Source: an uncultured Pseudomonadales bacterium (lineage in GTDB: Bacteria; Patescibacteriota; Microgenomatia; UBA1400; PJMF01). Taken from it: DNA of 64,000 nt. The notes beneath the pieces were generated by a model, which was not told the DNA's origin, did no database searches, and was given only the letters and a program-made list of their open reading frames with translations. The stretch covers positions 15,355 to 79,354 of the forward strand of contig CAZYNM010000006.1 in the NCBI GenBank assembly GCA_964648715.1. The letters run 5' to 3'. Positions 1 to 64,000 of the stretch are shown in pieces. The stretch's first letter is position 1. Each line of letters begins with the position of its first letter. The translations under genes were made by a program, and so were the position numbers.

Positions 1-690
1 TGAAGCTGGCTCAATAAAAATACTTAACGTGAATGGAAGTGCTGAGGTAAGCAATCTGAAAAAGATATACGGACTCAAGTATGCTGGAATATCTGCTAGG
101 TAATAAAACCTGCGGAGCTTGTCACCGACTTCTAGATACTTACTTGATTCCTTGAGGTACTCACTTTTATATGATTTATAATCATCTTTCTCTATTAGAA
201 GACCTTGATTATCGTTTTTGACAGTGAAAACAAAATTTTCTTTCTCTTTATCGAGTACATCTCTCTCATACTTTTTTAATTCTCGTTTAAACTTGATGTA
301 GTTCTTAATAAATCCAATAGGGTTGGTGCTTCTTACAAATTCAGGTTCTTTAAGATGTACTAGCTCGCTGGATACAAAGGGTTTGTTCTGAATAACTTCT
401 GCCTGAGCCTCTATAACATCCATTAATCGTTTGATTTCTGCCTTGAGGACTTCCACCACGCTATCATCTACATCTGGATATATAGAAAGTAATTGTTTTT
501 CTAATTTTTCGATATTTTCATTTTTTGCTCGTAAAAGATCACTTTCTCTTTTTAATTTTAAGAGTTCTTCTGCTTGTAGGTCACGTTCATAGAGCAATCT
601 ATTTACTTGATCATTTAAGGTATAGGTCAAACTAAAGTTTTTTATATTTTGAACTGTCACGGCGATGGAGGATTTAAGTTTCTGTATCAT
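1..690 (-). CDS. Partial CDS running off the window start. Start codon at 688-690 overlaps the stop of the upstream gene (ATGA). N-terminal ~190 aa are coiled-coil-like, followed by a segment (YLSPYIFFRLLTSALPFTLSIFIEP) resembling the N-terminal region of Gram-positive VirB4/TrsE-type ATPases. Probable 5' part of a VirB4-like T4SS ATPase gene.
   Basis: Own translation of the minus strand 690->1. ORF continues to the window edge. Sits directly after the VirB6-like gene and the 269-aa membrane gene. Confidence 0.3.
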   Translation of the reverse strand, partial: MIQKLKSSIAVTVQNIKNFSLTYTLNDQVNRLLYERDLQAEELLKLKRESDLLRAKNENIEKLEKQLLSIYPDVDDSVVEVLKAEIKRLMDVIEAQAEVIQNKPFVSSELVHLKEPEFVRSTNPIGFIKNYIKFKRELKKYERDVLDKEKENFVFTVKNDNQGLLIEKDDYKSYKSEYLKESSKYLEVGDKLRRFYYLADIPAYLSPYIFFRLLTSALPFTLSIFIEPAS

Positions 691-1496
691 CTGAGTGTCT
701 CCCTGGCAAAAATAACTAACTCTTCGTTGGATAGTGGTTTAATTGAGACATTGCAAAATGACAATCCAGATGCAAAGCGGAGCGCAAGATCATTCAGTTT
801 TTTCAATGCTTCCATCTTAGAGTGTGGATTATGTGTCTGGCACTGCACTGATAGCACAGCATAATGTCGGGTCATCATGAAATTATTTGATGTAATCACA
901 GTATTAAGCTCATTGGTGTACTGTTTAATGAGTGATTCACGTTTCTTGTCTGAGTTTTTATACAGAGAAAATATGTGCTTTGAAAAATCTGTTGTCTTGG
1001 CTTTTTCTTTTTTAACTATGAACTGTATTTGGGTGGGTAAGATATGAATTGTTTGTTTGAGCTTAACAAAAAAGTGTTCTCTATCTTGGTCATTGAGAAG
1101 TGCAATATCATGTGGCTCTATCTCATAAATTCGTGTCACGCTATTTTTACGAATAATGTGATTATCTTGTACTGAAAAATCTATGAAGTAGTTTTCCAGG
1201 TCAGTGTATCGTTTCTCCTTCTTGCTACTTTTGAAGGTAAAAGCTCTCGGTACTATCTTGTAGATAGGTTGGTTATCTATTTTTTGTGTAATAAATGAGA
1301 TAAAAAAGATTATGCCAACAAATAAAGCTGATAGGTAGTAACCCCAATTAAAAAAGTGTAGGCCATAAGTAAATACAGCATACAGTGCTAGAGCTATGAT
1401 GATGCTACCTGTCACCACAAGAACTGTGTCTGTAAAAAACAGACTTCTTAAAATGTGGGTTCTGATGTCGTCTTTATATATTCTTACGCTTTTCAT
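687..1496 (-). CDS. T4SS-associated membrane protein: two N-terminal TM helices followed by a soluble domain. Its position corresponds to VirB3/VirB8-like components.
   Basis: Hydrophobic segment at residues ~25-70. Translationally coupled to the downstream gene (overlapping ATGA). Embedded in the T4SS operon. Confidence 0.4.
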   Translation of the reverse strand: MKSVRIYKDDIRTHILRSLFFTDTVLVVTGSIIIALALYAVFTYGLHFFNWGYYLSALFVGIIFFISFITQKIDNQPIYKIVPRAFTFKSSKKEKRYTDLENYFIDFSVQDNHIIRKNSVTRIYEIEPHDIALLNDQDREHFFVKLKQTIHILPTQIQFIVKKEKAKTTDFSKHIFSLYKNSDKKRESLIKQYTNELNTVITSNNFMMTRHYAVLSVQCQTHNPHSKMEALKKLNDLALRFASGLSFCNVSIKPLSNEELVIFARETLR

Positions 1497-3249
1497 AGTT
1501 TTTATGTGAGTACATACGAATTATTGACTCACTGCCATTCTTAGCCTGGCGTTCTGCAATAACACCTTTAATACCATAGGCTTCATTTCTGGATTGTGAT
1601 AACTCAAGGAAGTTTTTAATCTTGAGTGGTGGACTCGATTTGTTGACGTATGCAAAATCAATTTCTTTACCTTCCTTTTGAGCTTTTTGCATTGCGTTAA
1701 ATGTGTGTGGGTTTGGATTAGTCTTATGAAAGGTGGAAAGATCAATGAAAGGTGCTTTTTCTAGGTTTACATGTTGCAACTTATCTTCAGGAATACCGTC
1801 TTGAACTCCCTCAGTCATTGTTGGGTAGTAGGTGGTTAATCCTGTGCGATTGTCTTCATATTTGTATGCACCGCCAGAGACAGACACGATTCCTTGTTTA
1901 GCGTTCTCGAGAGTTACACCAAAACCCTTGTTTGATAAGTTGGTAGCAAACTCAGAGTCAGGTTTTTTATTTCTAGCTGTATATATAGTAGATTCTTTAA
2001 CAGGCCTCATGTCTGGTAACTGGTCGAGAATGTCTGTTGATTTACTATCCTTTGCAGATGCAAAAAGATTTCTTGTCTTATTTCCCAAAGTTGCACTTAA
2101 ACTTTTACCAAATGCTGCATTCTTGAAGTCTTTGAAACTTGAGCTGATGGGTGTGCCAACTGCTCGAGATGATACTGCTGCAATCATATTGCCAGACATA
2201 GCCGTCCAGACATCACCAAATATCTTGGCTACCAACATATTTACACCACCAAGGAAGAACAAGAAGCCTGTATAGAAAAAAAGTAAGCCAACACTCGGGC
2301 CTTGAGCTTGTAGGATGCTAGCGAAAATATCAGTAGAGATTGCGAAACCAAGGGCAAAAGCTGGTTGTTGAATTAAGAATGTAAACCAGGTTTTAAAGTA
2401 TGTCTGTACGATGGTCTGGGTTCGTTCAGTCAATGCAAAGGGTATGACAATTGGGTAGATTACTCCTAAGAACAGCAAGGTTGCAAAGCGTATTACAAAT
2501 TGATATCCCAGGTATAAGAATCCACACAAGAGAAATAAGAAAGTGATTGCAAATAAGAATATCTGGACGATGAACTTACCGAGTGATCGGAAGATACCAC
2601 CTTGTAAGGCTACCTCAAAGGATGGAATACCAAATTTTTCTGAGTTTTCATTATTTGCGATAGCTTCCTGAGATTTATCAAAATAATCATTGAGAAAGCC
2701 AGTAAACTTCTGTGTTTCGGATATCTGCTTCACTAGTAGATTATTGAACTGAATAGTATAGGAAAGAACTGTTGGTACAGTGATAAATAAGGCTATGACA
2801 ACAATAAAACGAATGGCAAACGATTTAAGTTCATATGTATTGTCACTACCAATTTTTGTTACTGCAAAAACTGCTATAACGATGGCTAAGATTGGAATAG
2901 CTATCTGGTGAAATACGTTTCTATACTTTGTAACACCAGGTATGGTCGAGTCATCTTTTAATTTGATACTGTCAGCAAATGGGTCAGGTGTGTAGAAGAT
3001 AAAACCGCCAAGGAGTGAGTCAAAACCTTCAATAAAGCTTTTTAGTAGGATGATGATGGAAGATGGCTCATTATGTACTGAGAATTCATTACTATATTGA
3101 ACTTGAGGTGGAGGCGTGGGGGTAGGTGCTTCTTCTGCTAAAGCTATATGTGGGACAAATAAAAATGTAACGATGCTTATGAGCATCACAACGATTGTTT
3201 TCATAAAATCGCAGGAAACAATCGGTTGCCTTGATTTAGTTTGTGCCAC
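1474..3249 (-). CDS. VirB6/TrbL-like polytopic inner-membrane T4SS protein with signal peptide and Pro-rich N-terminus.
   Basis: Cleavable-looking signal (MKTIVVMLISIVTFLFVPHIALA), PTPTPPP linker, more than 6 predicted TM helices, 591 aa. Lies between the pilin-like gene and the VirB4-like gene. Confidence 0.55.
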   Translation of the reverse strand: MAQTKSRQPIVSCDFMKTIVVMLISIVTFLFVPHIALAEEAPTPTPPPQVQYSNEFSVHNEPSSIIILLKSFIEGFDSLLGGFIFYTPDPFADSIKLKDDSTIPGVTKYRNVFHQIAIPILAIVIAVFAVTKIGSDNTYELKSFAIRFIVVIALFITVPTVLSYTIQFNNLLVKQISETQKFTGFLNDYFDKSQEAIANNENSEKFGIPSFEVALQGGIFRSLGKFIVQIFLFAITFLFLLCGFLYLGYQFVIRFATLLFLGVIYPIVIPFALTERTQTIVQTYFKTWFTFLIQQPAFALGFAISTDIFASILQAQGPSVGLLFFYTGFLFFLGGVNMLVAKIFGDVWTAMSGNMIAAVSSRAVGTPISSSFKDFKNAAFGKSLSATLGNKTRNLFASAKDSKSTDILDQLPDMRPVKESTIYTARNKKPDSEFATNLSNKGFGVTLENAKQGIVSVSGGAYKYEDNRTGLTTYYPTMTEGVQDGIPEDKLQHVNLEKAPFIDLSTFHKTNPNPHTFNAMQKAQKEGKEIDFAYVNKSSPPLKIKNFLELSQSRNEAYGIKGVIAERQAKNGSESIIRMYSHKNYEKRKNI

Positions 3250-3520
3250 CTACGAATTGTTTTAATACACTGGCAATAGTTGCCGCTCCGAAAACTAAAA
3301 GACCACCGATCAAAATATTAAAAATCCAACCTTTAAGTCTTGATTTTCTTTCAGTATCATCACCGCTAGCGATAAGAGCGATACCAAGAGCTGCGATTGA
3401 AAGAGCCATTACTGGAAGAGAAAAATATTGCAGGGTTTTAACGATACCCCATAGCAGAGAATCTAAATTTGCAAACTGAATTGGTTGTGCACTGTCATAC
3501 CCTGGTATCTGTGTGTCCAT
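3236..3520 (-). CDS. Small two-TM VirB2/TrbC-like T4SS pilin-type protein.
   Basis: 94 aa with two hydrophobic helices separated by a short charged loop (GDDTERKSRLKG). First gene of the T4SS operon. Confidence 0.45.
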   Translation of the reverse strand: MDTQIPGYDSAQPIQFANLDSLLWGIVKTLQYFSLPVMALSIAALGIALIASGDDTERKSRLKGWIFNILIGGLLVFGAATIASVLKQFVGGTN

Positions 3521-3679
3521 ATTTATCTTTATGTACTAGTGGGCAGAACTTATAATATTAACTCTCGAAATTTATAAGAATTCTAATGAAGAAAACCCGA
3601 AAAGTCAATAGCATGTAGGAGAAATAAGCCCATTTACGGTTAGAAAATAGGCTTTAAATCTATAAGTAAGATCAGCATC

Positions 3680-4060
3680 TTAGTCAACAATATGTTGTTT
3701 TACTTTTTCCAATAACTGGTCAGGCGTTATATCCACTTTCACTATATACGATGACGCGCCCAGTCGCATCATGTCTTTGATGGTATTATCATTTACTAAA
3801 TTTGTTAGAAGCACAATTGGTGTTTTATTGAGCAACTTATGATCTTTAGATAAAGTAGTCATAACTTCATGACCGTCCATTTCAGGCATCATAATATCAA
3901 GAAGAATAAGATCATAACGACCAGCTTCGATTTTTTGTAAAGCATCTTTGCCGTTTGTGGCACAATCTACAACATACCCAGCATCAAGGAGTGTGGATTG
4001 ATACACTTCTCTAATTTCTTTCTCATCCTCTACAAGCAACAATATTTTTTTATTTTCCAT
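3680..4060 (-). CDS. Stand-alone response-regulator receiver (CheY-like) domain protein.
   Basis: KILLLVEDE...DLILLDIMMPEMDG...PIVLLT receiver motifs with conserved Asp pocket. 126 aa, no output domain. Confidence 0.85.
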   Translation of the reverse strand: MENKKILLLVEDEKEIREVYQSTLLDAGYVVDCATNGKDALQKIEAGRYDLILLDIMMPEMDGHEVMTTLSKDHKLLNKTPIVLLTNLVNDNTIKDMMRLGASSYIVKVDITPDQLLEKVKQHIVD

Positions 4061-4093
4061 AGTAAATGTTAAAAAAATAATTAACTAATAATG

Positions 4094-6997
4094 CTATTCA
4101 TATCGCAATGCATCCAAAGCCGATATCTTGGTGGCTCTTTTGGCAGGATAAATACCCGTTAAAAGTCCAACAATAACAGATATAGCTAAAATAAGAATAA
4201 CAAAGGTATATGGTATGAAGGTAATATCTAAAAAGCCGTAGCCTTTTGACAACGCATACGTAGAAAGGATAAACGAGGTCGCTTTGCCAGCAGCATAGCC
4301 AACAAATAAGCCACCAACACCACCCATGAAGCCCATGGTCATAGATTCAGTAAGGTAAAGATTTTCTACTTCTTGTGCTTTCATACCAATAGCTTTCATC
4401 ATGCCTACCTCATGTGTACGCTCAAGAAGTGAAACAGTCAAGGTATTTAGCATACCAAGTGCTGCAACTGCAAGAGCAACAACGCCCAAGACACCGAGTA
4501 AAAAGCGGAGAGTCGCAAATAGATTCTCGATTTGTGAGACAGTATCTACTACTGAGGTTGTTTTAAACCCTTGTAACTCAATCTGTTTTCTTGTTTGTGG
4601 TAATACCGACTGATCATTTACAACAATTTTTGCTTGTGAATAGGTTGAGATCCCCATTTGTTTAATATCGCGAAGCGGGACATATAGAATAGGTGTCTTT
4701 GTATCGGGAGTGACCCCAACGATTGTATATTCAATCGGCACTGATTCAATTTTCTTACCATCAGCAAGTAAATCTCCAGTGGCAATAAATGATATTTTAA
4801 ACTTTTTACCAACTCCTGCACTCTCTGCAATACCAAGCACTCTAAGCAAGGATTTATTGACAACAGCTTCACGAGTGATTGTATCTGGTAACTCAATCTT
4901 ACGTGTTGAACCCGTTGCAGATACACTACTTGAACCGTCAATGCTAGTAATATCTATAAATCCGGAGTCAGAGGTCTTTTGGCTTGCAGCAGCAGTTGCG
5001 ACATCTTCAGCGGTTAGTTCATTAGATATGGTAGCCTGTGCAAGTGTAGTAGAAACACCGAGTACCGATCCAGACCCATAGACTTCAGCCAAATTTATTG
5101 TTCGATCAACTTTCATATTCAATTCAGCAAAATATCCCTCTTCAGTTATTTGTTTACCATTACTATCTTTCTTCTCTTTGTATACCATTTTTCCCGACTC
5201 ATCGGTGGTGCGCTCCCAGAGAAGCACTTTACTTTGTAGCCACAAACCAAGTTCTTTGTTATCCGAAGTTTTACCTGCTGAACCAGCTTTATCATCAGGA
5301 TACGAATCTCCCCAATACTCCACTGCATCACTGACCCCTTCAACTCTTCTGGTATATCCAAGAACTTCTCCATTAACGGATGGTTTTGTACGTATACGAA
5401 CATACTCTTCGGGGTCAATAGTGTAGGTGACTTTACCAATTTCATCACCAGCAACGGCTGTTTTAAACTCACGCTGTGTAGAAACTCCAGCTACCATACC
5501 CCGATGTGTTGTGTCTGCATCAGTGATAGGAATGCCCAACTCATTACTAGAAAATATTTTCCCTTCGGCAGGTCGAATTGCTGATTCCAATAAATAATCA
5601 GCCATAACCCCGTACACAGCGACATCACTATTTGAGTTTTGGAAACTTATTTTCCCGACCACACCAACAACAGGTAGCACCTTTGATACACCGGAAATGT
5701 TGCTAAATGAAGCAACTGCTTCATCATTGAGTCTGATATTTGTTGCAACAGCGGGTGAGGCATCTATTTGTCTCATCTCTTCAAGACGTGCAACTCGAGA
5801 AATTACCAATTTTTCAAGACCATAGCCAATCGAAATTAAAAACACTATGGCTGCAACACCGATTGTCATACCGCCTACGGTTATAATGGTACGTGTTTTT
5901 TTCGCAAACATGTTCTTGAGTGATAAATCGATTAAGTCAACTCGTGAGATCGTTTTCTTATCTCGTGTTTCTAGCACTCTAATTAATTTGAAATAAAAGC
6001 TATCAACCACAGGCAAAAATTTTCGCTTTACCACATTCGGTACAAATTTTAATTTAAGTACTCCATCGCTTAATTTCTTGCCTAAATAAACAATCAGTAA
6101 TGATAAGAATCGAACTATCTGCCCAATGTTACTTAGTAAAAATGGTAAAGTTTTGCGAAGTCTAAATATATTGAGGAAAGAGAATAACCAATGAACCCGT
6201 GAAGTACGTTTTTCTTTCTTTTGTAAGCGCGTACCTGCAATACTCATTTCTTGTTTTAAAACAATTCGTTCAAGGAGTAATTGTTTTAATTCTGAAGCCG
6301 ATTTTCCAGCTGTTTCAATATTGCGAACAATGCGTCCATTAAACATTTGGATAATGCTTTTGGCATAATCCACATTGTCAATGTTATGGGTTACCATGAT
6401 GATGGTAGTACCTTTTTCATTCAATTTTCTGAAAAGCTCCATGAGCTCGATACCGCTTTGATAATCTAGATTACCCGTCGGCTCATCAGCAATAATTACT
6501 TTAGGATCAGTGACTAGCGCACGTGCCAAGGCTACTTTTTGCTGCTGACCTGAAGAAAGTTCTGTCGGGAAGTAATCTGCCCAATCGCTTAATCCAACAA
6601 TATGCAGGCAGTCATGCGCTTTAAGTATCGCTTTTTGTTTCTCAACACCCAGTAGTGATAGGGCAAATGCAACATTTTCAACAACGGTGAGCGATTTAAT
6701 CCAGTTCGGTTGCTGGTAAATCATACCTATATTTTTTTTACGAAACTCAGACCTGTCGTCTTCGCTATACACATACAAATTCCAATCAAAAAAACGAGCA
6801 TTACCACTAGTTGGTGCTTCCAACCCTAATATGACATGAAGCATAGTTGACTTACCACAACCAGAGGGACCAAAAACGATTGCAAAATCGCCATCATTAA
6901 TCTCAAGATCAACACCATGCAACACTACAACATCCTGATTTTTAACCTCAAAGGCTTTAACAATTTTTTGCAGTGTAATAATAACTCTTGGTTTCAT
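4094..6997 (-). CDS. MacB-type ABC transporter with ATPase fused to FtsX-like permease and a large extracytoplasmic domain.
   Basis: Walker A GPSGCGKST, signature LSGGQQQKVALARAL, Walker B IIADEPTGNLD at the N-terminus. C-terminal four-TM FtsX-type permease. Confidence 0.85.
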   Translation of the reverse strand: MKPRVIITLQKIVKAFEVKNQDVVVLHGVDLEINDGDFAIVFGPSGCGKSTMLHVILGLEAPTSGNARFFDWNLYVYSEDDRSEFRKKNIGMIYQQPNWIKSLTVVENVAFALSLLGVEKQKAILKAHDCLHIVGLSDWADYFPTELSSGQQQKVALARALVTDPKVIIADEPTGNLDYQSGIELMELFRKLNEKGTTIIMVTHNIDNVDYAKSIIQMFNGRIVRNIETAGKSASELKQLLLERIVLKQEMSIAGTRLQKKEKRTSRVHWLFSFLNIFRLRKTLPFLLSNIGQIVRFLSLLIVYLGKKLSDGVLKLKFVPNVVKRKFLPVVDSFYFKLIRVLETRDKKTISRVDLIDLSLKNMFAKKTRTIITVGGMTIGVAAIVFLISIGYGLEKLVISRVARLEEMRQIDASPAVATNIRLNDEAVASFSNISGVSKVLPVVGVVGKISFQNSNSDVAVYGVMADYLLESAIRPAEGKIFSSNELGIPITDADTTHRGMVAGVSTQREFKTAVAGDEIGKVTYTIDPEEYVRIRTKPSVNGEVLGYTRRVEGVSDAVEYWGDSYPDDKAGSAGKTSDNKELGLWLQSKVLLWERTTDESGKMVYKEKKDSNGKQITEEGYFAELNMKVDRTINLAEVYGSGSVLGVSTTLAQATISNELTAEDVATAAASQKTSDSGFIDITSIDGSSSVSATGSTRKIELPDTITREAVVNKSLLRVLGIAESAGVGKKFKISFIATGDLLADGKKIESVPIEYTIVGVTPDTKTPILYVPLRDIKQMGISTYSQAKIVVNDQSVLPQTRKQIELQGFKTTSVVDTVSQIENLFATLRFLLGVLGVVALAVAALGMLNTLTVSLLERTHEVGMMKAIGMKAQEVENLYLTESMTMGFMGGVGGLFVGYAAGKATSFILSTYALSKGYGFLDITFIPYTFVILILAISVIVGLLTGIYPAKRATKISALDALRYE

Positions 6998-7015
6998 TGT
7001 TGTATTAATATAAGG

Positions 7016-10000
7016 TTACTTTAAAATATCCAAAAATCCAAATATATCCGATAAATTACCAACAACCAAATCAAGTGCAGATTCAGTTGATTTTGGTGCA
7101 ATAGTAACGGTATCAATAGACTTACCTGAATTGCCTGCTTTGTCTTTTGAAAGAACTCGCAAGTGGTAGACCTTTGATGGTGTTAGGTCGGAAATTATAA
7201 CCAAATGATTCAAGGTCAAGTTGGTATCTTCTTGTGTTTTTTGAGGATAGTTTTCCCCCGTACCTTCGCCAAACTCAATCTGGGAACTGGCAGGCTCATC
7301 GGTATCCCAAGATACGATCAGTTGTGCACGGGCTTCTTGACCTGCACCAGATACAGGAGGGACTGTCGTTCCTTCAATCTTGAGATTAGATATCTGTGGA
7401 GGCCTGGTGTCTGTAGCCGTAGTAAATTTTTGGCTGTCTGATGAAGCTTCATTACCAATGGCATCTCGACCCTTAACAATCATCAAATAATCGGTTTCTG
7501 AACGTAGTCCTTTCACCAGTAATTTATGTTCACCTTTAACAAGCGCAATATTTACCTCATCACGGGCTGCACTCGTCTCACCTTGAGGATAATAGGTAAT
7601 GATAGAGGAAATCTCGGTATTAGACTGCCAAGTAACTAGTACGGTTGGTTGTGCAGTACCTCGGACTTCTTGGACACGAACATTAGAAATTTTTGGTCTT
7701 GGATAGGTTGTGAAATCAAGAATTGTACCTTCGTACTCTGAATTCTCACTATCGAAAGCATTAATTTTATAAAAATATTTAGTGCCGTCTTCAAGCCCTG
7801 TAAGCTCCATGGTATAGGTAGTTTCGCTGGTTGATGTAGCAATTTCTTTGACACCACCAAAACCGGTGGTTTTACCATAGTAAATCTTTACTTTGCTTGC
7901 ACCTTTGGAAGTGAGTTGAATGATTGCATTACTCAAACCAATATTTTTGGCAGCTACATCTTGCACCGTTGGGGAAGGACTTGTTTTGAATGTTTTTTCT
8001 TCACTTTGTCCCGTATTACCGTCTTCATCTGTCCACTTTGCACGATAATAATAGGTGGTACCCGGAGTAAGATTAGTTAAATTAATCGTATGATCCTTGG
8101 TTTGTGCTGAGTTTGATGGTTCTTCATCAAAATATGAACCAGATTTTGTACCATAGGCGATCTTGCTGTCAGAGTTCCTATCTGTCACCCAAGTGATTTT
8201 GGACTTTTTAGTAGTAATATCTGTTGCTGTTGGACCAGAAGATAATCCTGCGGCTTCAAAATACTTGCCTGTTGGCAAACCTGACACAGTGGATGACACG
8301 GCAGAACAGTTATTAGCACTATCACAAGCCTTTACACAATAATAATAATTCTGCTCGGAAAGACTCGTATCCGAATAGGATGTACCTGCAGTAGATCCTA
8401 TCTGTGTAAATGAAGAAGGCGAACCTGAACAACTTGCATTACTGGTTGATCTAAGTACTTTATAAGAACTAATACCAGCACCAATACTTTCTGGAGCATC
8501 CCATGAAATAGCCAGTTTCCAGTTTGAAGTCGCTTTGATTGAAATATCTGCCACATCTACATTGCGAGGAATACCAGGTGCAGAACCAGTATAGGCAAAA
8601 GTCACACTAGTATAAGTATCATAGTTTATATTTCCCGCTTCATCTTTTGCAACTAAATACAGGGTGTTTGTGCCGGGTTGAGTGGCAAACGCATCTTCTG
8701 CCAATGTATTGGCACCTGCTGCTGTATAGGTACAATTTGCAAGAGTAGGTACTGTGTTGATGGTATAACAGAAGCGTATGTTTCCTGCTTGGCCTGTAAA
8801 TGCTGAAGGATCATCCCAGCTAAAAGCATACGCATTGGTAGTACCATTCTCAGGCGTTACAACGAGATTGCGTGGTGCAGAAGGGGCAGTAGTATTGATT
8901 TTTAACGCATTTGAAACATAGGTATTTGATACATTGCCTGCAGCATCCCAGGTACGCAAATATACTAAGTTTGTACCCTCTGCGATGGCTGCATAGTCGG
9001 GTGTTTCCTGTGTAGCGTATGAACCATCATTCGTCAAAAGATCAGCTACGTCTTGTGTCCCTGTATGACTATCTCCGTACCAGGTACCACTTGTGCCGAT
9101 ACGATATTGCAAGCCTGCAACACCAGAATGGCTATCGCTTGGGCCATCACTGCCAGAGGATGGCCATAAAAAGGTCGTGCTTTCTGTAGCTATATAATCA
9201 CTTGGTACTGATAAAAAGGCAGGGTTAGCGGGGGCAGTATTATCAAATCTAAAATGGAAACTTGCGCTAGAACCTGCATATACATTTCCTGCACCATCTA
9301 TGGCTTTAACATTCAAATAATATGCATCATTGCTGGAAGTAAGCCACGGACTACCACGATATGAAAGTGTAGCAAAGTCTATAGAATTGGTACTTACAAT
9401 GAATTGACAGGTCGTACCAGTAGTTGAAACAGGAGAAGTGCCCAGTAGTCCCTTCGCAGTAGCAGGGTTCCCACTTTCGTCACTGCCCAAATACAAACAA
9501 TAACCAGAGATGCCAGAACCACCTACGTTATCCGCTCCTGCATCCCAAGAAAAATATGGTGCACTGCCATTTGTCCAACCATTGCTACTCATGCTTGCTC
9601 CACCTACTGTTTTTTTCATTATCACATTTGATGCATTGGTTGTTGGTGCAGTAGTATCAGTCGTGAGTCCAATTGCAATGCTCGTTATCGCAGGTAGATC
9701 CGTCCCACCAAATGCCATAATAGCCTTGACTGATATTTTTTGTGAGACGACTGGTAATGCCTGCATGGCTGTAGGAGTAAGCTCGGCTGCTGTGTTTACA
9801 TGCGTCGTGGTATTTGAGGCGGTTGCCCAAGCAGAGCCATCCCAATATTTCCATGCATTGCCACTTTGACAAGTTGCTCCATCATCTGTACAAATTTGAT
9901 ATTTCACCGAAGCATTCCCGCTGGCTGTGACATTGGCGGTAAAAGAATCCCAACTATTGACCTGACTATTACTATAGGCAGAAGTAGTATAGACGCTATA

Positions 10001-11608
10001 TGTACCAGCTTTTGAAAGGGTGAAATCATCAAGTTTGACGGTTTTACCTTGCTTGACCAATACACCATAGTCTCGTGATTCATTGGCTCCAGTAACGGTT
10101 CCTGATAGTTTCCACCAGCCAGAACCTATATTGGTGTATGTAGTAGAAACAACAGCCCCATTATAATACAACTGAGCAATAGAAGTGCTGACGGTACCGC
10201 CTTCGTTACCTGCTGTTGTGTCATACACAAAAACGGAAAAATCGAGCGAGTCGGCTGCGCCGACATTTATAGATTGTGTTACCTTAGCATCAGCTAAGCT
10301 ACCTACAGCTATGGTATTACCACCACCGTTTCTGCCAGATGAAGATGAGTAAGATTGAGAGATAGCTACGGAATCACTGGCGCACCTAAAACCGAAGTAA
10401 CTGCTCCGAGTTGCAGGTGTATAATTCAAAAAGAGTGAGAATGCTCCTGTATTTGAGGTATTACCCCAATCGCCACCGCGCAGGAAACCGTATAAAGTAG
10501 AAGCAGCAGAGCCGCTATTATGATAAATACGTCCCACACCATGGGTTGCATTATAGGTATTATTAGCAGGTCGGACTAAGTCATAAGAAAGGCTTCCATA
10601 GCTCGTTAAAGCTGTAAATTCCCGCCAGTTAAAACCACTCTGGCCACTCACATCAGGCTGATTAGCTTCCGTGATGGTGTCGCTGTTCCATTCCCAGACG
10701 TTTCCTGCTATATCCCAGATATATGCACCATTTGAGAGTGCTAGTACTCTTTTTTGATTACCAACACTTCCAGACGTATTGTTACTTGTATTTGTTGGAC
10801 AACCAGAAGGCGCCTCGGTACTGCCTCCTGAGTCGGTATAGGCACAAGCGTTGTTTCCTGTATCAGTAGAAGATGCCTGTAATGATTGTGCCGGTGAATT
10901 ATCGTTATGACCAGCAAACAAATAACCGCTTCCCACACTACCCCCTGTCCAGTTGCCTGTTTGTGCTTCTGCATTGCGTGCAATGGTCATCCATTCGGCA
11001 TTGGTGATAAGATGGTAGCCGCTACCAAGTGCAGAACAAGCCTCTATTGCATCAAAATCTGTATTGTTTTGTGAAATTCGCACCCATGGTCTTCCAGAAG
11101 GAATTGATCGTGCTTGATATCTAGTCTGTGAATTCGCGCCTGCCCAGCCATCGGCTGAGCCAGCACCTCCATCAGCCACTACACTATTGGTATTGGTATC
11201 CCATGCTTTTGCCTCGTACTTCATAACCAAGAAATTGGAAGTGCTGTAGGTGGCATTACCAGGAACCTCCACCCATCCTGTGGCAGGCACCGAAGAAACT
11301 GACCAGGAAGAATTGTCTGAGCTAAAAGATGGATTGGTAATTTTATTTGCTCCTGTGATTGGCCTTGCTCCAGAATTATCTACCGCAACAAGGGTATTGT
11401 CATAGGTATAACTACCAGCATTGGCAGTATTAAATGTCCAGGTTTTGGTAGTATCGTTGGCTGCAAAAATACTGGGTAAGTGAACAGTGGTAAGGTAGGT
11501 AGCACCTGCAAAACCGAAGATCATGAAAAGAATCGCAGCCAGATTAAACTGGAAACGCGAGTAATGATAGCGCTTTTCAAAAAAATATCTATATATGGTT
11601 TTATACAT
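7016..11608 (-). CDS. 1530-aa cell-surface protein: N-terminal signal anchor, FGE-sulfatase/C-type-lectin-fold domain (aa ~150-412) carrying the DGR variable repeat, then ~1100 aa of fibronectin-III/Ig-like repeats. This is the DGR target protein.
   Basis: Motifs IWDIAGNVWEWNSD and LRGGDWGN...GFRCAS typical of the FGE-sulfatase fold. Repetitive T/S/G-rich Fn3-like modules. VR at 10377-10488 lies in this ORF. Confidence 0.8.
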   Translation of the reverse strand: MYKTIYRYFFEKRYHYSRFQFNLAAILFMIFGFAGATYLTTVHLPSIFAANDTTKTWTFNTANAGSYTYDNTLVAVDNSGARPITGANKITNPSFSSDNSSWSVSSVPATGWVEVPGNATYSTSNFLVMKYEAKAWDTNTNSVVADGGAGSADGWAGANSQTRYQARSIPSGRPWVRISQNNTDFDAIEACSALGSGYHLITNAEWMTIARNAEAQTGNWTGGSVGSGYLFAGHNDNSPAQSLQASSTDTGNNACAYTDSGGSTEAPSGCPTNTSNNTSGSVGNQKRVLALSNGAYIWDIAGNVWEWNSDTITEANQPDVSGQSGFNWREFTALTSYGSLSYDLVRPANNTYNATHGVGRIYHNSGSAASTLYGFLRGGDWGNTSNTGAFSLFLNYTPATRSSYFGFRCASDSVAISQSYSSSSGRNGGGNTIAVGSLADAKVTQSINVGAADSLDFSVFVYDTTAGNEGGTVSTSIAQLYYNGAVVSTTYTNIGSGWWKLSGTVTGANESRDYGVLVKQGKTVKLDDFTLSKAGTYSVYTTSAYSNSQVNSWDSFTANVTASGNASVKYQICTDDGATCQSGNAWKYWDGSAWATASNTTTHVNTAAELTPTAMQALPVVSQKISVKAIMAFGGTDLPAITSIAIGLTTDTTAPTTNASNVIMKKTVGGASMSSNGWTNGSAPYFSWDAGADNVGGSGISGYCLYLGSDESGNPATAKGLLGTSPVSTTGTTCQFIVSTNSIDFATLSYRGSPWLTSSNDAYYLNVKAIDGAGNVYAGSSASFHFRFDNTAPANPAFLSVPSDYIATESTTFLWPSSGSDGPSDSHSGVAGLQYRIGTSGTWYGDSHTGTQDVADLLTNDGSYATQETPDYAAIAEGTNLVYLRTWDAAGNVSNTYVSNALKINTTAPSAPRNLVVTPENGTTNAYAFSWDDPSAFTGQAGNIRFCYTINTVPTLANCTYTAAGANTLAEDAFATQPGTNTLYLVAKDEAGNINYDTYTSVTFAYTGSAPGIPRNVDVADISIKATSNWKLAISWDAPESIGAGISSYKVLRSTSNASCSGSPSSFTQIGSTAGTSYSDTSLSEQNYYYCVKACDSANNCSAVSSTVSGLPTGKYFEAAGLSSGPTATDITTKKSKITWVTDRNSDSKIAYGTKSGSYFDEEPSNSAQTKDHTINLTNLTPGTTYYYRAKWTDEDGNTGQSEEKTFKTSPSPTVQDVAAKNIGLSNAIIQLTSKGASKVKIYYGKTTGFGGVKEIATSTSETTYTMELTGLEDGTKYFYKINAFDSENSEYEGTILDFTTYPRPKISNVRVQEVRGTAQPTVLVTWQSNTEISSIITYYPQGETSAARDEVNIALVKGEHKLLVKGLRSETDYLMIVKGRDAIGNEASSDSQKFTTATDTRPPQISNLKIEGTTVPPVSGAGQEARAQLIVSWDTDEPASSQIEFGEGTGENYPQKTQEDTNLTLNHLVIISDLTPSKVYHLRVLSKDKAGNSGKSIDTVTIAPKSTESALDLVVGNLSDIFGFLDILK
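10377..10488 (-). repeat. DGR variable repeat (VR), encoding aa ~374-411 (GFLRGGDWGNTSNTGAFSLFLNYTPATRSSYFGFRCAS) of the target protein.
   Basis: 112-bp match to 13692-13803 with 14 mismatches, every one at a TR adenine on the coding (minus) strand. TR AAC/AAT codons correspond to S/S/Y and other residues in the VR. Confidence 0.8.
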
Positions 11609-11775
11609 GACAGGTTTTCATAAATCCAATACACCAGCCCATTGGCTAGTCTACATATCCATAATACAGGAATCGTTCCTTACATTTCAACTGATAAAGT
11701 ATGTCAAATTTCGTATTCTAGAATTCGTATTCTAGAATGGAGTTTTATATTACATTTTGTTATACTAAACTTATT

Positions 11776-12069
11776 ATGAACATCAAAAGTATCCAAAATT
11801 TAGCTCTCCCCATACTAAGAAAATACAATGTAACTAAAGCAGCACTCTTTGGTTCTGCTGTCCGTGGAGAAATGAATGATCATAGTGACATTGACTTGTT
11901 AGTTGAATTGCCAACAGATGTTCATGGATTTGAGTATGTGGACTTAAAAGTTGGCTTACAAGAAGATTTAGAATCAACATTTGGGAAAAATGTGGATCTA
12001 GTCGAGTATAAACTTATTAAAGAATCACTTAAAAGCTATATTTTACCTGAACAGGTTAGAATTTTATAA
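11776..12069 (+). CDS. mnt: MNT-type nucleotidyltransferase antitoxin (minimal nucleotidyltransferase).
   Basis: LFGSAVRGEMNDHSDIDLLVEL nucleotidyltransferase motif. Directly followed by the HepT gene with a 1-nt gap. Likely start is MNIKS at 11776, not the upstream ATG at 11737. Confidence 0.75.
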   Translation: MNIKSIQNLALPILRKYNVTKAALFGSAVRGEMNDHSDIDLLVELPTDVHGFEYVDLKVGLQEDLESTFGKNVDLVEYKLIKESLKSYILPEQVRIL

Positions 12070-12417
12070 ATGGAAAAGAACCCTTTAATTTATTTAGATG
12101 ATATATTATTCTCTATTACCTTAATAGAAGGATATATCACTGATGTGGCACAAGAAGAATTCCTTGGCAGCTACGATATTCAAGATAAGGTCTTGAGAAG
12201 ACTAGAGATAATTGCAGAAGCGGCTAAGAAGCTTCCCATAGAAATAAGAAGCAATAATCCTCAAGTTCCATGGAAAAGTATAATCGGATTACGAAATATC
12301 ATAGCTCATACCTATGATGAAGTAAATTTAGAAGAGGTTTGGAGTATAGTAACATTGCACCTACCTAGAACTAAGATCGAGCTAGAAAAAATTAAGTCAG
12401 ATACATCAAAAAGGTAG
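12070..12417 (+). CDS. hepT: HepT/DUF86 HEPN-family RNase toxin.
   Basis: GLRNIIAHTYDEV matches the HEPN Rx4HxY motif. 115 aa. Paired with the MNT gene upstream. Confidence 0.75.
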   Translation: MEKNPLIYLDDILFSITLIEGYITDVAQEEFLGSYDIQDKVLRRLEIIAEAAKKLPIEIRSNNPQVPWKSIIGLRNIIAHTYDEVNLEEVWSIVTLHLPRTKIELEKIKSDTSKR

Positions 12418-13563
12418 TCTTAACTGCTCACATTTGATATCTTTTCTACGGATATTATCCAGCATTCGTTCACGCTTTTGCGAAAACAAAAAGCTTTGCA
12501 AATGATAAGCGTTGGCATGCTGAATGTGCCCCACGAATGAGTTGCAGGTCAACTGTAGTTTTTCTTTGGTAAACCTATCTTCACGTACCATGCGCTTTCT
12601 TTTTTCCATCCGCTTCTGAAATCTACGAAGCGTCTTACCTCGTATAAGGATATGATCATAAAAAATTCGATATCCCACAAATGGGACACCAAAGGATACA
12701 TTTTGAATAAAAACTTTTTCAGGGTGCAGTGTGAGCTTTAGGTTGTCTTCTAAAAATTGACCGAGGGTGTTTCTTACTTTAATCAAATGCTCTTTGTCAG
12801 GATGAATAATCAGAAAATCATCCATGTATCTTGCGTACCACTTTTCTTTGAGAGTATGTTTTACATACTGATCAAGCTCATTTAAATAGACATTGGCAAA
12901 AAGTTGGCTCGTGAGATTACCTATTGGAATGCCCTTTCTCTCTTGCAGATTTACGACGTGCTCAGGTAAATTTTTGAGTTGCCCATTGTTTTTATACACT
13001 TTGTGATTAGTGACTATGGTTGTAATAAGTTTTAAAATTTCTGGGTCAGTAATTTTCTCTTGTAAAATTGTAATGAGTACATCCCAAGAGATACTTTGAA
13101 AATACTTTCTAATATCACACTTTAAATAGTAGATTGGAGTTTGAGCACCATTTTTGCAACGAGCTGCCATCAAAAATTTTTTGACCCGTTGCAAACCAAA
13201 ATGAGTGCCTTTCCCCTTACGACACGCATACGAGTCATAAATGAAGTCTTTATCAAGTCTCGGTTCAATCAAGTTAACAAGTGAGCGGTGAACAATCCTA
13301 TCTCTAAAATTAGGAGCAGCTATATGCCTCTTCTTGGGATCAGTTACAACAAAATACATATATGGCTTTGGTATATATTTTCCTGACCGGAGAAGATATT
13401 GAAGGAGGCATATATGATCTTCCAAGTTAAAATCATAGGAAAGGGCAACTGGCTTAGAACGCTTACCTAAACGCACTTTGTTGTACGCCTTAAATAAAGA
13501 AGCTAAATTTGAAAACTGTATAAAATCTTTCATAAACCTATTTACCCTGCCTTGATTACTCAA
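12406..13563 (-). CDS. Diversity-generating-retroelement reverse transcriptase.
   Basis: RT motifs present, including YMDD (RYMDDFLII) and the motif-4 signature IGNLTSQ (GxxxSQ) characteristic of DGR RTs. Size ~380 aa. Adjacent TR and Avd. Confidence 0.85.
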   Translation of the reverse strand: MSNQGRVNRFMKDFIQFSNLASLFKAYNKVRLGKRSKPVALSYDFNLEDHICLLQYLLRSGKYIPKPYMYFVVTDPKKRHIAAPNFRDRIVHRSLVNLIEPRLDKDFIYDSYACRKGKGTHFGLQRVKKFLMAARCKNGAQTPIYYLKCDIRKYFQSISWDVLITILQEKITDPEILKLITTIVTNHKVYKNNGQLKNLPEHVVNLQERKGIPIGNLTSQLFANVYLNELDQYVKHTLKEKWYARYMDDFLIIHPDKEHLIKVRNTLGQFLEDNLKLTLHPEKVFIQNVSFGVPFVGYRIFYDHILIRGKTLRRFQKRMEKRKRMVREDRFTKEKLQLTCNSFVGHIQHANAYHLQSFLFSQKRERMLDNIRRKDIKCEQLRLPF

Positions 13564-13691
13564 GGCAGGAATACAGGTGTTTTGTTTGCCCGTCTGAAAA
13601 AAATAAAACGGGCAGGAAATGAATATTGTGATCTATGAATCCGGAATGCATGTCCGTAAACATGCACTGCTCATTCTGGCGTCATTGATCG

Positions 13692-13803
13692 CTGGCGCAC
13701 CTAAAACCGATGTTATTGTTCCGATTTGTAGGTGTATTATTCAAATTGAGTGTGAATGCTCCTGTATTTGATGTATTATTCCAATTGCCACCGCGCAGGA
13801 AAC
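13692..13803 (-). repeat. DGR template repeat (TR), located between avd and the RT gene.
   Basis: Cognate of the VR at 10377-10488. Adenine-rich on the coding strand with AAC/AAT codons. All mismatches to the VR fall at its adenines. Confidence 0.8.
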
Positions 13804-13846
13804 AGACAACCGTTCTATTCACTCCCCATATACACAGGCTATCATA

Positions 13847-14188
13847 TTACATAGCCTTCATCCAAGCTGTAAGCATTCGGCCGATTTCATTTACCTTTTC
13901 CGCAGCAAATGTGTATTGCTTGATGCTCATCAGTTTTACATCCTTAGTCAACCGTATAAGAATTCGCAAGGTATCAAGATCACGAGAAACTTTTAGTTGT
14001 AATTGTCTTCTAATTTGTAGATCTCGCTCTGTGTTTGCATGAATAATACCGATTAAAACCTGTAATGCTGTGGAGTGGATATGATGACCTAAAATTGGTC
14101 GATGATTGCGTGGGAGTCTGTTTAAGAGATGATAAAGCCAGACCACTAAATCATATGTCTTTTGAAAAATAAGTAGTTTTTCCTCCAT
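13847..14188 (-). CDS. avd: Avd-like accessory variability determinant (four-helix-bundle, 23S rRNA-IVS-protein family).
   Basis: 113 aa, basic, helical, with sequence KTYDLVVWLYHLLNRLPRNHRPILGHHIHSTALQVLIGIIHAN resembling the Avd family. Sits immediately 5' of TR-RT in the canonical avd-TR-RT order. Confidence 0.65.
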   Translation of the reverse strand: MEEKLLIFQKTYDLVVWLYHLLNRLPRNHRPILGHHIHSTALQVLIGIIHANTERDLQIRRQLQLKVSRDLDTLRILIRLTKDVKLMSIKQYTFAAEKVNEIGRMLTAWMKAM

Positions 14189-14450
14189 GAAGTTAAAAAA
14201 TATAAATATTCATTAATGACATCCTTACAATTCTCTTACATATCTTACTTGCTTTTCAAGCTTGAATGTTACTGCAATTTTTAGGCGGATAAACCCGCCT
14301 CTAATGCAAGGGTCAAGATGAACTCTCTCGATTACATCGAGATCGCCCTTGCATTATTCACCACCCCTTTTTAAATTCCCAGGTATGGGAAGCAGGCGAG
14401 CTGCTTCCCAACCAAAAAATTATTAATTTACAGCAGCTTGTCAAAATACT

Positions 14451-15233
14451 ATGAAGTTATCAGACAACGCACGAGCAAGTCTTGATCGAGTGATTGAAAG
14501 GTTCAAAAGCGGAGACCTTTCACCCATTACAAATATAGCTAGATTTGAGATCCCTGAGGATGCGCCATGTTTTAAATGGTCATTTTCAAATAAAGTACTG
14601 GCATATATCCAATCTGGTGAGCTTGATTGTAGAGGTTTTAATCAGTGGCAAGATGCAGGCCGAAAGGTCAAGAAAGGTAGTAAAGCCGTCTTTATCTTAA
14701 GACCGCGCACAATGAAGTTTGAAAAAGAAGGAGAAGAGCCACAAGTCATCTGTGTGGGTTTTGCACCAATACCAGTATTTGCAGCATCAGGTACAGAAGG
14801 TGAAGGCACTCTGGCAGTGTACCAGCCTAGAGAACTGCCCCCACTGTATGACGTTGCCCAGAGGTTAGGGGTAGAAGTGCGATATATGCCAGTATCCCCC
14901 GATAAGCTAGGAAGCTGTAAGCCAGACGGCACGCGTATTACTATCGGTACAGAAGCCCCAGAAGTGTTTTTTCATGAGCTAGCGCACGCCATACACGCCA
15001 AAATTGAAGGCACGTTAAAATCTGGTCAAGATACTACACAAGAAACCATAGCCGAGTTTACATCTTCCGTGCTAATGGATTTATACGGACTCAAGGACAC
15101 CAGCGGCAACACTTGGCAATATATCAAGATGTACGCAAGTGACCCACTTGAGGCAATAACCAAAGCAATGGCAACAGTCGAAAAAGTATTACAAGTTTTA
15201 CTTGCCCAAGAGAATACAGAGGCTACAGTATAA
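14451..15233 (+). CDS. ardC: ArdC-like antirestriction / zincin protein: N-terminal ssDNA-binding ArdC-N domain plus HExxH metallopeptidase domain.
   Basis: FNQWQDAGRKVKKGSKAVFIL matches the ArdC-N core motif. HELAHAIH is the zinc-binding HExxH motif. Typical conjugative-element gene. Confidence 0.65.
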   Translation: MKLSDNARASLDRVIERFKSGDLSPITNIARFEIPEDAPCFKWSFSNKVLAYIQSGELDCRGFNQWQDAGRKVKKGSKAVFILRPRTMKFEKEGEEPQVICVGFAPIPVFAASGTEGEGTLAVYQPRELPPLYDVAQRLGVEVRYMPVSPDKLGSCKPDGTRITIGTEAPEVFFHELAHAIHAKIEGTLKSGQDTTQETIAEFTSSVLMDLYGLKDTSGNTWQYIKMYASDPLEAITKAMATVEKVLQVLLAQENTEATV

Positions 15234-15420
15234 TAGTTACAGGAGATAAAAATATGTTAAATCCACGAATCACACACCCATTTGAAAATAAAATTCTTGA
15301 GCTGATTGATAATCAGGAAGACTACACCAGAAGTGACTTACAAGGAATAGTAACCGTACTTGTTAATGAGATTATGGAAAAGGGGCACGAAGTATTAAAA
15401 GACAAAGAATAGAGGTTTTT

Positions 15421-16173
15421 TTATTTTTTTGCCAAGTACCCTGCATCTACAATTAAATTGTGCCCTGTTACCATTTTGGATTGGTTCGAGCTTAAAAATA
15501 TAACAGCATTCGCTATATCGTCGGGTTCGACAATAGACTCAAGCAATGTGCCATTAATATTTTCTTCAAGTTCTTCTTGTGGTGCTGTAGCCCAGTATCC
15601 AGCTCTAACTGCACCAGGTGATACTGAATTTGCTCGCCCCCAAGGAGCCATTAATTTGGCATAAGCCTGAGTTGAATTTATTATTGCTGCTTTTGATGCA
15701 GCATAAGTTAACGCATCATGTTGTCCACTTAGTCCATGCCTAGATGCAATATTAACAATTACACCAGTGTTCCTTGACTGCATATGCGAAATGGCATACT
15801 TGCATACAGACATAGCAGAGATCAAATTTTGTTGCAGGCTTTTCATCCACAGATCCACTTCACCATCCCACACATCTCCATCCATGTACCTGCCAGCGTT
15901 GTTAACTACAATATCAATGTGTTCAAACTCTGAGGTAGTGAAATCAATGAGCCTTTTTGCTTCTTCATCCTTGGTTAAATCTACTTGAAATACTTTAATA
16001 TCTGACCCTGCTTGCCCCAGCTCAGTAACTACAGATTGAGCACCTTCCTGATTTGTTTTATATGAAAAACAAACCTTTGCGCCTTCATGGGCAAAAGCAG
16101 CAACAGTTGCTTTACCGATACCACTTGAGCCACCTGTTACAAGTACAACTTTATCTTTTAATCCTGTTTGCAT
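15421..16173 (-). CDS. Short-chain dehydrogenase/reductase (SDR) family oxidoreductase.
   Basis: VVLVTGGSSGIGKA Rossmann motif, NNAG motif, catalytic YxxxK (YAASK). Confidence 0.85.
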   Translation of the reverse strand: MQTGLKDKVVLVTGGSSGIGKATVAAFAHEGAKVCFSYKTNQEGAQSVVTELGQAGSDIKVFQVDLTKDEEAKRLIDFTTSEFEHIDIVVNNAGRYMDGDVWDGEVDLWMKSLQQNLISAMSVCKYAISHMQSRNTGVIVNIASRHGLSGQHDALTYAASKAAIINSTQAYAKLMAPWGRANSVSPGAVRAGYWATAPQEELEENINGTLLESIVEPDDIANAVIFLSSNQSKMVTGHNLIVDAGYLAKK

Positions 16174-16194
16174 ATGTCCATTCTATCAAAAATA

Positions 16195-17088
16195 TTACTT
16201 CGCGGTTATTAGAGTTAAACCAAGTACACCTATAAATGCCAATACTATCCCAACATATTTTCGTACTGATATTTTTTCTTTTAAAATTATACGAGAAAGA
16301 ATAACAGTGAGTGCTCCATTTGTTCCTGTTATTGGTGAAGCAATTGTTGCTGGGGCAAATGAGAAGCTCAACCATAAGAAACCTGTACCCATAATATTGA
16401 ATAGACCTCCAAGTAAAGCATGTCTGTAGTCTTTGAAATTTTTTACAACACCCTTTAATGCTTTTCCTATAGACTCTCTTTCAATTTTTAGATAGGTAAT
16501 GGCTACTGGTATTTGAATTATCCCGAGAGAGAATAGAAAACTAAAATCACCAGATCTATTTATATATCCTTTTGATACTGCGTCAGATAGACCAATTGCA
16601 ACAGCTGCAATAAAAGGCCAAAGGATTCCTTTAGTAACTTTCAACTCCTCGCTAGATATTTTGTCTGGAAGGCTAGCAATAATGCTACCTAAGATAGCAA
16701 AAGCTATAAACGAAAGACTTGTAGTGGTGACAATCTCACCATTAAATAGTAGAGAAAAAATAATGGTATATACAGGATATGTTGCTAGTACCGTAGTTGT
16801 TACAGCTAGCTCACCGTGAGAAAGTGCATAGAAGACTATTGCTTCAGATAAAATTGCAGAAATAAGAGCAAATAGCATTGCTTCTGACCAGCTTACTGTT
16901 TGAGAAATTCCCATAAAAAAAGCTAAGGGCAGCCAAATAACCAAGCCAAATAGCGCATCAAACAAAAATGCAACTGAAGGTTGCATATCTTTGTAACTTT
17001 TGCGTAATGAAAGTTGTGAGAAAGCAATCAGAACGCTACACAATATTGCAAAAATTATTCCCAACATAGATATATTATATTTGAACAA
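16195..17088 (-). CDS. EamA/DMT-superfamily transporter.
   Basis: ~10 TM helices in two repeated halves. 297 aa. Confidence 0.7.
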   Translation of the reverse strand: MFKYNISMLGIIFAILCSVLIAFSQLSLRKSYKDMQPSVAFLFDALFGLVIWLPLAFFMGISQTVSWSEAMLFALISAILSEAIVFYALSHGELAVTTTVLATYPVYTIIFSLLFNGEIVTTTSLSFIAFAILGSIIASLPDKISSEELKVTKGILWPFIAAVAIGLSDAVSKGYINRSGDFSFLFSLGIIQIPVAITYLKIERESIGKALKGVVKNFKDYRHALLGGLFNIMGTGFLWLSFSFAPATIASPITGTNGALTVILSRIILKEKISVRKYVGIVLAFIGVLGLTLITAK

Positions 17089-17096
17089 GGTATAAA

Positions 17097-17789
17097 TTAA
17101 TACCTTGGTATAGCCCTAACCACAAATTTAAGTTCGAGATCCTCTAAATCTAACAACTTCATTGCATACTTTTCTATATATTTTCGGAGCTTTTCAGTCT
17201 GGCAGTAAAAAATAATTGTTACAGTATCTTGATCTTTAAAAAATTCAAAGAACTTTTCTACCCTGGAGCGAATTGCAAACCTTGGCATACCATCTTTAAT
17301 AATTTCACAGCTGCACTGCTCAATCTGTCCGTTTTCTTCTCTGATGTATGCAAAGCTCGGTAATAAATCCCGAATGACCCCATTAACAGGGAAGTTGGTT
17401 TGAGTGTAGAATTTAAAGCCAGGCAGGTTTTGGCTTTCAAGATTTAAGTAAATATTTGCAATAGCGATACACTGATCAATAAATTGTTCTGATCTTCGAG
17501 TTTCTTGATACAGTTTTTTAATGTATTCAGATTCCAACCCCTCGGAGGATTTAAGAAACTTAATTCCATTTTTGGAGATAAAGTATATTGCTGGTTTGTT
17601 GATACCTGGTGTTTTCTCGAATATACGGACAATGTAATTTTTAGTAGTGAGGTCTTTAAGCCAGACATTAGTATTTTTAGGGTTTTTGTGTTTCAGGAGA
17701 GATTGTATCTGGATACGGTTTAGGAATCTGAATCTATAGAGAAGGAGAAGTATTTCTTTTTGTTTAGTAGTTATAGTAGGTAGTAGCAT
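17097..17789 (-). CDS. Replication-relaxation-family-like wHTH protein (plasmid/ICE maintenance).
   Basis: N-terminal LT.KQKEILLLLYRFRFLNRIQIQSLL pattern resembling the replication-relaxation family. Sits in the mobile-element context. Confidence 0.35.
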   Translation of the reverse strand: MLLPTITTKQKEILLLLYRFRFLNRIQIQSLLKHKNPKNTNVWLKDLTTKNYIVRIFEKTPGINKPAIYFISKNGIKFLKSSEGLESEYIKKLYQETRRSEQFIDQCIAIANIYLNLESQNLPGFKFYTQTNFPVNGVIRDLLPSFAYIREENGQIEQCSCEIIKDGMPRFAIRSRVEKFFEFFKDQDTVTIIFYCQTEKLRKYIEKYAMKLLDLEDLELKFVVRAIPRY

Positions 17790-18232
17790 GTTTTATAGAC
17801 CCACCTATATTCCTCCCTTACTCGTATGTATGGAGGAAATAAGTTTCTCTTCTTATTTATAAGAATAAAGAGACTAATAAATTATACTAAAATAACTTAT
17901 TTACAGGCTAAACAATTATATCAAATGCCATGGTCGGCTATGGTAATACTTTATGAATTAGTTACATATTTGTTACTTATTGCTGAAGCTGACTTGACAC
18001 AATATAATAACATCTCATTTAATTTAATCGGGTTTGATCTATTTCTGATCTATATTCGAAAAAATTAATGAAACATGCTCTTTAACTTACAACTACAAAA
18101 TTAAGCAGATAGCTTATTAACCATCTAACCACGGTGATTAGTAAGCTGTCTGCTTATCCGCAATTTGCAACAAAAGCAACAGTGCAGTAAAACCTTTAAT
18201 GTGAACGTCATAGTAACAAGGACAAGTGAAGA

Positions 18233-18688
18233 ATGTTCGAGAAGCTGTTTGAGAAGTTCAAGCCTCGCAAAAATGGAAAATTTGTGAGCGTGGGTATTGC
18301 CGTCGTCCTCCTGCTTTTGGTTGCCATCCCTGCCTTTGCTGCGTTTGACAACAACCAGGCAATTGAGATCGATAATGGTGGTTGGAATTCTTCAAAACCA
18401 ACCTTCACGCTCTCGTATGTCGGGTATGTTCAGGGCTGCCAGAAGGATCAGACTGACAAGGATTACAAGTACCGTATTAACTTTGGTAAGTACTACGGTC
18501 CTTTTAACCCTGATCGGTTCCGCCTGAAGGTCTCCTCGTCAACCGCAACCTGGGCAATCAACAAATATGGGAACGGCACTCTGAGCGGCTACAATCTCTT
18601 GGATCGTAACAGCGCATATCTGTGCATCGGCTCGAAGTCAAACTTGGCCGGCGCTAACCAGAACACTGTTAAGGTCTACGAGCAGTAG
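18233..18688 (+). CDS. Small secreted protein (signal peptide) with GC3-rich codon usage foreign to its surroundings.
   Basis: N-terminal signal KFVSVGIAVVLLLLVAIPAFAAF. ORF GC near 50% against ~30% GC flanks. Strong G/C third-position bias. Confidence 0.55.
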   Translation: MFEKLFEKFKPRKNGKFVSVGIAVVLLLLVAIPAFAAFDNNQAIEIDNGGWNSSKPTFTLSYVGYVQGCQKDQTDKDYKYRINFGKYYGPFNPDRFRLKVSSSTATWAINKYGNGTLSGYNLLDRNSAYLCIGSKSNLAGANQNTVKVYEQ

Positions 18689-18766
18689 TAAAAATGTAGT
18701 CGTAAGCTGAAATTAGCATTACGAGGGTAGAAGAAGGCTTTCCACCTTTTTCTACCCTTACTACAT

Positions 18767-19111
18767 ATGCTATTATCACACCAACCGCATATGAAAAAAA
18801 ATCTCAATTATAAAATGTATTTAGTATTTATAACTGCTGTTGCTCTATTCAGCACTTCAGTTCTTATATATAAATCAACCTCAGAAACATCTTCGACAAG
18901 CCTGGATTGTATGTCTTTAGCGAAGTCATATCTGGGATACGTGAGAGAAAATTACTCTGACAGAGAAGATTTTGATAGTGTTATCTGGCCTAGAGCTATT
19001 GATGTTGAAACTCACATGCATAATGTTTGTGTTGATAGTATCGAAAAGAATGGTTTGATTGATGGTAAAAGTATTCAAACTTACTTAACAACTTCTAAAC
19101 AACCAGAATAA
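18767..19111 (+). CDS. Hypothetical small membrane-anchored protein.
   Basis: One N-terminal TM helix. No recognisable motif. Confidence 0.35.
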   Translation: MLLSHQPHMKKNLNYKMYLVFITAVALFSTSVLIYKSTSETSSTSLDCMSLAKSYLGYVRENYSDREDFDSVIWPRAIDVETHMHNVCVDSIEKNGLIDGKSIQTYLTTSKQPE

Positions 19112-19113
19112 TA

Positions 19114-21702
19114 TTATCTTTCAACTTCAAAAATATTTTTAACCTTATCTTTTAAATGGATATTATCTCCTGAAATTGCTTGATCATTGTTTTTAAGAGC
19201 ATTTCCATATCTCTGACGTGAACAAGTAATTGTTGCATTTATGACATCAGCTGCTGGTTGTAGTTTAAAATTCTCAATCTCTCCACTAAACGTAGCCTGT
19301 GGCTGTAATGCATTGATCTTCATATAAAAATTATACGAAGGGATATTTGCCATCTGTCCTTTTTCTACTTCTGGAGCAAATACAGGCAGTAGCTTGGCTT
19401 CATCCTTTGGACTGGTGGTTCTAAAACAGATCAAAGTACCAGTATTACCGATGATTGTCTCAAGTAAGTCATTCTCTATCTGCACTGTATTTTGATGAGC
19501 CAATATCACACTCAATCTATACTTACGTGCTTCAGAAAGAATCTGTGCAAACGACATAGTAGCAAAGTTCTGAAACTCATCTATATATAAGTAAAAGTCA
19601 GCTCGCTTTTCTTCAAGTATATGTACTCTACGTAAAGCAGTAAGCTGAATTTTGGCAGTTAGAAGCCCTCCTAGGAAGTACGCTGTGTCTTCTCCTATCT
19701 TTCCTTTTGAGAGATTACAGATCAAGATTTTCTTTTCATTCATGATTGTTTCAAAATCAAGTTTGCTCTCAGTTTGATTGAGAATATTTCTAGTCATGCC
19801 TGTAGTAAGAAACCTGCCCAATTTATTGGTAATAGGTGATATCTGCTCTGCACGTTGAAATGAACCTTGCTTATCAAATTCATTCTTCCAGAAAGACTTC
19901 AAGATGTCGTCTTTTAGTAAGCTGGTTACTTTTTTGCGATAGTTGGTATTAGTCAGCAAGTCATAAATAGTAAATAGGGTGGGTTTTTCTTGCTCTAATG
20001 CCGTTAAGATCACGTTTCTCAAAATATGCTCCATTCTTGGTCCTGAATATCTTGGATCATAGAGTTTATGGAAAATTGAGATAAGCGTTGAAGTAATAAA
20101 ATCTTTCTCTCGCTGAAGTTCAACATCAGATAACCCTTTAGGAATCTCTAGTACGTTTAAGCCGATTGGGAACTCAATATCATACGGATTAAAGTAAACT
20201 ACATCTTTGACTCTCTCCTCTGGAATAACACCTAGTAAACGCTCTGCTAAATCGCCATGTGGATCAATAACAGCTAGTCCATTACCTTTTTGCATGTCTT
20301 GATGGATCATGTGCATGAGCAAGGTTGTTTTTCCCGTACCAGTTGCCCCAATGATATAGGCGTGTCTTCTTCGCTCCTCAAGGGTTAAGCCAATCTGTGT
20401 AGTAGTTTCTCCATAGGTATTGGTGGCAAAGGTAATATCTAGCTCAAGGTCATTTTTCTTGAGAGTAATAGGTGCAGGGAGCTTAGGACTTTTTACTTGT
20501 AGTAAGTCCTCTGTTTTAGTTGTTGCTGTATAAGGAAAATGGTACAAGGCAGAAAGCTCATCTACCGACAAGACCATATTATTAGTAAAAAATGGGAACC
20601 GAGTTTTAAATTGTGAGTAGTACAAGTTGTTCAGTGTTTTAGATCTAATAATCTTGGCTAAAGATCGTTTTATCTCAATACCTTGATGTGGTGTGTTAAA
20701 AGTATCGAATGAGGCAGTAATACCTTTGAGGCGTTCAACTGCTTTTTCTTGAGAATGTGTCTGGATATGAATTCTTGCTGTGGTTTCAAATAATGGCTGA
20801 GTGATCTTATTGGCTATACTATTATATAGTTCTGTTTTTGTTGCACCTAGGCCATTAGAAGTATACTTTGCCGTTGATCTGAATAACCAAACAGGAAAGG
20901 CTTCTTGAGTATTACTAACTAGCCATGAAATGACTGTCACAGGTGTTAAAGCAATGAATGCAACGGAACTTGCGAGTAAGTTCACTAGGTATCTACCACT
21001 GTGCGGTTCTATCAGGTCAGTAATGTCTTCATTATTGAGAAATTTTTTAGTGATCGCAGTAATAAAGCTGAGTGTCCCGGAGTGCGTGCTTTCATGAATT
21101 GATGAGCAAACGAACTGAAGGCTGATTACTTCATCAGCTTGTAGCTTGGTCATGTGGGCGGTGAGATATGCCAGTGGGTCATATTGATTTAAGGTTTCTT
21201 GTGAAGCAATCGGATATATAAACAACTTCTTTAACTGTAACTCTCGGATCAAGGAGTATAACTTGGGATTACTTTGTACATGGTCACTAACTTCTTTGAT
21301 CTCAATACCCGGTAAATATGCTAGTAAGGTCTTTCTAATGCTGGGGGTTTCTTCTAGTCCAACACGTAAGATAAATCGAATACCATCATTTTTATTTGAA
21401 ACCAGTTCATAACTAATACTCTTTGTTAAGCCAAGAAGTTTATCTCGCCAATGATGAGGCTTTTCAAGTGAGTGCAAGATCGTAAATAGTTGTGCTGTAG
21501 ATAGTGGTGATTTGAGTGTTCGAGCAGTTGGCTTGATTTCAAGGAATAAATACTTTCTGCTCAAGTATTTTTTAATACAGATGAGTTTGAGGGTGATCTT
21601 AGAGAGTAAATACCCCACCGCAATAGATAGCAAAATATAAATTGTTATTTCAGAGAATAAATAGGGCGGGAATATATTAGATATATCCACAGTATTTAGC
21701 AT
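19114..21702 (-). CDS. T4SS ATPase of the VirD4/TraG coupling-protein type (VirB4/VirD4 superfamily) with N-terminal membrane anchor.
   Basis: Two N-terminal TM helices. Walker A GATGTGKTT followed by VIDPHGDL (close to the coupling-protein DPKGE motif). Walker B YLYIDEFQNF. VILAHQNTVQ motif. Confidence 0.6.
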   Translation of the reverse strand: MLNTVDISNIFPPYLFSEITIYILLSIAVGYLLSKITLKLICIKKYLSRKYLFLEIKPTARTLKSPLSTAQLFTILHSLEKPHHWRDKLLGLTKSISYELVSNKNDGIRFILRVGLEETPSIRKTLLAYLPGIEIKEVSDHVQSNPKLYSLIRELQLKKLFIYPIASQETLNQYDPLAYLTAHMTKLQADEVISLQFVCSSIHESTHSGTLSFITAITKKFLNNEDITDLIEPHSGRYLVNLLASSVAFIALTPVTVISWLVSNTQEAFPVWLFRSTAKYTSNGLGATKTELYNSIANKITQPLFETTARIHIQTHSQEKAVERLKGITASFDTFNTPHQGIEIKRSLAKIIRSKTLNNLYYSQFKTRFPFFTNNMVLSVDELSALYHFPYTATTKTEDLLQVKSPKLPAPITLKKNDLELDITFATNTYGETTTQIGLTLEERRRHAYIIGATGTGKTTLLMHMIHQDMQKGNGLAVIDPHGDLAERLLGVIPEERVKDVVYFNPYDIEFPIGLNVLEIPKGLSDVELQREKDFITSTLISIFHKLYDPRYSGPRMEHILRNVILTALEQEKPTLFTIYDLLTNTNYRKKVTSLLKDDILKSFWKNEFDKQGSFQRAEQISPITNKLGRFLTTGMTRNILNQTESKLDFETIMNEKKILICNLSKGKIGEDTAYFLGGLLTAKIQLTALRRVHILEEKRADFYLYIDEFQNFATMSFAQILSEARKYRLSVILAHQNTVQIENDLLETIIGNTGTLICFRTTSPKDEAKLLPVFAPEVEKGQMANIPSYNFYMKINALQPQATFSGEIENFKLQPAADVINATITCSRQRYGNALKNNDQAISGDNIHLKDKVKNIFEVER

Positions 21703-21777
21703 GATTTATAAGATAATTTGAAACGAAGTATATCAAAATATATCTTGAAATGAAAGCAAAATAACAACAAAATACGG

Positions 21778-21808
21778 TTGACAACTATCTTCATCGAGAT
21801 ATATACTA
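21778..21808 (+). promoter_or_regulatory. Putative sigma70-like promoter (TTGACA, 16-18 nt spacer, TATATA/TATACT) with flanking ATCGAGATA-type palindromic repeats. Upstream of the small-ORF/recombinase operon.
   Basis: Read directly from the sequence. Divergent intergenic region between the coupling-protein gene and 21837. Confidence 0.35.
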
Positions 21809-21836
21809 TCTCTATCGAGATAGTTATTTTTTAGAT

Positions 21837-22166
21837 ATGTTAAGCCAAGAATTGACACTTTTTGATATACCAGAAACTAAGCTCCAGACTAAGAGTACTA
21901 CTTCTACTGCTAAAAGACCTGAAATATCTCATAAGCAGTACGCTTCTCTCGACAATGCACTTTCTGCAATCTTCCCAACTACTGAGCAGGATAATATCAT
22001 TACAAAAACTCGTCGTCATTTAGGTGATATAGGCAAAGAAATGTCAGATACAGAGATAAAAAATTTAGCTAGTGAATTTCAGTTTTTGATTGATAGTTGG
22101 TTAGACATGTTTGAAAAAGATACTTTTCAAGGCAAAACATTAAAAGAGATTATGGGAGGCAAATAA
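21837..22166 (+). CDS. Small hypothetical protein translationally coupled to the serine recombinase. Possible recombination directionality factor/regulator.
   Basis: Stop at 22166 and recombinase start at 22168. No recognisable motifs. Confidence 0.4.
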   Translation: MLSQELTLFDIPETKLQTKSTTSTAKRPEISHKQYASLDNALSAIFPTTEQDNIITKTRRHLGDIGKEMSDTEIKNLASEFQFLIDSWLDMFEKDTFQGKTLKEIMGGK

Positions 22167-22167
22167 T

Positions 22168-23739
22168 ATGAGTACAAATAATAATGAATCAGTAAAAACA
22201 GCGGTTATATATTTAAGAGTTTCTACTGAAGAACAGGTGGATAATTTTTCATTGGATACTCAAGAAGATATTTGTCAAAAGGAAGCTATTAAGCGCGGGA
22301 TTGAAGTTATCAAAGTTTTCAGAGAGGAAGGTAGATCAGCCAAAACAATCACAGGTCGTCCAGTATTGATTGAGATGCTAGAGTACTGTAGAAAAAACAA
22401 GAAAAAGATTGATGCAGTCATAGCGTATCGAGTAGATCGTATCTCACGCCAGACACAAGATTATTTAGCTATCCGAAGAAAGCTTACAGAGTGCGGTATA
22501 ACTTTGATATCTGCTACTGAACCCACTGGTAATAGCCCTACAGAAAAACTTGTTGAAACGATTCTGGCAGGTTTTGCACAACTAGATAATGATGTCAGAA
22601 GTGAACGCACAAAGAATGGAATGAGAGCAAGATTCCTGGCTGGTCTTCCAAATGGAAAAGTGCCTCTTGGATATCTAACTATAGATGGCTGTGCAGTCAA
22701 AGACCCAGAAAAATGGGATCTTGTAAAAAAAGCATGGGATTTAATGGAGACAGGTACGAAAACACTGAATGAAATTGCAGTACTTATGAATGATTGGGGT
22801 TTAAGGAATGTAATTGGAGGCAAAGAATGTATTTTCAGAGCTCAGACTGCAAGTAGACTATTTAAAAATAAGTTTTACGCAGGTGTGTTGACTTCACCAC
22901 GTTACCCCGATGAGGCTAAAGGTCAACACTTACAAATGATCTCAGAGGCTCAATACTATAAGGTGCAAGCCGTTATTGCTGGTAGAAATAACAGTATTAA
23001 TATTCCTGTTGTTAGAAGGAATAGAAACAACTCTGATTTTCCATTAAGAAGAATTATTAAGTGTGGTGGTTGTGGTGCACCATTTACAGGTGCATGGAGT
23101 AAGGGCAAGCGTGCAAAGCATGCTTATTATTTCTGTAGAAGTAGGTGTGGTAAACCATCTGTCAGAGCGTATGATGTTGATTTTTCAGTGGTTGAATTAC
23201 TCAGGAGAGTAACACCCAAGCAAGAAACACTAAATGCATTTATTGCCTTACTAAGAGCCAACTATTATAAAAGAGTTGCCAGTCTACAAAAGAAAAAAGA
23301 ACATGCTGATGTTGAACTAAAGAGACTACAATCCCTTAGAAAAGGATTAGTCGAGAAAAATCTATTAGGTATATATAGTGATGAAATATTTAAAGAACAA
23401 AATAAGATAATTGAAGAGCAAATCATAACCCTTGAGATAACAAAGGACGATGCTTTGCTTTCCAAATACAATCTCGAAGCAATAATTGCTTTTATGAAGG
23501 ATAAATTTGCTGATTTAGGAAAAACGTATCAAGAATCAGATATTGAGCAGATAAAAGTATTGTTGTGTTCGATATTTGACTCAGAACTCACTTGGGACTA
23601 TTCTGGCATTTCGAACACCCAAATTAATGCGGTATATCAATACATTTATGACTTTGAAAGTGTTGATATCGCAAATGGTGACCCCATGGAGAATCGAACT
23701 CCAATTACAGGGATGAAAACCCTGCGTCCTAACCGTTAG
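22168..23739 (+). CDS. Large serine recombinase (integrase).
   Basis: N-terminal resolvase domain with catalytic Ser in AVIYLRVSTEEQ and the YRVDRISR motif. Recombinase domain. Zinc-ribbon cysteines CGGCG...CRSRCG. Coiled-coil C-terminus. 3' end overlaps tRNA-Glu. Confidence 0.85.
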   Translation: MSTNNNESVKTAVIYLRVSTEEQVDNFSLDTQEDICQKEAIKRGIEVIKVFREEGRSAKTITGRPVLIEMLEYCRKNKKKIDAVIAYRVDRISRQTQDYLAIRRKLTECGITLISATEPTGNSPTEKLVETILAGFAQLDNDVRSERTKNGMRARFLAGLPNGKVPLGYLTIDGCAVKDPEKWDLVKKAWDLMETGTKTLNEIAVLMNDWGLRNVIGGKECIFRAQTASRLFKNKFYAGVLTSPRYPDEAKGQHLQMISEAQYYKVQAVIAGRNNSINIPVVRRNRNNSDFPLRRIIKCGGCGAPFTGAWSKGKRAKHAYYFCRSRCGKPSVRAYDVDFSVVELLRRVTPKQETLNAFIALLRANYYKRVASLQKKKEHADVELKRLQSLRKGLVEKNLLGIYSDEIFKEQNKIIEEQIITLEITKDDALLSKYNLEAIIAFMKDKFADLGKTYQESDIEQIKVLLCSIFDSELTWDYSGISNTQINAVYQYIYDFESVDIANGDPMENRTPITGMKTLRPNR

Positions 23740-23750
23740 ACGATGGGGCC
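23676..23750 (-). tRNA. tRNA-Glu (anticodon UUC), with encoded CCA.
   Basis: Hand-folded cloverleaf: acceptor GGCCCCA/TGGGGTC, anticodon stem CAGGG/CCCTG with loop TTTTCAT, T-loop TTCGATT, discriminator A, then CCA. Confidence 0.8.
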
Positions 23751-23786
23751 ATCGTACGGACAGTTTTGTATTATACCTCAGAAATA

Positions 23787-24185
23787 CTACCACGTCACGT
23801 TGCGGTAATGTTCTATGCCGCCAGGTACTATAGCAATCACATCAAAGCGGTACGCTCCCTGCCACTTCTTGTGCCGCAAGTAACGCACTGCTACCCGCTG
23901 CATACGATAGATTTTGCTTTTTGTTACCGCTTGGCTTGGGTCGCCAAAGGCAGCTGTGCTGCGAGTTTTTACTTCTACGAAAACTAGTTCATGCTGCGTT
24001 ATATCAAACGCCACAATATCTATCTCACAGCCACCAAAAGATACATTGGTATCATGGATATGAAAGGTGTGTTCTAAGAGAAATGCCCGAGCACGTTCTT
24101 CGCCCCGTTGCCCCAAAGCAGTATTATGCTGCTGGAGCTGTTTTGGTGACAGTTGCCTTTTCTTTAACTCTGCTTGCGGCTTTAC
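23787..24185 (-). CDS. yraN: YraN-family (UPF0102) endonuclease-like protein. Start codon uncertain.
   Basis: GEERARAFL...DIVAFD...LVFVEVKTR...YRFDVIAIV motifs. The 5' extension of the ORF overlaps rplS, so the true start is probably internal, perhaps GTG near 24185. Confidence 0.6.
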
Positions 24186-24477
24186 CGACACGATCTCGGA
24201 GGTAGTAGAGTTTAGCACGGCGAACGTCGCCTTTGGTTTTGACATCAATTTTCTTAAGACCTGGCATGTGAAGTGGGTAGATGCGTTCAACACCAATTCC
24301 ATTGGCGCCCATGCGACGAATAGTTATTGTTTTGCCCAAGCCAGCGTTCTTGACTGCGATAACCAAGCCTTCAAAAACTTGGACGCGAGACTTGTCGCCT
24401 TCTGCAATTTCTTGATGAACACGAACTGTGTCACCAACGTGTACTTGTGTTTCGTTAAATGTAAATGTGGATGCCAT
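24124..24477 (-). CDS. rplS: 50S ribosomal protein L19.
   Basis: Characteristic L19 sequence ([28 protein letters not shown]...). Confidence 0.9.
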
Positions 24478-24528
24478 ACAGACTGGATATTGTACTTGAT
24501 GTTACTCTAGGATGCAAGAGAGAACCCA

Positions 24529-26217
24529 TTACTGTTTGCTCTCCTCAGCAGCTTTGAGATACTCCACAAACAACGGATGTGGTTGTTCTGGGCGTGATTT
24601 ATACTCAGGGTGAGCTTGGGTGGCCACAAAGAAGGGATGCATTTCTTGAGGAAGCTCTATCATCTCTACAAAGAAATTATCCGGCGATGTCCCAGAAATC
24701 ACAAAGCCCTTATCTTCCAAAACAGAACGGTAATCATTATTAAACTCAAACCGGTGGCGGTGACGTTCGGAGATAAGATGTTTACTGGCATCCTTGTAGG
24801 CATTGTGCTTGGCATAGATACGGTCTACTAAACTCCCTGGTTTAAGGACACAGTCATATGCCCCGAGGCGCATACTGGCACCCTCCCCTTTAATTTTCTG
24901 GTACTTGCTGTCAAAAGGAATGCTGTGAATGATGGGGTTTTTGGTATCGGGACGGACTTCTGTAGTATGAGCATCAGCAAGACCACACACAGATCGTGCA
25001 TACTCAATACAAGCTAGCTGCATACCATAGCACAAGCCTAAGTATGGGACCTTGTGCTCACGAGCGTAGGTAATGGCCTTAATTTTGCCTTCTACTCCTC
25101 GCTCACCCCAACCAATAGGTACGATAATGCCATCGGCCTTTTTGAGCTCATTGAGCGTGTTCTCGTCACTCTTTTCCAGTGACTCAGCATTGAGGAACGT
25201 GATGTCTACACCAACATTGTTGTGCCAACTGGCAAAATTAAGTGACTCAATGAGAGAAACATAGGAATCTTTGAGCTCATAATCACCGGTAGCAATGTAC
25301 TTAGCAATGATTGCTATGGTAACGCGCTTGGCTTGTGGGGTGCGAATTTTGTCTACCAAAGTGCGCCAACTACGTAAGTCACTTGCTTTCGCTGGCAGTC
25401 CCAGTTTTTCAAGCACAAGCTCATCAAATTTTTGCTCGGCAAAGACAAGTGGTAGCTCGTAGACAGTATCGCAATCTGGGTTGGAGATAACGTGATTTTT
25501 GTCCATATTGCAGTAATAAGCCACTTTTTCTTTACGCTTTTCATCAATAGGAAGCTCTGCCCTACCCACAATAAAATCAGGTTGGATACCCATGCTGTTG
25601 AGAAGTTTGACTGAAAGCTGTGTTGGTTTTGACTTAAGCTCATTGATGTGTGCGGGCCGTGGAAAGTACGTTACATGGATGTGGAGTGTATTAGCAGGTT
25701 CTTGAAGTTTGAGAATACGATATGCCTCATAGTAGATCGCGTTTTGATATTCACCAGCGGTGCCACCCAGTTCAACCAAGATAATATCAAAGCCTTCCGC
25801 TGCTGTTTTAATGCGCTTGATGACTTCTTCGGGAATGTATGGAATAGCGTCCACGGTTTTGCCATTAAAGTGTAAATCTTGGGTTTTCTTGATGACACTA
25901 GTATAGACCTGGCCCATGGTGGTGAAATTTTTATGTCCTACTTCTTCAGATAAAAAGCGTTCATATGATCCTAGATCAAGATCTGCTTCTAACCCATCTT
26001 CACACAAAAAAACATCGCCATGTTCAGTGGGGTTGATATTGCCTGAGTCCAAGTTGAGATAGTTCTCACACTTGATGTTGGTGACGCTATAGCCTCGATT
26101 CTTGAGGAGGAAGCCGAGCGAAGCGGCAGTAATACCTTTGCCGAGTCCTGACAACACTCCGCCGGAGACGAAGACATACTTGGTAATTACTTTGGGGGAT
26201 GATCCATGCTCTTGCAT
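24529..26217 (-). CDS. pyrG: CTP synthase.
   Basis: N-terminal synthetase domain (YVFVSGGVLSGLGKG). C-terminal class-I glutamine amidotransferase with catalytic GLCYGMQ. Confidence 0.95.
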   Translation of the reverse strand: MQEHGSSPKVITKYVFVSGGVLSGLGKGITAASLGFLLKNRGYSVTNIKCENYLNLDSGNINPTEHGDVFLCEDGLEADLDLGSYERFLSEEVGHKNFTTMGQVYTSVIKKTQDLHFNGKTVDAIPYIPEEVIKRIKTAAEGFDIILVELGGTAGEYQNAIYYEAYRILKLQEPANTLHIHVTYFPRPAHINELKSKPTQLSVKLLNSMGIQPDFIVGRAELPIDEKRKEKVAYYCNMDKNHVISNPDCDTVYELPLVFAEQKFDELVLEKLGLPAKASDLRSWRTLVDKIRTPQAKRVTIAIIAKYIATGDYELKDSYVSLIESLNFASWHNNVGVDITFLNAESLEKSDENTLNELKKADGIIVPIGWGERGVEGKIKAITYAREHKVPYLGLCYGMQLACIEYARSVCGLADAHTTEVRPDTKNPIIHSIPFDSKYQKIKGEGASMRLGAYDCVLKPGSLVDRIYAKHNAYKDASKHLISERHRHRFEFNNDYRSVLEDKGFVISGTSPDNFFVEMIELPQEMHPFFVATQAHPEYKSRPEQPHPLFVEYLKAAEESKQ

Positions 26218-26279
26218 GGAATTACATTATACCATACTTGAAATGGTGAGAAGTGCCTAAATCGCTTTCCTTGAGAAAA

Positions 26280-29200
26280 TCACTGTAATAAGTCCTGAAT
26301 TTCTGCTTCTAGGAGGGGCGTCCATGCCACGGTATACGGTAGGAGCATTCGTTGCGGTGTTGCCCCATTGGGGATGAGGATCACAATACTCTCGTCGCCG
26401 GGATTTGATTTGAGAAGTTTACCCAATTTTTCCAATGTTTCCTTACTGGCATGACGAGGGATAAATAGCTCACGATCTGCCGTGTGGACTCCCGGACCTT
26501 CTTCTAGATCGCTTGGGATAGTAATTTTTTCAATTATGAGCTGCATCTCTTCTTCACGTACATCAACTTTGGCTTTTACCAACACCACTGAATCATTTTT
26601 GAATAAAGCCCCAAACTCGCCATATCCTCGGGGGAATAGTACCACAGGGATACTGCCTGTTTGGTCTTCTAGGGTGCCAAAAGCCATGGTGCTGTTGCTC
26701 TTCTTGGTCTGCACAGTACGAATGTTGGACAGTACGCCACCAAATAAGAAGACTTGCTCGCGGTGAATATCTGCATCAAGTTCTTCAACTGTTTTGTTGG
26801 CACGTTTTGCTACTGCGTTTAGTGCGTGTGCCATGGGATGATCTGTGAGATACAAACCGAGTAGTTCTTTTTCAAATGAAAGCAGCTCTTGTTTGGGATA
26901 CTCTGCAATAAGGGGAAAAGTATCCTTGAGTTCCCGTGCTGTTGTTTCACCGCTAAAGAGTGAGTCTTGGCCTTCAGTATCCGATTCAAGTTTGCTAGCT
27001 GTTTGGCGAATGCTTTCTAGGTTTTCCAGCATACTAGAGCGCGTGCCAAATGCGTCCATCGCACCCACTTTGATAAGGGTTTCGATAGTGGTTTTGTTGG
27101 CTTTGCGACCATCAGTTTCTGCCAAGAATTGGGTAAGTGACTGAAAGGAACCCAAGCGTTGGCGTGTCTCAAGTATTGAAGTAATAGCAGCCTCTCCTAC
27201 ATGTTTGATAGCATTGAGGCCAAAGCGTACACTGAGGCCTTCAAGAGATTTATCTGATGGCTCTAAAGAAAAATCTTGATTTGATTTATTAATATTGGGC
27301 GGCAACACAATGATACCCATTTGTTTGCAGGTTTCTACTGCTTGCGCCACTTTCACGTCACGCGTTTGGGCTCCAGATCCAGATTCCACACTCATAAGTG
27401 CAGTCATGTACTCTACGGGATAGTTGGCTTTAAGATACGCTGTTTGATAAGAAATCATAGCGTAACTTGTGGCATGCGCTTTGTTAAAACCATAGTTGGC
27501 AAATGCTTCAATAAAGCCCCACACTTTCTCTGCCACTTCTTGGCGATAGCCTTTTTCCACTGACTGTTCGATGAATCGTTTCTTGTTTTCATCAAGTAGC
27601 TTCTTCTTTTTCTTTCCAATTGCGCGGCGCAGAATGTCTGCTTCACCCAAAGAATACCCAGCCATTACATTGGCAATCTGCAGAATCTGCTCTTGATACA
27701 CCATCACTCCATACGTTTCTTCCAATATGGGGCGTAATGATTCATCTGGGTACTGGATTTTGTCTGGACTGTGTTTACCTTCAATAAACTGAGGAATAAG
27801 GTCCATTGGACCTGGCCGGAACAGTGCCACCATAGCGGTGATGTCGGAGAACTGGTTGGGGCGTAAGGTGCGGGCAACGCGTCGCATACCTGCCGATTCA
27901 AGTTGAAAAACCCCAAAGGTCTCACCACTAGAAAGAAGGTCAAAGGTTTTCTTGTCATCAAGTGGAAGCTTATCAAGATTGAGCTGCACTTGTTTGGTTT
28001 GTTGCAGCAAATCTAAAGTGGTTTGAATAATAGATAGGTTACGCAAACCCAAAAAGTCAAACTTAAGTAAACCAATAGCATCATCTGATACGTTGCAGTC
28101 AAGAGCATACATGTCGTACTGAGTGATGGTCTTACCTGTTTTGGAATCACGCTGAATGGGGGTGTATTCAACAATTGGTTTCTCGGTAATAACCAGTGCA
28201 GCCGCGTGGACAGAGGAGTGGCGGACAACACCTTCTACCTGTGAAGCGAGATCGATGAGTTCTTTGTACTTGGGTTGCTTATAGTACTCTGCGAGATCTG
28301 TGACGGTCTCAAGCGCTTGTTTAAGGGAGGTCTTTTTGCCTGGATCATTGGGAATGAGTTTAGCAATTTTATCGGGGTCTTCGTATGGTAACCCCAACAC
28401 GCGACCAATGTCTCGAATAGAAACACGAGCTTCCATACGCCCAAAGGTAATTACGTGACCTACGTGGTCATCTCCATATTTTTGGGCGACATATTCGATG
28501 ACTTTTTCTCTGGTAGTGTCGGCAAAGTCAATATCGATATCAGGAGGAGTGGGACGTTGTGGATTAAGAAAACGTTCAAACGCAAGGCCATGAGCAATGG
28601 GATCCACCGTCGTAATGTTGAGTGCATAAGACACGAGTGACCCTGCAGCCGAGCCGCGACCTGGACCCACGCTTACTTTGTGTGTCTTAGCCCAGTTTAC
28701 AAAGTCTTGAGTAATAAGGAAGTATGCGGCATAGCCTTTTTGGATAATGACATCCATTTCATACTCAAGCCGCTCCTTGAGCGCAGGCGTAACCTCGAGG
28801 TATTTTTTGCGCAACCCTTCCCAACTCATTTTTTGGAACATGGACTCGGTAGTTTCACCTTGTGGGAGTGGAAAATGTGGAAAAGTAAGTTTACCTGTGG
28901 GAATTTCAATAAAACATGACTCAGCGATTTTTACGGTGTTTTCTATAGCTTCTGGATACTCATGGAAGAGTTCCTTCATTTCTTGGGTTGTGCGTAAGTA
29001 ATAGTCTGGTGAGTCCATCATTGTCATCCGATGGGTATCGCTCATGAGCTTGCGCGTTTGCACGCACAAGAGGGCATCTTGGGCGCGGGCGTTTTTTTGT
29101 TCTACATAGTGCACATCATTGGTGGCCACCAACGGCAGATTATGTTTACGTGCCAGCTTAACTTGTAGTTTAGTGAGTTCAGCAAGTTCTTCAACGGCTG

Positions 29201-29738
29201 GGTGGATTTGGAGTTCCACGTAGTATCTATCTTTGAACACTGCTTTGTACCTGAGCAGTTCTGCTTCAGCCTGTTCAAGTTTGCCATCTCTGAGGTACTT
29301 ATTGAACCAACTGTTCATACAGCCAGTGGTGGCAATAACTCCCTCACTATGTTCAGCCAACAGCTCGAAATCAATGCGTGGTTTGTAGGAAAATCCCTCC
29401 AGATTACCTGCAGAAACAAGAAACATAAGGTTCTGGTATCCGGCAAAATTTTGCGCCAGCAACGTGAGGTGTGCTTGGTCCCCGCCCATCTTGGTTTGTT
29501 TGTCAAAGCGGGATTTTTCGGCAATGTATGCCTCTACTCCAATGATTGGTTTAATTTCTTGTTTTCGGCATTCATTGTAAAAATGCAGTGCTCCATACAT
29601 GCCGCCGTGGTCGGTGAGCGCTAAAGCTGTCTGACCTAGCTCTTTGGCTTTGCTTACCAGAGGGCCCAACTTACACAGGCCATCGAGCATGGAATACTCA
29701 CTATGCACATGCAAGTGGACAAAATCGGCGTTTGACAT
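26280..29738 (-). CDS. dnaE: DNA polymerase III alpha subunit.
   Basis: PHP domain (FVHLHVHSEYSMLDG), polymerase core and OB-fold. 1152 aa. Confidence 0.95.
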   Translation of the reverse strand: MSNADFVHLHVHSEYSMLDGLCKLGPLVSKAKELGQTALALTDHGGMYGALHFYNECRKQEIKPIIGVEAYIAEKSRFDKQTKMGGDQAHLTLLAQNFAGYQNLMFLVSAGNLEGFSYKPRIDFELLAEHSEGVIATTGCMNSWFNKYLRDGKLEQAEAELLRYKAVFKDRYYVELQIHPAVEELAELTKLQVKLARKHNLPLVATNDVHYVEQKNARAQDALLCVQTRKLMSDTHRMTMMDSPDYYLRTTQEMKELFHEYPEAIENTVKIAESCFIEIPTGKLTFPHFPLPQGETTESMFQKMSWEGLRKKYLEVTPALKERLEYEMDVIIQKGYAAYFLITQDFVNWAKTHKVSVGPGRGSAAGSLVSYALNITTVDPIAHGLAFERFLNPQRPTPPDIDIDFADTTREKVIEYVAQKYGDDHVGHVITFGRMEARVSIRDIGRVLGLPYEDPDKIAKLIPNDPGKKTSLKQALETVTDLAEYYKQPKYKELIDLASQVEGVVRHSSVHAAALVITEKPIVEYTPIQRDSKTGKTITQYDMYALDCNVSDDAIGLLKFDFLGLRNLSIIQTTLDLLQQTKQVQLNLDKLPLDDKKTFDLLSSGETFGVFQLESAGMRRVARTLRPNQFSDITAMVALFRPGPMDLIPQFIEGKHSPDKIQYPDESLRPILEETYGVMVYQEQILQIANVMAGYSLGEADILRRAIGKKKKKLLDENKKRFIEQSVEKGYRQEVAEKVWGFIEAFANYGFNKAHATSYAMISYQTAYLKANYPVEYMTALMSVESGSGAQTRDVKVAQAVETCKQMGIIVLPPNINKSNQDFSLEPSDKSLEGLSVRFGLNAIKHVGEAAITSILETRQRLGSFQSLTQFLAETDGRKANKTTIETLIKVGAMDAFGTRSSMLENLESIRQTASKLESDTEGQDSLFSGETTARELKDTFPLIAEYPKQELLSFEKELLGLYLTDHPMAHALNAVAKRANKTVEELDADIHREQVFLFGGVLSNIRTVQTKKSNSTMAFGTLEDQTGSIPVVLFPRGYGEFGALFKNDSVVLVKAKVDVREEEMQLIIEKITIPSDLEEGPGVHTADRELFIPRHASKETLEKLGKLLKSNPGDESIVILIPNGATPQRMLLPYTVAWTPLLEAEIQDLLQ

Positions 29739-29750
29739 CTGGGAACTATC

Positions 29751-31088
29751 CTACCGTGTGGCAAGCACTTTGCCAATGGCATCTCTGAGAGTTGTTTGAT
29801 CTGGCTTTGCTCCCGAAAGTGCGCGCATGGTTTGGCCAATGATAAAGCCCATCACTTGTACCTGACCAGCCTTATACTTGGCTACTACATCAGGATTGGC
29901 ATCAAGAACTGTGATAATTGCTTTTTCTAGGGTATCAGAACTAACCATGTCTGTGTGTTGAGTGTCAGCAAATGCTTTTAGAACTGTCTCTATTGGCAGT
30001 GAAACATCAAAAGGAATGCGCTTGTTGTGGATGCTACTGGCCACTTTGTTTACATCAACTTTGGCTTTTGCCGCCTCTGCAAATACTTGTTCAAGTATAT
30101 CTGCCTCTGCTTTTTCTGCAGCCAATGGTTCAGCAAAGCGCCCTTCGATGCCGTAGCTTGTGTGCCAACGTGCTGCACGAGCATCAGGCAGTTCTGGCAG
30201 CTCAGAACGCCAGGCTTCTATTTGTTCAGCCGAGAATGCCAATGGAGGAATGTCTGGGTCTGGGAAGTAACGATAATCTGCGGCATCTTCTTTCGTGCGC
30301 TGAGAGAATGTTTCTCCCTTGGTGGCATTGAATCCTCGCGTTTCTTGCGGGATTATTTGAGCGGAATCCAAGAGCTCCGCTTGGCGTTTAATCTCAAATT
30401 CAATTCCTTGTTCAAGATAGCGGAATGAGTTGATGTTCTTGAGCTCTACTTTATATGCTGGGTATCCTGTTGTACCCTGCTCTCTAAGTGAGATGTTTGC
30501 TTCCAGACGCATCCCGCCCTGCTCCATGTCACATTCAGCAATGCCCAGCGTGCGGATAATTTGTCTTAACTTTTTGGTATATTCCTTAGCCTGTGCTGCA
30601 GAAATGATGTCTGGCTCGGTGACAATTTCAATGAGCGGCACACTGCTTCTATTGAAATCTATCAAGGAAACCTTGTGACCATCTATTGTTTTGTGCAGGA
30701 GTTTCCCTGTATCCTCTTCAAGATGAATGCGACGAATACGCACCACACCCTGGGAGGTAGTGATACTACCATCGTAGCAAAACGGCAAATCATACTGACT
30801 AATCTGGTAGCCTTTGGGGAGATCAGGATAGAAATAGTGCTTGCGATCAAATTTAGAAAAAAGATTGATTTTACAGCCTAGGGCCAATCCAAGTTTTATT
30901 GTCCACTCAATGGCTGTTTTATTAGCTACTGGTAGTGCTCCAGGCATGCCCAAACACACAGGACAGGTGTAACAGTTGGGGTGTGGTGCATGAAATGGAT
31001 CATTTTTACAACTACAAAACATTTTGCTTTGTGTTGCAAGTTCGGCATGAACTTCCATGCCACAGACGAGCTCGTAGTTCTTATGCAT
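29751..31088 (-). CDS. gatB: Asp-tRNA(Asn)/Glu-tRNA(Gln) amidotransferase subunit B.
   Basis: YELVCGMEVHAELATQSKMFCSC GatB N-terminus. True start is the M at 31088, overlapping the gatA stop. The longer ORF-track extension was rejected. Confidence 0.9.
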   Translation of the reverse strand: MHKNYELVCGMEVHAELATQSKMFCSCKNDPFHAPHPNCYTCPVCLGMPGALPVANKTAIEWTIKLGLALGCKINLFSKFDRKHYFYPDLPKGYQISQYDLPFCYDGSITTSQGVVRIRRIHLEEDTGKLLHKTIDGHKVSLIDFNRSSVPLIEIVTEPDIISAAQAKEYTKKLRQIIRTLGIAECDMEQGGMRLEANISLREQGTTGYPAYKVELKNINSFRYLEQGIEFEIKRQAELLDSAQIIPQETRGFNATKGETFSQRTKEDAADYRYFPDPDIPPLAFSAEQIEAWRSELPELPDARAARWHTSYGIEGRFAEPLAAEKAEADILEQVFAEAAKAKVDVNKVASSIHNKRIPFDVSLPIETVLKAFADTQHTDMVSSDTLEKAIITVLDANPDVVAKYKAGQVQVMGFIIGQTMRALSGAKPDQTTLRDAIGKVLATR

Positions 31089-32463
31089 GTGTCCTCCAGG
31101 TATTCCAGGGCGTTGCACGTTCATATGCATCTGCAACTTGAATGATGACGTCTTCACGGAAAAACGGTGCCATGATGTTGAGTCCCAAAAATAGATTGGT
31201 GTGCTCATCTCGATAACAAGGCACAGAAATACCCGGTAAACCCGTAATAGAACTTGGCTCTACCAGCATGTCCTCTAGTTCACCAAACATAGCGGCACCT
31301 TCTGTTGCACCAAGCTTTTTGGCAAATGAGGGAGATGTTGCACTAATTAAACAATCATACCTTTCAAACAATCGTGAGAAGTCCTCACGGTAGAGTGTGC
31401 GTACCTTTTGAGCAGTAGTATAGTAGGCATCTGCATAACCCTTAGACAATGTGAAAGTACCCAGCATAATGCGTCGACGTGCTTCATCACCAAACTGAGA
31501 ACGATCTGCTCCATAGCGAATTCCGTCAAATCGTGCAAGATTACTAGAAACTTCTCCACGCTGTATGATGGTGTATACGCTGATAGCATAGTGTGGGTCT
31601 AATGCTTTCACGTTTTCCACGTGAGCACCTAGGTCGCTGAGCACTTGAGCTGCAGTAGCAATCTTGGCTGCTGTGTCTTCCATACCTTCTAAGTCGTTAT
31701 ACAAAATCCCAATCTTGAGACCTGCAATACTTTTCCCCAGTGTGGCGGTGTAGTCAGGTACAGGAGCTGACGAGGTTGTTCCATCCAATGGGTCATGTCC
31801 AGCCAGATGATTGAGCAGAACTGCAGCATCTTCCACTGTCTTGGTGATTGGTCCAGGTGAATCTGTTGAGGATGCCATAGCGATGATACCGTTTCGGCTG
31901 ACTCGTCCATAGGTTGGTTTGAGTCCGACAGTTCCACACCAAGCAGCTGGTTGACGAATTGATCCAGCAGTTTCTGTACCAATTGCAGCAATGCAGGTAT
32001 CTGCCGCAATAGCAGCTGCACTTCCTCCCGATGAACCTCCCGGTAGATATTCACTGTTACGAGGATTGAGTGTACGTCCATATTGAGATGTCTCAGTAGA
32101 AGAGCCATGTGCCCAAGCATCCATATTTGTTTTCCCGATACAACTGCCACCAGCATGGCGAATTTTCTTTATAATTGTCGCATCATATGCGGGAACAAAG
32201 GTATCAAGTACTGTGGATGCTGCTGTCGTGCGTGTTCCTTGAGTACACACGTTGTCTTTGATGGCAAGTGGTGCACCGGCTAGCGGTGTGTCTTGATTTA
32301 CCTGTACATTACTGTCTGTGCGAGTAAGGTAGATGTTACACTCTTTTGTTTGTTCATGTGTTTCTTCAAGTGCAGTAACAACTTCATCACGGCTAAAGGT
32401 CTTTGTGCTAATACCGTCTATATATTGCTTGAGGGTGAGGTGAGCGAGACTACTCATTATCAA
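31081..32463 (-). CDS. gatA: Glu-tRNA(Gln) amidotransferase subunit A (amidase signature).
   Basis: GGSSGGSAAAIA amidase-signature region. 460 aa. In the gatCAB order. Confidence 0.9.
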   Translation of the reverse strand: MIMSSLAHLTLKQYIDGISTKTFSRDEVVTALEETHEQTKECNIYLTRTDSNVQVNQDTPLAGAPLAIKDNVCTQGTRTTAASTVLDTFVPAYDATIIKKIRHAGGSCIGKTNMDAWAHGSSTETSQYGRTLNPRNSEYLPGGSSGGSAAAIAADTCIAAIGTETAGSIRQPAAWCGTVGLKPTYGRVSRNGIIAMASSTDSPGPITKTVEDAAVLLNHLAGHDPLDGTTSSAPVPDYTATLGKSIAGLKIGILYNDLEGMEDTAAKIATAAQVLSDLGAHVENVKALDPHYAISVYTIIQRGEVSSNLARFDGIRYGADRSQFGDEARRRIMLGTFTLSKGYADAYYTTAQKVRTLYREDFSRLFERYDCLISATSPSFAKKLGATEGAAMFGELEDMLVEPSSITGLPGISVPCYRDEHTNLFLGLNIMAPFFREDVIIQVADAYERATPWNTWRTHA

Positions 32464-32758
32464 GTACCCTTTCTACAACAAAATAGCCTTGATGTGTATG
32501 CTGTGCATTGGCAAGAGCTTGTTCTTGTGAAAATGAATAACCCTGTGGTGCACTGTCCTCACGCAAAATATTAGTAAGGCCAGTTACCTGATGCGTTGGC
32601 TCAACTTTTGAGATATCAAGTTCTTTGAGGTTTTCGATGACAGCTAACGTGTCTTCAAAAGCTGATTGTAGCTTTTGAACTTGGCTTTCTTGAAGAGGCA
32701 GTGCAGCCAAGGTAGCAACTTTCTCTACTAGGGTTGTGGTAAATGTATGCTGTTTCAT
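32450..32758 (-). CDS. gatC: Asp/Glu-tRNA amidotransferase subunit C.
   Basis: ~100-aa protein from the MKQHTF start, overlapping the gatA start. The ORF-track N-terminal extension overlaps htpX and was rejected. Confidence 0.7.
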   Translation of the reverse strand: MKQHTFTTTLVEKVATLAALPLQESQVQKLQSAFEDTLAVIENLKELDISKVEPTHQVTGLTNILREDSAPQGYSFSQEQALANAQHTHQGYFVVERVLDNE

Positions 32759-33672
32759 ACGTTTCTTGCTATTCCTCTTAATGCTGCAATACGTTCTGCG
32801 ATGGGCGGATGTGTGGCAAACAGCCCTGCAAACCAACCGATGGTATCATGACGGTTCTTGAGGGGATTTGCAATATACAGGTGAGCAGTAGCTTTGTTGG
32901 CAGCTTCAAGTGGCTCGCGGTCGCTACTTATTTTTTCTAAGGCGCGTGCCAATCCTTCTGGATTTTTGGTCATCGCCACACCAGTTGCATCGGCCAGAAA
33001 TTCACGACGTCGTGAAACAGCGAGCTGTATAAGCTGGGCAACTATTGGCGACACGAGTGCTAAGATCAATCCTACAACAAACAGCAATGCTCTTATTTGA
33101 TCTGGCCCTCGATCATCATCTCGAGAATTGCGCCCAAACGCGCTCATACGCAACACCCAGTCTGCAAGGAGTGCAATCATGCCAACTAAGACGGTCACAA
33201 TGGACATCAGACGAATATCGTAATTTTTAACATGTGCTAATTCGTGGGCCACTACACCTTCAAGTTCATGCCGTGAAAGGCGTGAAATGATACCCGTGGT
33301 AGCAACGACTGCAGCATGCTGTGGGTCCCGACCTGTGGCAAAAGCGTTGAGTGCGGTGTCATCGATCACATAGAGTTTGGGAACAGGAAGCTGCTGGCTG
33401 GTAGCCAAGTTCTCTGCAACAGTGTAGAAGTCAAAAAATTCTTCTCGGGTAGCTGGACGAGCATTTGAAACAGACAAAATAATTTTGTCAGACCACCAGT
33501 AGGAAGCAAATGACATCACAACCGAACCAATAAGTGCCATTGTCACTACATCTGGCCCGTAGCCAAAGCTATACACCATGATTGTTGAAGCAGTGGCAAT
33601 GAAAAGGACAAACCCACTCACAACGAGCCAGGATTTCCAGATGTTACTCGAAACCAACTGATAGTGTGTCAT
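32755..33672 (-). CDS. htpX: HtpX-family (M48) zinc metalloprotease.
   Basis: HELAHVKNYD HExxH motif. TM helices at the N-terminus and in the middle. Confidence 0.85.
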   Translation of the reverse strand: MTHYQLVSSNIWKSWLVVSGFVLFIATASTIMVYSFGYGPDVVTMALIGSVVMSFASYWWSDKIILSVSNARPATREEFFDFYTVAENLATSQQLPVPKLYVIDDTALNAFATGRDPQHAAVVATTGIISRLSRHELEGVVAHELAHVKNYDIRLMSIVTVLVGMIALLADWVLRMSAFGRNSRDDDRGPDQIRALLFVVGLILALVSPIVAQLIQLAVSRRREFLADATGVAMTKNPEGLARALEKISSDREPLEAANKATAHLYIANPLKNRHDTIGWFAGLFATHPPIAERIAALRGIARNV

Positions 33673-33678
33673 GCTAGG

Positions 33679-34311
33679 TTACAGATTTACTTTAACATCT
33701 TTCATCTCATCTTCTGAGACAGAAAGATGTGTTCCTGCAGCTGGCAGTGTTAAACCAGTTTCTTTAGTAAAGCCAAAGAGGCCAGCAATGATATTAGACG
33801 GGAAAACGACGAGTTTTTCATTGTAGCTTTGGGTCAAATCAATGACAGTGCGACGTGCATACATTAACTTGTCGGCAGTATCGGATAATTCTGACATGAA
33901 TTTTGTGACAGTTGCATCACCTTTGATCTCTGGGTTATCTTCAACTGCAACAGCAATTTTAGGAATAACTGACTGAATTCTATTGATAGCCTCATCGATA
34001 TCATGCACGTTTCCTGATTCAGCAGCTTGTGTTGCAGATGTTCGTGCTGCGGTCAGCATTTTAAAGATATCTTTTTCATGTTTGAGGTATCCTTTAACGG
34101 ATGACTCCAGATTGGGAATAAGGGAAGCTTGACGCTTGAGTTGATTGCCAATTTCTTGAATTGCTGCACTGATCTGAGTCTTAAGACGCTGTAAAAAGTT
34201 ATAAACACCAACCACATACATACCTATGGCAAAGATGATCCCGAGAGTTACAAGAAGCATAATGGGCATAGGTTCCTTTCGTTCTGGTGTGAGAATATGC
34301 CTAGTATACAC
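33679..34311 (-). CDS. lemA: LemA-family membrane protein.
   Basis: N-terminal TM plus LemA-like helical domain. Immediately upstream of htpX, a common pairing. Confidence 0.75.
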   Translation of the reverse strand: MYTRHILTPERKEPMPIMLLVTLGIIFAIGMYVVGVYNFLQRLKTQISAAIQEIGNQLKRQASLIPNLESSVKGYLKHEKDIFKMLTAARTSATQAAESGNVHDIDEAINRIQSVIPKIAVAVEDNPEIKGDATVTKFMSELSDTADKLMYARRTVIDLTQSYNEKLVVFPSNIIAGLFGFTKETGLTLPAAGTHLSVSEDEMKDVKVNL

Positions 34312-34515
34312 TATATCTTTCTTATGTCACCTAAGAACGTTTGTATCTATGATTTTCACATTTTTCACATGTCCTATAGCAATATGTTTCTTCAATAAGT
34401 GCTCATGTATTACAGGACTTTATTGGCATTTTTGTACAGGAGTTGGCTAGAGATTCTTGGGCTTGGCAAAGCAGAGTGGGCTTTGTATAATCTATCCGCA
34501 CATTTGAAGTGCAAT

Positions 34516-34591
34516 GGCCTCGTGGTGTAGTGGTTAACATGCTTCCCTGTCACGGAAGAGATCGCCGGTTCGACTCCGGTCGAGGTCGCCA
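34516..34591 (+). tRNA. tRNA-Asp (GUC).
   Basis: Acceptor GGCCTCG/CGAGGTC, anticodon loop CTGTCAC, discriminator G, CCA encoded. Confidence 0.85.
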
Positions 34592-34651
34592 AAAGTGCAG
34601 TGAGTTTTTTGCACACCTTTACGTTGGTTAGCTTGCCCCCTACACAATACA

Positions 34652-35362
34652 GTGAATATGGAAAAAGACAGACTTATTGCCGTTCTCACCTTCTTTTACT
34701 TAGCGCGAGTTACCTTGCTTTGGCTGTTTGTTGGGCTTGTGCTTGTTGGCAGTGGTATGTGGTTGGTGCATGGTGAATGGTGGTCTTCTCGATCACAGAT
34801 TACCGACCAGGCTGCATCCACAGAAGTTGCACGTCAATCAGGTGAACTTATCCAACCTGTCCATGAAATACCCGTAGTCAATACTCCTCTCCCAACACTG
34901 TCAACTCCTGTACTCTCTCCACAGGCTGCTGATTTAGCGGGAAAGCGTACGGTGATCGTACATGCTGGAGATAGTCTGTGGGCAATTGCAGAACGAGAGT
35001 ATGGAGATGGAAGTAAGTATACGGCACTCGCACACCTAAACGGTATTGATAATCCACGTCAATTAACAATTGGAAGAGAACTGCAGTTGCCAGAAAAGGT
35101 TGGTACAACTACTCCTGAGAGTGGCAGAAATCTTTCTTCAGAGTTTGAAAATAACTCTATAATCCATACAAATCACACAGTTCAACCTGGGGAGTGTTTG
35201 TGGACCATTGCCCAGGAACAGCTAGGTGATCCGTATCGTTGGCAAGAAATATATGAAGTCAATAGGTTTCTGATTGGCACAGATCCGAATGTAATTTATC
35301 CTACTACCATACTTGTATTACCACAGCCTCAGTCTGCTACAATGCAAGAAGTGCGGAAATAG
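34652..35362 (+). CDS. Membrane-anchored protein with two LysM peptidoglycan-binding domains.
   Basis: Two LysM repeats (HAGDSLWAIAEREYGDGSKYTALAHLNG and QPGECLWTIAQEQLGDPYRWQEIYEVN). N-terminal TM. Stop codon lies inside tRNA-Gly. Confidence 0.75.
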   Translation: MNMEKDRLIAVLTFFYLARVTLLWLFVGLVLVGSGMWLVHGEWWSSRSQITDQAASTEVARQSGELIQPVHEIPVVNTPLPTLSTPVLSPQAADLAGKRTVIVHAGDSLWAIAEREYGDGSKYTALAHLNGIDNPRQLTIGRELQLPEKVGTTTPESGRNLSSEFENNSIIHTNHTVQPGECLWTIAQEQLGDPYRWQEIYEVNRFLIGTDPNVIYPTTILVLPQPQSATMQEVRK

Positions 35363-35425
35363 CTCAGTTGGTAGAGCGTCTGCTTCCCAAGCAGAAGGTC
35401 GCGGGTTCGAGCCCCGTTTTCCGCT
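35353..35425 (+). tRNA. tRNA-Gly (CCC).
   Basis: Acceptor GCGGAAA/TTTCCGC, anticodon loop TTCCCAA, T-loop TTCGAGC, discriminator U. Confidence 0.8.
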
Positions 35426-35574
35426 CAGCAGAGTAAATGGTGTCGTACTTTCACCTACACAGATTGGGTGCAGGAAAAATTAAAGCGGGATTGTAACGAA
35501 AAGATATTCTTTAACGAAATAAAACAAGAAGTTACAAGCCGTTATGAGATGTTTTTGGATGTGTCTGGCCGCAC

Positions 35575-35934
35575 CTAGAAACCCTGTAGTTGGTTTTGGT
35601 CACCGCTGGAAACGTCTTGGAACCAGTCTTGAGTACTCAAAAAATCAGTGTGTAGTACCCGCAGTTGTTCTGGTGTAAGGGCTGTTTTTATCAGTCCAAA
35701 TACTGTAACAGTCAAGGGAAGTTTGACCGTAGCAAATACCTCGGGGCGTGTCTTCATGAATAGCTCAATAAGTGTTGCCTTTTGTTGATACGCATCCATA
35801 AGAAAAATGTGTTTCTCTCCTCTATCCATGCTGGTAGGTGTATCTACCGGAATTACTTGGATAAGCACACCTACTGGAGTCATGGCTTCTTGCATTGCTT
35901 CCCAAGCAGCCATTTCGCTTTCTGGATATTTCAT
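35575..35934 (-). CDS. Hypothetical protein.
   Basis: ORF with no recognisable motif. Confidence 0.35.
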   Translation of the reverse strand: MKYPESEMAAWEAMQEAMTPVGVLIQVIPVDTPTSMDRGEKHIFLMDAYQQKATLIELFMKTRPEVFATVKLPLTVTVFGLIKTALTPEQLRVLHTDFLSTQDWFQDVSSGDQNQLQGF

Positions 35935-35958
35935 ATGTAGGTAGTATACTCCCTCTCT

Positions 35959-36627
35959 TCAACTCGTGTGAAGTTTAAGCTGCGCAAGCTCAAGCATCAG
36001 TCTTTGTATGATGCGCGCAGTATACGTACTACCCACAGTGCCAAGTACAAGATCAAGGTAGATACTGTATTCTTGTTCAATAGGTAGCTGTGGTTGTACT
36101 ACTTGCGGGATGATTCCCCACTGACTCCAGCGAAAACGTGAAGTGTCTGCTTTGTCTATATCGTAGAAAGTATCAACAACTGACCTGTTGGCATACCTCT
36201 TTTCTCTCCCTAAGCTATGTTGTGCTATTGCATCAAGCGCTTTGGTAAGGATAGGTGGACGTACATAGAGGTGCAGGAGTCGTTCCGTTTCCACAGCAGA
36301 GGCGTATGCAGGTGAACTCTCGTCGTAGCGAATCACATCATGAAAAAGTGCTGCTAGAGAGAGTGCGGCATACGTCTCAACATCACTGCCTTTTGTATGT
36401 GCAAGATTATTGAGATGAAATACTACAGCTTGGATATGTGGCCAACCATGATCACGGTCTCCTGCAGGATAGAGTGGCTCTATTACTTTGGTGAGTGCAT
36501 GTATGCCCGGCGCTGTTTCAAGATCTGGTTTTGTATGAGCAAGCCAGTACCCTACTCTTTCAAGACCAAGCTGTGGTACGTGAGTACAATCTGGAGCACT
36601 CAGGTATTCTGAAAGCTTCTCACACAT
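35959..36627 (-). CDS. HD-domain phosphohydrolase-like protein.
   Basis: H...HD metal-binding pattern (WPHIQAV...ALFHDVIRYDE). Confidence 0.55.
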   Translation of the reverse strand: MCEKLSEYLSAPDCTHVPQLGLERVGYWLAHTKPDLETAPGIHALTKVIEPLYPAGDRDHGWPHIQAVVFHLNNLAHTKGSDVETYAALSLAALFHDVIRYDESSPAYASAVETERLLHLYVRPPILTKALDAIAQHSLGREKRYANRSVVDTFYDIDKADTSRFRWSQWGIIPQVVQPQLPIEQEYSIYLDLVLGTVGSTYTARIIQRLMLELAQLKLHTS

Positions 36628-36680
36628 AGGTGCGTACTATACCTCAGGAAACATATTTTGTATAATCAGGACGTTATCAA

Positions 36681-36756
36681 GCCGAGATAGCTCAGCTGGT
36701 AGAGCAGCGGTATCGTAAACCGCAGGTCAGGGGTTCGAATCCCCTTCTCGGCTCCA
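36681..36756 (+). tRNA. tRNA-Thr (CGU).
   Basis: Acceptor GCCGAGA/TCTCGGC, anticodon loop ATCGTAA, CCA encoded. Confidence 0.8.
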
Positions 36757-36782
36757 GAGGGAAAAAGAAAAGTAGCTGGGGT

Positions 36783-37454
36783 ATGTCTTCGCCTTTACAA
36801 TTCCATTTAGTGAGTGATTTAGATGGCGTGCTCGCACACAGCCAGCCTGCTATTATCGAAACTTGTAACAATCGCTGTGGTACCCAGTACCGGTATGAAG
36901 ACTGGAAGTACTACGAATTTATCAGTGATGAGGCTATGAAACATACTGGTCAGACAGCGGCAGAGGTGGCATCTTGGCTGTATTCATCCGAAGTACTGCT
37001 ACGTGCTGTTCCTTCTCCAGGTGCTGAACAAGTGGTAAAAGAGGTGATTGGCAGTGGTGGCTTAGTTTCTATTGTCACCAGTCGGTCACCTGGTCAGCGA
37101 AGAGAGACAGAAGCGTGGGTTCACTCTAGATTCTTGAACTCATTGTCTGTCAATGTTCGTCATCCAGACGAGTCACCTGAATCAGGAATTGCCTACAAAG
37201 TACGCATGGCAGAAAAAATGGGCGCAACACACTATGTAGATGATGATCCAGCAGTTATCAATTTGGTAGCTGAACGCAAAGCAGCAGGTGGTTTTCCCGT
37301 ATTACAGCAAGTATTCCTCGTAGATCATCCCTGGAACCAACTGGTTGAATTGCCCTATGCTGTAGTGCGAGTTGGTGACTGGAAGCACCAATCATATGGG
37401 TGGGAACATATCGCACAGTCTGCTCACAGGTATATAGAGGAGATGGTATACTAA
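36783..37454 (+). CDS. HAD-superfamily 5'(3')-deoxyribonucleotidase-like (NT5C-type) protein.
   Basis: N-terminal DLDGVL HAD motif I. Size ~220 aa. Confidence 0.5.
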   Translation: MSSPLQFHLVSDLDGVLAHSQPAIIETCNNRCGTQYRYEDWKYYEFISDEAMKHTGQTAAEVASWLYSSEVLLRAVPSPGAEQVVKEVIGSGGLVSIVTSRSPGQRRETEAWVHSRFLNSLSVNVRHPDESPESGIAYKVRMAEKMGATHYVDDDPAVINLVAERKAAGGFPVLQQVFLVDHPWNQLVELPYAVVRVGDWKHQSYGWEHIAQSAHRYIEEMVY

Positions 37455-37458
37455 ATCC

Positions 37459-38178
37459 ATGTCAACACTACCCGTCTCATCTCGATTGATCCGCAAAGAA
37501 CGCAACAAACTTATGCGACAGACGTTCTGGTATGTGGTCACTGCTATAATAATTGTGGGTGTGTTTTTGTTGCTGGTGCTCCCCAACTTTGCACGTATCA
37601 TGGATCTCGTGCTTAATACAGATACCACGACTACTGTCGCGAGTGATCAGCGTGAAGTAATTCAACCTCCCATCTTATCTGCACCAGTCCCAGCAACGAA
37701 TAGCGCACAGCTCCGTATTGAAGGCAATACCCTTCCTGATACAGAAGTTAAGATACTCTTCAATGGCGAACAGTTAGGTAGTGTAACTCCTTCGGCAGAA
37801 GGCATCTTTTCCTACCTGCTCACTCTCCAAGATGGCGACAATACTATTTCGGCATTTAGTGTCACGCGGGGTGGTGTGGAATCAAAAGTAAGTAAAGAAT
37901 ATACGGTATTTTATGATCGAGAACGACCACTCCTGGAAATTACAGGACCCGTTGATAAAACAACATTTAGTGCCAAAGAAAAAACAATTTCAATCACTGG
38001 CAAAACTGACAGTGACGCCAAGCTACGTATCAATGGGCGCTTTGTATACCCTAGAGCTGATGGAACTTTCTCTGCCCCATACACACTTGCCGAGGGCGAA
38101 AACAAAATAGAGGTGACTGCCCTTGATGAAGCTGGCAATGAGACCACCCAATTACTTACCTTTACGTATCATCCGTAG
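37459..38178 (+). CDS. Membrane-anchored secreted protein with Ig-like beta domains.
   Basis: N-terminal TM. Repeated beta-rich modules (ISITGKTD..., KIEVTALDEAGNET). Confidence 0.45.
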   Translation: MSTLPVSSRLIRKERNKLMRQTFWYVVTAIIIVGVFLLLVLPNFARIMDLVLNTDTTTTVASDQREVIQPPILSAPVPATNSAQLRIEGNTLPDTEVKILFNGEQLGSVTPSAEGIFSYLLTLQDGDNTISAFSVTRGGVESKVSKEYTVFYDRERPLLEITGPVDKTTFSAKEKTISITGKTDSDAKLRINGRFVYPRADGTFSAPYTLAEGENKIEVTALDEAGNETTQLLTFTYHP

Positions 38179-39313
38179 CGAGTATCCACACTAGGTACAG
38201 TAACACGAATGGCTGAAAAACTGTGTTGTTGAACTGTGCATGGACGAGTACTGCAGTAAGTGTTGTTTGTGAAAGAAGGTGGTGTCTACCTAGTTTGTTG
38301 TAATATGCAAAAAACGCCAAAGTCCACAGGACAAACCCCGGAAGACCAGTCTGAATGATGAACAACAAAATAATATTGTCTGGGAAATGTGCTGTTGTGT
38401 GAGGTAGCATGGGGTTTTCGGGAGATGTATAGCGCGTAAAAAGGCCAGTGCCCGTAATAAGAGTGTGCCACTTTATATTCCGTATGCTTAAAGCAGCTAT
38501 CTCAAGCCGCGCTTGAATGGACGTTGTCCGTAGCAGATCCACCCCTTCACCACCTGGCTTTGGAATAATCCACCAAATCGATATAAGAATGGTTAGGACA
38601 CCGATACTTGCTAACAATGCAGAGCGACTGCGCATGCGGATAGTAACTAGCACTGCCACTAGCGCTGCAAGGTAGCTAGCGCGAGAAAAAGTAAGGAGAA
38701 CCGTAGTAGCCAAAAAGAGCATGACAGGCCAGCGCTTCCATTGTTCATGCACATACTGATGCCATATGAAGATAGCAGTGAGTATGGCTAGGATGCCCGT
38801 AAAGGCAGGGTCAAAGAGTGTTCCAATTACTCGGTAGTAGTGATCATCCCATCCCTGTACCCACAAAAAACGCATGTCAGGCATCCAAATATAGAGAAGA
38901 ACTGCAAGTGCTTGGTACACCAAACCAGCCACAGCGACAAAAGGTGTCCGGACCTTGGAGGGAAGAGCTTTTACAAGGGTCCAGCCTCCCACGATGTACA
39001 TAAGCACCCGAATCGCATAGAGCAAAGGCACCAAACTGGGTTGCCGGATGCTAGTCAACACGAAACCAAGAGCTGTCCATCCAATGAGCAGCCATTGCAG
39101 TGGTGTAAAACGAACGGCTAGTGTATGCCATTCATGTCTGTGTGTAAAACCATATATACTCAACCAGACTAGCAGCAATAGATCATGAGGATAGACGGCA
39201 AGAGTGCCATTACTCATGCGCAGCAAATTCCCCAACGGGAAACTGCACAGCAAGATTGCTGCACAGATGATGGCGCTGTTACTGACGATACTGGGCTTCA
39301 TAGGCATAGGCAC
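38162..39313 (-). CDS. O-antigen-ligase (Wzy_C)-family polytopic membrane protein.
   Basis: ~10 TM helices with a TFSRASYLA motif resembling the O-antigen ligase signature. Confidence 0.5.
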   Translation of the reverse strand: MPMPMKPSIVSNSAIICAAILLCSFPLGNLLRMSNGTLAVYPHDLLLLVWLSIYGFTHRHEWHTLAVRFTPLQWLLIGWTALGFVLTSIRQPSLVPLLYAIRVLMYIVGGWTLVKALPSKVRTPFVAVAGLVYQALAVLLYIWMPDMRFLWVQGWDDHYYRVIGTLFDPAFTGILAILTAIFIWHQYVHEQWKRWPVMLFLATTVLLTFSRASYLAALVAVLVTIRMRSRSALLASIGVLTILISIWWIIPKPGGEGVDLLRTTSIQARLEIAALSIRNIKWHTLITGTGLFTRYTSPENPMLPHTTAHFPDNIILLFIIQTGLPGFVLWTLAFFAYYNKLGRHHLLSQTTLTAVLVHAQFNNTVFQPFVLLYLVWILATDDT

Positions 39314-40031
39314 GAACCAGGAGTGAATGCAGACTCATACAAGCGGCGTACACTATACCACGCCATCCATCAAAAAACCCACCTTGCACAAAAACACCAT
39401 AGAAAAATTTACCAACTGGAAAACATATGAGCTCAAATATGAGCTGCTTTTGTGGAGTTCTTTTCTGTAGACCAATCATTTGAGCATACGTGGAAATAGT
39501 ATCTATAAACTCGCTAATAGAAGTGTGAGAATAGTGATATAGCTGTATGGTAGATTGATATACTTTACCTCTCACCACTGCACGTTCATGAATTGAGTGC
39601 TCAAAATGACAAAAGTGTTTGTTGCATAGTCGGATAACTGGCTGTTTTCCGGCCTCACCATATTGCAGCTCTACGCCATAGAAGATGTCGCTGCGTATTA
39701 CACTCACAGCATGTGCCGTAGGCGCATCAAGAAAGCGTTCCAGCTCTCGGTGTGAGCTAAGCGACATTACTTCATCACTATCAAGAAAAAGTACCCAATC
39801 GTTTTTAGCCTGTGCTAGTGCATCGTTGCGTACTGCAGCGAAATCTGTAATAGGCTCAGAGATGGAGTGTACCACGAGGTGAGCAACATCCTTGAAGGCA
39901 GACCAATCGATGCCGCTCCCATTATCAATAATTAAAATTTCACTTGCTGCGTAGGCTGATTCAAGTGCTTTGCGCATACGCTCATCTGCTCTATTGGTGA
40001 GAATGCAAAGGGTGAATGGTAGTTTTTTCAT
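39279..40031 (-). CDS. Family-2 glycosyltransferase.
   Basis: GT-A fold with DxD (LDSDEV). ~250 aa. Confidence 0.7.
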   Translation of the reverse strand: MKKLPFTLCILTNRADERMRKALESAYAASEILIIDNGSGIDWSAFKDVAHLVVHSISEPITDFAAVRNDALAQAKNDWVLFLDSDEVMSLSSHRELERFLDAPTAHAVSVIRSDIFYGVELQYGEAGKQPVIRLCNKHFCHFEHSIHERAVVRGKVYQSTIQLYHYSHTSISEFIDTISTYAQMIGLQKRTPQKQLIFELICFPVGKFFYGVFVQGGFFDGWRGIVYAACMSLHSLLVRAYAYEAQYRQ

Positions 40032-41302
40032 TTTTGTGCCACCTTATATGCCATAAAGAGAGCTGGAGGCAGTAAGACTAGCCGGCTCACAAGTAGTGCC
40101 GCTCCTATACCTAGTACACCATATTTGGGAGCTAAAATCCATGAGAGCACTGTGAAGAGCAGCAACACACAGATACGATGTATGTTCATGGAGAAGTAGG
40201 CTTTTTTGGCGATGCAGACAGTATATGTTGTTGTGAATAGACCATGCATAATACCGGCCACAGCCAGCCATGGAACAAGACTAGCCAGGTAAACCCATTG
40301 GGGTCCGTACACAATGCGTACCACTAGTGATGGAAAAATAATAAAGGGAAGACTCAGTATGCTGAGCAAGGCAGCTAGCGAAATCAATGACTTGAGATAT
40401 GCGCGTTTTAAACGATCTTTTTCTGAAGCAACTTTGGCAAAAACAGGCAGCGAGCTATGACTGAAAGCATAGGCAATATTGTAGGTAAATTTGTGACTCA
40501 GTGCGTATGCATTTTGATAGCCACCAAGGACTGAAACTCCTAGTAATTTACCAACAATCACATTATCAAGATTATCGGCTAAGTAGCTCAAGATAGCACC
40601 TATACTGAGTCCAGTAGCGTTGTTTAGGATATCTTTTCCCTTGGAAGCTGTATAGACAAACCGTGGATGAGGTCTACACACCATCCATGACAGAATTACT
40701 TCAACGCAAGCTGCTACCAGCATCCCAGCGACAAATGCCCAGACGCTTGGAGTATAAAATAGAACGATTGCAACTGTCACCATAGCTTCTACGAGCAAGT
40801 TCGTAAGTTTGTAGAAGCTGTCAGCTCGAAAATTGAGATTCTTTTGAAACTGGACGATGGATGGATTAATGAATCCCTTTATAAGTGGCACGAATGCAGC
40901 TGCGACACCAAGAACCTGCAAACTTGGTTCATGATACAGCAAACTAAAAAGAAGCCCCAACACTGCGACCAATGCTGCAATAAGTGCGCCTCTTATAATG
41001 GCAATAACCCAAGCTGTATCAACATAATAACTCACCGGTCGCTGTGATTGGATAAATGTCACGTTGACACCTGTCTGGGTAAAAGACTCTGTTATGCCAA
41101 TGGCAATAATAATAAGGGATGCAAGACCAAAGTCGTGCGGCACCAGAAAACGAGCAAGAATTGCAAGTTTTGCTGCAGTAATTAACCCAGATCCTAATTG
41201 ATGCAGAGAACTCCAACCAAAACCAAACACTGCTGATCGCGTGTATCCCATGTCTCCCATTATGTCCATTTCCTGCTTGAAACTCCAGCAGAGAAACTCC
41301 AT
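40028..41302 (-). CDS. Wzx-like oligosaccharide flippase (MOP superfamily).
   Basis: ~12 TM helices. Genomic context with GT2 and ligase-like genes. Confidence 0.6.
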   Translation of the reverse strand: MEFLCWSFKQEMDIMGDMGYTRSAVFGFGWSSLHQLGSGLITAAKLAILARFLVPHDFGLASLIIIAIGITESFTQTGVNVTFIQSQRPVSYYVDTAWVIAIIRGALIAALVAVLGLLFSLLYHEPSLQVLGVAAAFVPLIKGFINPSIVQFQKNLNFRADSFYKLTNLLVEAMVTVAIVLFYTPSVWAFVAGMLVAACVEVILSWMVCRPHPRFVYTASKGKDILNNATGLSIGAILSYLADNLDNVIVGKLLGVSVLGGYQNAYALSHKFTYNIAYAFSHSSLPVFAKVASEKDRLKRAYLKSLISLAALLSILSLPFIIFPSLVVRIVYGPQWVYLASLVPWLAVAGIMHGLFTTTYTVCIAKKAYFSMNIHRICVLLLFTVLSWILAPKYGVLGIGAALLVSRLVLLPPALFMAYKVAQK

Positions 41303-41314
41303 ACTACGTGAGCT

Positions 41315-41896
41315 ATGAACGTCTTTAGTTTTATAAGTTCAATGTTTCTTGATCTTATTGAAACATTTGTGATTGGGTTATCTATTTTTCTGGTGGTCTA
41401 TCTCTTCTTGTTGCAACCACATCAAGTGAGTGGTCAGTCTATGGAACCCAACTTTCAAACAGCTGACTATGTGCTTACTGACAAGGTAAGTTATCGCATT
41501 GGCGTTCCTCAACGTGGAGATGTGGTAGTGTTCCATGCGCCAGCTCGGGCAAATTGTCCTTCTGGAACGGGATGCGATTACATTAAAAGGGTTATTGGCT
41601 TACCGGGAGAAACAGTTGAAGTTAAAGATACTGATGGCATCTACATTAACAGTAAAAAACTTATTGAACCATATATTCCAGCTGATTATGTTACCCTTGC
41701 TGGTCAATATACTCGTGGTCAGATTATTACGCTGAGTCAGAATGAATACTTCGTAGTTGGAGATAATAGAATGCACTCAAGCGACTCTCGTGCTTGGGGT
41801 CCTATTACTAAATCTGAGATTGTGGGGAAAGCCTTTTTCCGCTATTGGCCACTCACCAAGACTCACATAGTGCCGTCAGTCAAGTATTCGCTGTAA
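41315..41896 (+). CDS. lepB: Signal peptidase I.
   Basis: Catalytic GQSMEPN (SMxP) motif and GDNRMHSSDSRAWG box. Confidence 0.85.
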   Translation: MNVFSFISSMFLDLIETFVIGLSIFLVVYLFLLQPHQVSGQSMEPNFQTADYVLTDKVSYRIGVPQRGDVVVFHAPARANCPSGTGCDYIKRVIGLPGETVEVKDTDGIYINSKKLIEPYIPADYVTLAGQYTRGQIITLSQNEYFVVGDNRMHSSDSRAWGPITKSEIVGKAFFRYWPLTKTHIVPSVKYSL

Positions 41897-41900
41897 AGTG

Positions 41901-42767
41901 TTAACTTTTTTGTATAGTTTCTGAGAATGCCATGAGTTTTTCGAGATCTTTTTGTGTTTCTTCTGGATCACCAACCAAGGTGATTACTAGTCGTGTCTGT
42001 TTTTGCGAACGGGTGAGGTCAACCTTTGATTGACTTTTTAAGAGATCTTTAAGACGTGCCTCCCACATCTTGACTCGCATATCAGTAACACGTGTGGTGG
42101 TTGGTCTAAGACGTTGCAGTGGAGAGGTTGAGTGCTGCTGGCGATAGTTGCGAGCCATTTCCTCTGCTCTACGGACTGATGCACTTTCTTTGAGTATCTG
42201 CTTGTACAGTTCAATCATAATGTGAGGCTCTTCAATGCCCGCTATGGCTTTTGCGTGCCCCTCTGTGATGAGCCCACCAGATAGACCATCTTTGATGGCA
42301 TCAGGGAGCTGGAGAAGCTTCATACAGTTGCTCACGTAACCAGGTGATTTGCTTACTCGTTCTGCAACTTGGTTTACACTGTAGCCAAAATCACGCATCA
42401 GTTGTTGAAACGCAGCCGCGCGCTCCAGAGGGCCCAGGTCTGTTCGCTGAACATTTTCAATAATAGCGAGTTCAAGCATCTCTCTGGGGGTAACCTTTTT
42501 GATCACAACGGGAACTTCGGTGAGTCCTGCTAGTTGTGCAGCCCTCCAGCGGCGTTCTCCTGCAATGATCTGAAAACCCGCTGGTGTTTCTGCTATAACC
42601 AGTGGTTCTAAGATGCCGTAGCGCTTAATGCTTTCCGCAAGTTCTTCAACGTCTTCCTTTTTAATTTTATCGCGTGGCTGGAACGGATTTGGTTGTAAGA
42701 GTTCTATCTGGAGATGGCGGAGATTGGAGTCTGTCATACGTACTGTAAAGATATACCAGAGCAAGGT
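41901..42767 (-). CDS. parB: ParB/Spo0J partition protein.
   Basis: ParB box IIAGERRWRAA and HTH region. The likely start MTDSNL is internal to the ORF-track call. Confidence 0.75.
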   Translation of the reverse strand, partial: TLLWYIFTVRMTDSNLRHLQIELLQPNPFQPRDKIKKEDVEELAESIKRYGILEPLVIAETPAGFQIIAGERRWRAAQLAGLTEVPVVIKKVTPREMLELAIIENVQRTDLGPLERAAAFQQLMRDFGYSVNQVAERVSKSPGYVSNCMKLLQLPDAIKDGLSGGLITEGHAKAIAGIEEPHIMIELYKQILKESASVRRAEEMARNYRQQHSTSPLQRLRPTTTRVTDMRVKMWEARLKDLLKSQSKVDLTRSQKQTRLVITLVGDPEETQKDLEKLMAFSETIQKS

Positions 42768-42807
42768 AGTTTTTCTAGTGGCAGAATGCCGACTGTGAGC
42801 TAAAAAC

Positions 42808-44361
42808 GTGTATACTGAGTGCATGCACTCTATCTTCAAGTACTGGGAGAAACATCGAGCTATTCTTGTGCTTGTAGCTGTGTTTTTGGTAACACGCCTC
42901 ATTGCAGTCACACTGCTGCCTCCGTTCAATGATGAGTCAGTGCATATAGATTGGGGCTATAAAGAGTTACATGGCAAAGGGCTTTTTTTCTCATTGTATG
43001 ATGCCAAGCAACCGCTGCTCATGTGGTTGTTTGGTCTCAGTCAGTCTATTTTTACTGATCCACTTTTTGCAGGACGACTGGTAAGTGTCTTATTTGGCGT
43101 AGCAACACTGCTGGGGCTCTATGAGCTTGGATCAAAGGTACTTTCTCCCAAAGGAGGCTGGTATGCTGCTACCATATACATGGTTACTCCTCTTTTTTTC
43201 TTTTTTGATCGTCAGGCACTTATGGAGGGACCATTGGCCGCGTGTGCGGTGTGGATCATCAACTTGTACCTGCGGCTTCACAAACAACAGAGGATGTCTA
43301 CTGCGGTCATACTTGGATGTGTGCTAGGTGGTGCTTTTTTTATTAAAACAACTGCGGTATTTTTTCTTGTTGCCCTACTTGCTGTGTATGCTGCTGAGAA
43401 GTGGGTGTTTAAAGTTGCACATGGAGCCCCCTTTCCAGCTCTTCTTATTCTAGCTGGCACAGTAAGTCAGCTGGTTGTCATGCCACTGTACTTTCAACCT
43501 CTGTTTTGGCAGACACTTGGACGAACCGCGGAACGCTCGTTGAGCTTTCGGGAAGTACTGGCCTTTCCCATTGGTCAATGGACAACAACTGCCCTATCTG
43601 TGAGTGCCATTGCGTGGTGGCACTATACTCCTGTGCTTATCATATTGGGTTGTATCGGTATTTTTGCGCTCAGCAAGAACCACGTGAGCTCATTAAAGGC
43701 AATACGCTCAACTGGGGTGTATGCGGGTATGCTTGTCTTGCTCTATGTCCTCTCTGCTCGCTCTACTCCAGTCCGGTATGTTGTACCTATTATTTGGTGG
43801 TGGCCATTGTGCGTTGCTGCTGGTTTCATTTTGCTCGAACACTGGCGTTGGTTATGGCGGCTTGCCACTATCTCTATGTGTATCCCCTTGGCTTTGATAG
43901 CATTGTTACTCTACGATCCACCAAGTTATTTTATGACTCTAGCCCGTTTTACTGCATATGCCCAAAAAGATGAGTACCTCACGCAATGGCCAGCTGGATA
44001 TGGAACTCGAGAAGCCTTGGAGATAGTTCGCGCAGAACTCAAGGGCGTGCATGGTGTCGTAGCTGTTCGTGCCGATGCTGGCAATCCAGAAAGTACCATG
44101 TTTATGTACCTCAATGCTAATAAACAGATTCAGCCACTCTTTCTGGATACTACAGTAGCCCCTCTGCTTGCCAACTATCAGTGTGTTGCCACGTCACGAC
44201 CATTGTTTTTTGTGAGTCGTGACTCTCAACTAGGGGGATTAGAGCAATTTATGATAGAAAAGGTGCGCATACAAAAGCCAGAAAATAAAAGCTCCGTGGG
44301 TATATATACCCTTAAGCCATGCCTGGTTACACAAAAAGTGTTAACACTAGATTTTGAATAG
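42808..44361 (+). CDS. GT-C-fold ArnT/PMT-like membrane glycosyltransferase.
   Basis: More than 10 TM helices. N-terminal region resembles 4-amino-arabinose/mannosyl-transferase-type GT83/GT39 proteins. Confidence 0.5.
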   Translation: MYTECMHSIFKYWEKHRAILVLVAVFLVTRLIAVTLLPPFNDESVHIDWGYKELHGKGLFFSLYDAKQPLLMWLFGLSQSIFTDPLFAGRLVSVLFGVATLLGLYELGSKVLSPKGGWYAATIYMVTPLFFFFDRQALMEGPLAACAVWIINLYLRLHKQQRMSTAVILGCVLGGAFFIKTTAVFFLVALLAVYAAEKWVFKVAHGAPFPALLILAGTVSQLVVMPLYFQPLFWQTLGRTAERSLSFREVLAFPIGQWTTTALSVSAIAWWHYTPVLIILGCIGIFALSKNHVSSLKAIRSTGVYAGMLVLLYVLSARSTPVRYVVPIIWWWPLCVAAGFILLEHWRWLWRLATISMCIPLALIALLLYDPPSYFMTLARFTAYAQKDEYLTQWPAGYGTREALEIVRAELKGVHGVVAVRADAGNPESTMFMYLNANKQIQPLFLDTTVAPLLANYQCVATSRPLFFVSRDSQLGGLEQFMIEKVRIQKPENKSSVGIYTLKPCLVTQKVLTLDFE

Positions 44362-44367
44362 GAAAAG

Positions 44368-44625
44368 TTATTGAGCGATAACGTTGACCACAGTTTTGCC
44401 GAAACGCTTGCCATAGGCAACAATACCAGCTGCCATAGAAAAGATGGTGTGATCTTTGCCCATACCAACATTTTTGCCAGCTTTGTACTTGGCACCACGT
44501 TGGCGAACGATAATCATACCAGTGTGAACTGCTTCACCACCAAATTTTTTAAGTCCGAGACTTTTACTCTTGCGCTTACCTTGTTTGTGTTGTCTAACTG
44601 AGCCTGATGCTTTGACGTGTGACAT
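44368..44625 (-). CDS. rpmA: 50S ribosomal protein L27.
   Basis: L27 signature (GGEAVHTGMIIVRQRGAKYKAGKNVGMGKDHTIFS). Confidence 0.9.
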   Translation of the reverse strand: MSHVKASGSVRQHKQGKRKSKSLGLKKFGGEAVHTGMIIVRQRGAKYKAGKNVGMGKDHTIFSMAAGIVAYGKRFGKTVVNVIAQ

Positions 44626-44628
44626 ACC

Positions 44629-45792
44629 TTATTTTTCTGTTGTATACGTAAACTGATATATTTCGCGTGAAATCACTGCTTGTGGGCGATGATACACAAC
44701 GGTTTCAGAAGTTGTAGTGTACCCAATTTCCGCCAACTTGTCAATTAACTTGTGCAAGTGTACGTCTGGATATCCTGGAGTGTGTGATTTTTGAATACAG
44801 GGGAAAATACATACTACTCGAGCTCCAGGAACTAGCATGCTGCGCCAGTGTTTAAATGCACCCATGTACATTTTTTCTAGTCCTTTGAAAATACCCGACA
44901 GTTGGTCTGGCTGAGGTGTTTGTTTTCCCAAAAATGGCTCGGTAACCAGGTAGGTGATCTTTTCTCGAATAGGGAGAACTGCTCTAGAAACATCAGATTG
45001 GAAAACATGTGCGGGTATAGCTAAGTCCAACTCTTGTTTGAACCAGTCCGTGTTTTGACGAGCGCCTGCAACACTTTCTCCGTCCATATCAGAACCAATC
45101 ACTGATATACCACTTTCAAGTGCTTCAATAAGTATTGTGCCTGTGCCACAGAACGGATCATACAGGTAGGCTCCCTCCTGTGGTGCTCCACCTGTAGCAA
45201 GATTGACCATAATGCGAGCTAATTTGGGAGGTAGCATGCCTTTCTTGCGATTGGCGAAGGGTTTACTGCGATCTTTAAACGTCCATGTATCAATATTTTG
45301 TACTGCAATAGTGCGAGTGAGGTAGATACCAGCAGATGTTTGTATAACTGCGTACTCTAAAACTTTCTTATGCGAAAGAACCGCACTGGAAAGTCCATGG
45401 CGTGAGCCTTCTACATACCGCACCTTGAGACCAGAAGCGATAAGCTCATTTTTAACAGTAGCAAGTTCCAAGGCAGGAAGATGGTCCCTGCCTAGTTCTG
45501 CTAGTGCGAAAGTAACTTTGTTGGTTTTGTCTCGTGCACATTCATCAAGAATCGTGTCGTGAAGCTCTGTGACAAATGATGCTGGCTGATTGGTATACTT
45601 TTTTAAAACAGTAAAGATTTTGACAGTTCCACCCAATGCATCTATGGTTGATGAAGTCAGAACTTGATCCGTGACCATCTTGAGAATGGTCTCATGTTCT
45701 TGAATAAGATCAGCCTGAGAAAAAACAGCTCTAATCTCTGCGACAGAAAGTGCTGGTGTGTTACCAAGAAGGAAAAGATACTCGTTTGTCAT
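44629..45792 (-). CDS. THUMP-type class-I SAM-dependent RNA methyltransferase (RlmL/Trm11-like).
   Basis: SAM motif I LYDPFCGTGTILIEA and motif IV-like region. N-terminal THUMP-like domain. Confidence 0.5.
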   Translation of the reverse strand: MTNEYLFLLGNTPALSVAEIRAVFSQADLIQEHETILKMVTDQVLTSSTIDALGGTVKIFTVLKKYTNQPASFVTELHDTILDECARDKTNKVTFALAELGRDHLPALELATVKNELIASGLKVRYVEGSRHGLSSAVLSHKKVLEYAVIQTSAGIYLTRTIAVQNIDTWTFKDRSKPFANRKKGMLPPKLARIMVNLATGGAPQEGAYLYDPFCGTGTILIEALESGISVIGSDMDGESVAGARQNTDWFKQELDLAIPAHVFQSDVSRAVLPIREKITYLVTEPFLGKQTPQPDQLSGIFKGLEKMYMGAFKHWRSMLVPGARVVCIFPCIQKSHTPGYPDVHLHKLIDKLAEIGYTTTSETVVYHRPQAVISREIYQFTYTTEK

Positions 45793-45812
45793 GTGCGCTG
45801 ACAGCGTACACG

Positions 45813-46127
45813 TTATGCTTTAATAGCAGTAACCGTCACCTCTGTCTGGTGTTGTCTGTGACCGTGTGTTTTGCGGTAGCGTGACTTTGATTTGTACTTG
45901 AAAACTCTGATTTTTTCACCTTTAAAATGGCGTTCAACTTTGAGCGTTACGGAAGCACCAGCAACAGTGGGGGTACCTACTTTAGTTGTGCTATCATCAG
46001 CAACGAGTAAAACATCAGAAACGACGAGGTCTGTACCTTCTTCTGTGTCCAAGCGATCAATGATCAGCTTCTCATCTGCTGCTACTTTGTATTGTTTCCC
46101 TTGTAGTTGAATGATTGCGTATGACAT
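45813..46127 (-). CDS. rplU: 50S ribosomal protein L21.
   Basis: MSYAIIQLQGKQYKV L21 N-terminus. Confidence 0.9.
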   Translation of the reverse strand: MSYAIIQLQGKQYKVAADEKLIIDRLDTEEGTDLVVSDVLLVADDSTTKVGTPTVAGASVTLKVERHFKGEKIRVFKYKSKSRYRKTHGHRQHQTEVTVTAIKA

Positions 46128-46219
46128 AACGAATCGTAATTATACCATTATTTTTTGAGATGTGCAGGGTTACTTTTTGTAGGGTATGCAGAAGCAGGAC
46201 TACTCCACTCATGCAGCCT

Positions 46220-47275
46220 TTAATGAATATAGACTCCTACCTTTCTGTCTGAAGTTCGTACAAGCTGTTGGACAACACCAAGTGTAGCAGCAAGAGCCAG
46301 CACAGAGCTCCCGCCATAGGACATAAATGGCAAGGTGACTCCCGTGATGGGAAGCAAGCCAAGATTCATGTGGATATTAATACTGGCCTGAATCAAGAAA
46401 ACAAGAGCAGTAGTATGGATAAATAATTTGCCAGCTACTGTTGGTACATATGCTGCTATGTACCATAAAAACAAAAGGAGTGCGGCATAACTCCCTATGA
46501 GTACACTGGCGCCCACAAATCCAAACTCTTCGGCGTACGAAGCAAACACAAAATCTGTCTGACGTTCTGGTAAAAACCGTAAGTGAGACTGAACGCCTTT
46601 GCCTACTCCTCTACCCAATAGCTGGCCAGAACCTACCGCTATCAAAGCTTGGTGCGTATTGTAATTTTCTTCTCTCTTACCCTCCATAAAGGTAAGCAAG
46701 CGGGTCTTTTGATATGGCTCCAAAAGAAAGAGCCATGCTCCAACTGCCACCAGCACAGCTGCACCTGCAAATGGCAGTAGCCTATACCATTTAATTCGCA
46801 CAAAAAGTAGCGGGCTCAAAACTCCTACTGCTACTAGTGCCGCACTCCCTAAATCGGGAGCAGCAAAGACCAATCCAATGGGAACGCTGGCCAGGAGTAA
46901 GATTTTTGTGAGTACTTTTATGGTGATCTCCGCGGAGCTTGTAAGAGAAATGATAATTACCAGCACACTGAGGAGTGCCGCAGTTTGTGATGGTTGATAG
47001 GTTAGTGGGCCAAGCTCAATCCAGCGGTGGGTATTCCGCGTGGAGGCAAATGCGAATAAAGGCAGCAACAAAAGAAGTATATTACCTATATACAACACCC
47101 AACGTAGTCTCAGCAGTAAACTGAACTGAATACGCGATAACCCAATGAGCAGCCCTCCACCAATAACAAAAGAGATAAGTTGTTTTTGTGCTAGGCTAGG
47201 GGCTACGCTACTCAGCGTCAGGCAACTAAGTACGCCAAAAAAACAGTACAGTGCAGGCAAAAACCAATACCGCAT
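46220..47275 (-). CDS. SEDS-family peptidoglycan glycosyltransferase (RodA/FtsW-type).
   Basis: 10 TM helices. C-terminal LPFMSYGGSSVLA motif. Confidence 0.8.
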   Translation of the reverse strand: MRYWFLPALYCFFGVLSCLTLSSVAPSLAQKQLISFVIGGGLLIGLSRIQFSLLLRLRWVLYIGNILLLLLPLFAFASTRNTHRWIELGPLTYQPSQTAALLSVLVIIISLTSSAEITIKVLTKILLLASVPIGLVFAAPDLGSAALVAVGVLSPLLFVRIKWYRLLPFAGAAVLVAVGAWLFLLEPYQKTRLLTFMEGKREENYNTHQALIAVGSGQLLGRGVGKGVQSHLRFLPERQTDFVFASYAEEFGFVGASVLIGSYAALLLFLWYIAAYVPTVAGKLFIHTTALVFLIQASINIHMNLGLLPITGVTLPFMSYGGSSVLALAATLGVVQQLVRTSDRKVGVYIH

Positions 47276-47566
47276 ATAGCACTAACCGTACACTACAAGC
47301 ACGAGCTTGTCACTATGCTTGCCGCAATAGGAAGGTATCTTAACGTGCTTGGTACATGAGCCCCAGATAGAATGCCAGTATGGGCAATGCAATGAAAAGG
47401 AGCATTGCTAGTCCTTTACTGAGTGGTGTCACCGTAAACAGCGCTTTGTGAAGTGTTTTATTTTTCATAATACATTCACTATAGCAAACTTTTAAACTCA
47501 TTATCTAGTGAGCAAAAATGAGCAATGGTATCAGCTTGTAGCTGATGCTGCGATAATTCTGTACAA

Positions 47567-48019
47567 TTGAGTTTAGTATTCAGTAAAAGGAAAAAAGTCA
47601 TGGCGTTATCACAGATAGGTATTGTTGGGGCAGCATCGGTAGCACAGTTTGTGATGGGTGCTGTTTGGTATACTCCGTTATTTGGAAAGCTGTGGGGAAA
47701 AATTCATGGTTTTGACAAACTGGATGCCAAAACTCAGCAGGCAATGATGCGCAAAATGGGCCCTTTATTTGCAGGACAGTTTGCGGTGACCGTGCTCACG
47801 TCAGTTGTCATGGTTGCCATGCAAATGCTACTTCCTACTATCTCTCTGTCGCTGCTCGTCGCACTTATATGGGTTGGTTTTGTGGTTCCTGCACAAGTGG
47901 GTGGTGTGCTCTTTGGTGGCACCAAGCCACAGTGGATGTTTGCCAAAATGCTCGTTCAAGCTGGTGGTTCACTGGCCTGCTTATATGTAGGTGCATATGT
48001 GATAACAGCTTTGAGTTAA
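47567..48019 (+). CDS. Small polytopic membrane protein (DUF-type).
   Basis: Four hydrophobic helices. 150 aa. Confidence 0.45.
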   Translation: MSLVFSKRKKVMALSQIGIVGAASVAQFVMGAVWYTPLFGKLWGKIHGFDKLDAKTQQAMMRKMGPLFAGQFAVTVLTSVVMVAMQMLLPTISLSLLVALIWVGFVVPAQVGGVLFGGTKPQWMFAKMLVQAGGSLACLYVGAYVITALS

Positions 48020-48022
48020 TGA

Positions 48023-48406
48023 TTACTTGAGCCACTGCTGCAGTTCCCAGATGTGCCCATCTGGATCGGTAAAGTATGCAGTTCGTTGTCCCCAAGGTTG
48101 GGTGGTGGGAGCTGCAATGAAAGGGACGCCTTTTGCCAGAAGTGCAGTGTAGTCTGCATCAATATCTCTGCTATCGGAAAATGAATAAACCGCTCCCCCA
48201 CTCTGTTTCAGAACCCCAGGAGGGAATAGTTTCTCAAGGTGAGAACGTCCATAAATTGCAAGGAAACAATTGACAAGACCAAACTGACAGAACTCTTCTG
48301 AAGCTACTTCACGCACAATAGGAAATCCTAAAGTGTCCGCGTAAAAACTACGCGCGTTTGAATAGTCGTCGGTGGTAAGAATAATCCAACGTACTGCATG
48401 ATCCAT
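48023..48406 (-). CDS. VOC-family (glyoxalase/bleomycin-resistance fold) protein.
   Basis: FYADTLGFPIV... fold pattern. 127 aa. Confidence 0.65.
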   Translation of the reverse strand: MDHAVRWIILTTDDYSNARSFYADTLGFPIVREVASEEFCQFGLVNCFLAIYGRSHLEKLFPPGVLKQSGGAVYSFSDSRDIDADYTALLAKGVPFIAAPTTQPWGQRTAYFTDPDGHIWELQQWLK

Positions 48407-48478
48407 AGTACTACTTTACCAAGTATTCTCCAATATAGTAGCACACGTACATACTTACGTAATCATCTAGGGAAGAAT

Positions 48479-48838
48479 TTAAGGATACCTCTGGAGCTTA
48501 TATACAAAGAAATATCCTGGGAGCACCGCTTGCACGTCAAAAGGTGCTTCACCAGTGACATTGATTCTTGAAGCTTGTTGTACAGCTTGTGTCTTTACTT
48601 CAGCTGCGTTCTTCCCAGGGTTAATGGCGTCAGCAACGGCCTGGAGCTCTGTGTTGTTTAGTGAAGAAATTTTAGCGAGGAAATCTGTTTTGTCTCCCAG
48701 CAGCTGTGCCAATTCCTCTGCAGTAATACTGAGGGCACCCCCTTGCTCATTCAAGGGTAACGTTGGCATGCGAGGAATGTCTAGCACAGGTGCTTTTATT
48801 TCTTGTGAATGTTCAATTTGAGATGCAGCTTCATTCAT
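48479..48838 (-). CDS. Hypothetical protein.
   Basis: ORF only. Confidence 0.35.
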   Translation of the reverse strand: MNEAASQIEHSQEIKAPVLDIPRMPTLPLNEQGGALSITAEELAQLLGDKTDFLAKISSLNNTELQAVADAINPGKNAAEVKTQAVQQASRINVTGEAPFDVQAVLPGYFFVYKLQRYP

Positions 48839-49233
48839 ATAAAGTCCTTTATATTTTTCACTGTAGCAGACGTGGTGCTCTAAGTAAAACAGGAAATTGT
48901 GTCTAGAAATAACAGAACTATGTAAATTTGCAGTATTTTTCTTACTACCATACTCTACGCTGTCACCGACAGGTTTCTGTTGAGTAAAGTGGGATGAGTG
49001 ATCTGGGTGTGATTAAAGAAAACCAAGGTGAGTACGATGTTATTCATTTTGTGTATGCACAAGAGGATGTGACGGGTGTTCCAAAGCTTTGTGAGCCTGA
49101 GAAGTGTGAGCGTTGGGAGTGGCTGAGTCCTGGTGAGATTGATGAGCGAATGGTACGCGGGCACTTGCTTGCTCTTGAGATGCATCACGAAGGGAAAAGT
49201 TGTATTGATTGGGTGGGTGTTGAAAAATGATCG

Positions 49234-51153
49234 TTATTCCACCATCTGCATTGACCAAAACTTGTCATAGAGATTGCCTGGTTCTGCAATCAGGTTAGCG
49301 TGTGTCCCCTGCTGGACAATTTTGCCGGCATCGATCACGTATATATAGTCTGCTTTGCGAGCAACACTCATCCGGTGAGTAATAAAAAGTATGCCTGCAT
49401 TCTCTTTGTACTTTTGGAGCTGCTTGAGAACTAAGAACTCTTTTTCTGCATCCAACTGACTACTGCCTTCGTCAAAAATAAGGAACGGTCGGCGCTGAAT
49501 AAGTGAACGTGCCAAGGCGAGCAACTGCCGTTGACCTCCAGAAAACGAGGTATCTTCATCTACTACTGTTTCCAGTTTTTTAGGAAGCTCTGCAATCAGT
49601 TTCTCCAATTCCAGATCGTGCAGTACTTCTTTCATTCTTTGTTCGGCATCTTTGATATGTTCTGAACCCATCAGTAAGTTTGCTGCAAGTGATTGGCGTT
49701 CCATGATGAATGGTTGTTGCGTGAGCCAGCTAAAGAGTTGAATAACTTGATCTGGCTTATATTCATATATTGGTGTGCCATCAAGCAGCACTGAGCCAGC
49801 TGTAGGCTCGTAGTGATGCTGAAGCAAGTGAGTGATTGTAGTCTTTCCGGAACCGTTTCTACCCACGAGCGCCACAATTTTTCCTTTTTCTAAGGAAAGA
49901 GATACATCTTTGAGGACTTCTTGTGGCTTGGAAGTATCTTGAAGTACTGCTTGGATCTCGGCCATTTCGCGGCTGCGATTGCCATTATTTTCTTGAATGA
50001 ATTTCTTAATTCGATTGGTTAAGAACTCTAAATATGCACGTTCATCTTCAGTGTGACTTGGGTATGAAAAGTAAACGTTTTGTAACGTAACTGCAGAAAT
50101 TGAATCTGGAAGTGCCACGGGATTTTCAACTGATTTAATACGTGACTGCATTGAAAAGTAAAACCCCAATTTAGTAAATGAAAAATCTATATCTTCCCAA
50201 TCTGAGATAGAGCTAATAATGCTAGTAAAGAAGTTATTGATCTGCTGAGTATAGGAAACTACCAGCATGAAAGTACCAATACTTATCTGTCCTTGCATGA
50301 CTTGATAGCCAATGAAGATGTTGGTAATCAGTAGCAAGCTGTTATCAAGCACCCATCTGATCCCAATCAGCTGCGTTCGTGCAGCATCACGCTCCAGTGA
50401 TGCTGTGTCAGATTCATCTTTAATTTTTTCATACTTATCAATCAGTAAGTCAACATTTCCCATCATTCTAATTTCATAGAACTGTTCCATTAATAAATCT
50501 TGAATCCTGTATAACTTGTCATTTATTCTTGACTCAGTAATACTGTACTCTTCACTTTGTGATCTGAGGTACTTTGAAATAATCATCTGGCCGATTGCCA
50601 CAACTAAAATTAATACTAAAAGCTTCCAGCTGACTAATGCCAGAAGTGGAAGAATTGCCAAGAAATTTACTACATTTGAAAAGCGTTCAGTTACAAATCG
50701 AAATGCTGCAACTACCGTGTCGGAAGCATACAAAGCATCGGAAAACATTTTCTTGTTCCGTTTACTTTGAAAGAATCCTGCATCAAGCACAGTAAGTTTC
50801 CCCCAAATTAGCTTTTGGGTTGTTATGCTTATTTTTGTACGAAGTTGTGTCAAGAATTTATACTCAAAAAGAGAGAGTGCATGGCTTGTAATGAACTGTA
50901 GTCCCAATGGGATTATCAGCAAAATGATAAAAAGCACCAGAGGATTGGCGTGCACAAAATAAAGAACGGATTGCTGTTTTTCAAGTTGGTCTACCTGCAG
51001 TTTAAGAAAAAACGGAATAACCGCAGCAAGCATCGCTCCGATGGTGCTGACGACAAAGTAGCCCACTAAGTACGATTTGTGTTGCTGAAGAATGGAAAGA
51101 ATGAAGCGGAGCTTGTCTCTGAACGTTTTCAACGATACGTTGCTTGAGTTCAT
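49234..51153 (-). CDS. ABC exporter with fused permease and ATPase.
   Basis: Six-TM ABC_membrane domain. Walker A LVGRNGSGKTT, signature FSGGQRQLLALARSL, Walker B LIFDEGSS. Confidence 0.85.
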   Translation of the reverse strand: MNSSNVSLKTFRDKLRFILSILQQHKSYLVGYFVVSTIGAMLAAVIPFFLKLQVDQLEKQQSVLYFVHANPLVLFIILLIIPLGLQFITSHALSLFEYKFLTQLRTKISITTQKLIWGKLTVLDAGFFQSKRNKKMFSDALYASDTVVAAFRFVTERFSNVVNFLAILPLLALVSWKLLVLILVVAIGQMIISKYLRSQSEEYSITESRINDKLYRIQDLLMEQFYEIRMMGNVDLLIDKYEKIKDESDTASLERDAARTQLIGIRWVLDNSLLLITNIFIGYQVMQGQISIGTFMLVVSYTQQINNFFTSIISSISDWEDIDFSFTKLGFYFSMQSRIKSVENPVALPDSISAVTLQNVYFSYPSHTEDERAYLEFLTNRIKKFIQENNGNRSREMAEIQAVLQDTSKPQEVLKDVSLSLEKGKIVALVGRNGSGKTTITHLLQHHYEPTAGSVLLDGTPIYEYKPDQVIQLFSWLTQQPFIMERQSLAANLLMGSEHIKDAEQRMKEVLHDLELEKLIAELPKKLETVVDEDTSFSGGQRQLLALARSLIQRRPFLIFDEGSSQLDAEKEFLVLKQLQKYKENAGILFITHRMSVARKADYIYVIDAGKIVQQGTHANLIAEPGNLYDKFWSMQMVE

Positions 51154-51341
51154 AGCTTGTATTATACATCAGCGTTAAAAAACTCTCTCAAGAGAGCAAT
51201 GGCAGAGTCTGAATAGTCTGTGATGAGTGTGGTGAGTTCTTGTGCGCTGATGCCGTAGTCACCAAACCACTTGCGGTCTAGGGCGACGGCAGTGGGGATG
51301 ATGTGCGTGGTAAGTGGAGTCGGGTGGGGCATGAAACTAGA

Positions 51342-52595
51342 TTAAACTTTGTTTAAAATACCTTCCATTTTCTTCAATCCACTTAAGATAAAATGAAAGC
51401 GATTAGCAAAATAAAGATTTAAATAGTATTCAGCAATTTTTACAGGATACAAAGTACTTACTTTTTCAGAACTATATTTGCCTGTTATTACACTGATTCT
51501 TTCTTGACCATGTACGATCCTGTTCCTAAATCGATACAAGTCTTCGATGATTTTCTCAATACTATTTGCTTGCAAACTATCTTTTGCAATTTGATTAGAA
51601 ATTAGCACAGCCTTATTCTCTTTGGTGTCTGTCTCTCCTTTTAAGGGTGACAGTGCGTCAAAAGCAGTGGTCAAAAATACAGCCTTTGTATGAATTTGCT
51701 CGGATTTACTTGCTTCATAAAGCCAGTAGCTCGCACTCAAAATGCTTGCTTGTTGTTCTTGAGCTCGAGCTAATGTTTTTTTACTACGAGTTAGTTTTTT
51801 AAGTAGAATCATTATGCCATTATTTATTTCTTCTAAGTAGCTGATATTTTGTTTAGTTAAATTAAACTTAAGCTTATTAAGCAATATGTTGTCCTCCTGT
51901 GATTTATTAAATTGTTTAATTTCATCAGTATCTTGAAAAGCAAAACAATTAAATATCTGATTTGAAAAATGTGATGGGTCACTAGTTATAATAAGAATCT
52001 TCATTGCTAAATAAATACCAAGCACGCATTTATAAATATATAGAGGATCAGTAATATTTAAATTAATTACATCACCAAATTCTCCAATATAACCACTCCC
52101 AGATATTTTTAAAATAATGTCACCAGGCTTAAATATGTTTGTATGTTTTCTTTTAATTAGGGTGGTTAGATACTCATCTCTTGAGTTATCTGGAAAGTAT
52201 TTGTTTATCCATGCTTCATCTATAGTAAATATTTCTATATTCCAAGCTAGTTTGGCAGTAAGTTTAATAGGGGATTCAGGCAATAAAAAAAGAAAATCAT
52301 AGCTGAGTGGCAGAGTATTTAAAAACTTATCAATTTCATTTGTGATTTCTTCAAGATTGAGTTTAGTTACTTCAGCCATTTTCCTACTACCAGAATACAA
52401 ATGAGACGGCAGACCTAATATACACTTAAAACATTTTCCCGTTATATAAGAAAAAATAGTTTTCTCATCAACTCCATTTTTGTATTTAGATGCTAGTTCT
52501 TGAACTAACTTATCATCTAAACTATTCATTTCAGGAATTCCATTTGTAAAGACAAAATTTGATATAAGGTTTTTAATAATGCTAGTGTTAGACAT
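51342..52595 (-). CDS. Orphan 417-aa protein in a very AT-rich island. C-terminal HEPN-like motif (LYRFRNRIVHGQE, Rx4HG). Candidate defence/abortive-infection-type gene.
   Basis: Local GC near 30%, against ~50% flanks. Rx4H motif followed by G near the C-terminus. No other recognisable domain. Confidence 0.45.
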   Translation of the reverse strand: MSNTSIIKNLISNFVFTNGIPEMNSLDDKLVQELASKYKNGVDEKTIFSYITGKCFKCILGLPSHLYSGSRKMAEVTKLNLEEITNEIDKFLNTLPLSYDFLFLLPESPIKLTAKLAWNIEIFTIDEAWINKYFPDNSRDEYLTTLIKRKHTNIFKPGDIILKISGSGYIGEFGDVINLNITDPLYIYKCVLGIYLAMKILIITSDPSHFSNQIFNCFAFQDTDEIKQFNKSQEDNILLNKLKFNLTKQNISYLEEINNGIMILLKKLTRSKKTLARAQEQQASILSASYWLYEASKSEQIHTKAVFLTTAFDALSPLKGETDTKENKAVLISNQIAKDSLQANSIEKIIEDLYRFRNRIVHGQERISVITGKYSSEKVSTLYPVKIAEYYLNLYFANRFHFILSGLKKMEGILNKV

Positions 52596-52614
52596 ACATA
52601 AAATTATTTTGAAA

Positions 52615-55458
52615 TCAACTTAATTTTAACTCACTCCCTTGCTCCAACTTACTATTCGTCTTCTGCTCCACCCACTGCTGCCACTCAGCACTCGGCATGG
52701 TTGGCACACTCACAGTGGCCGTGTCACTCAGTGACATGCCCGCTGCTTTGCGTAGGTTTTGAATGCTGCGGACGAGTTCGCGCGCCGTGCCTTCTTCCTT
52801 CAGCTCAGGGGTCAAGTTGGTGTCCAGCGTGACAGTAGTTTCACTGCCCTTTTCCCAGACCACTGCTTTGACGTTGACTTCAGAAAGCAAGACTTCCAGT
52901 ACCGCATCACTTGGTTTTTCATACTGTGACTTCACCGTTACAGTGGCCAGTGGCTGGCGGACTTTGACACCACTCTCTTGTCGTTGTGCCAGGGTTTTCT
53001 CCACTACTTCACGTACCACGGTCATACTCTCTTCTAGTTTTGCATCAGTATTTTTTGCCAAGTCTGCTGGCCAGTCAGTATGATGAATACTCGTACTTTC
53101 ATCCACTAACGTCTGCCAGACAAAATCACTAAAGAACGGTGTGAACGGTGCAGCCAATTGTGCCAAACGCACCAGCACCACGCCATAGAGATGCAGTGAG
53201 TCAGCTTTGCCTGCTCCATCGCGCATCTGGTCTCGTGAGCGGCGGACGTACCAGTTGGACAGATCAGAGATAAAGCCCATGATGGCACGAGAAGCCCGCA
53301 CCACATCATAGTTATCCATGGCGGTGGTGACTTCACCAGTCAGTGTGCCCAAACGGCTCCAGATCCAGCGATCCATCTCAGTGGCAGGTGTGGGCTCACG
53401 ATTCAGGTCAACTGCCAGTTCACCAGCATTGAGTTTGTAGAACGAAATACAGTTCCACCAGATCACAAAGATTTTTTTCCTGATTTCATTGACTTCTGTT
53501 TCAGAAAAGTTGAGGTTTTCGCCACGCATCACTGGTGAGCTCATCAAGTACAAGCGCAAACTATCGCTGCCGATTTCGTTGATGATCTTCATCGGATCAG
53601 GATAGTTTTTCTTGGACTTAGACATTTTATTGCCATCTTCCGCGAGCACTGTTCCAGTCGTGAGCGTGTTTTCTACCGCCAGCTTGCCAAAGACACCCAC
53701 AGACATGACGTGCATGGTGTAGAACCAAGCGCGGGTCTGGGCGATGTACTCAGAGACAAACTGTGCAGGATAGGTGGACTCAAACAACTCTTTGTTTTCA
53801 AATGGATAGTGCTTGGAGGCAAATGGCATTGAGCCAGACTCCACCCAACAGTCAAAGACTTCTTTGGTGCGGCGGCCTTTGATGGTGCGCTCGTCGTCTA
53901 CCCAGACTTCGATATGATCCAAGAATTCACGGTGAATGTCGGTCAGGCCTTCTACTTGGGATGGATCAACTGCCCATTTTTTGAACTCTTCAATACTGCC
54001 AACGATGCGGCGTTTCTTGGCAGGTTTGCCTTTTTCGTCCACTGCCTCGGCTTCCCAGATTGGCATTGGCGTGCCCCAGTAGCGTGAGCGGGAGATGTTC
54101 CAGTCTGGAGCGGTTTCCAGCCCTTTGCCAAAACGGCCATGTTTGAGATGTTCTGGGTACCAGTTCATGAACTCATTTTGGGCGATTAATTGTGACTTTA
54201 GTTTTTGCACATCGATAAACCAAGCTGGCAGCGGTGCATAGTACAAGCGGGTACTACAGCGGTAACACTCAGCCACACTGTGGGTGTGCGGATCTTCTCG
54301 GTACATCAGTCCGCGCTCTGCTAAATCTGTATTGATCAGTGGATTGGCTTTGAGGATAAACATGCCAGCCCAAGGCGTCACTTCTGCTTTCAGCTTGCCT
54401 TCTTCATCCACATGTTCCACCATCTGGATGTTCTGCTCTTGCATGACTTTAAAGTCTTCTTCGCCGTAAACAGCCAGAGTGACAACGCCAGTGCCTTCTT
54501 CTGCAGTGACGAATGGATCGGCCACGATCACGCCTGCGCGCTTGCCTTCACGATCTGGGTAAAAGTCGTAGTGTAGTTCAAACTCAAACTGCTCCAGCTC
54601 ACTGCCTTGGTAGGTAGCCACAACTTCGTATGGCGCGTCGGTGAGCATCTTTAAAGCAGTTTCAGCCAAGATATAAAACTCATTATTTTGTTTGACTTTG
54701 ACGTAGGTCAGTTCTGGATTTACAGCGAGAGCTGGGGTGGCTAGTTTGTTCCAAGGTGTGGTGGACCAAGCTAGGATGAAGGTGGGCTCGTTGGCGGGCG
54801 CATTCTTGATTTTATATTTATAGGTATTGGAAGGTTCTGTCACTTCGCGGTAACTGTTGTCCATCGCAATCTCAAAGTTGGAAAGCGGTGTGGCACAGCG
54901 TGGACAGTACAAAATCACTTTGCGGCCTTCATAGACCAAACCTTTTTCCCAGAGTTGTTGGAAACCCCACCAGACACTTTCCATGAAGGTAGTGTCCATG
55001 GTTTTGTAGTTGTGTTCAAAGTCTGCCCAACGACCAAGGCGGCCGATGATCTTTTCCCACTCTTTGTCCAAGCGCAGTACTTCTGCACGGCAAGCGGCGT
55101 TGAACGTATCGATGCCCAGGGCTTCAATACCTTTTTTGCCTCCTTTTATATCAAGTTGTTTCTCGATCATGTTTTCGATTGGTAAACCGTGACAGTCCCA
55201 TCCCCAAATTCTTTCAACGCGGTAGCCTTTCATCGTCCAGTACCGTGGAATGACATCTTTACTAGTAGAACCCAGCAAGTGGCCATAGTGTGGCATACCT
55301 GTCGCAAAGGGAGGCCCATCGTAGAACACATACTGTTTGTCGGCAGGGCGCATCTCCACTGATTTTTCAAAAGCTTTGGTGTCTATCCAGAACTGCAAGA
55401 CTTCCTCTTCCACTGCGGGGAGGTTGACTGATTTTGGTAATGCTTTAACTTTGTTCAT
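52615..55458 (-). CDS. ileS: Isoleucine-tRNA ligase, type 2 (archaeal/eukaryote-like).
   Basis: FYDGPPFATGMPHYGHLL (HIGH region of type-2 IleRS) and a KMSKS motif. CP1 editing and anticodon-binding regions. 947 aa. Confidence 0.8.
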   Translation of the reverse strand: MNKVKALPKSVNLPAVEEEVLQFWIDTKAFEKSVEMRPADKQYVFYDGPPFATGMPHYGHLLGSTSKDVIPRYWTMKGYRVERIWGWDCHGLPIENMIEKQLDIKGGKKGIEALGIDTFNAACRAEVLRLDKEWEKIIGRLGRWADFEHNYKTMDTTFMESVWWGFQQLWEKGLVYEGRKVILYCPRCATPLSNFEIAMDNSYREVTEPSNTYKYKIKNAPANEPTFILAWSTTPWNKLATPALAVNPELTYVKVKQNNEFYILAETALKMLTDAPYEVVATYQGSELEQFEFELHYDFYPDREGKRAGVIVADPFVTAEEGTGVVTLAVYGEEDFKVMQEQNIQMVEHVDEEGKLKAEVTPWAGMFILKANPLINTDLAERGLMYREDPHTHSVAECYRCSTRLYYAPLPAWFIDVQKLKSQLIAQNEFMNWYPEHLKHGRFGKGLETAPDWNISRSRYWGTPMPIWEAEAVDEKGKPAKKRRIVGSIEEFKKWAVDPSQVEGLTDIHREFLDHIEVWVDDERTIKGRRTKEVFDCWVESGSMPFASKHYPFENKELFESTYPAQFVSEYIAQTRAWFYTMHVMSVGVFGKLAVENTLTTGTVLAEDGNKMSKSKKNYPDPMKIINEIGSDSLRLYLMSSPVMRGENLNFSETEVNEIRKKIFVIWWNCISFYKLNAGELAVDLNREPTPATEMDRWIWSRLGTLTGEVTTAMDNYDVVRASRAIMGFISDLSNWYVRRSRDQMRDGAGKADSLHLYGVVLVRLAQLAAPFTPFFSDFVWQTLVDESTSIHHTDWPADLAKNTDAKLEESMTVVREVVEKTLAQRQESGVKVRQPLATVTVKSQYEKPSDAVLEVLLSEVNVKAVVWEKGSETTVTLDTNLTPELKEEGTARELVRSIQNLRKAAGMSLSDTATVSVPTMPSAEWQQWVEQKTNSKLEQGSELKLS

Positions 55459-55464
55459 AGTTTC

Positions 55465-55680
55465 CTTTAGTTTTTTTGAGGTACTAAAAAACCCTCATTC
55501 AACCACGAAAATCGTGATCAAATGAGGGTTCTCTACAAACGGTACCACCTCTGTATTTACTTAATTCCTGCTGTTACGGGCTTACCCGGTACGGTCTACT
55601 TTAGTTCTTCGTACAGCGTGCAGATACTGCGTCCCAGTGATAGCTAAGACATCGCTCTATGGAGTATTCTCTCGTACTCT
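55465..55680 (-). promoter_or_regulatory. T-box riboswitch leader upstream of ileS, including a terminator/antiterminator.
   Basis: On the minus strand: an AGAGA-type stem-I box; a T-box sequence AAATACAGAGGTGGTACCG (core GGTGGNACCG); then a terminator hairpin AACCCTCATT...AATGAGGGTT followed by TTTTTT, ~35 nt before the ileS ATG. Confidence 0.6.
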
Positions 55681-56523
55681 GGGGTGTCTGTCAATCAAGA
55701 GCGGAGCTTGGGTTTTTTTTTCATTATCTTTGGTTAAGTCATAGTAGGTTAACTCTTCGGGATCCATCCATATTTGCGAGGGATTATCTGGATATGGCGC
55801 GTCAGCACGACTGAGGACGAATAGTTGCGCATTCCTCCGTTCAATCTTGTGGGAAAGAATAAATGGTATTTTAAGATTCTGCATATTGGCAGCATCAAAC
55901 CATTCTTGGGGTGAGCGAGGAAAAGTCTGGACACCCATAGACAATCGTCCTCTCACTGTGTGCCACAACTTTGCCAGCTTGCCAGGAGTTTCTACCACAG
56001 ACATGAGCGCTACACCATCAGGTGCTAGCACTGTGGACAGTCCAGCAAAAAATGACGCGAGTGTCTCTTCATCCATGAACTCGGTAACAAAGTCAAGAAC
56101 AATGAATTTAATACTCCCTGGTTTAAAGATGATTTCTCCCTGCTCATTGGTAGCAGTAGCAATATCTCTGAGATTGATCTGGTGAAAGCGACCTGCTTCT
56201 GACTCATTTAAAATCTTGATAGGTGCTACATTAAAGTCCACGTACACACACTGTTCTTGTGGCAAGTTATTCTGGGCAGCAAGGTCATGAAAGCTGTCAA
56301 TATTGCGTCTGTTGGGGAAAAACCCACCAAGTACACAAACACTGTCTGGTGTTACTTGCGTAAACTCAGGATGTGCGGCGCGTACCAGCTTATCCGTTAC
56401 AAAGCGGTACACAAGAGCATTTTGTGCAAAAAGATGCATATCTGCATCTTTTACTTCATAGTACTTCCGTGATCCCTCAATGATATGCTGAGTTGCTGGG
56501 ACTTGTGCCGAGTTTTCGTGCAT
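55657..56523 (-). CDS. Hypothetical protein, possibly with a class-I methyltransferase-like fold.
   Basis: ORF. Weak resemblance to SAM-MTase topology (VCVLGGFF...VLDFV). Confidence 0.35.
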   Translation of the reverse strand: MHENSAQVPATQHIIEGSRKYYEVKDADMHLFAQNALVYRFVTDKLVRAAHPEFTQVTPDSVCVLGGFFPNRRNIDSFHDLAAQNNLPQEQCVYVDFNVAPIKILNESEAGRFHQINLRDIATATNEQGEIIFKPGSIKFIVLDFVTEFMDEETLASFFAGLSTVLAPDGVALMSVVETPGKLAKLWHTVRGRLSMGVQTFPRSPQEWFDAANMQNLKIPFILSHKIERRNAQLFVLSRADAPYPDNPSQIWMDPEELTYYDLTKDNEKKTQAPLLIDRHPRVRENTP

Positions 56524-56653
56524 AGAAAAAGATATACCCAGTGTAGCATGAAAATGAAGTGAAAGGTGTGAAACTCTCGGCCGTGGTTGCCCATGACCGA
56601 GAGCGAATTCACAAGGTACTACTTACAAAAACTAAAATGCTGTTCTGTGCCGC

Positions 56654-58042
56654 TTAGCGCTCAATGAGAGGGATCATGACCCGGTTGCCCCACACATCAA
56701 TCAGAATGCTCACATACGTGAATGCTTCGGGGTTGAGGCTCAAAAAGGCACGCATTGGGAAGACACCGGCCTGATTGGGGATGAGGTGTAGGCGGAATTG
56801 ATGGTAGCCCTTGTCTAGGATGCACAATGTTCTTGTGTCATCCCAGTCAAAGCAGATGTTCTCTTGCTGAGGCGTAAGCACGTGCTTTCCATCGGAAACG
56901 AGGACCGCGCGTTTTTCACCTGTCGGGTGGCTGAAAAAGCCCACCTGGCCACAATCGCCAAATGCTGACATGTCAACCCACAGCATTGTGTCCACAACGG
57001 CCGGGAAGCTGTGTGCTAAGCTCATGGAGCAGATGGGGATGATGGGGTCGTCGCCGGGCGTGCCATCATTGGGATCCAAGAAGTCGGGGACGCCGTCATT
57101 GTCGGTGTCCTGGCATGGGAGTGATGGGCATTCAGTCGCATCGGGTTTACCATCGCCGTCGCTGTCCAGGTCGTTGCTATTAGGCGCGCCGTCACCATCA
57201 GTGTCGGTATTCCCTTCATATTGATCAGGAATGCCGTCGCCGTCGGTATCGTCAATGGGCCAGACTGTACTAATGGCGCCGCTGACTTGGCTACCCATGT
57301 ACAGGTAATCTTGGCGATCCTGTGTCGTTGAATCCAGCGTGGAGACGACAATTTTGATCTTATCCACGCCAGGCTTCAAGCCCTGGATATCCCAGGACTT
57401 GAGATCAAGCGTCTGCGTATACTCAACACTTGCTGGTCGTACGATATCAACGCGCGGTGTTGGTTCGTTGTTGACGAAGACGCGGTAGCTAATCGGCGCA
57501 GGTGAGGCCGTGTTGTATGCGCCAAACCAGCAGCCCTTCACTTCCGCGCCAATGACAAAAAACTCTTCTTCGTACTGCTCTACTCGGCTTTTGAAGGCGG
57601 GATCGCCCAAGGCAACTGGGTGAAACCGCGTAGCGGCGCCACTTGTTGTCCACAGCATCCACAAACTGTCGGGGCCGGTGCTGGTGCTGACGGCAATTTG
57701 TTTGGTGCCACTGATTTGCGGCGCAGACCAAACATTCGCGGTTGCATACGCAGTTTTGGTGATGCTTTGGCCGTTAATGACGATAGTCATATCATCATCT
57801 CCAGCCAAGATCGCCCCTGCATCCTTGGCGCTTTGTGCAATCTGCATCGTAAACTGCTGGTCATCGTCGTAATTCGATGGCAGCACGGCTCCCTTAACAG
57901 CAGCGTTGGCTGTCGCGCAGTCACGCACCGCCAATGGCGGCACTTCAACGAGCGGATCAGCATGCGCAATAGTTGAGAAAAACGCTATGCCGCAGAAGAT
58001 AGCGATCATAGCCAGAACAGTGAGTCTTTTTGTGTGACTCAT
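56654..58042 (-). CDS. Secreted calcium-binding protein with thrombospondin-type-3-like Asp-rich repeats.
   Basis: Signal peptide from MSHTKR... Repeats DTDGDGIPD / DTDGDGAPN / DSDGDGKPD / DTDNDGVPD. Confidence 0.6.
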   Translation of the reverse strand: MSHTKRLTVLAMIAIFCGIAFFSTIAHADPLVEVPPLAVRDCATANAAVKGAVLPSNYDDDQQFTMQIAQSAKDAGAILAGDDDMTIVINGQSITKTAYATANVWSAPQISGTKQIAVSTSTGPDSLWMLWTTSGAATRFHPVALGDPAFKSRVEQYEEEFFVIGAEVKGCWFGAYNTASPAPISYRVFVNNEPTPRVDIVRPASVEYTQTLDLKSWDIQGLKPGVDKIKIVVSTLDSTTQDRQDYLYMGSQVSGAISTVWPIDDTDGDGIPDQYEGNTDTDGDGAPNSNDLDSDGDGKPDATECPSLPCQDTDNDGVPDFLDPNDGTPGDDPIIPICSMSLAHSFPAVVDTMLWVDMSAFGDCGQVGFFSHPTGEKRAVLVSDGKHVLTPQQENICFDWDDTRTLCILDKGYHQFRLHLIPNQAGVFPMRAFLSLNPEAFTYVSILIDVWGNRVMIPLIER

Positions 58043-58225
58043 AGAAGACCTACTTTCTTGGAACAAAAAACAAACAGATATATTTGTAAAATCCTCAACA
58101 AGGATGATCAAAGTTTTTGTAGTACCTTGTTAAAGATCCCCCTGTGAGCGCCAGATAGAGGCGAGTTGCCTGTGCGGCGCTACACAAGAGATGTGTAGTA
58201 TAAGATGTAAAGGAAAAAATGAAAA

Positions 58226-59497
58226 CTAGCGCTTTTTACGTAAAAATGCGGGTACTTCAAACTCATCTTCAAATGTAACATCAGCAGTCGGCGTGGGTTG
58301 AGGTGCTGCCTTTTCTTCTGCTGGCTCATCTGCAAGGTTCAGTTGTTTCATGAAAGTGTGCTGGACTGGTTGCATAGGAACCGCCTGGGTCATGACTGGT
58401 TGAGTAAATCCTTGTGGAGCTCGGTCAATAACGGGCGGTTGAGGCTCGGTTGGTTCTTGGCGTTGTTGCGTACCAAGGCGACGCTGTGAATCCCTGCTAA
58501 ATGCACCAAACATGCCGCGAGAACTGCCATACCCCATTTGTGTTTCGTTGAATCCTGTAGCAATCACACTAATCTTGATTTTTGAACCCATCTCTTCGTT
58601 GATAGTGGCACCAAAGATGATGTTAGCATCGGGGTCTGCGGCTGCTGCGATGATGCTTGAGGCATCAGAGACTTCCGACATCGTCATGTCTGGCCCACCA
58701 ATAATGTTGAAGAGAATACCTTTGGCTCCGTCTATAGAAACTTCTAGGAGTGGTGATGCAACAGCTAAGCGTGCTGCTGTTGCTGCTCTGTTCTCACCAC
58801 TTGCTTCACCAATTCCCATGAGCGCTGAACCAGAATCACTCATGATGGTTTTGACATCGGCAAAATCCACATTGATAAGCCCAGGGACGGTGATGAGATC
58901 TGAGATACCTTGTACACCTTGACCCAGCACGTTGTCCGCCAGTCGGAAGGCATCGAGGAGCGTCATTTTCTTGTCAATGACATCCATCAAGCGTTGGTTA
59001 GGAATAACAATGAGAGTATCAACGTAGTCTTTAAGACCTGCAATGCCTTCTTCTGCGGCACGCATGCGGCGCATACCTTCAAAAATGAACGGTTTGGTAA
59101 CAACTGCTACCGTAAGTGCTCCAGACTCTTTGGCAATTTGCGCAATAATGGGAGAAGCGCCTGTCCCAGTACCACCACCCATACCAGCAGTAATAAAGAC
59201 CATATCTGTGTCAAAAAGTAACTCTTTGATCTTTTCAACTGATTCCTCGGCAGCAGCTCGACCTACTTCTGGATCTGCACCAGAACCAAGACCACGCGTG
59301 AAGTTGCTTCCAATTTGTAGTTTTGTGTCTGCTTTTGAAGTTAAGAGTGCCTGTGCATCAGTATTAACTGCAATGAACTCAACGCCTTGAATTTGATTAG
59401 ACGTGATCATGGAGTTAACTGCATTACCACCACCACCACCCACACCAATTACTTTGATTTTGGCAAATGTCGTATTTGATGGTTTGACCAAGGCCAT
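58226..59497 (-). CDS. ftsZ: Cell division GTPase FtsZ.
   Basis: Tubulin signature GGGTGTG and T7 loop. Disordered C-terminal linker with conserved terminal peptide. Confidence 0.95.
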
Positions 59498-59562
59498 AGG
59501 TTCTTTCCGGTTAAAGCGAGTGTACCACGTCTTTTTTGAGAATCAACATGAGGGAACGTGCT

Positions 59563-60867
59563 TCACGGCATCATTGACTTAATAAACTGTATACCTTTTT
59601 GGACTACTTTGCTCAGTGATGCACCCTTGAACAGCGATGCAACGGAGAAATGAGCCTGTGTTACTTCTCCACCCTGCTCTCTCCCATACTGCAGTAAACC
59701 AATACTGGTGGCAAATGATGGTTTATGAATATCACCCGTCAAGCCTAGAAGCTCAATGGGAACACCAAGACGTGCTGGAAGTTTGAGCTCATGCTTTGCA
59801 ACTTCTAAGATTTCTGCCGTTTCTGCTCCACCGCCGGTTAATACCACACCAGCTGGAATATTTTTGAGAATATCATGTGCACTTAGTTTTTCGGCAACCA
59901 GTGAGAATATTTCTTGCATACGGGGGACCATAATGCCATCGACAACTGTTCTCTTGGACAGTACTTCTGAACTTTGACCATTGGTAAACTCTTCAAGTTT
60001 AAGTTCATCAGCTTTTTTACGACGTTCATTAAATTCAACCTTTGTTTCTCCAGGTTGCGCTTTGAGTGCTTCAGGCTTTTCGTGCGAGAGGGCAACTTTT
60101 ACTTTCTCCGCAACATCAATACTTACTCTGCAGCCAAGTGCAATGTCCTGGGTGATGTGACGCGCACCAATAGGAAGTGAAGCAGAATATTTAAGTGCGC
60201 CATCAACATATGCTGAGACAGACGTAGTGCCTGCCCCAATGTCTATGAGTGCGACACCAAGTTCTTTTTCGGTATCGGAAAGAGTGACTTTCGCAGCTGC
60301 TAAACCAGAAAAGACAAAGCCACTTACTGTGAGCCCAATGTCCTCAATACATTTTTGAATGTTGCGTAAGGCTGTGGACATACCAGTAATAATGTGTGCC
60401 TCAGCCTCTAGGCGCACGCCTGTCATACCCACAGGGTCCTTAATACCTTCTTGCGAATCCACCTTGTAAAAATTGGGAATCACGTGGATAAGTTCTTTAT
60501 CTGAAGGAAGTGAGATGGCGCGAGCAGCCTCAATAACTCTGCTAACATCAGTGGGCATGATCTCTTGATCTGGGGAAGCCACTGCCACAACTCCTTTTGA
60601 GTTGAGTGAGGCTATATGTGAACCAGAAACGGAGACATACACAGAAGTTACCTCAATCCCAGCCATGCGTTCTGCACCATCCACACTCTCGGTAATTGTC
60701 TCCAGCACTTGCTCAAGATCAATGATAAGACTTTTCTTCATGCCTCGAGAAGGAACGGCAGATACACCTAAGACTTTGAGTTTTTTTGTATCTTTGTCTT
60801 CTTTGGCAATAAGGGTGACACACTTGTCTGTCCCTAGATCAATAGCCGTTACAATAGTTTCTGCCAT
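59563..60867 (-). CDS. ftsA: Cell division protein FtsA (actin-like ATPase).
   Basis: Actin-fold phosphate motifs (AIDLGTDK, DIGAGTT). Position upstream of ftsZ. Confidence 0.9.
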   Translation of the reverse strand: MAETIVTAIDLGTDKCVTLIAKEDKDTKKLKVLGVSAVPSRGMKKSLIIDLEQVLETITESVDGAERMAGIEVTSVYVSVSGSHIASLNSKGVVAVASPDQEIMPTDVSRVIEAARAISLPSDKELIHVIPNFYKVDSQEGIKDPVGMTGVRLEAEAHIITGMSTALRNIQKCIEDIGLTVSGFVFSGLAAAKVTLSDTEKELGVALIDIGAGTTSVSAYVDGALKYSASLPIGARHITQDIALGCRVSIDVAEKVKVALSHEKPEALKAQPGETKVEFNERRKKADELKLEEFTNGQSSEVLSKRTVVDGIMVPRMQEIFSLVAEKLSAHDILKNIPAGVVLTGGGAETAEILEVAKHELKLPARLGVPIELLGLTGDIHKPSFATSIGLLQYGREQGGEVTQAHFSVASLFKGASLSKVVQKGIQFIKSMMP

Positions 60868-60891
60868 AGGTCTATCCTTAGGATAGCAAAC

Positions 60892-61596
60892 TTACTGCTT
60901 CTTGCGTAGTACCGGGAGCTTGAAGCGGACATCAATTTCTTGGTAGCGTGTGCTCACCTCTCGATATTCTGCAGAACTGAGGATTTGCTGTAACTCAGCA
61001 AGGTGTATCGCCGTTTCTTGAATAGGAAGAAGTACGCGTGCTCCATCTTTCATGCTAACGCTGATTGTTTCATTGTCAAGCAACTCAATCTGAGTTGCTT
61101 GATTTGGCAGAGTGCTTTGCGCGAGTGTCCGCAGTGCAGTATGTAGTGCAGGTTGGAGAGTGGTGGGTGTGTGGATCAACTGGCTTGGTGCAAGTGCTGT
61201 ACTGATGCGTACCTCCGATTGACCTGTTGCCGCAAAGAGCATGCCGGAATCATTTACATCCCAACTCTGCTCTGAACTAATAAGTGTATATCGAATGGGT
61301 ACAGACTCTAGGTGGATAGTCACAGATCGTGGGAAGTGCTTCTGAATACTGGTAACAATAACTGAATGAGTTGCAAGCAGCTCTTGTGCTCTCTCCTGTA
61401 TATCAACAGCAATTAATGAACTACCACGCAGTGGTGATAGTGCATCATGCATACTAGCTAGGCAGGTAGCACCATCGTAGGTGCAGTCAATACGGGACAC
61501 TTGTAGTGTATACCAGCTCAATATGAGCATGATTGCCGCAAAGATGGTATATCCAAGACTGAGCCTGCGTGTATGGTGAACGGTATGCAGTTTCAT
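60892..61596 (-). CDS. ftsQ: FtsQ/DivIB-like division protein.
   Basis: Single N-terminal TM plus POTRA-like region. Position between murG and ftsA. Confidence 0.5.
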   Translation of the reverse strand: MKLHTVHHTRRLSLGYTIFAAIMLILSWYTLQVSRIDCTYDGATCLASMHDALSPLRGSSLIAVDIQERAQELLATHSVIVTSIQKHFPRSVTIHLESVPIRYTLISSEQSWDVNDSGMLFAATGQSEVRISTALAPSQLIHTPTTLQPALHTALRTLAQSTLPNQATQIELLDNETISVSMKDGARVLLPIQETAIHLAELQQILSSAEYREVSTRYQEIDVRFKLPVLRKKQ

Positions 61597-62717
61597 TGAG
61601 GTGCTGTTATGTGTTCTAGTGCAGCAAGAACCGTCGCCGGTGCTTCTGTGGGTACTTCAAGATCTTTGAGTCTTCTACGATAAGCCTTATGCTTACTTGC
61701 TACAAGGCCTATCTTATCAAGGAGTAGCTCTGCAGTTAGGTCTTTTTGTTCAATGATTTCTGCACCACCACTTTCTTTAAGCCATGCGGCATTCAAAAAT
61801 TGTTCATTATGATGGGAGAATGGTAAGGGAATAAGGATACTGGGTACTTGAAAGCTGGCTAGTTCTTGAACGGTGTTTGCCCCAGACCTTCCCACCACAA
61901 CAGTGGCATGATCATAGAGCCATCCCAATTCGTCGGCAGAAATCCACTCTTGAATAACATAGCGGTTTTGGTGCGAACGAGGTAAGCCTGCGCGAACTTG
62001 AGCTAGCTCAGAGGAATAACTGCGCAGTTGTGAGCTGCTCCCACACTGATGAATCACGACCCATTCCTTTACAAGTTTGGTAATTAATCGAGATACACAG
62101 GTATTAATAACTTCTGAGCCCTGACTCCCCCCAGTGATATAAAGAACTGGTAAGTTTTGTGGATTGTGGTACCAGCTGGGGGCAGAATCAGAGTGTTCCG
62201 TTAAGGAAGATCGGATAAGATTGCCCACAACTTCTGTTTTATGTTCTGGTAATTGACTTGCTGATTCCGGAAAAGACACAAAAATTCGTTTCGCGATAGG
62301 CGCTAAAGCTTTGGTGGCAAAGCCAATGCTACGTGTTTGTTCATGAGTAACTACGGGAATGCCCAGTACCCATGCCGCATAGCCCAGGGGAACCGCAAGA
62401 TAACTGCCAAAGGAAAGATAAATAGTTGGTTTTTCTTGTACAAAGTAATAGAGTGCGCGTACAAATGCAGTTACTGTATGCAGCGCCACAAAGAGCAGTT
62501 CAACTGGATTATATGAAGTAACTTTACCAGCACTAAATGGTATGAATGGGACTCCTCTTGCTTGTACTTCTTCAAGCTCGTGTGACGGTTGCCCAGTGAC
62601 TAGCTGTGCATGTTCTCGTCCAAAAAAAATACAAGAATGTGGTGCTTTCTGTTCTCGTAGATAATCAATAAATGCTAGTGCTGGAGTGAGGTGTCCTCCG
62701 GAAAGTGCAATTTTCAT
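61593..62717 (-). CDS. murG: MurG, the lipid II glycosyltransferase (UDP-N-acetylglucosamine--N-acetylmuramyl-(pentapeptide) pyrophosphoryl-undecaprenol N-acetylglucosamine transferase).
   Basis: GT28 N- and C-terminal domains (MKIALSGGHLTPALA, ITGGSQGS). Confidence 0.9.
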   Translation of the reverse strand: MKIALSGGHLTPALAFIDYLREQKAPHSCIFFGREHAQLVTGQPSHELEEVQARGVPFIPFSAGKVTSYNPVELLFVALHTVTAFVRALYYFVQEKPTIYLSFGSYLAVPLGYAAWVLGIPVVTHEQTRSIGFATKALAPIAKRIFVSFPESASQLPEHKTEVVGNLIRSSLTEHSDSAPSWYHNPQNLPVLYITGGSQGSEVINTCVSRLITKLVKEWVVIHQCGSSSQLRSYSSELAQVRAGLPRSHQNRYVIQEWISADELGWLYDHATVVVGRSGANTVQELASFQVPSILIPLPFSHHNEQFLNAAWLKESGGAEIIEQKDLTAELLLDKIGLVASKHKAYRRRLKDLEVPTEAPATVLAALEHITAPQ

Positions 62718-63796
62718 GGTTTTCGAGCAAGTCTAAACAGTATACCTGCGGCACAGAGTATCATGATGAGCGATGATCTTCCATAGGAGAAAAACGGCAG
62801 TGGCACACCGGTAAGTGGAACAAGACCGGTCACTGAACCAAGGTTGAGGAGTATCTGTACAAACAGCCAACTGCAGATTCCAACTGCCAAGAGCTTGAGT
62901 CCGAGGTCATCTTGTTTTTCTACTGTATGCCAGTAGGCATAGCTGCAGTAACCAACGAGGATTACAATAAGTACCGTTGATCCTACAAAACCCAGCTCTT
63001 CTGCTATGATCGCAAAGATAGAGTCAGTGCTTGCTTCAGGAATGTAGGCAAACTTTTGGCTCGAGTTACCCAAACCTTGACCAAACCAACCACCTCTGGC
63101 TAATGCGAGTGTAATCTGGTGCATATGAAAACTTGCGCCTAATGGGTCAGAATCTGGATTAAAAAAGGTTAAGAACCGCTCACGTCGATACGGTGACACA
63201 AGGATGAGGAGGAGCAGCAGTGGTATGCCTACAGCTCCAAGAGTAAAGAGCGCCTTAATCTGCCCGCCTGCAGCAAAATACACAGACAAAGCAATTCCTA
63301 CCAAAAGCAAAAACGAGCCAAGGTCTGGTTGCAACATAACCAGGATGCAGGGCAGAATGAGGGTGCCAATGAGTGACGCAAGTCGTTGGTGCGCTTGTAA
63401 CCATTGAGACAGGTATGCCACTATTCCCAATTTCATCAACTCAACTGGTTGGATGACTATTCCACCTAGAGAAAGCCAGCGGCGTGCGCCATTGAACTCC
63501 ATTCCAATGCCAGGAATAAGCACAATGACTAAACAAAAGAGCGCGGCCATATATAAGAGGTGCCCATATTTGACAATGTATTTGGGGGGGATATATGCGG
63601 CCACAGCAAATGCTACAAAGCCCAGTCCAGCTCCAATAAGTTGTTTCTTAAACAGAAAGAATTGATCACCAAAAGTAGTAAGACTTTCAGCACTTGAAGC
63701 TTCCAAAACAAAGACGCTGCCTACGAGTACTAAAAACAGTGTCCAGACTAACAACAGTACTGGATAGCCAGGTTTACTCAATAGAGGTGTTTTCAT
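62714..63796 (-). CDS. ftsW: FtsW (SEDS family).
   Basis: SEDS topology with C-terminal PLPFFSYGRSS motif. Start MKTPLL at 63796 overlaps the upstream stop (ATGA). Sits in the division/cell-wall cluster. Confidence 0.85.
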   Translation of the reverse strand: MKTPLLSKPGYPVLLLVWTLFLVLVGSVFVLEASSAESLTTFGDQFFLFKKQLIGAGLGFVAFAVAAYIPPKYIVKYGHLLYMAALFCLVIVLIPGIGMEFNGARRWLSLGGIVIQPVELMKLGIVAYLSQWLQAHQRLASLIGTLILPCILVMLQPDLGSFLLLVGIALSVYFAAGGQIKALFTLGAVGIPLLLLLILVSPYRRERFLTFFNPDSDPLGASFHMHQITLALARGGWFGQGLGNSSQKFAYIPEASTDSIFAIIAEELGFVGSTVLIVILVGYCSYAYWHTVEKQDDLGLKLLAVGICSWLFVQILLNLGSVTGLVPLTGVPLPFFSYGRSSLIMILCAAGILFRLARKP

Positions 63797-64000
63797 CGCA
63801 AAGCTGTTAACCACACACCAAAGAGCGTGAGCAGAATCTGCACCAGCCAAGCACGTTGCACGATCTTAGGCTCTTCCCAGCCGTTTCGTTGCAAAGTGAG
63901 GTGTAACGGTGCGGCGGGAATAAGCTTACGGCCCAAGAAGCGTTTGCTCATAAGTTGTAAAAATGAAGTCGCGATTTCAATCACGAAGATGAATCCAATG
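63793..64000 (-). CDS. 3' end of an upstream gene truncated by the window end, possibly murD-like.
   Basis: Open frame to the window end. Stop overlaps the ftsW start. Weak resemblance to MurD C-terminal residues. Confidence 0.25.
   Translation of the reverse strand, partial: IGFIFVIEIATSFLQLMSKRFLGRKLIPAAPLHLTLQRNGWEEPKIVQRAWLVQILLTLFGVWLTALR

Follow-up and report, generated by a model that had tools for sequence, protein, structure and literature searches.

A probable conjugative element of a Microgenomates-type CPR bacterium with an exchangeable cassette for a putative self-diversifying binding protein

Introduction

A DGR that lies among T4SS genes raises the question of whether it belongs to a conjugative element and, if so, whether the protein it diversifies serves transfer of that element or the cell that receives it. 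We addressed this question in one 64,000-nucleotide stretch of DNA (the window; related contigs and loci carry L numbers). The observation of a DGR within a conjugative element is confirmed. We consider it probable that the locus is an ICE of a Microgenomates-type CPR bacterium, approximately 27.8 kb in length, whose exchangeable DGR cassette supplies the cell that receives it with a self-diversifying binding protein.

Results and discussion

The element is bounded and ends at tRNA-Glu

The GC content of the window is 0.33-0.45 (mostly 0.35-0.41) across positions 1-24000, compared with 0.43-0.47 over most of the remainder. The first-pass annotation had described an AT-rich block ending at a tRNA; the low GC to approximately position 24000 and the end at tRNA-Glu were borne out, and the element does not start at position 1. 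Window positions 1-23675 are the larger, right-hand 23.7 kb of a low-GC element of approximately 27.8 kb, whose left end lies approximately 4.1 kb further left, as placed from a 98%-identical contig (L001) in which, rather than in the window's own contig, the left junction was read. Four contigs (L001, L011, L095, and L015) have common sequence through ...GGGTCAC, approximately 150 nt past a PLDc_2 gene, and then diverge. Past this point, the flank in L095 is ordinary chromosome, with genes for MscL, a sugar nucleotidyltransferase, GH15, and GH57. The right end comprises the following features:

21837..22166, plus strand: 109-aa protein, always directly before the large serine recombinase
22168..23739, plus strand: large serine recombinase (Pfam Resolvase, Recombinase, and Zn_ribbon_recom)
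23676..23750, minus strand: tRNA-Glu(UUC), the integration target, carrying a 9-nt core, TGGTGACCC, at 23676-23684

The recombinase gene overlaps the tRNA on the opposite strand, its last 21 codons running antisense through tRNA-Glu. The same 9-nt core is found at the far end of the element in L001, the second end that the first-pass annotation had proposed to look for. A site-specific recombinase at the element end and defined junctions are both present (the left junction from L001). We propose that the recombinase, at the extreme right end, would integrate the element within the core, at the tRNA-Glu 3' end; the junctions of this presumed recombination are observed. The 109-aa protein, which has homologues beside the recombinase in L029, L074, and L176, had no family match in Pfam or NCBIfam, and our guess is that it might be a directionality factor. 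The order DnaE-PyrG-L19-YraN-tRNA-Glu is kept in dozens of related metagenome contigs and, where DNA past tRNA-Glu was read in them, it was unrelated sequence, often with a terminator-like hairpin; these unoccupied sites come from relatives with PyrG just 70-77% identical. In another species (L103), a 63%-identical recombinase overlaps tRNA-Glu likewise.

Could the locus instead be a decayed, immobile mosaic of old mobile-element pieces, with the DGR in a chromosomal junkyard beside a tRNA? Extra cargo (SDR and EamA genes here, the IS element of L015) would fit such a history, as would the DNA past the proposed left end in L001, where GC is still low, and the search of JGI metagenomes with a reconstructed attB, which gave no match and neither an excised form nor an exact empty site. 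Yet all long open reading frames of the block are intact, and at least 19 species-level loci keep the gene order, as do many near-identical contigs that come from different samples. The ends coincide with the shared core at the tRNA, and another species has a homologous recombinase at this tRNA-Glu site. We regard decay as very unlikely.

A complete DGR targets a lectin-fold domain

The DGR and its target are encoded within these ends:

7016..11608, minus strand: DGR target, 1530 aa, with an N-terminal hydrophobic segment, a C-type-lectin/FGE-fold variable domain, and Fn3-like repeats
10373..10488, minus strand: variable region (VR), target residues 374-412, inside the 1530-aa reading frame
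12406..13563, minus strand: DGR reverse transcriptase (Pfam RVT_1, E 1.2e-22; IGNLTSQ and YMDD motifs in the translation)
13688..13803, minus strand: template repeat (TR), 87% identical to VR, with 39 adenines and 12 AAY codons
13847..14188, minus strand: bAvd accessory protein (Pfam bAvd, E 1e-20)

The bAvd gene adjoins TR and the reverse transcriptase, which has thousands of homologues in CPR genomes. Over 116 nt, TR and VR differ at 15 positions, 14 of which are TR adenines and one a C/T difference in the 3' conserved end; in relatives with their own TR/VR pairs, 16 of 17 differences are at adenines. Since TR holds 12 AAY codons, up to approximately 1e18 variants are possible. Two independent contigs, L001 and L002, begin at window positions 10394 and 10395, which is 21-22 nt into VR and directly follows its invariant 3' end; in the databases, many homologues of the variable domain stop near VR. 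Contigs that break inside VR suggest that the DGR may still be active. The DGR is complete, with reverse transcriptase, Avd, an adenine-specific TR/VR pair, and a lectin-fold VR scaffold all present. It would copy TR RNA with adenine-specific errors, and the copy would be written into residues 374-412 of the lectin-fold domain.

Pfam matches of the target, a giant and presumably exported surface protein, are fn3, Pur_ac_phosph_N, and, weakly, FGE-sulfatase. An AlphaFold model of residues 60-440 (pLDDT 76, pTM 0.80) had TaqVP as its best PDB match (E 3.4e-9), followed by FGE, Mtd, and TvpA. The domain shares with TaqVP (5vf4), TvpA (2y3c), and Mtd (1yu0-4) its fold and the placement of VR at its C-terminal end, finishing in a GFRCA motif. 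In those proteins, the domain forms the protein C-terminus, whereas here it lies in the N-terminal third and is followed by approximately 1100 residues of Fn3-like repeats. Variable-domain homologues frequently occur as fusions with type IV prepilin N-termini (PF07963).

Most DGRs belong to prophages, and the variable lectin fold also resembles that of phage Mtd, so one may ask whether this is a prophage DGR whose target is a tail-fibre-like receptor-binding protein. Pfam scans of the tested reading frames between both ends found no capsid, portal, terminase, or tail gene. Moreover, the flanks consist of T4SS and DNA-processing genes, and the target, with a hydrophobic segment at its N-terminus, is partnered by an ABC transporter. 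We give a prophage origin almost no credence.

The DGR is flanked by conjugation genes that include a candidate relaxase

The left part of the window encodes the mating channel:

1..690, minus strand: VirB4 ATPase, first 230 codons, cut by the window start (full gene in L001)
687..1496, minus strand: TrsD/TraC-like membrane protein, 269 aa (NCBIfam VirB4_plasma, E 1.7e-12; homologue PF26593 TraC-like)
1474..3249, minus strand: VirB6/TrbL-like polytopic membrane protein (weak Pfam TrbL match, E 1.2e-4, 22.4 bits against a cut-off of 25.9)
3236..3520, minus strand: TrbC/VirB2-type pilin (Pfam TrbC, 37.6 bits against a cut-off of 27.9)

The full 702-aa VirB4 in L001 matches Pfam DUF87, AAA_10, and P-loop_TraG, and the 269-aa protein resembles a VirB4 N-terminal domain. 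The operon of TrbC pilin, VirB6-like, TrsD/TraC-like, VirB4, and M23 peptidase genes is conserved in 17 loci, and the VirB6/TrbL-like gene keeps its position in all 17. The nearest plasmid VirB4s, from Bacillus and Clostridium, are 25-30% identical. We propose that VirB4, the TrsD-like and VirB6-like proteins, TrbC pilin, and the M23 cell-wall hydrolase would form a mating channel of monoderm type. Genes for DNA processing, with some extra cargo, lie on the other side of the DGR:

14451..15233, plus strand: ArdC-like protein, part of the ICE backbone (Pfam ArdcN, marginal at 22.0 bits against a cut-off of 22.6; HExxH motif, HELAH)
15421..17088, minus strand: SDR oxidoreductase and EamA transporter, extra cargo absent from L011
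17097..17789, minus strand: Replic_Relax protein, candidate MOBC-superfamily relaxase (Pfam PF13814, 32.3 bits against a cut-off of 25.3)
17746..17947, minus strand: 202-nt segment, candidate oriT or regulatory region, upstream of and overlapping the Replic_Relax gene start
19114..21702, minus strand: VirD4/TraD-type coupling protein (Pfam TrwB_AAD_bind, TraG-D_C, and T4SS-DNA_transf, all above cut-off)

Every gene named in the first-pass annotation was recovered by Pfam close to where it had been placed, and the DGR indeed lies within a bounded element whose ends flank it together with the full conjugation gene set. The Replic_Relax gene was missing from the earlier gene list. PF13814 has been equated with the MOBC relaxase superfamily (PMC5357655), and the family has been read instead as a regulator of PD-(D/E)XK nuclease fold (PMC3424549); the relaxase assignment here comes from one Pfam domain, and an NCBIfam scan of the protein gave no match. 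The 202-nt segment is 98% identical in elements that have no T4SS (L006-L010), has a DNA fold z-score of -2.6, and matched no family in an Rfam search. In NCBIfam, the coupling protein matches conju_CD1115 and SXT_TraD below cut-off, and the ArdC-like gene has 95% nucleotide identity in L011. In the transfer that we propose, the MOBC-type protein would nick at oriT, for which the 202-nt segment is the candidate, the VirD4-type coupling protein would pass the DNA to the mating channel, and the ArdC-like protein would protect the incoming strand.

The T4SS of this locus is related to monoderm MPF-FATA systems. It has in common with surveyed Patescibacteria T4SSs a VirB4 beside a TrsD-like gene, together with an M23 peptidase and a VirB2-like pilin (PMC12102498). 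Most of the surveyed systems are chromosomal, with no relaxase and a distant coupling protein, and are argued not to be conjugative (PMC12102498). Unlike that majority, with its core non-conjugative layout of no relaxase or coupling protein nearby, this element has its coupling protein, MOBC-type protein, ArdC-like protein, and terminal recombinase in one bounded island, which places it in the possibly conjugative minority (PMC12102498). A MOBC (PF13814) relaxase, a VirD4 coupling protein, and a serine integrase also occur together in streptococcal IME class 8 (PMC5357655), which has the same mobility trio in compact order beside the integrase; those elements have no mating channel and are mobilisable only, whereas a VirB4 operon is present here. 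A 14-kb relative of our element (L007) has neither relaxase nor coupling protein.

We reasoned that the T4SS might serve host interaction rather than conjugation, in which case the locus would be a mobile 'epibiosis island' whose variable adhesin and secretion system act together on a host cell. Epibiotic growth of Saccharimonadia requires T4SS genes, most Patescibacteria T4SSs have no relaxases (PMC12102498), and the prepilin fusions of variable-domain homologues suggest display on attachment filaments. Against this reading, the survey found genes like those that flank this T4SS (coupling protein, MOBC-type, ArdC-like, and terminal recombinase) only in the minority credited with conjugation (PMC12102498). 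VirB4 of this clade keeps 68% identity or more across several CPR orders, in genomes labelled Roizman-, Shapiro-, Davies-, and Levyibacteria and WWE3, and at least one genome (CAYOFQ01: L020 and L075) holds a second VirB4 that is approximately 30% identical, the pattern to be expected if a mobile system has joined a core one. Furthermore, cassette and T4SS are separable, as set out below. We consider a host-interaction role of the T4SS rather unlikely and retain conjugation as the preferred reading.

The DGR cassette is modular

The DGR and its target form part of a larger unit:

3688..14247, minus strand: DGR cargo cassette of 10.6 kb, with bAvd, TR, reverse transcriptase, HepT/MNT, target, ABC/MacB, and response regulator
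3680..4060, minus strand: receiver-only response regulator (Pfam Response_reg, E 4e-26)
4094..6997, minus strand: fused ABC ATPase and MacB/FtsX-type permease (Pfam ABC_tran, MacB_PCD, and FtsX)
11737..12417, plus strand: MNT/HepT toxin-antitoxin pair, inside the cassette (Pfam NTP_transf_2 and HepT-like)

The ABC/MacB gene follows the target in every relative seen, and the response regulator is co-inherited with the target (in L007, L015, L025, and L032). From this strict co-inheritance, we infer that transporter and regulator may serve export, anchoring, or control of the target. The MNT/HepT pair is swapped for AbiEii in L006.

We found the same cassette in a 14-kb element that is bounded by tRNA genes, has another large serine recombinase, and lacks a T4SS. 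Homology with these relatives (L006-L010) runs exactly from window position 14247 to 3688. Cassette proteins of the window share 77-88% identity with those of L006/L007, whereas the flanking recombinases share only 24%. Conversely, L011 and L095 hold other cargo in the slot, and the ICE backbone picks up again at window positions 14279 and 3608; such DGR-less backbones, with 97-98% identical VirB4, have a Peptidase_S74/H-lectin protein or DISARM-like genes in its place. No DGR target is present in the slot of 12 of the 17 species-level relatives, most of which have restriction-modification, other defence genes, or a metal pump instead; the occupant in L020 is a beta-helix/Fn3 protein. Judged by these comparisons, the cassette is evidently swappable cargo in a hotspot between the DNA-processing half and the mating-channel operon, and the conjugation machinery apparently has no need of it. 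DGR-bearing ICEs were already known (Bacteroides, Legionella); the new point is the modularity of the DGR-target-transporter-regulator cassette.

In the remaining five of the 17 loci, target and ABC genes lie directly upstream of TrbC, in three of them with the response regulator. Whether the same DGR-target pair travels with T4SS genes elsewhere was a check proposed in advance, and such linkage was seen in L015 (which also carries an IS element), L021, L025, L031, and L032, as well as in a deeply diverged locus (L176). The latter has the order recombinase, 109-aa protein, coupling protein, Replic_Relax, Avd, reverse transcriptase (approximately 50% identical), target, and ABC, so that the cassette adjoins the ICE DNA-processing genes. 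Homologous DGR loci are thus not restricted to chromosomal, non-mobile contexts, nor do the element boundaries put the DGR outside the mobile element. The coupling protein belongs to a 90%-identity cluster of 12, found on contigs as long as 1.37 Mb. We propose that the ICE and its small T4SS-less relative would both spread the cassette between lineages.

The variable protein is more plausibly an attachment protein than a mating adhesin

The first-pass annotation had proposed that the element hypervaries its own mating-pair adhesin and so widens its recipient range. Gene arrangement lends this idea some appeal: the target, ABC transporter, and response regulator genes run in the same direction as the TrbC-VirB4 operon, immediately upstream of it, this adjacency recurs in five of the 17 species-level loci, and the diverged locus keeps its cassette by the DNA-processing genes. 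Two other slot occupants, the S74/H-lectin protein of L011 and the beta-helix/Fn3 protein of L020, are also large and possibly surface-exposed. In addition, monoderm T4SSs depend on surface adhesins, and no PrgB type is found in Patescibacteria (PMC12102498). The proposal did not hold up when we asked whether target and T4SS are constantly associated: the cassette is missing from backbones with nearly identical VirB4 (L011 and L095) and from 12 of the 17 slots, most of which have restriction-modification, other defence genes, or a metal pump, and it persists in L006-L010 with no T4SS at all. Homology of the ICE backbone begins downstream of the cassette, at window position 3608, and takes in a promoter-like site for TrbC. 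The target has no homology to known mating adhesins of the PrgB/aggregation-substance type, Pfam and NCBIfam giving Fn3-like and FGE/lectin-fold matches only. Likewise, deletion of an ICE-borne DGR target in Bacteroides left transfer frequency unchanged (10.1101/2024.11.15.621889). Since the cassette is exchangeable and also found without a T4SS, a dedicated mating adhesin is unlikely.

The best reading is a horizontally spread, self-diversifying attachment protein. Most likely, the cassette would equip the cell that receives it with a self-diversifying binding protein through which this cell attaches to a partner or substrate that changes. Variable host-cell attachment in a CPR epibiont, the alternative offered by the first-pass annotation and a putative function, is more plausible than mating adhesion.

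Comparison with other DGR-bearing conjugative elements

Among the closest known systems are Bacteroides DGR-ICEs, in which a DGR and a surface-adhesin target are cargo of an ICE at a tRNA gene and the DGR spreads horizontally with the element (10.1101/2024.11.15.621889). That the variable protein is not needed for transfer is experimental in Bacteroides, whereas here modularity points to it. Bacteroides DGR-ICEs have a tyrosine integrase, tRNA-Lys, Bacteroidota-type tra genes, and a type V pilus tip target; in contrast, this element has a serine recombinase, tRNA-Glu, a monoderm-type T4SS with VirB2-like pilin, and a MOBC-type candidate relaxase. Its target is a 1530-aa lectin-fold/Fn3 protein with a co-inherited MacB-type transporter and response regulator, and its host is a CPR bacterium. 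In Legionella pneumophila, as Arambula et al. reportedly described in 2013 (cited in PMC4010831), a DGR lies in ICE-like, T4SS-bearing islands and diversifies a surface-displayed protein. That system is said to differ in its T4SS class and diderm host, and in a target that is a lipoprotein with VR at the C-terminus.

Gene content of the low-GC block

GC content is mostly 0.35-0.41 from position 1 to approximately 24,000, compared to 0.43-0.47 across most of the remaining window, and the low-GC block terminates at a tRNA-Glu gene. Composition and tRNA scans thus recovered the AT-rich block ending at a tRNA that the first-pass annotation had described, and Pfam and NCBIfam scans confirmed all of the genes it had named.

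Features of the low-GC block and of the diversity-generating retroelement (DGR) within it, in window coordinates
1-690, first 230 codons of VirB4 (Pfam/NCBIfam scans)
687-1496, 269-aa protein resembling the VirB4 N-terminal domain (Pfam/NCBIfam scans)
1474-3249, TrbL/VirB6 (weak match)
3236-3520, TrbC/VirB2 pilin (Pfam/NCBIfam scans)
12406-13563, reverse transcriptase (RT) flanking the template repeat (TR), with IGNLTSQ and YMDD motifs
13847-14188, bAvd, flanking the TR
14451-15233, ArdC-like protein (marginally below cut-off; HExxH motif)
17097-17789, Replic_Relax (PF13814) protein (exceeds the Pfam cut-off; absent from the first-pass list)
19114-21702, VirD4/TraD-type coupling protein (Pfam/NCBIfam scans)
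22168-23739, large serine recombinase (Pfam/NCBIfam scans)
23676-23750, minus strand, tRNA-Glu

PF13814 has been assigned to the MOBC relaxase superfamily by Coluzzi et al. (PMC5357655), who report it alongside a serine integrase and a VirD4 coupling protein in streptococcal elements. Rfam detected no RNA families in the block besides the tRNA. Promoter and terminator consensus scans of 3300-14500 carry little weight, as sites were no commoner than in shuffled sequence. A prophage reading was rejected since Pfam scans of the ORFs tested between the two element ends detected no phage structural genes. A second low-GC stretch (0.36-0.38) lies amid housekeeping genes at 50000-53000, where an ABC exporter (49234-51153) and a 417-aa ORF without a Pfam match (51342-52595) adjoin IleRS.

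Element boundaries and integration site

The left end of the element was read from L001, a related contig that is 98% identical to the window, reaches 6.1 kb further left and stands in for the window's own contig. Its left extension encodes a full VirB4, an M23 peptidase, a 260-aa protein, a small ORF, an HTH protein and a PLDc_2 nuclease-family gene. Together with three relatives (L011, L095 and L015), L001 can be aligned as far as ...GGGTCAC, approximately 150 nt past the PLDc_2 start, beyond which divergence is complete; in L095 the sequence beyond is ordinary chromosome (MscL, nucleotidyltransferase, glycoside hydrolases). The tRNA-Glu on the recombinase side ends in the same bases (...ATGGGGTCACCA, then TTTGCGATATC), and the core common to both ends in L001 is 9 nt (GGGTCACCA). 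Therefore, the element begins approximately 4.1 kb to the left of window position 1 and ends at window 23675, approximately 27.8 kb in total, with the DGR well within it. The first-pass annotation had looked to the full contig for this other end; the end and its shared core were found, on L001 in place of that contig. As reconstructed, attP would be the junction of ...GCAAAAGGGTCACCA with TTTGCGATATCAAC..., and attB would be the tRNA-Glu 3' end joined to the left flank.

A PyrG-anchored protein scan found that the order DnaE-PyrG-L19-YraN-tRNA-Glu is kept in dozens of related contigs. Those that read past tRNA-Glu contain unrelated sequence there, often a terminator-like hairpin, and in one contig (L103) a 63%-identical recombinase overlaps the tRNA exactly as the window's does. 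The PyrG proteins of these tRNA-Glu-site relatives are only 70-77% identical, and the reconstructed empty site has no exact match in JGI metagenomes, where the closest PyrG is 77% identical. The comparison with insertion-free genomes, also proposed in the first pass, therefore establishes presence and absence at the family level only.

The recombinase ORF itself extends across the attachment site; tRNA-Glu read antisense supplies its last 21 codons. If the ends are joined as attP, the ORF would instead extend by 46 codons, its stop lying 1 nt ahead of the PLDc_2 start codon (L001 14379-14627); the recombinase and PLDc_2 would then share a transcription unit in the excised circle alone. The frame of this extension is open in four elements, and a codon-level test indicates weak constraint (5 synonymous vs 9-13 non-synonymous differences in 49 codons). 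In a further related contig, L074, the 109-aa protein that precedes the recombinase, the recombinase and PLDc_2 are contiguous (14026-16310).

A cargo hotspot upstream of the pilin gene

We found that close relatives of the element carry other genes in place of the DGR cassette. In L011/L012 and L095, VirB4 is 97-98% identical to that of L001 and the backbone has 87-95% nucleotide identity. These lack the cassette in the interval equivalent to window 14279 to 3608; L011/L012 encode one 1012-aa Peptidase_S74/H-lectin protein there, and L095 DISARM-like genes. A VirB4 alignment scan, using one genome per species, identified 19 loci with VirB4 of at least 68% identity, which form a close clade and carry the labels Roizman-, Shapiro-, Davies- and Levyibacteria and WWE3. 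In 17 of the 19, the sequence upstream of TrbC was readable; five of these (L015, L021, L025, L031 and L032) contain target and ABC genes there, three with the response regulator too. Other slot contents, apart from a few slots left uncharacterised, were type I restriction-modification, Z1/HATPase, GmrSD, Mrr, a metal P-type ATPase and a beta-helix/Fn3 protein. Thus, a cargo hotspot separates the DNA-processing genes from the pilin gene, with the DGR cassette as one occupant. Entry of a 10.6-kb cassette into a hotspot otherwise filled largely with defence systems is one route by which a DGR and its target move between lineages; DGRs and their targets abound in CPR genomes.

Many CPR-like contigs of the species-representative collection (L015, L019-L026 and others) are titled 'uncultured Gammaproteobacteria', while gene content and relatives point to Microgenomates/Patescibacteria; the titles look like placeholder taxonomy.

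The cassette on elements that lack a T4SS

Close RT relatives (81-85% identical) led to five contigs, L006-L010, with the order recombinase, small ORF, HTH, bAvd, TR, RT, toxin-antitoxin, target, ABC/MacB, response regulator, 76-aa ORF and PLDc_2. In L007 and L008, the element lies between tRNA-Leu and tRNA-Val (then tRNA-Phe in L007) and, at approximately 14 kb, has no space for a T4SS. The recombinase ORFs of L006 and L007 likewise overlap tRNA-Leu genes, and the only direct repeat detected between the two ends of the L007 element was an uninformative 8-mer. DNA homology to the window has its exact limits at 14247 and 3688; protein identity is 77-88% within the cassette compared to just 24% for the recombinases.

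These contigs also share a 202-nt segment with the window (window 17746-17947; L007 9052-9253; L006 3235-3437), comprising the Replic_Relax upstream region and the first 44 nt of the gene. The segment is 98% identical in L006-L010, where the adjoining DGR cassette is just approximately 76% identical, and 97% identical in L011, a much closer ICE. Rfam returned no credible match to it. The segment looks like the leftover of a deleted relaxase gene in these elements and could be a shared oriT, in which case the 14-kb element would be mobilisable.

The DGR and its target protein

A repeat search identified a single 116-nt pair, the TR (13688-13803) and the variable region (VR; 10373-10488). They differ at 15 positions, 14 of them TR adenines; the remaining one is a C/T in the invariant 3' end. 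The TR contains 39 adenines and 12 AAY codons, which allow at most approximately 1e18 protein variants. The VR encodes residues 374-412 of the target, a 1530-aa ORF (7016-11608) comprising a hydrophobic N-terminal segment, a lectin-fold domain in the N-terminal third and then Fn3-like repeats over approximately 1100 residues. Residues 60-440 were modelled with AlphaFold from 49 homologues (pLDDT 76, pTM 0.80). The model's best fold match was the Thermus DGR variable protein TaqVP (E 3.4e-9), followed by formylglycine-generating enzymes, Mtd and TvpA. Compared with the PDB by sequence alone, the variable domain had just marginal matches (E ~0.2). The modelled fold places the VR where a C-type-lectin-fold domain ends C-terminally. 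More distant homologues of this domain often have fused type IV prepilin N-termini, which fits surface display.

Two independent contigs that derive from different samples, L001 and L002, have their first bases at window 10394 and 10395. This is the onset of the VR's variable portion, as expected if the hypervariable stretch breaks assemblies. Many of the variable-domain homologues in databases measure approximately 380-480 aa and lie on short contigs, and the L006 target is split at the VR into ORFs of 404 and 1137 aa. Evidently, this VR is a point where assemblies break or acquire frameshifts.

A fused ABC ATPase-MacB/FtsX permease (4094-6997), with an unusually large extracytoplasmic region (residues ~370-830), lies 3' of the target in all relatives examined, and in several a receiver-only response regulator (3680-4060) then follows. 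We know of no system that combines such a target, fusion and regulator.

Linkage to conjugation genes and the role of the target

VirB4 occurs in approximately 80% of Patescibacteria genomes, mostly chromosomal, with coupling proteins seldom nearby and relaxases in just 103 genomes (58 of 109 relaxases being MOBC), and a non-conjugative role has been proposed (Quinonero-Coronel et al., PMC12102498). With its candidate relaxase, the window's element would belong to the relaxase-bearing minority. At least one genome, CAYOFQ01, contains this VirB4 clade plus a second VirB4 only approximately 30% identical, as would be expected of a mobile system acquired in addition to a core one. The nearest plasmid VirB4s (25-30% identical) are from Bacillus, Clostridium and other monoderms. 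Our data support the earlier proposal of a conjugative element as the carrier of the DGR, and the element is best described as a large-serine-recombinase-integrated ICE of Microgenomates-type CPR bacteria carrying a DGR cargo cassette; conjugation, excision and the target's ligand are what we infer. It provides a concrete, bounded case of a likely conjugative element in this group, against the survey's mostly chromosomal, non-conjugative T4SS. Its defined, testable parts are a candidate oriT, the trio of target, transporter and regulator, and a serine recombinase for which attP and attB were reconstructed.

DGR-bearing ICEs are a known kind. In Bacteroides, 41 ICE-borne DGRs at tRNA-Lys diversify type V pilus tips (10.1101/2024.11.15.621889), and DGRs are also described on Legionella ICEs (PMC4010831). 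The present one comes from a CPR phylum in which conjugative elements are barely described; a literature search found no paper joining DGR, CPR and T4SS. The accepted workings of DGRs and ICEs are unchanged by this element.

The first-pass annotation had suggested that the target might be a mating or host-attachment adhesin. The DGR-target pair lies alongside T4SS genes in other bins, at the five loci of the slot survey and in L176, a more distant relative (RT approximately 50% and coupling protein 52% identical to the window's) with the order recombinase, 109-aa protein, coupling protein, Replic_Relax, Avd, RT, target and ABC. Among the distinct cassette lineages that could be placed, seven are on this ICE family vs two on T4SS-less elements. 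This recurrent linkage therefore bears out the expectation that the pair travels with T4SS genes elsewhere. Necessity of the cassette for the T4SS fails, as each occurs without the other, and a required mating adhesin is thus an unlikely role for the target. Deletion of the variable protein left transfer efficiency the same in a Bacteroides ICE (10.1101/2024.11.15.621889). Most likely, the target is an attachment protein that diversifies itself to the benefit of the cell carrying it. We give little credence to a broader scenario in which, PrgB-type adhesins not having been found in Patescibacteria (PMC12102498), the ICE family would use the lectin-fold/Fn3 target for partner recognition, continuously re-tuning its mating or attachment range, and the 14-kb relative, keeping the ICE oriT in the 202-nt segment, would ride the same channel, such that a hypervariable adhesin shuttles between conjugative and mobilisable elements.

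Directly upstream of its main Avd-RT pair, L176 contains a second bAvd and a shorter RT (7696-9072). This RT is 298 aa long and shares 36% identity with that of the window, and the pair may be a tandem or decayed second DGR.

Follow-up and report, generated by a model that had tools for sequence, protein, structure and literature searches.

The locus lies on the minus strand of a window of 64,000 nucleotides, by which we mean the whole stretch of DNA analysed. An avd gene is followed on this strand by a template repeat (TR), a structured spacer of 158 nt and a reverse transcriptase (RT) gene, an arrangement typical of a diversity-generating retroelement (DGR). The TR is noncoding, whereas its partner, the variable repeat (VR), lies in frame in a very long target gene on the same strand, 3.3 kb downstream. 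The features of the region are as follows.

13847..14188, minus strand: avd, accessory variability determinant (113 aa, pI 10.2; NCBIfam and Pfam profiles)
13692..13803, minus strand: TR, 112 nt with 38 adenines, starting 43 nt past the avd stop codon
13534..13691, minus strand: structured spacer RNA (Sp-like portion of the DGR RNA), reaching from the TR to the RT start
12406..13533, minus strand: DGR-type reverse transcriptase of 375 aa (probable start: ATG at 13533), with IGNLTSQ (motif 4) and YMDD
12070-12417, plus strand: HepT-like RNase (Pfam HepT-like, 7.2e-25)
11776/11737-12069, plus strand: MntA-like nucleotidyltransferase (Pfam NTP_transf_2, 3.8e-14)
11661..11690, minus strand: weak promoter-like site, TTGAAA-18-TATTAT, ahead of the target gene (10 of 12 matches in a consensus scan; such sites are not enriched over shuffles)
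7016..11608, minus strand: target gene (1530 aa, acidic, pI 4.9)
10376..11281, minus strand: predicted C-type-lectin (CLec)/FGE-like ligand-binding domain, aa ~110-411 of the target, with the VR at its C-terminal end
10377..10488, minus strand: VR, aa 374-411 of the target (38 codons)
10334..10393, minus strand: candidate homing element, IMH-like, made up of the GC-rich VR 3' end GGTGCGCCAG and ~43 nt of downstream coding sequence SDSVAISQSYSSS
4094-6997, minus strand: MacB-type ABC transporter (ATPase-MacB_PCD-FtsX fusion, 967 aa; Pfam)
3680-4060, minus strand: response-regulator receiver protein, like the transporter a conserved partner downstream of the target (Pfam)

The repeat pair and the cassette

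A repeat search of the window returned a direct repeat present in two copies that are 87% identical (10373-10488 and 13688-13803). Its best A-tolerant segment pairs the TR with the VR over 112 nt of the minus strand, with 14 mismatches. The original prediction, made from the sequence alone, had described this 112-bp repeat and placed all its mismatches at adenines of the RT-proximal copy. Scoring the alignment for A versus non-A positions agrees with it: all 14 mismatches fall on TR adenines rather than being spread over the four bases (hypergeometric P=4.0e-8, given the 38 adenines of the 112-nt TR). This is an adenine-specific spectrum, with six of the TR-to-VR substitutions going to G, six to T and two to C. 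Read in the frame of the target, the TR has AAY at 11 of its 38 codons, and no codon can be converted to a stop by adenine changes. The predicted replacement of template NNN by SSY in the target is found at residues 402-404, where the TR reads AAC AAT AAC. No second VR was found in the window. Pooled over five orthologous TR/VR pairs, 75 of 76 mismatches are at TR adenines (100% in loci L001, L007 and L011, and 15/16 in L012).

The 113-aa product of the first gene, proposed to be a basic, Avd-like protein of ~110 residues encoded ahead of the TR, is recognized as such by profile searches. It matches the NCBIfam equivalog model NF033474 (DivGenRetAVD) with 91.0 bits for a cut-off of 80, and Pfam bAvd with 74.7 bits against 40 (1e-20). 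Read mechanically, the open reading frame of the RT reaches back to a TTG at 13563. The start is probably the ATG at 13533, which gives the 375-aa form adopted by gene callers and seen in homologues. Both motifs that had been read in the RT are present, IGNLTSQ at aa 204 and YMDD at aa 236 in the 375-aa numbering, and the protein matches Pfam RVT_1 (1.2e-22). Its best sequence relative in the PDB is 8ub7_A, the RT of the Bordetella phage DGR (bRT; E=9e-42), compared with 1.9e-16 for a group II intron RT, ~1e-13 for the retron-type-annotated 5hhj/5hhl and ~3e-7 for Drt2. We identify chain 8ub7 as bRT because its numbering fits the residues I181, Q187, D215 and D216 named in a bRT-Avd preprint; IGNLTSQ and YMDD align to bRT I181-Q187 and Y213-D216. 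This comparison argues for a DGR-type enzyme, as predicted, rather than a group II intron or retron RT.

One could nevertheless propose that there is no retroelement at all, and that a chance or duplicated repeat happens to lie beside a group II intron- or defence-type RT, the VR differences having arisen by ordinary mutation or recombination. The best NCBIfam match of the RT is in fact a group II intron RT/maturase model (127.9 bits), followed by weaker matches to Drt and retron models. However, NCBIfam has no DGR-RT model and all these matches are far under their cut-offs (300 for the first), whereas in the PDB comparison bRT leads by 25 orders of magnitude. Avd is also present, an Rfam scan of the window detected four tRNAs only and no group II intron or retron ncRNA, and the mismatches are at adenines in six independent TR/VR pairs (15/16 in L012). 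The absence of a retroelement is thus hardly conceivable.

The spacer between the TR and the RT gene is predicted to be highly structured, with a folding energy of -60.4 kcal/mol (z=-6.2) that none of 200 shuffled sequences equalled. Three stem elements within it are conserved, at about 13630-13690, 13587-13614 and 13536-13578. The consensus fold of five loci has 48 pairs, six of them with compensatory double changes; the loops vary and the stems are kept.

The target protein and its internal variable repeat

The target protein starts with a hydrophobic helix (aa ~21-43, from hydropathy), followed by the CLec/FGE-like domain and then by ~1,100 aa of FN3/Ig-like repeats, with Pfam matches to fn3, Pur_ac_phosph_N, PhoD_N and Ig_Rha78A_N. 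Its localization, possibly secreted or membrane-anchored, and its function are suggested by these domains. In contig L001, an IS element sits between the two hexamers of the promoter-like site of the target gene.

A sequence search of the PDB with the N-terminal region of the target gave insignificant matches only (E>0.4), and a structure model was therefore needed for the domain. The AlphaFold2 model has pLDDT values mostly of 85-98 over aa ~110-410, short loops excepted. Its top Foldseek match in the PDB is TaqVP of Thermus aquaticus (5vf4), a DGR variable protein (E=1.3e-9, probability 1.0), and further matches include FGEs, TvpA (2y3c) and Mtd (1yu0-4). The original prediction had announced an FGE-sulfatase/C-type-lectin domain ending in GFRCAS. 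The GFRCAS end is there and the model agrees with the fold, but the Pfam FGE-sulfatase match stays below the gathering threshold (20.1 vs 23.3 bits), so that the assignment rests on the structure model. The model thus supports a CLec/FGE fold, which is a variation-tolerant scaffold. The domain shares with TaqVP the FGE-like CLec subtype and the location of the VR in the C-terminal strands. In contrast, sequence identity is ~15% and the TM-score ~0.4 over the whole model, and TaqVP is a protein of 380 aa with a C-terminal VR.

The VR of the window protein is internal rather than C-terminal, and this is also the case in the intact long orthologues of 1360-1566 aa found in L009, L012, L013 and L014. 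We considered the possibility that homologues of ~380 aa are canonical short targets with C-terminal VRs and the window protein a fusion. This was rejected, as the short reading frames of L017, L019 and L006 are interrupted within the VR by stops or indels, beyond which the long frame goes on. An alternative genetic code, with UGA read as Gly or Trp, is an unlikely explanation for the TGA codons in the VRs of relatives, since the neighbouring genes are long intact reading frames under code 11.

Internal VRs have been described before, mostly in Ig-fold targets (9/34 Ig1 and 9/10 Ig2, with one CLec2 and one multi-VR CLec1; Wu et al. 2018, PMC5758913). The present family, in contrast, is predicted to have a CLec fold and comprises at least 35 cluster representatives with the internal arrangement (clusters at 50% identity). 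As in the reported internal-VR targets, the VR is followed by coding sequence, and the IMH must therefore be located within the reading frame.

The IMH-like stretch at the VR 3' end has the peak nucleotide identity along the target gene (0.89/0.80 in nine loci), and its third-codon identity in these loci is 0.76/0.69, compared with 0.30-0.48 elsewhere. The TR and VR share the GC-rich end and part after ...GCGCCAG(C/T)GAT, with C/T at +1 and divergence of everything past GAT. No significant hairpin or cruciform of the BPP-1 type was found just 3' of the VR (DNA fold z=-1.7). The unusually conserved coding stretch of ~45 nt after the VR is a candidate cis element, possibly the IMH itself.

Variation between strains and proposed mechanism

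Five other contigs of this population, obtained from other samples, carry a TR with 100% identity to that of the window, and the TR is almost invariant in relatives with RTs of 82-86% identity. In contrast, the VR of L001 differs from that of the window at 15 of 112 positions, all of them TR-A sites (P=1e-8; n=2 VR alleles with this exact TR). Outside the VR, the two sequences differ at six of 5,023 nt, and the ~1,300 nt that flank it in the target are free of differences (Fisher P=2e-21). VR divergence is thus 13%, ~100-fold that of the surrounding DNA (0.12%). Such divergence next to identical target flanks implies that the VR turned over after the strains diverged. The variation at TR-adenine sites that a DGR should leave across populations was therefore found, with 15 of 15 differences at such sites between two alleles compared at the contig level. 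A scan of JGI metagenomes with the TR pattern (A to N) gave no match, and none of seven contigs sought for additional VR alleles by means of an identical MntA gene extends to the VR.

These data might also fit a relic, a DGR that records past activity, has lost retrohoming and whose two VR alleles are old persisting variants. Only two VR alleles were recovered, both have five identical non-template substitutions, and decay is visible in close relatives: the TR of L009 lost nine adenines, and the VRs of L006, L017 and L019 have stops or indels. However, avd, the RT gene and the 4.6-kb target reading frame are all intact in the window, and the TR keeps its 38 adenines and 11 AAY codons. The ~100-fold excess of VR divergence between identical target flanks also points to turnover after strain divergence. 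We consider a relic very unlikely.

In our opinion, the locus is probably (with a probability of roughly 0.93, from sequence comparisons) a complete and active DGR of the avd-TR-RT type, in a Woesebacteria-like CPR bacterium. The original reading of the locus is upheld with respect to the mismatches, Avd, the RT, the target fold and the variation in the population. The analyses demonstrate the parts of the system, its adenine-specific pattern, the modelled fold, a conserved RNA structure and the turnover of alleles in the population.

The DGR would function as follows. Transcription of the minus strand would yield an RNA spanning avd, the TR, the spacer and the RT gene. A complex of RT and Avd would bind the structured DGR RNA, reverse-transcribe the TR, possibly from a primer in cis, and misincorporate nucleotides opposite adenines. 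The homologous 112-nt VR, which has the same orientation and lies 3.3 kb downstream, would then be replaced by the mutagenised cDNA. In this way, as many as about 17 codons, of which 11 are AAY, could be rewritten in the last strands of the putative CLec-fold domain, for a theoretical repertoire of ~10^17 peptides. Directionality would presumably be determined immediately 3' of the GC-rich end common to both repeats; the TR and VR differ there, and on the VR side this is the unusually conserved stretch within the coding sequence.

CPR bacteria (Patescibacteria) are thought to depend on attachment to other cells. The likely role of the target is adjustable adhesion to the surface of a host or partner cell, and the dedicated MacB-type ABC transporter likely helps to export or operate the protein.

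Genomic context, known systems and significance

The host, a tiny and uncultured organism, is a Woesebacteria-like CPR bacterium, its DnaE being 88% identical to that of Ca. Woesebacteria. The GC content is 35-43% (mostly <40%) over 1-24 kb and mostly 42-48% beyond, and housekeeping genes start at 24.5 kb. A large serine recombinase gene (22168-23739) abuts a tRNA-Glu gene (23676-23750), whereas on its left side the island continues past position 1, out of the window. Among conjugation genes in the window, that of T4CP is clear and TrbL/VirB6 is sub-threshold (22.4 vs 25.9 bits); the sole relaxase candidate is a Replic_Relax protein. VirB4-like, TrbC and TraC-like genes are annotated in the syntenic loci L009, L017 and L019. 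The DGR thus sits on a low-GC island that resembles a conjugative element and may be mobile. A phage origin of the DGR was rejected, the nearest IMG/VR RT being 52% identical and no phage genes being present among the neighbours.

Flanking genes differ among L006, L017 and the window, and cargo genes differ between strains, which indirectly favours a mobile island. The MntA/HepT-like pair (11776..12417), which resembles a type VII toxin-antitoxin system, is cargo inserted between the RT and target genes on the opposite strand. Both proteins pass the Pfam thresholds (53.3 and 87.5 bits), and the NCBIfam MntA and HepT matches of 49.6 and 47.9 bits are under the cut-off of 60. In relatives, the same slot harbours AbiE, NYN or Fic/Bro/KilA genes, or is empty. 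The genes on the other side of the target are more constant: an ABC transporter with MacB/FtsX follows it in all loci that reach past the target gene (L006, L009, L013, L014, L017 and L019). The association of the cassette, a long target and ABC/MacB is conserved across CPR classes.

An alternative view of the target, built on analogy with the R64 shufflon acting on PilV, is that it serves as the cell-contact adhesin of the adjacent Patescibacteria T4SS/conjugation machinery, the DGR tuning the choice of recipients or hosts. In the window, L009, L017 and L019, the DGR-target-MacB block is indeed part of a recombinase-bounded island, with T4CP/Replic_Relax on one side and VirB2/VirB6-like/TraC-like/VirB4-like genes on the other, and a survey of Patescibacteria T4SSs reported no PrgB-like adhesin (PMC12102498). 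However, L013, L014 and L006/L015 have the DGR-target-ABC/MacB module with no T4SS genes called in the retrieved flanks. The constant partner of the target is therefore the ABC transporter and not the T4SS. In addition, the target of a Bacteroides ICE-borne DGR is dispensable for transfer. This role is thus possible but unlikely. Slightly more doubtful still is an extended version, in which the FN3-rich giant target would be the missing T4SS cell-contact adhesin of a bona fide CPR ICE equipped with its own mutagenesis engine, the element evolving which surfaces are engaged. The internal VR would then be enabled by an IMH-like element in a conserved Ser-rich linker, and the TR-borne stops in sister elements would act as an ON/OFF switch.

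DGRs form a large family, of which tens of thousands have been catalogued and of which the locus is a canonical member. The locus shares with the prototype, the mtd-avd-TR-brt DGR of Bordetella phage BPP-1, the order avd-TR-spacer-RT on one strand, the Avd family, the RT motifs IGxxxSQ/YMDD, adenine-specific mutagenesis and an AAY-rich TR. Other common traits are the CLec-fold variable domain (here by model), a GC-rich TR/VR 3' end and a structured spacer of ~140-160 nt after the TR. In contrast with the phage-borne BPP-1 system, this DGR is cellular and island-borne, its target is downstream of the RT rather than upstream, and a putative toxin-antitoxin pair separates the two. The VR has an internal position in a 1530-aa protein, whereas that of BPP-1 occupies the C-terminus of a tail-fibre protein of ~380 aa, and no VR-adjacent hairpin was found.

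Its host group, cellular nature and CLec-type target liken the element to the DGRs of CPR/Patescibacteria, the 'CPR set' of Wu et al. (2018, PMC5758913) and 'clade 2' of Roux et al. (2021, PMC8144416). However, the B3 order, TR-(avd)-RT, accounts for 90% of CPR DGRs (Wu et al. 2018, PMC5758913), and the present locus has the B1 order, avd-TR-RT. CPR targets are also typically devoid of recognizable TM or other domains, with near-universally C-terminal VRs (Roux et al. 2021, PMC8144416), unlike this target with its N-terminal hydrophobic helix, FN3-type repeats and internal VR.

ICE-borne DGRs are known for Legionella pneumophila (ldtA) and Bacteroides (type V pilus tip adhesins). They reside on integrative elements with conjugation genes, next to tRNA genes, and have surface-displayed CLec targets, and the present DGR on its putatively mobile island resembles them in this. 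The differences are the host phylum, the monoderm-type MPF set and serine recombinase found here, and the target: instead of a lipoprotein or pilin, it is a giant, FN3-rich protein linked to a MacB-type ABC transporter.

The locus is thus a well-known kind of system, unusual mainly by its VR inside a 1530-residue protein and by its conjugative-element-like island. It leaves the understanding of how DGRs work unchanged, and adds a well-documented, apparently active member to those of CPR/Patescibacteria. The relatives reveal possible modes of DGR failure or switching, namely TR adenine erosion, TR-encoded stops and VR indels. The locus also provides a natural CLec-type VR internal to a very long reading frame, with a measurable footprint of a putative cis element in coding DNA. 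This is relevant to a proposed rule by which the need for intergenic homing signals confines VRs to the C-terminus. Finally, the DGR-target-MacB module is common to CPR classes. In Microgenomates it is carried by a recombinase/T4SS island, and both a candidate CPR ICE and a candidate T4SS-associated adhesin thereby become available.

Repeat pair and cassette genes

The repeat search reported a single long two-copy direct repeat in the window (10373-10488 and 13688-13803, 87% identical). Strand alignment and an explicit count over its 112-nt minus-strand core revealed 14 mismatches between the template repeat (TR, 13692-13803) and the variable repeat (VR, 10377-10488), all 14 at TR adenines. 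As 38 of the 112 TR nucleotides are adenines, the hypergeometric P value is 4.0e-8. The original prediction of a complete diversity-generating retroelement (DGR) at 7016-14188 had described both the repeat and its adenine-specific mismatches, and both were recovered. The replacements in the VR are six G, six T and two C, mostly at codon positions 1 and 2. In the frame of the 1530-aa target ORF, 11/38 TR codons are AAY, and the NNN of the template, said to face SSY in the target, indeed corresponds to Ser-Ser-Tyr at target aa 402-404. No stop codon is reachable by adenine substitution in this TR, and the theoretical VR repertoire is ~10^17.6 peptides. Applying the TR pattern, with A treated as N, to the entire window gave no copies beyond the TR and the VR, hence a single target. 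The minus-strand order is avd, a 43-nt gap, TR, a 158-nt spacer and RT, followed by the target gene.

Features of the DGR locus
14188-13847, minus strand: avd, 113 aa, pI 10.2
13803-13692, minus strand: TR, 43 nt after avd
Between TR and RT, minus strand: spacer, 158 nt
13533-12406, minus strand: RT, 375 aa from ATG (start as in gene callers and homologues; mechanical ORF start, TTG at 13563)
11737/11776-12417, plus strand: MntA-like nucleotidyltransferase and HepT-like RNase, on the opposite strand between RT and target
11608-7016, minus strand: target gene, 1530 aa, VR at aa 374-411

The profile comparison proposed for the 113-aa Avd-like ORF preceding the TR was run and agreed with its assignment: the protein passes the curated NCBIfam DGR Avd equivalog (91.0 bits, cut-off 80) and matches Pfam bAvd at 1e-20. 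The RT matches RVT_1 at 1.2e-22. Its best match in NCBIfam, which holds no DGR-RT model, is a group II intron RT/maturase at 127.9 bits, far below the cut-off of 300. Among all PDB sequences, the best match is 8ub7_A (328 aa, E=9e-42); group II intron RTs come next at 1.9e-16, and retron-type-annotated chains and DRT RTs score below them. We identified 8ub7_A as the RT of the Bordetella phage DGR (bRT), because its residues I181, Q187, D215 and D216 coincide exactly with the IGSLTSQ and YMDD motifs in our alignment, and the same residue numbers are those of the active site in the bRT-Avd cryo-EM preprint (10.1101/2023.10.23.563531). The IGNLTSQ and YMDD motifs noticed in the window RT align with those of bRT. 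All defining DGR features open to testing were found at this locus, which supports the initial interpretation overall. A typical but non-defining trait, the C-terminal VR, is absent from the window target.

Variation in the population and among related loci

An exact-protein look-up with Avd returned five more contigs from other samples (L001-L005), all five with a TR identical to that of the window. One of them, L001, extends into the target gene. Between the VR of L001 and the TR there are 16 differences, all at adenines (16/16); between it and the window VR there are 15, all at TR-adenine positions (15/15, P=1e-8). A BLAST comparison of L001 with the window showed no mismatches other than those 15 VR sites over 1,414 nt of the target gene, and the avd-RT-TA block has six mismatches in 3,676 nt. 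The VR divergence is thus 13.4% vs 0.12% elsewhere (Fisher P=2e-21; two VR alleles). This population comparison, named beforehand as a possible refutation, favours a DGR on the strength of two alleles. A JGI scan with the A-to-N TR pattern yielded no further VR alleles, and all seven additional contigs found via MntA end before the VR.

L001 also carries a 1,315-bp IS3-family element (HTH_Tnp_1 and rve; L001:5470-6785) with terminal inverted repeats TGTCAAGTACC and a 3-bp TAA target duplication. The insertion point (window ~11680-11682) separates the -35 hexamer from the -10 hexamer in the best promoter-like site of the target gene's upstream region (11661-11690, minus strand), and hence expression of the target may vary from strain to strain.

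RT homologues are 72-95% identical in L006/L015/L016, L007/L008, L009/L010, L011 and L012, and 48-54% identical in L013 (Nomurabacteria), L014 (Moraniibacteria), L017/L018 and L019, the last two groups having been reached via the target rather than the RT. All these loci contain the avd-TR-RT cassette and a TR/VR pair. Mismatches fall at A in 16/16 cases in L007, 14/14 in L011 and 15/16 in L012 (75/76 when pooled with the window and L001). The TR is identical across L006, L007 and L011, and their VRs differ. Among six VRs, 33 of the 44 variable columns are consensus-TR adenines, and 9 of the remaining 11 coincide with differences in the cognate TR.

The L009 locus (GCA_964579395.1, RT 95% identical; copies at L009:7819-7936 and 11133-11250) is peculiar. 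Its TR has 12 differences from the family consensus, nine of which replace a consensus adenine by G, T or C, and its VR has eight non-adenine mismatches, several consistent with the ancestral TR. This template appears to have been eroded, the TR itself having been adenine-mutagenised or overwritten.

Target fold, cis elements and the internal VR

The target was proposed to have an FGE-sulfatase/C-type-lectin fold. Its Pfam FGE-sulfatase match is sub-threshold (20.1 vs 23.3 bits), and a PDB sequence search with the N-terminal region of the target gave nothing significant. We therefore collected homologues of aa 41-470, aligned 78 of them and predicted the structure (mean pLDDT 77; mostly 85-98 over aa ~110-410). 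The top Foldseek match in the PDB is the Thermus aquaticus DGR variable protein TaqVP (5vf4, E=1.3e-9, probability 1.0), followed by formylglycine-generating enzymes, Treponema TvpA (2y3c) and Bordetella Mtd (1yu0-1yu4). The proposal thus finds its support in the modelled fold. From the model and this ranking, the VR is predicted to encode the final strands of a C-type-lectin (CLec) fold of the FGE-like kind, a classical DGR scaffold. The protein is acidic (pI 4.9), with a single hydrophobic helix, at the N terminus (aa ~21-43), and FN3/Ig-type repeats in the last ~400 aa (from ~aa 1130).

The homologous BPP-1 system suggests that the avd-TR-spacer-RT transcript would be bound by RT-Avd, that cDNA synthesis would be cis-primed from the spacer, with adenines miscopied in the process, and that the mutated cDNA would then replace the VR. 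Between the TR 3' end and the RT start lie 167 nt with a predicted folding energy of -60.4 kcal/mol (z=-6.2; 0/200 shuffles as good). Three stem elements persist in the consensus fold of five loci, with double compensatory changes in six pairs and hairpin loops free to vary; this region is most probably the expected Sp-like spacer RNA. The TR and VR have a common GC-rich end, GGTGCGCCAG, and then diverge. On the VR side, conservation along the gene in nine loci is highest from -16 to +43, counted from the VR end (identity 0.89/0.80; third-codon identity 0.76/0.69 vs 0.30-0.48 elsewhere), and this extends to elements with RTs only ~50% identical to each other. We infer that this stretch, encoding SD(P/S)VAISQS(F/Y)SSS, is a candidate homing signal (IMH-like) within coding DNA. 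Folding the DNA downstream of the VR gave no significant hairpin. The TR flank at 13682-13691 (minus strand), read in the VR frame, gives G-F-R-C-A-S-D-Q-stop, as also in relatives. This resembles the C termini of short canonical relatives (P0253/P0254, ending in GFRCASDQI), and the TR may thus have originated in a target whose VR was C-terminal.

In the window target, 1,119 codons follow the VR. Roux et al. found C-terminal VRs to be near-universal, ascribed this to cis elements having to be intergenic, and reported recognisable domains to be usually missing from CPR targets (PMC8144416). According to Wu et al., internal VRs occur mainly in Ig-type targets, plus isolated CLec cases, and require a coding IMH (PMC5758913). 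Intact long orthologues are present in L009 (1534 aa), L012 (1360), L013 (1544) and L014 (1566). Searching 1.84 billion representatives with a segment across the junction (aa 330-700) gave 46 matches at E<=1e-30, at least 35 of which align unbroken through the VR into the downstream region. Thus, the internal-VR form is a real family, uncommon among CLec targets and of an already documented category. True C-terminal-VR relatives, often prepilin fusions, were also found in the homologue searches.

Homologues of ~380 aa were considered as canonical short targets and rejected, as their ORFs are cut inside the VR and the long frame then resumes. The cause is a stop codon within the VR in L017/L018 (TGA plus a 1-nt insertion in L017; copies at L017:7889-8008 and 11148-11268) and in L019 (TGA; L019:5979-6098 and 11127-11246), and a 2-nt insertion in L006/L016 (L006:8129-8247). 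Many database homologues likewise stop within the VR (YAF-stop) or in frameshift tails (APVIP-stop, LSLRQ-stop). In-frame stops also occur in TRs: the Leu codon of F-L-R-G-G is replaced by TAA in L014 (~9390-9514) and L017, and the conserved Trp codon by TGA in L019. These lesions in sister elements could reflect DGR-driven ON/OFF switching, element decay or assembly artefacts in hypervariable regions.

The island and the transporter partner

Between 24 and 64 kb, the window carries genes for PyrG, DnaE, GatB, IleS, FtsA and RodA. DnaE is 88% identical to that of Candidatus Woesebacteria, and the other named relatives are nearly all Patescibacteria. The MAGs with the closest DGR relatives (L010, L011, L012) are labelled 'uncultured Gammaproteobacteria bacterium' or 'Limisphaerales bacterium', at odds with DnaE; mislabelling, mis-binning or horizontal spread of the island may be involved. 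From 1 to ~23.7 kb, the GC content is 35-43%, mostly <40%, vs mostly 42-48% in the rest.

Features of the low-GC island
1-690: VirB4-like N-terminus
Within the island: TraC-like and VirB6-like genes
3236-3520: VirB2-like 94-aa ORF
3680-4060, minus strand: response regulator, stand-alone receiver, after the ABC transporter gene
4094-6997, minus strand: MacB-type ABC transporter, single polypeptide (ABC ATPase-MacB_PCD-FtsX), 967 aa, directly after the target
14451-15233, plus strand: ArdC-N-like gene, 260 aa, divergent from avd; sub-threshold ArdC N-terminal (ssDNA-binding) match, HELAH motif
15421-17088: SDR and EamA cargo
17097-17789: Replic_Relax
19114-21702: T4 coupling protein (T4CP)
22168-23739, plus strand: large serine recombinase at the island end, 3' end overlapping tRNA-Glu by 64 nt
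23676-23750, minus strand: tRNA-Glu

The island gene order is common to L009, L017 and L019, with flanking genes varying among loci and cargo between strains. SDR and EamA are missing in L001, and L009 has other cargo there. The 260-aa ArdC-N-like protein keeps its position in L001, L002, L007 and L009, and a DUF2958 protein replaces it in L017 and L019. The intergenic slot between RT and target is a cargo hot-spot: it contains MntA/HepT in the window (11737-12417, plus strand), L001, L007 and L009, AbiEii and a partner in L006/L016 (L006:5449-6725), an NYN nuclease in L017 (L017:9446-9964), and Fic, Bro-N and KilA-N in L019 (L019:7501-10004); it is empty in L011-L014 (gaps of 68-427 nt).

Window 1-23750 looks like a candidate integrative and conjugative element (ICE) of a CPR bacterium, with a monoderm-type conjugation gene set. 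This is notable because Patescibacteria T4SSs were reported to lack relaxases in most cases, with no adhesin detected (PMC12102498). ICE-borne DGRs have precedents in Legionella and Bacteroides.

A minority hypothesis is that the target serves as an adhesin of the T4SS. Against it, L013, L014 and L006 carry the DGR-target-ABC/MacB module, and no T4SS genes were called in their fetched flanks. ABC and MacB/FtsX, fused or split, follow the target in every locus that extends past it, across CPR classes. The invariant partner of the target thus appears to be the ABC/MacB transporter rather than the T4SS. The window DGR belongs to a known type of system, with some uncommon architectural traits, and the linkage kept across CPR classes suggests that the target and the ABC/MacB transporter may form a functional unit.

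Follow-up and report, generated by a model that had tools for sequence, protein, structure and literature searches.

The closest described counterparts of the locus analysed here are the DGR targets TaqVP of Thermus aquaticus (5VF4) and TvpA of Treponema denticola (2Y3C), both of the FGE subtype of CLec proteins, which have in common with the present target the fold, a variable repeat (VR) that makes up the C-terminal ~40 residues of the CLec domain, an end strand of the G-F/L-R-C type and templating by AAY codons. Both of these proteins end with the CLec domain, whereas in the present target 1118 more residues follow and the IMH is coding. For DGRs of CPR bacteria, the main survey is reportedly that of Paul et al. 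in 2017. Internal VRs are the exception among DGR targets (PMC5758913, PMC8144416, PMC11661182), the share of non-terminal VRs being put at ~13%, and the usual C-terminal position has been explained by the keeping of cis-acting DNA signals out of the coding sequence (PMC8144416). The internal-VR targets described by Wu et al. in 2018 comprise the Ig1 and Ig2 classes, one CLec2 protein and one triple-VR CLec1 protein (PMC5758913).

The DNA analysed here, a stretch of 64,000 nucleotides from a CPR bacterium, referred to as the window, carries a complete DGR upstream of an open reading frame (ORF) of 1530 aa, in the order Avd-TR-RT-target and with all parts on the (-) strand. The Avd accessory protein (positions 13847-14188, 113 aa) matches Pfam bAvd with an E-value of 1e-20 and NCBIfam DivGenRetAVD with 91 bits, exceeding the NCBIfam cut-off of 80 bits. 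It is followed by the template repeat (TR; 13688-13803, 116 nt), the TR-RT intervening region (13564-13687) and the reverse transcriptase (RT; 12406-13563, 385 aa), which matches Pfam RVT_1 (E 1e-22) and contains IGNLTSQ and YMDD. The RT was assigned to the DGR clade by the RVT_1 profile together with the I/LGxxxSQ and YxDD motifs in its translation, and in 25 related loci an orthologue of it immediately precedes the target. The TR-RT region contains a conserved motif, CGCCAGAAYGAG, a covarying hairpin (GCATGT-TTACGG-ACATGC), the sequence GATCAC and a further hairpin; compensatory changes were found at 11 of its 14 predicted pairs in an alignment of 22 loci, and it is presumed to represent the structured 3' part of the DGR RNA. 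At gathering thresholds, Rfam matched four tRNAs only and no DGR-RNA family, and a promoter and terminator scan returned signals at or below chance level. The locus is a canonical chromosomal DGR (Avd-TR-RT). Between RT and target, an MNT/HepT toxin-antitoxin pair (11737-12417; Pfam NTP_transf_2 E 4e-14, HepT-like E 7e-25) is inserted on the opposite, (+) strand, an insertion otherwise present only in the closest relative, L018.

The VR occupies positions 10373-10488 on the (-) strand, corresponding to codons 374-412 of the target ORF, and together with the TR forms the sole long direct repeat between positions 6000 and 16000, with 87% identity over 116 nt. An earlier note on this DNA had placed the VR at 10377-10488, within 4 nt of these limits, and had located it in an N-proximal domain and not at the C-terminus, which agrees with its end at codon 412 of 1530; the repeat thus lies at 24-27% of the protein length, with 1118 residues after it. 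TR and VR differ at 15 positions. At 14 of these, the TR has A where the VR has G, T or C; 13 of the 14 affect the first or second position of a codon, and the varied codons are 380-405. Among the codons of the TR are 11 AAY, five ACA and one ATC; no stop can be obtained by any A-to-N change, and roughly 10^17 protein variants are possible. In the proposed mechanism, ~17 codons for residues of the ligand-binding face in a CLec/FGE-fold domain would be rewritten by adenine-specific mutagenic retrohoming. Across 50 family members, the entropy of the VR is 3.09 bits at AAY-templated positions versus 0.62 at other VR positions; hypervariability is thus family-wide and confined to AAY-templated positions. 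Among close relatives, the TRs are nearly identical between species while the VRs differ at TR-adenine positions, a pattern that indirectly supports ongoing mutagenic retrohoming. A second VR was not found anywhere in the window.

The 3' end of the VR is an IMH-like invariant stretch of 21 nt (GGTTTTAGGTGCGCCAGTGAT; 10373-10393, (-) strand), which differs from its TR copy at one base, T in the VR and C in the TR at position 10376; a T/C or T/A difference is likewise present in L001, L012, L013 and L018. Because the VR is internal, the IMH falls within the coding sequence, where it encodes the invariant strand GFRCASD. In Bordetella phage BPP-1, a GC-rich hairpin downstream of the VR is required, an element that influences efficiency and is not regarded as universal (PMC3240598). 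Most relatives of the present locus have a GC-rich DNA hairpin 34-36 nt downstream of the VR, inside the ORF, with a 3-nt loop of the GNA type and encoded in the linker SSSSGR(E)AAGG; in L008 its sequence is GGCCGC-GAA-GCGGCC. According to per-locus resampling of synonymous codons, this hairpin is stronger than predicted in 14 of 25 loci, and variants of its stem are compensatory; since two length classes pair in different registers, the alignment downstream of the VR yields no single consensus hairpin. The window copy has no significant hairpin downstream of the VR (p = 0.33 by resampling; z = -0.36), which indicates that the hairpin is not universal as a cis element.

The same lack of a hairpin, combined with the MNT/HepT insertion between RT and target and with the clear decay of some relatives (L020, as well as L021 and L024, which are without a DGR), could be read as a sign that the cassette is inactive and that the differences between TR and VR are a fossil. 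This reading is judged improbable, as RT, Avd and TR are intact, the 14 mutagenic differences are all at adenines with no other drift between TR and VR save the IMH base, and the closest relatives share near-identical TRs while their VRs differ. Judged from its sequence, the window copy is apparently active.

The target gene (7016-11608, (-) strand) is a single uninterrupted ORF of 1530 aa. The earlier note had raised the possibility that the downstream repeats form a separate gene, through a frameshift or an assembly artefact. In favour of two genes joined by a frameshift or a chimeric contig, five of 25 relatives have a break of the reading frame within the VR and are annotated by gene callers with two proteins, a lectin protein of ~400 aa and an Fn3 protein of ~1130 aa. 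These breaks are indels of 1-2 nt or stops within the VR and not at the domain boundary, and the downstream 'proteins' begin with out-of-frame VR sequence. Furthermore, the ORF is uninterrupted at ~1510-1580 aa in 18 of 25 loci (the present one and 17 of the 24 related loci), and 101 of the best 120 clusters of proteins at 90% identity, which derive from independent assemblies, align over nearly the full length with 46-100% identity. An artefact of this kind is therefore scarcely credible. An A-biased TR/VR pair occurs at the same internal position in 24 of the 25 related genomes that have RT and CLec. The internal-VR layout is genuine, it is conserved across many related bacteria, and few described DGR targets show it; the family motifs were not found in a part of the target set of Roux et al. 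2021. The earlier view of the arrangement as unusual consequently holds for the DGR catalogues, where it is rare, and fails for nature, where it is common, in a large and conserved CPR family.

Downstream of the N-terminal helix considered below, the protein begins with a β-rich N-domain (aa ~50-145; 11174-11461, (-) strand), modelled by AF2 with a pLDDT of 93-96 in a 1200-aa model, and continues into the domain that ends with the VR (aa ~160-412; 10373-11131, (-) strand). On the latter, Pfam FGE-sulfatase gives a weak match to aa 158-410 (E 5.6e-4, 20.1 bits, below the cut-off of 23.3), and the same family is annotated, as a precomputed result, on many homologues of the target. Since the Foldseek matches to the 1200-aa model were mostly FnIII tandems, a separate model of aa 45-430 was made for the lectin fold, with a pLDDT of 87 and a pTM of 0.83; its top Foldseek match was TaqVP (5vf4, E 3e-9), followed by FGE (5nxl), PvdO, Mtd (1yu3) and TvpA (2y3c, E 1e-3). 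A single-sequence search of PDB sequences gave weak matches to TaqVP (E 0.05) and SUMF2 (E 0.11). On the predicted structure, aa ~160-412 thus adopt the CLec/FGE fold of DGR variable proteins, which bears out the assignment of this fold to aa ~150-412 in the earlier note.

The remainder of the protein is predicted to form ~10 tandem β-sandwich (Fn3/Ig-like) domains (aa 413-1505; 7094-10372, (-) strand), based on AF2, Foldseek and Pfam. With the longer AF2 model, which spans aa 1-1200, Foldseek returned FnIII tandems of titin/MyBP-C, cytokine receptors and fibronectin with E-values of 1e-18 to 1e-10. Pfam Pur_ac_phosph_N (68.3 bits, cut-off 30) and fn3 (57.4 bits, cut-off 25) match in aa ~1010-1505 only, and for aa 413-1010 the assignment comes from predicted structure and Foldseek. 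The ~1100 residues after the VR, which the earlier note had described as β-sandwich modules, are accordingly covered by Pfam Fn3 in their last ~500 aa and by predicted structure in their first ~600 aa. The chain ends in a conserved C-terminal tail (IAPKSTESALDLVVGNLSDIFGFLDILK; 7019-7093, (-) strand), a moderately hydrophobic amphipathic helix that is kept in relatives with and without the lectin and has a mean hydropathy of 1.48, under the transmembrane threshold used. A C-terminal transmembrane segment or sorting signal was ruled out on this hydropathy value and on the lack of LPXTG or any other recognised sorting motif.

A gene for a fused MacB-type ABC transporter of 967 aa (4094-6997, (-) strand) begins 18 nt after the target stop and comprises an ATPase, a MacB_PCD and an FtsX permease domain (Pfam, NCBIfam), the three Pfam domains all scoring above their cut-offs. 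The NCBIfam MacB equivalog gives 234 bits against a cut-off of 966, so the protein is of the family type and not an orthologue of E. coli MacB. In about 72 of 79 loci, the ATPase gene begins ~10-90 nt after that of the stalk protein, and this synteny is the sole link between the two. In the MacB systems of Southlakia epibionticum covered by Tn-seq tables (PMC10633639), no ABC gene is preceded by a giant gene, SEML1_0890 being 588 bp.

The most conserved parts of the family protein are the C-terminal domains and the tail. Stalk and tail are always C-terminal, in CPR proteins of ~1300-4400 aa with differing N-proximal parts; this constancy next to variable N-proximal parts points to the C-terminal part as the conserved structural or docking part. 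The same stalk/tail/ABC module is joined to unrelated N-proximal domains in other CPR lineages, which indicates that the head is exchangeable and determines specificity, and the DGR-diversified lectin represents the form that this swappable N-proximal "head" takes in one lineage. Wholesale exchange of heads between lineages is also what antagonistic selection would predict, and Roux et al. have put forward this kind of possibility for cellular DGR targets as a whole (PMC8144416): phages or competitors may exploit the protein, and the DGR would then vary the lectin surface for evasion rather than for new ligands. In every solved DGR variable protein (Mtd, TvpA, TaqVP), however, the variable surface of the CLec domain is the binding site, and nothing in the window ties the DGR locus to a phage; variation for evasion is thus considered doubtful, with only a small chance of being correct.

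Where the head stands relative to the membrane depends on the N-terminal hydrophobic helix (aa 19-44; 11477-11554, (-) strand), the one strongly hydrophobic segment of the protein, identified by hydropathy and modelled by AF2 as a helix at 18-48. It follows a positively charged N-terminus, and its flanks are conserved whether or not a relative carries the lectin, with (R/K)xQFNL before and (I/V/L)xA after it. A prepilin-type N-terminus was ruled out, there being no Gly at -1 and no Glu at +5. From its sequence, the helix may be either a signal anchor or a long cleavable signal peptide; the head would be distal if the signal peptide is cleaved and membrane-proximal if the anchor is uncleaved, and the stalk with a variable tip that the earlier note suggested is plausible. 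At 22-26 residues, the hydrophobic stretch fits an uncleaved anchor better than a signal peptide, and if the helix is uncleaved, the lectin lies ~100 residues from the membrane and not at the distal tip. The protein could then act as a sensor, with the lectin beside the membrane and the Fn3 chain directed outward or along the surface, and the variable domain would bind membrane-reaching ligands or regulate the adjacent MacB transporter. The length of the helix (aa 19-44) after its positively charged N-terminus, the conserved pre-helix motif and the position of the gene for MacB, also a membrane machine, 18 nt downstream of the target suit such a sensor. On the other hand, relatives of both classes have a conserved small-x-Ala motif after the helix that looks like a signal-peptidase I site, the peak of conservation at the C-terminal domains and tail suits a docking end, and it is difficult to see why a hypervariable binding surface would be hidden beneath ~1100 stalk residues, so that a membrane-proximal head is regarded as somewhat unlikely.

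The preferred reading, to which a probability of roughly 0.6 is assigned, is that a canonical DGR diversifies the N-proximal lectin head of an exported stalk protein that serves as an adhesin or receptor, with the head distal. The 1530-aa protein would be exported, its long N-terminal signal being removed by cleavage at the conserved (I/V/L)-x-A motif, and would carry the lectin domain as its N-proximal head. Attachment to the envelope would come from the conserved C-terminal end, possibly via the MacB periplasmic domain, leaving the diversified lectin at the free distal end. By this means, the cell may alter what is bound, be it a host cell, a glycan or a particle.

A broader proposal, which is tentative and rather unlikely, is that of a CPR-wide, undescribed envelope apparatus that combines a giant β-sandwich protein with a docking helix, a MacB-type motor and a swapped, DGR-controlled recognition head. 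If this were true, the N-proximal head would be a module for host or partner recognition that is exchanged between lineages, and DGR control in lineages of the Microgenomates type would let episymbionts program the specificity of their attachment. The cis signals of retrohoming (IMH and hairpin) would be written into the coding sequence, and frameshifts or stops arising within the internal VR would, as an on/off switch, eliminate the entire stalk.

The family provides a large natural counter-example to the explanation of C-terminal VRs by non-coding cis signals (PMC8144416). As the hairpin is encoded in the Gly/Arg/Ala linker of most members and absent from some apparently active ones, the needs of a DGR target site can be tested by natural variants. 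Finally, the locus marks which part of a widespread, uncharacterised module of envelope protein and ABC transporter a CPR cell hypermutates, and this part is the best available pointer to the contact of the module with the outside world.

In comparison with known systems, the neighbouring transporter resembles MacB/FtsEX-type transporters acting on extracytoplasmic partners, in that it combines an ABC ATPase, a MacB periplasmic core and an FtsX permease and is encoded beside a large extracytoplasmic protein, the link in the present family being syntenic. To our knowledge, no partner like the stalk protein has been described for such transporters. Gram-positive surface adhesins show the same order of parts, with a binding domain placed between an N-terminal export signal and a long β-sandwich stalk, but they have a C-terminal anchor (LPXTG, hydrophobic segment and basic tail when sortase-anchored), whereas the present target is without LPXTG or another known sorting motif, ends in a conserved amphipathic helix and has a MacB-type ABC transporter as its conserved neighbour.

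The DGR of Bordetella phage BPP-1 (Mtd, Avd, bRT) is alike in its components, in adenine-specific transfer from TR to VR and in the structural match to Mtd (1yu3), and the GC-rich hairpin downstream of the VR in relatives belongs to the class needed in BPP-1 (PMC3240598). BPP-1 is, however, phage-borne, whereas the element in the window is cellular with the order Avd-TR-RT-target, and the hairpin of the relatives lies inside the ORF at +34-36 nt and is missing from the window copy. The internal-VR targets of Wu et al. 2018 (PMC5758913) likewise have a VR that is not C-terminal and an IMH that must suit the coding sequence. Those targets are mostly phage tail-fibre-like, with a VR domain lacking a recognised CLec (reinterpreted in PMC8144416), whereas the present VR lies in a clear FGE-type CLec domain of a cellular envelope protein that belongs to a large CPR family.

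The target of this diversity-generating retroelement (DGR) is an uninterrupted minus-strand open reading frame (ORF) of 1530 aa (7016..11608) carrying one copy of a 116-nt direct repeat, the sole long one in the surrounding 10 kb. The ORF copy (10373-10488, minus strand) and an upstream copy (13688-13803, minus strand) are 87% identical and, in gene orientation, differ at 15 positions, and at 14 of them an upstream A stands opposite G, T, or C in the ORF. Codon position 1 or 2 is affected by 13 of these 14, and the remaining difference is a C/T at 10376, within an otherwise invariant 3' end. Such a pattern marks the two copies as a DGR template repeat (TR, upstream) and variable repeat (VR, in the ORF). 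The VR occupies codons 374-412, with varied codons at 380-405, and is followed by 1118 residues, which bears out the internal VR that the earlier note had placed at 10377-10488; neither a second VR nor a second lectin domain was found in the window. The TR contains 11 AAY, 5 ACA, and 1 ATC codons, from which about 10^17 protein variants are computed to be reachable, and no A-to-N change in it can produce a stop codon.

The gene-orientation order is Avd (accessory protein), TR, a 124-nt structured spacer, RT, an MNT/HepT pair on the opposite strand, and the target. Avd (13847-14188, minus strand) matches Pfam bAvd (E 1e-20) and NCBIfam DivGenRetAVD (91 bits, cut-off 80), while the RT (12406-13563, minus strand) matches RVT_1 (E 1e-22) and carries the DGR-type IGNLTSQ motif together with YMDD; the mechanism is that of an ordinary DGR. 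The TR-RT spacer (13564-13687, minus strand) contains a conserved CGCCAGAAYGAG motif, a hairpin, GATCAC, a second, variable hairpin, and AAACATAAxGCCTGTATT. Across 22 loci the hairpin loop TTACGGA is conserved and compensatory changes are found in 11 of the 14 pairs; the spacer, which matches no Rfam family, probably forms the 3' structured portion of the DGR RNA. The MNT (nucleotidyltransferase)/HepT toxin-antitoxin pair (11737-12417, plus strand) lies between RT and target only in the window and its closest relative, L018. Genes of conjugation or mobile-element type surround the locus (1474-3249, 14451-15233, 17097-17789, 19114-21702, and 22168-23750), namely a weakly matching TrbL/VirB6-like protein, an ArdC-N-like protein, Replic_Relax, a VirD4/TraG-like coupling ATPase, and a large serine recombinase that ends beside a tRNA gene; synteny of the VirB6-like gene and its neighbours was seen in just 6 loci.

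Pfam gave a sub-threshold FGE-sulfatase match at aa 158-410 and Fn3-type domains only at aa ~1010-1505. An AlphaFold2 model of aa 1-1200, built from 103 family sequences (mean pLDDT 87.9), comprises a helix (18-48), a beta domain (50-145), a disordered linker (149-161), a mixed alpha/beta domain to residue 412, and consecutive beta-sandwich domains, with Foldseek matches to the tandem FnIII/Ig arrays of titin, MyBP-C, gp130, LepR, and fibronectin (E 1e-18 to 1e-10). The best PDB matches of a separate model of aa 45-430 (pLDDT 87, pTM 0.83) are TaqVP, a Thermus DGR variable protein (top match, E 3e-9), formylglycine-generating enzyme, PvdO, Bordetella Mtd, and Treponema TvpA. On these matches, the modelled VR-bearing domain has the CLec/FGE fold that the earlier note had proposed. 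The post-VR part is predicted to form about ten beta-sandwich modules followed by a 25-residue tail, aa 1200-1505 being assigned from Pfam.

An assembly or frameshift artefact joining two genes was weighed against the relatives. In a whole-protein database search, 101 of the best 120 clusters (90% identity), with proteins of ~1500-1580 aa from Roizman-, Davies-, Moran-, Pace-, and Shapirobacteria and other Patescibacteria, align near full length, at identities of 46-100%. Scanning one genome per species turned up relatives in 407 genomes, from which 79 loci were fetched, 25 of them having both the lectin domain and an RT. In all 25, Avd and RT lie directly upstream, with a MacB-type ABC transporter gene downstream where the contig reaches; 24 have, at the same internal site, TR and VR copies of 117-125 nt whose differences are adenine-biased, and the lone exception (L003) is masked by Ns. 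The ORF is uninterrupted, with 1116-1163 post-VR residues, in 18 of 25 cases (the window and the 24 loci with a full-length pair), and the lectin and stalk thus belong to one gene rather than to a fusion artefact. In 5 of 25 related genomes (L012, L022, L023, L029, and L047; for example, L022:11170-11286) the gene is broken inside the VR and is called as two proteins, a lectin of ~400 aa and an Fn3 protein of ~1130 aa that starts with out-of-frame VR sequence. Set against the TR, three of the five carry indels of 1-2 nt; in L029 the Trp codon reads TGA in TR and VR alike, and L047 combines a TAA in its TR with a TAG in its VR and a 2-nt deletion. Such breaks may represent true off-states or pseudogenes, or else consensus artefacts at a hypervariable site. 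Entropy in a 50-member alignment is 3.09 bits at AAY-templated positions, 0.62 at other VR positions, and 1.24 over the whole protein, and the near-identical TRs of the window, L013, and L018 accompany VRs that differ at TR-adenine positions. Two relatives (L021 and L024) have the lectin with no DGR within 10 kb, the VR motif being degraded in both. Several contigs on which the CPR-type locus is evident (L001, L004, L012, L018, L021, and others), from automated third-party assemblies, are titled 'uncultured Gammaproteobacteria/Pseudomonadales bacterium', probably a taxonomic mislabel. The internal-VR lectin/stalk arrangement is real and well supported.

About 45 of the 79 loci, mostly from Saccharibacteria, have neither lectin nor DGR and retain the protein from residue ~450-650 to its end, plus the ABC gene. 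Many complete lectin-less proteins open with a hydrophobic helix, in some of them with the (R/K)WQFNLF motif of the lectin class; next come 360-1330 residues that bear no relation to the lectin, and then the same stalk and tail; some of these N-proximal regions (L027-L079 class; for example, L055, L071, and L040) resemble LamG or beta-propeller domains by eye. In about 72 of 79 loci, the ABC ATPase begins 10-90 nt past the stalk gene. Since stalk, tail, and ABC gene are kept while N-proximal parts differ, the lectin is one among alternative heads on a conserved C-terminal base, and DGR control is limited to the lectin head. An exhaustive search of 1.84 billion representatives with the post-VR part returned 1433 proteins at E <= 1e-30; among the best 150 (~1300-4400 aa), the match extends to the final residues in essentially all. 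Conservation within the family is highest in the C-terminal Fn3 domains (0.9 bits). The tail (…IAPKSTESALDLVVGNLSDIFGFLDILK; 7019-7093, minus strand) is amphipathic and moderately hydrophobic, is conserved at the very end of the protein in all family classes, and in lectin and lectin-less proteins alike reads I-(T/I)-(P/G)-(K/R)-A-x-D-x-x-L-x-(L/I)-(V/I)-x-x-L-x-x-x-F-G-F, which makes the tail a candidate for a docking or sorting role. Many lectin-domain homologues from CPR bacteria (about 40-55% identity) are ~400-560 aa long and combine a prepilin-type N-terminal methylation motif (PF07963) with an FGE-type lectin (P0059, P0075-P0080, P0092, P0096-P0098, and P0107-P0119), the lectin ending the protein in 4 of 4 individually checked; these CPR homologues look pilin-like, with a possibly DGR-variable tip.

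Because its basic N-terminus is followed by a hydrophobic helix, the target would be exported, and by analogy with Mtd, TvpA, and TaqVP its variable lectin surface may bind an external ligand, with the conserved C-terminal end contacting conserved cell components. In the lectin and lectin-less classes alike, the helix is followed by a small-x-Ala motif (IFA|A in the window, VFA|L in the consensus, and IFA|E, INA|D, or LYA|A elsewhere) that looks like a signal-peptidase I site. Cleavage there would leave the binding head free at the N-terminus, on a stalk attached at its C-terminal end, an arrangement resembling that of Gram-positive adhesins; the target C-terminus has no LPXTG, and its tail is, by hydropathy, too polar to form a transmembrane helix. 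If the helix instead stays uncleaved, the lectin would be membrane-proximal.

The usual C-terminal VR position has been ascribed to a need for non-coding cis elements (Roux et al., PMC8144416). In the target, the invariant VR 3' end (IMH) is itself coding and specifies the invariant strand GFRCASD. Most relatives have a GC-rich DNA hairpin of 5-8 bp, 34-36 nt past the IMH (for example, L008 and L023), with a 3-nt, mostly GNA loop, encoded by the linker SSSSGR(E/A)AAGG. Stem variants include GGCCGC-GAA-GCGGCC, GGTCGC-GAA-GCGACC, CCGGC-CGC-GCCGG, and CTGGCC-GGCA-GGCCAG, the GGTCGC/GCGACC stem being a compensated form of GGCCGC/GCGGCC in which a synonymous Gly change is paired with an Ala-to-Thr change. 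The sequence d(GCGAAGC) forms a DNA mini-hairpin of very high stability. Resampling of synonymous codons according to the usage of each gene matched the observed hairpin in <5% of resamples at 14 of 25 loci, a count that is not independent given their phylogenetic relatedness. The window, at the equivalent site (~10320-10340; resampling p = 0.33, folding z = -0.36), and its nearest relatives L001, L013, and L018 have no such hairpin and nonetheless show clean adenine-specific TR/VR differences. The relatives' hairpin is the same sort of element as that of BPP-1, whose efficient homing depends on hairpins with 7-10 bp GC stems and GRNA loops at 4-34 bp from the VR (Guo et al., PMC3240598).

What is new is the architecture of the target, which bears on where cis elements can be placed and on a conserved CPR envelope module. 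No account of the stalk/lectin family was found in the literature covered, and earlier cataloguing is possible in the CPR DGR survey of Paul et al. 2017 and several supplements, which lie outside that scope. CPR targets are typically without recognisable transmembrane or other domains (Roux et al., PMC8144416). A 2024 survey describes the terminal VR as a hallmark, with 87% of VRs in the end section (PMC11661182), and the great majority of VRs are C-terminal in Wu et al. (PMC5758913), where the only CLec targets with an internal VR are one CLec2 protein and one triple-VR CLec1 protein.
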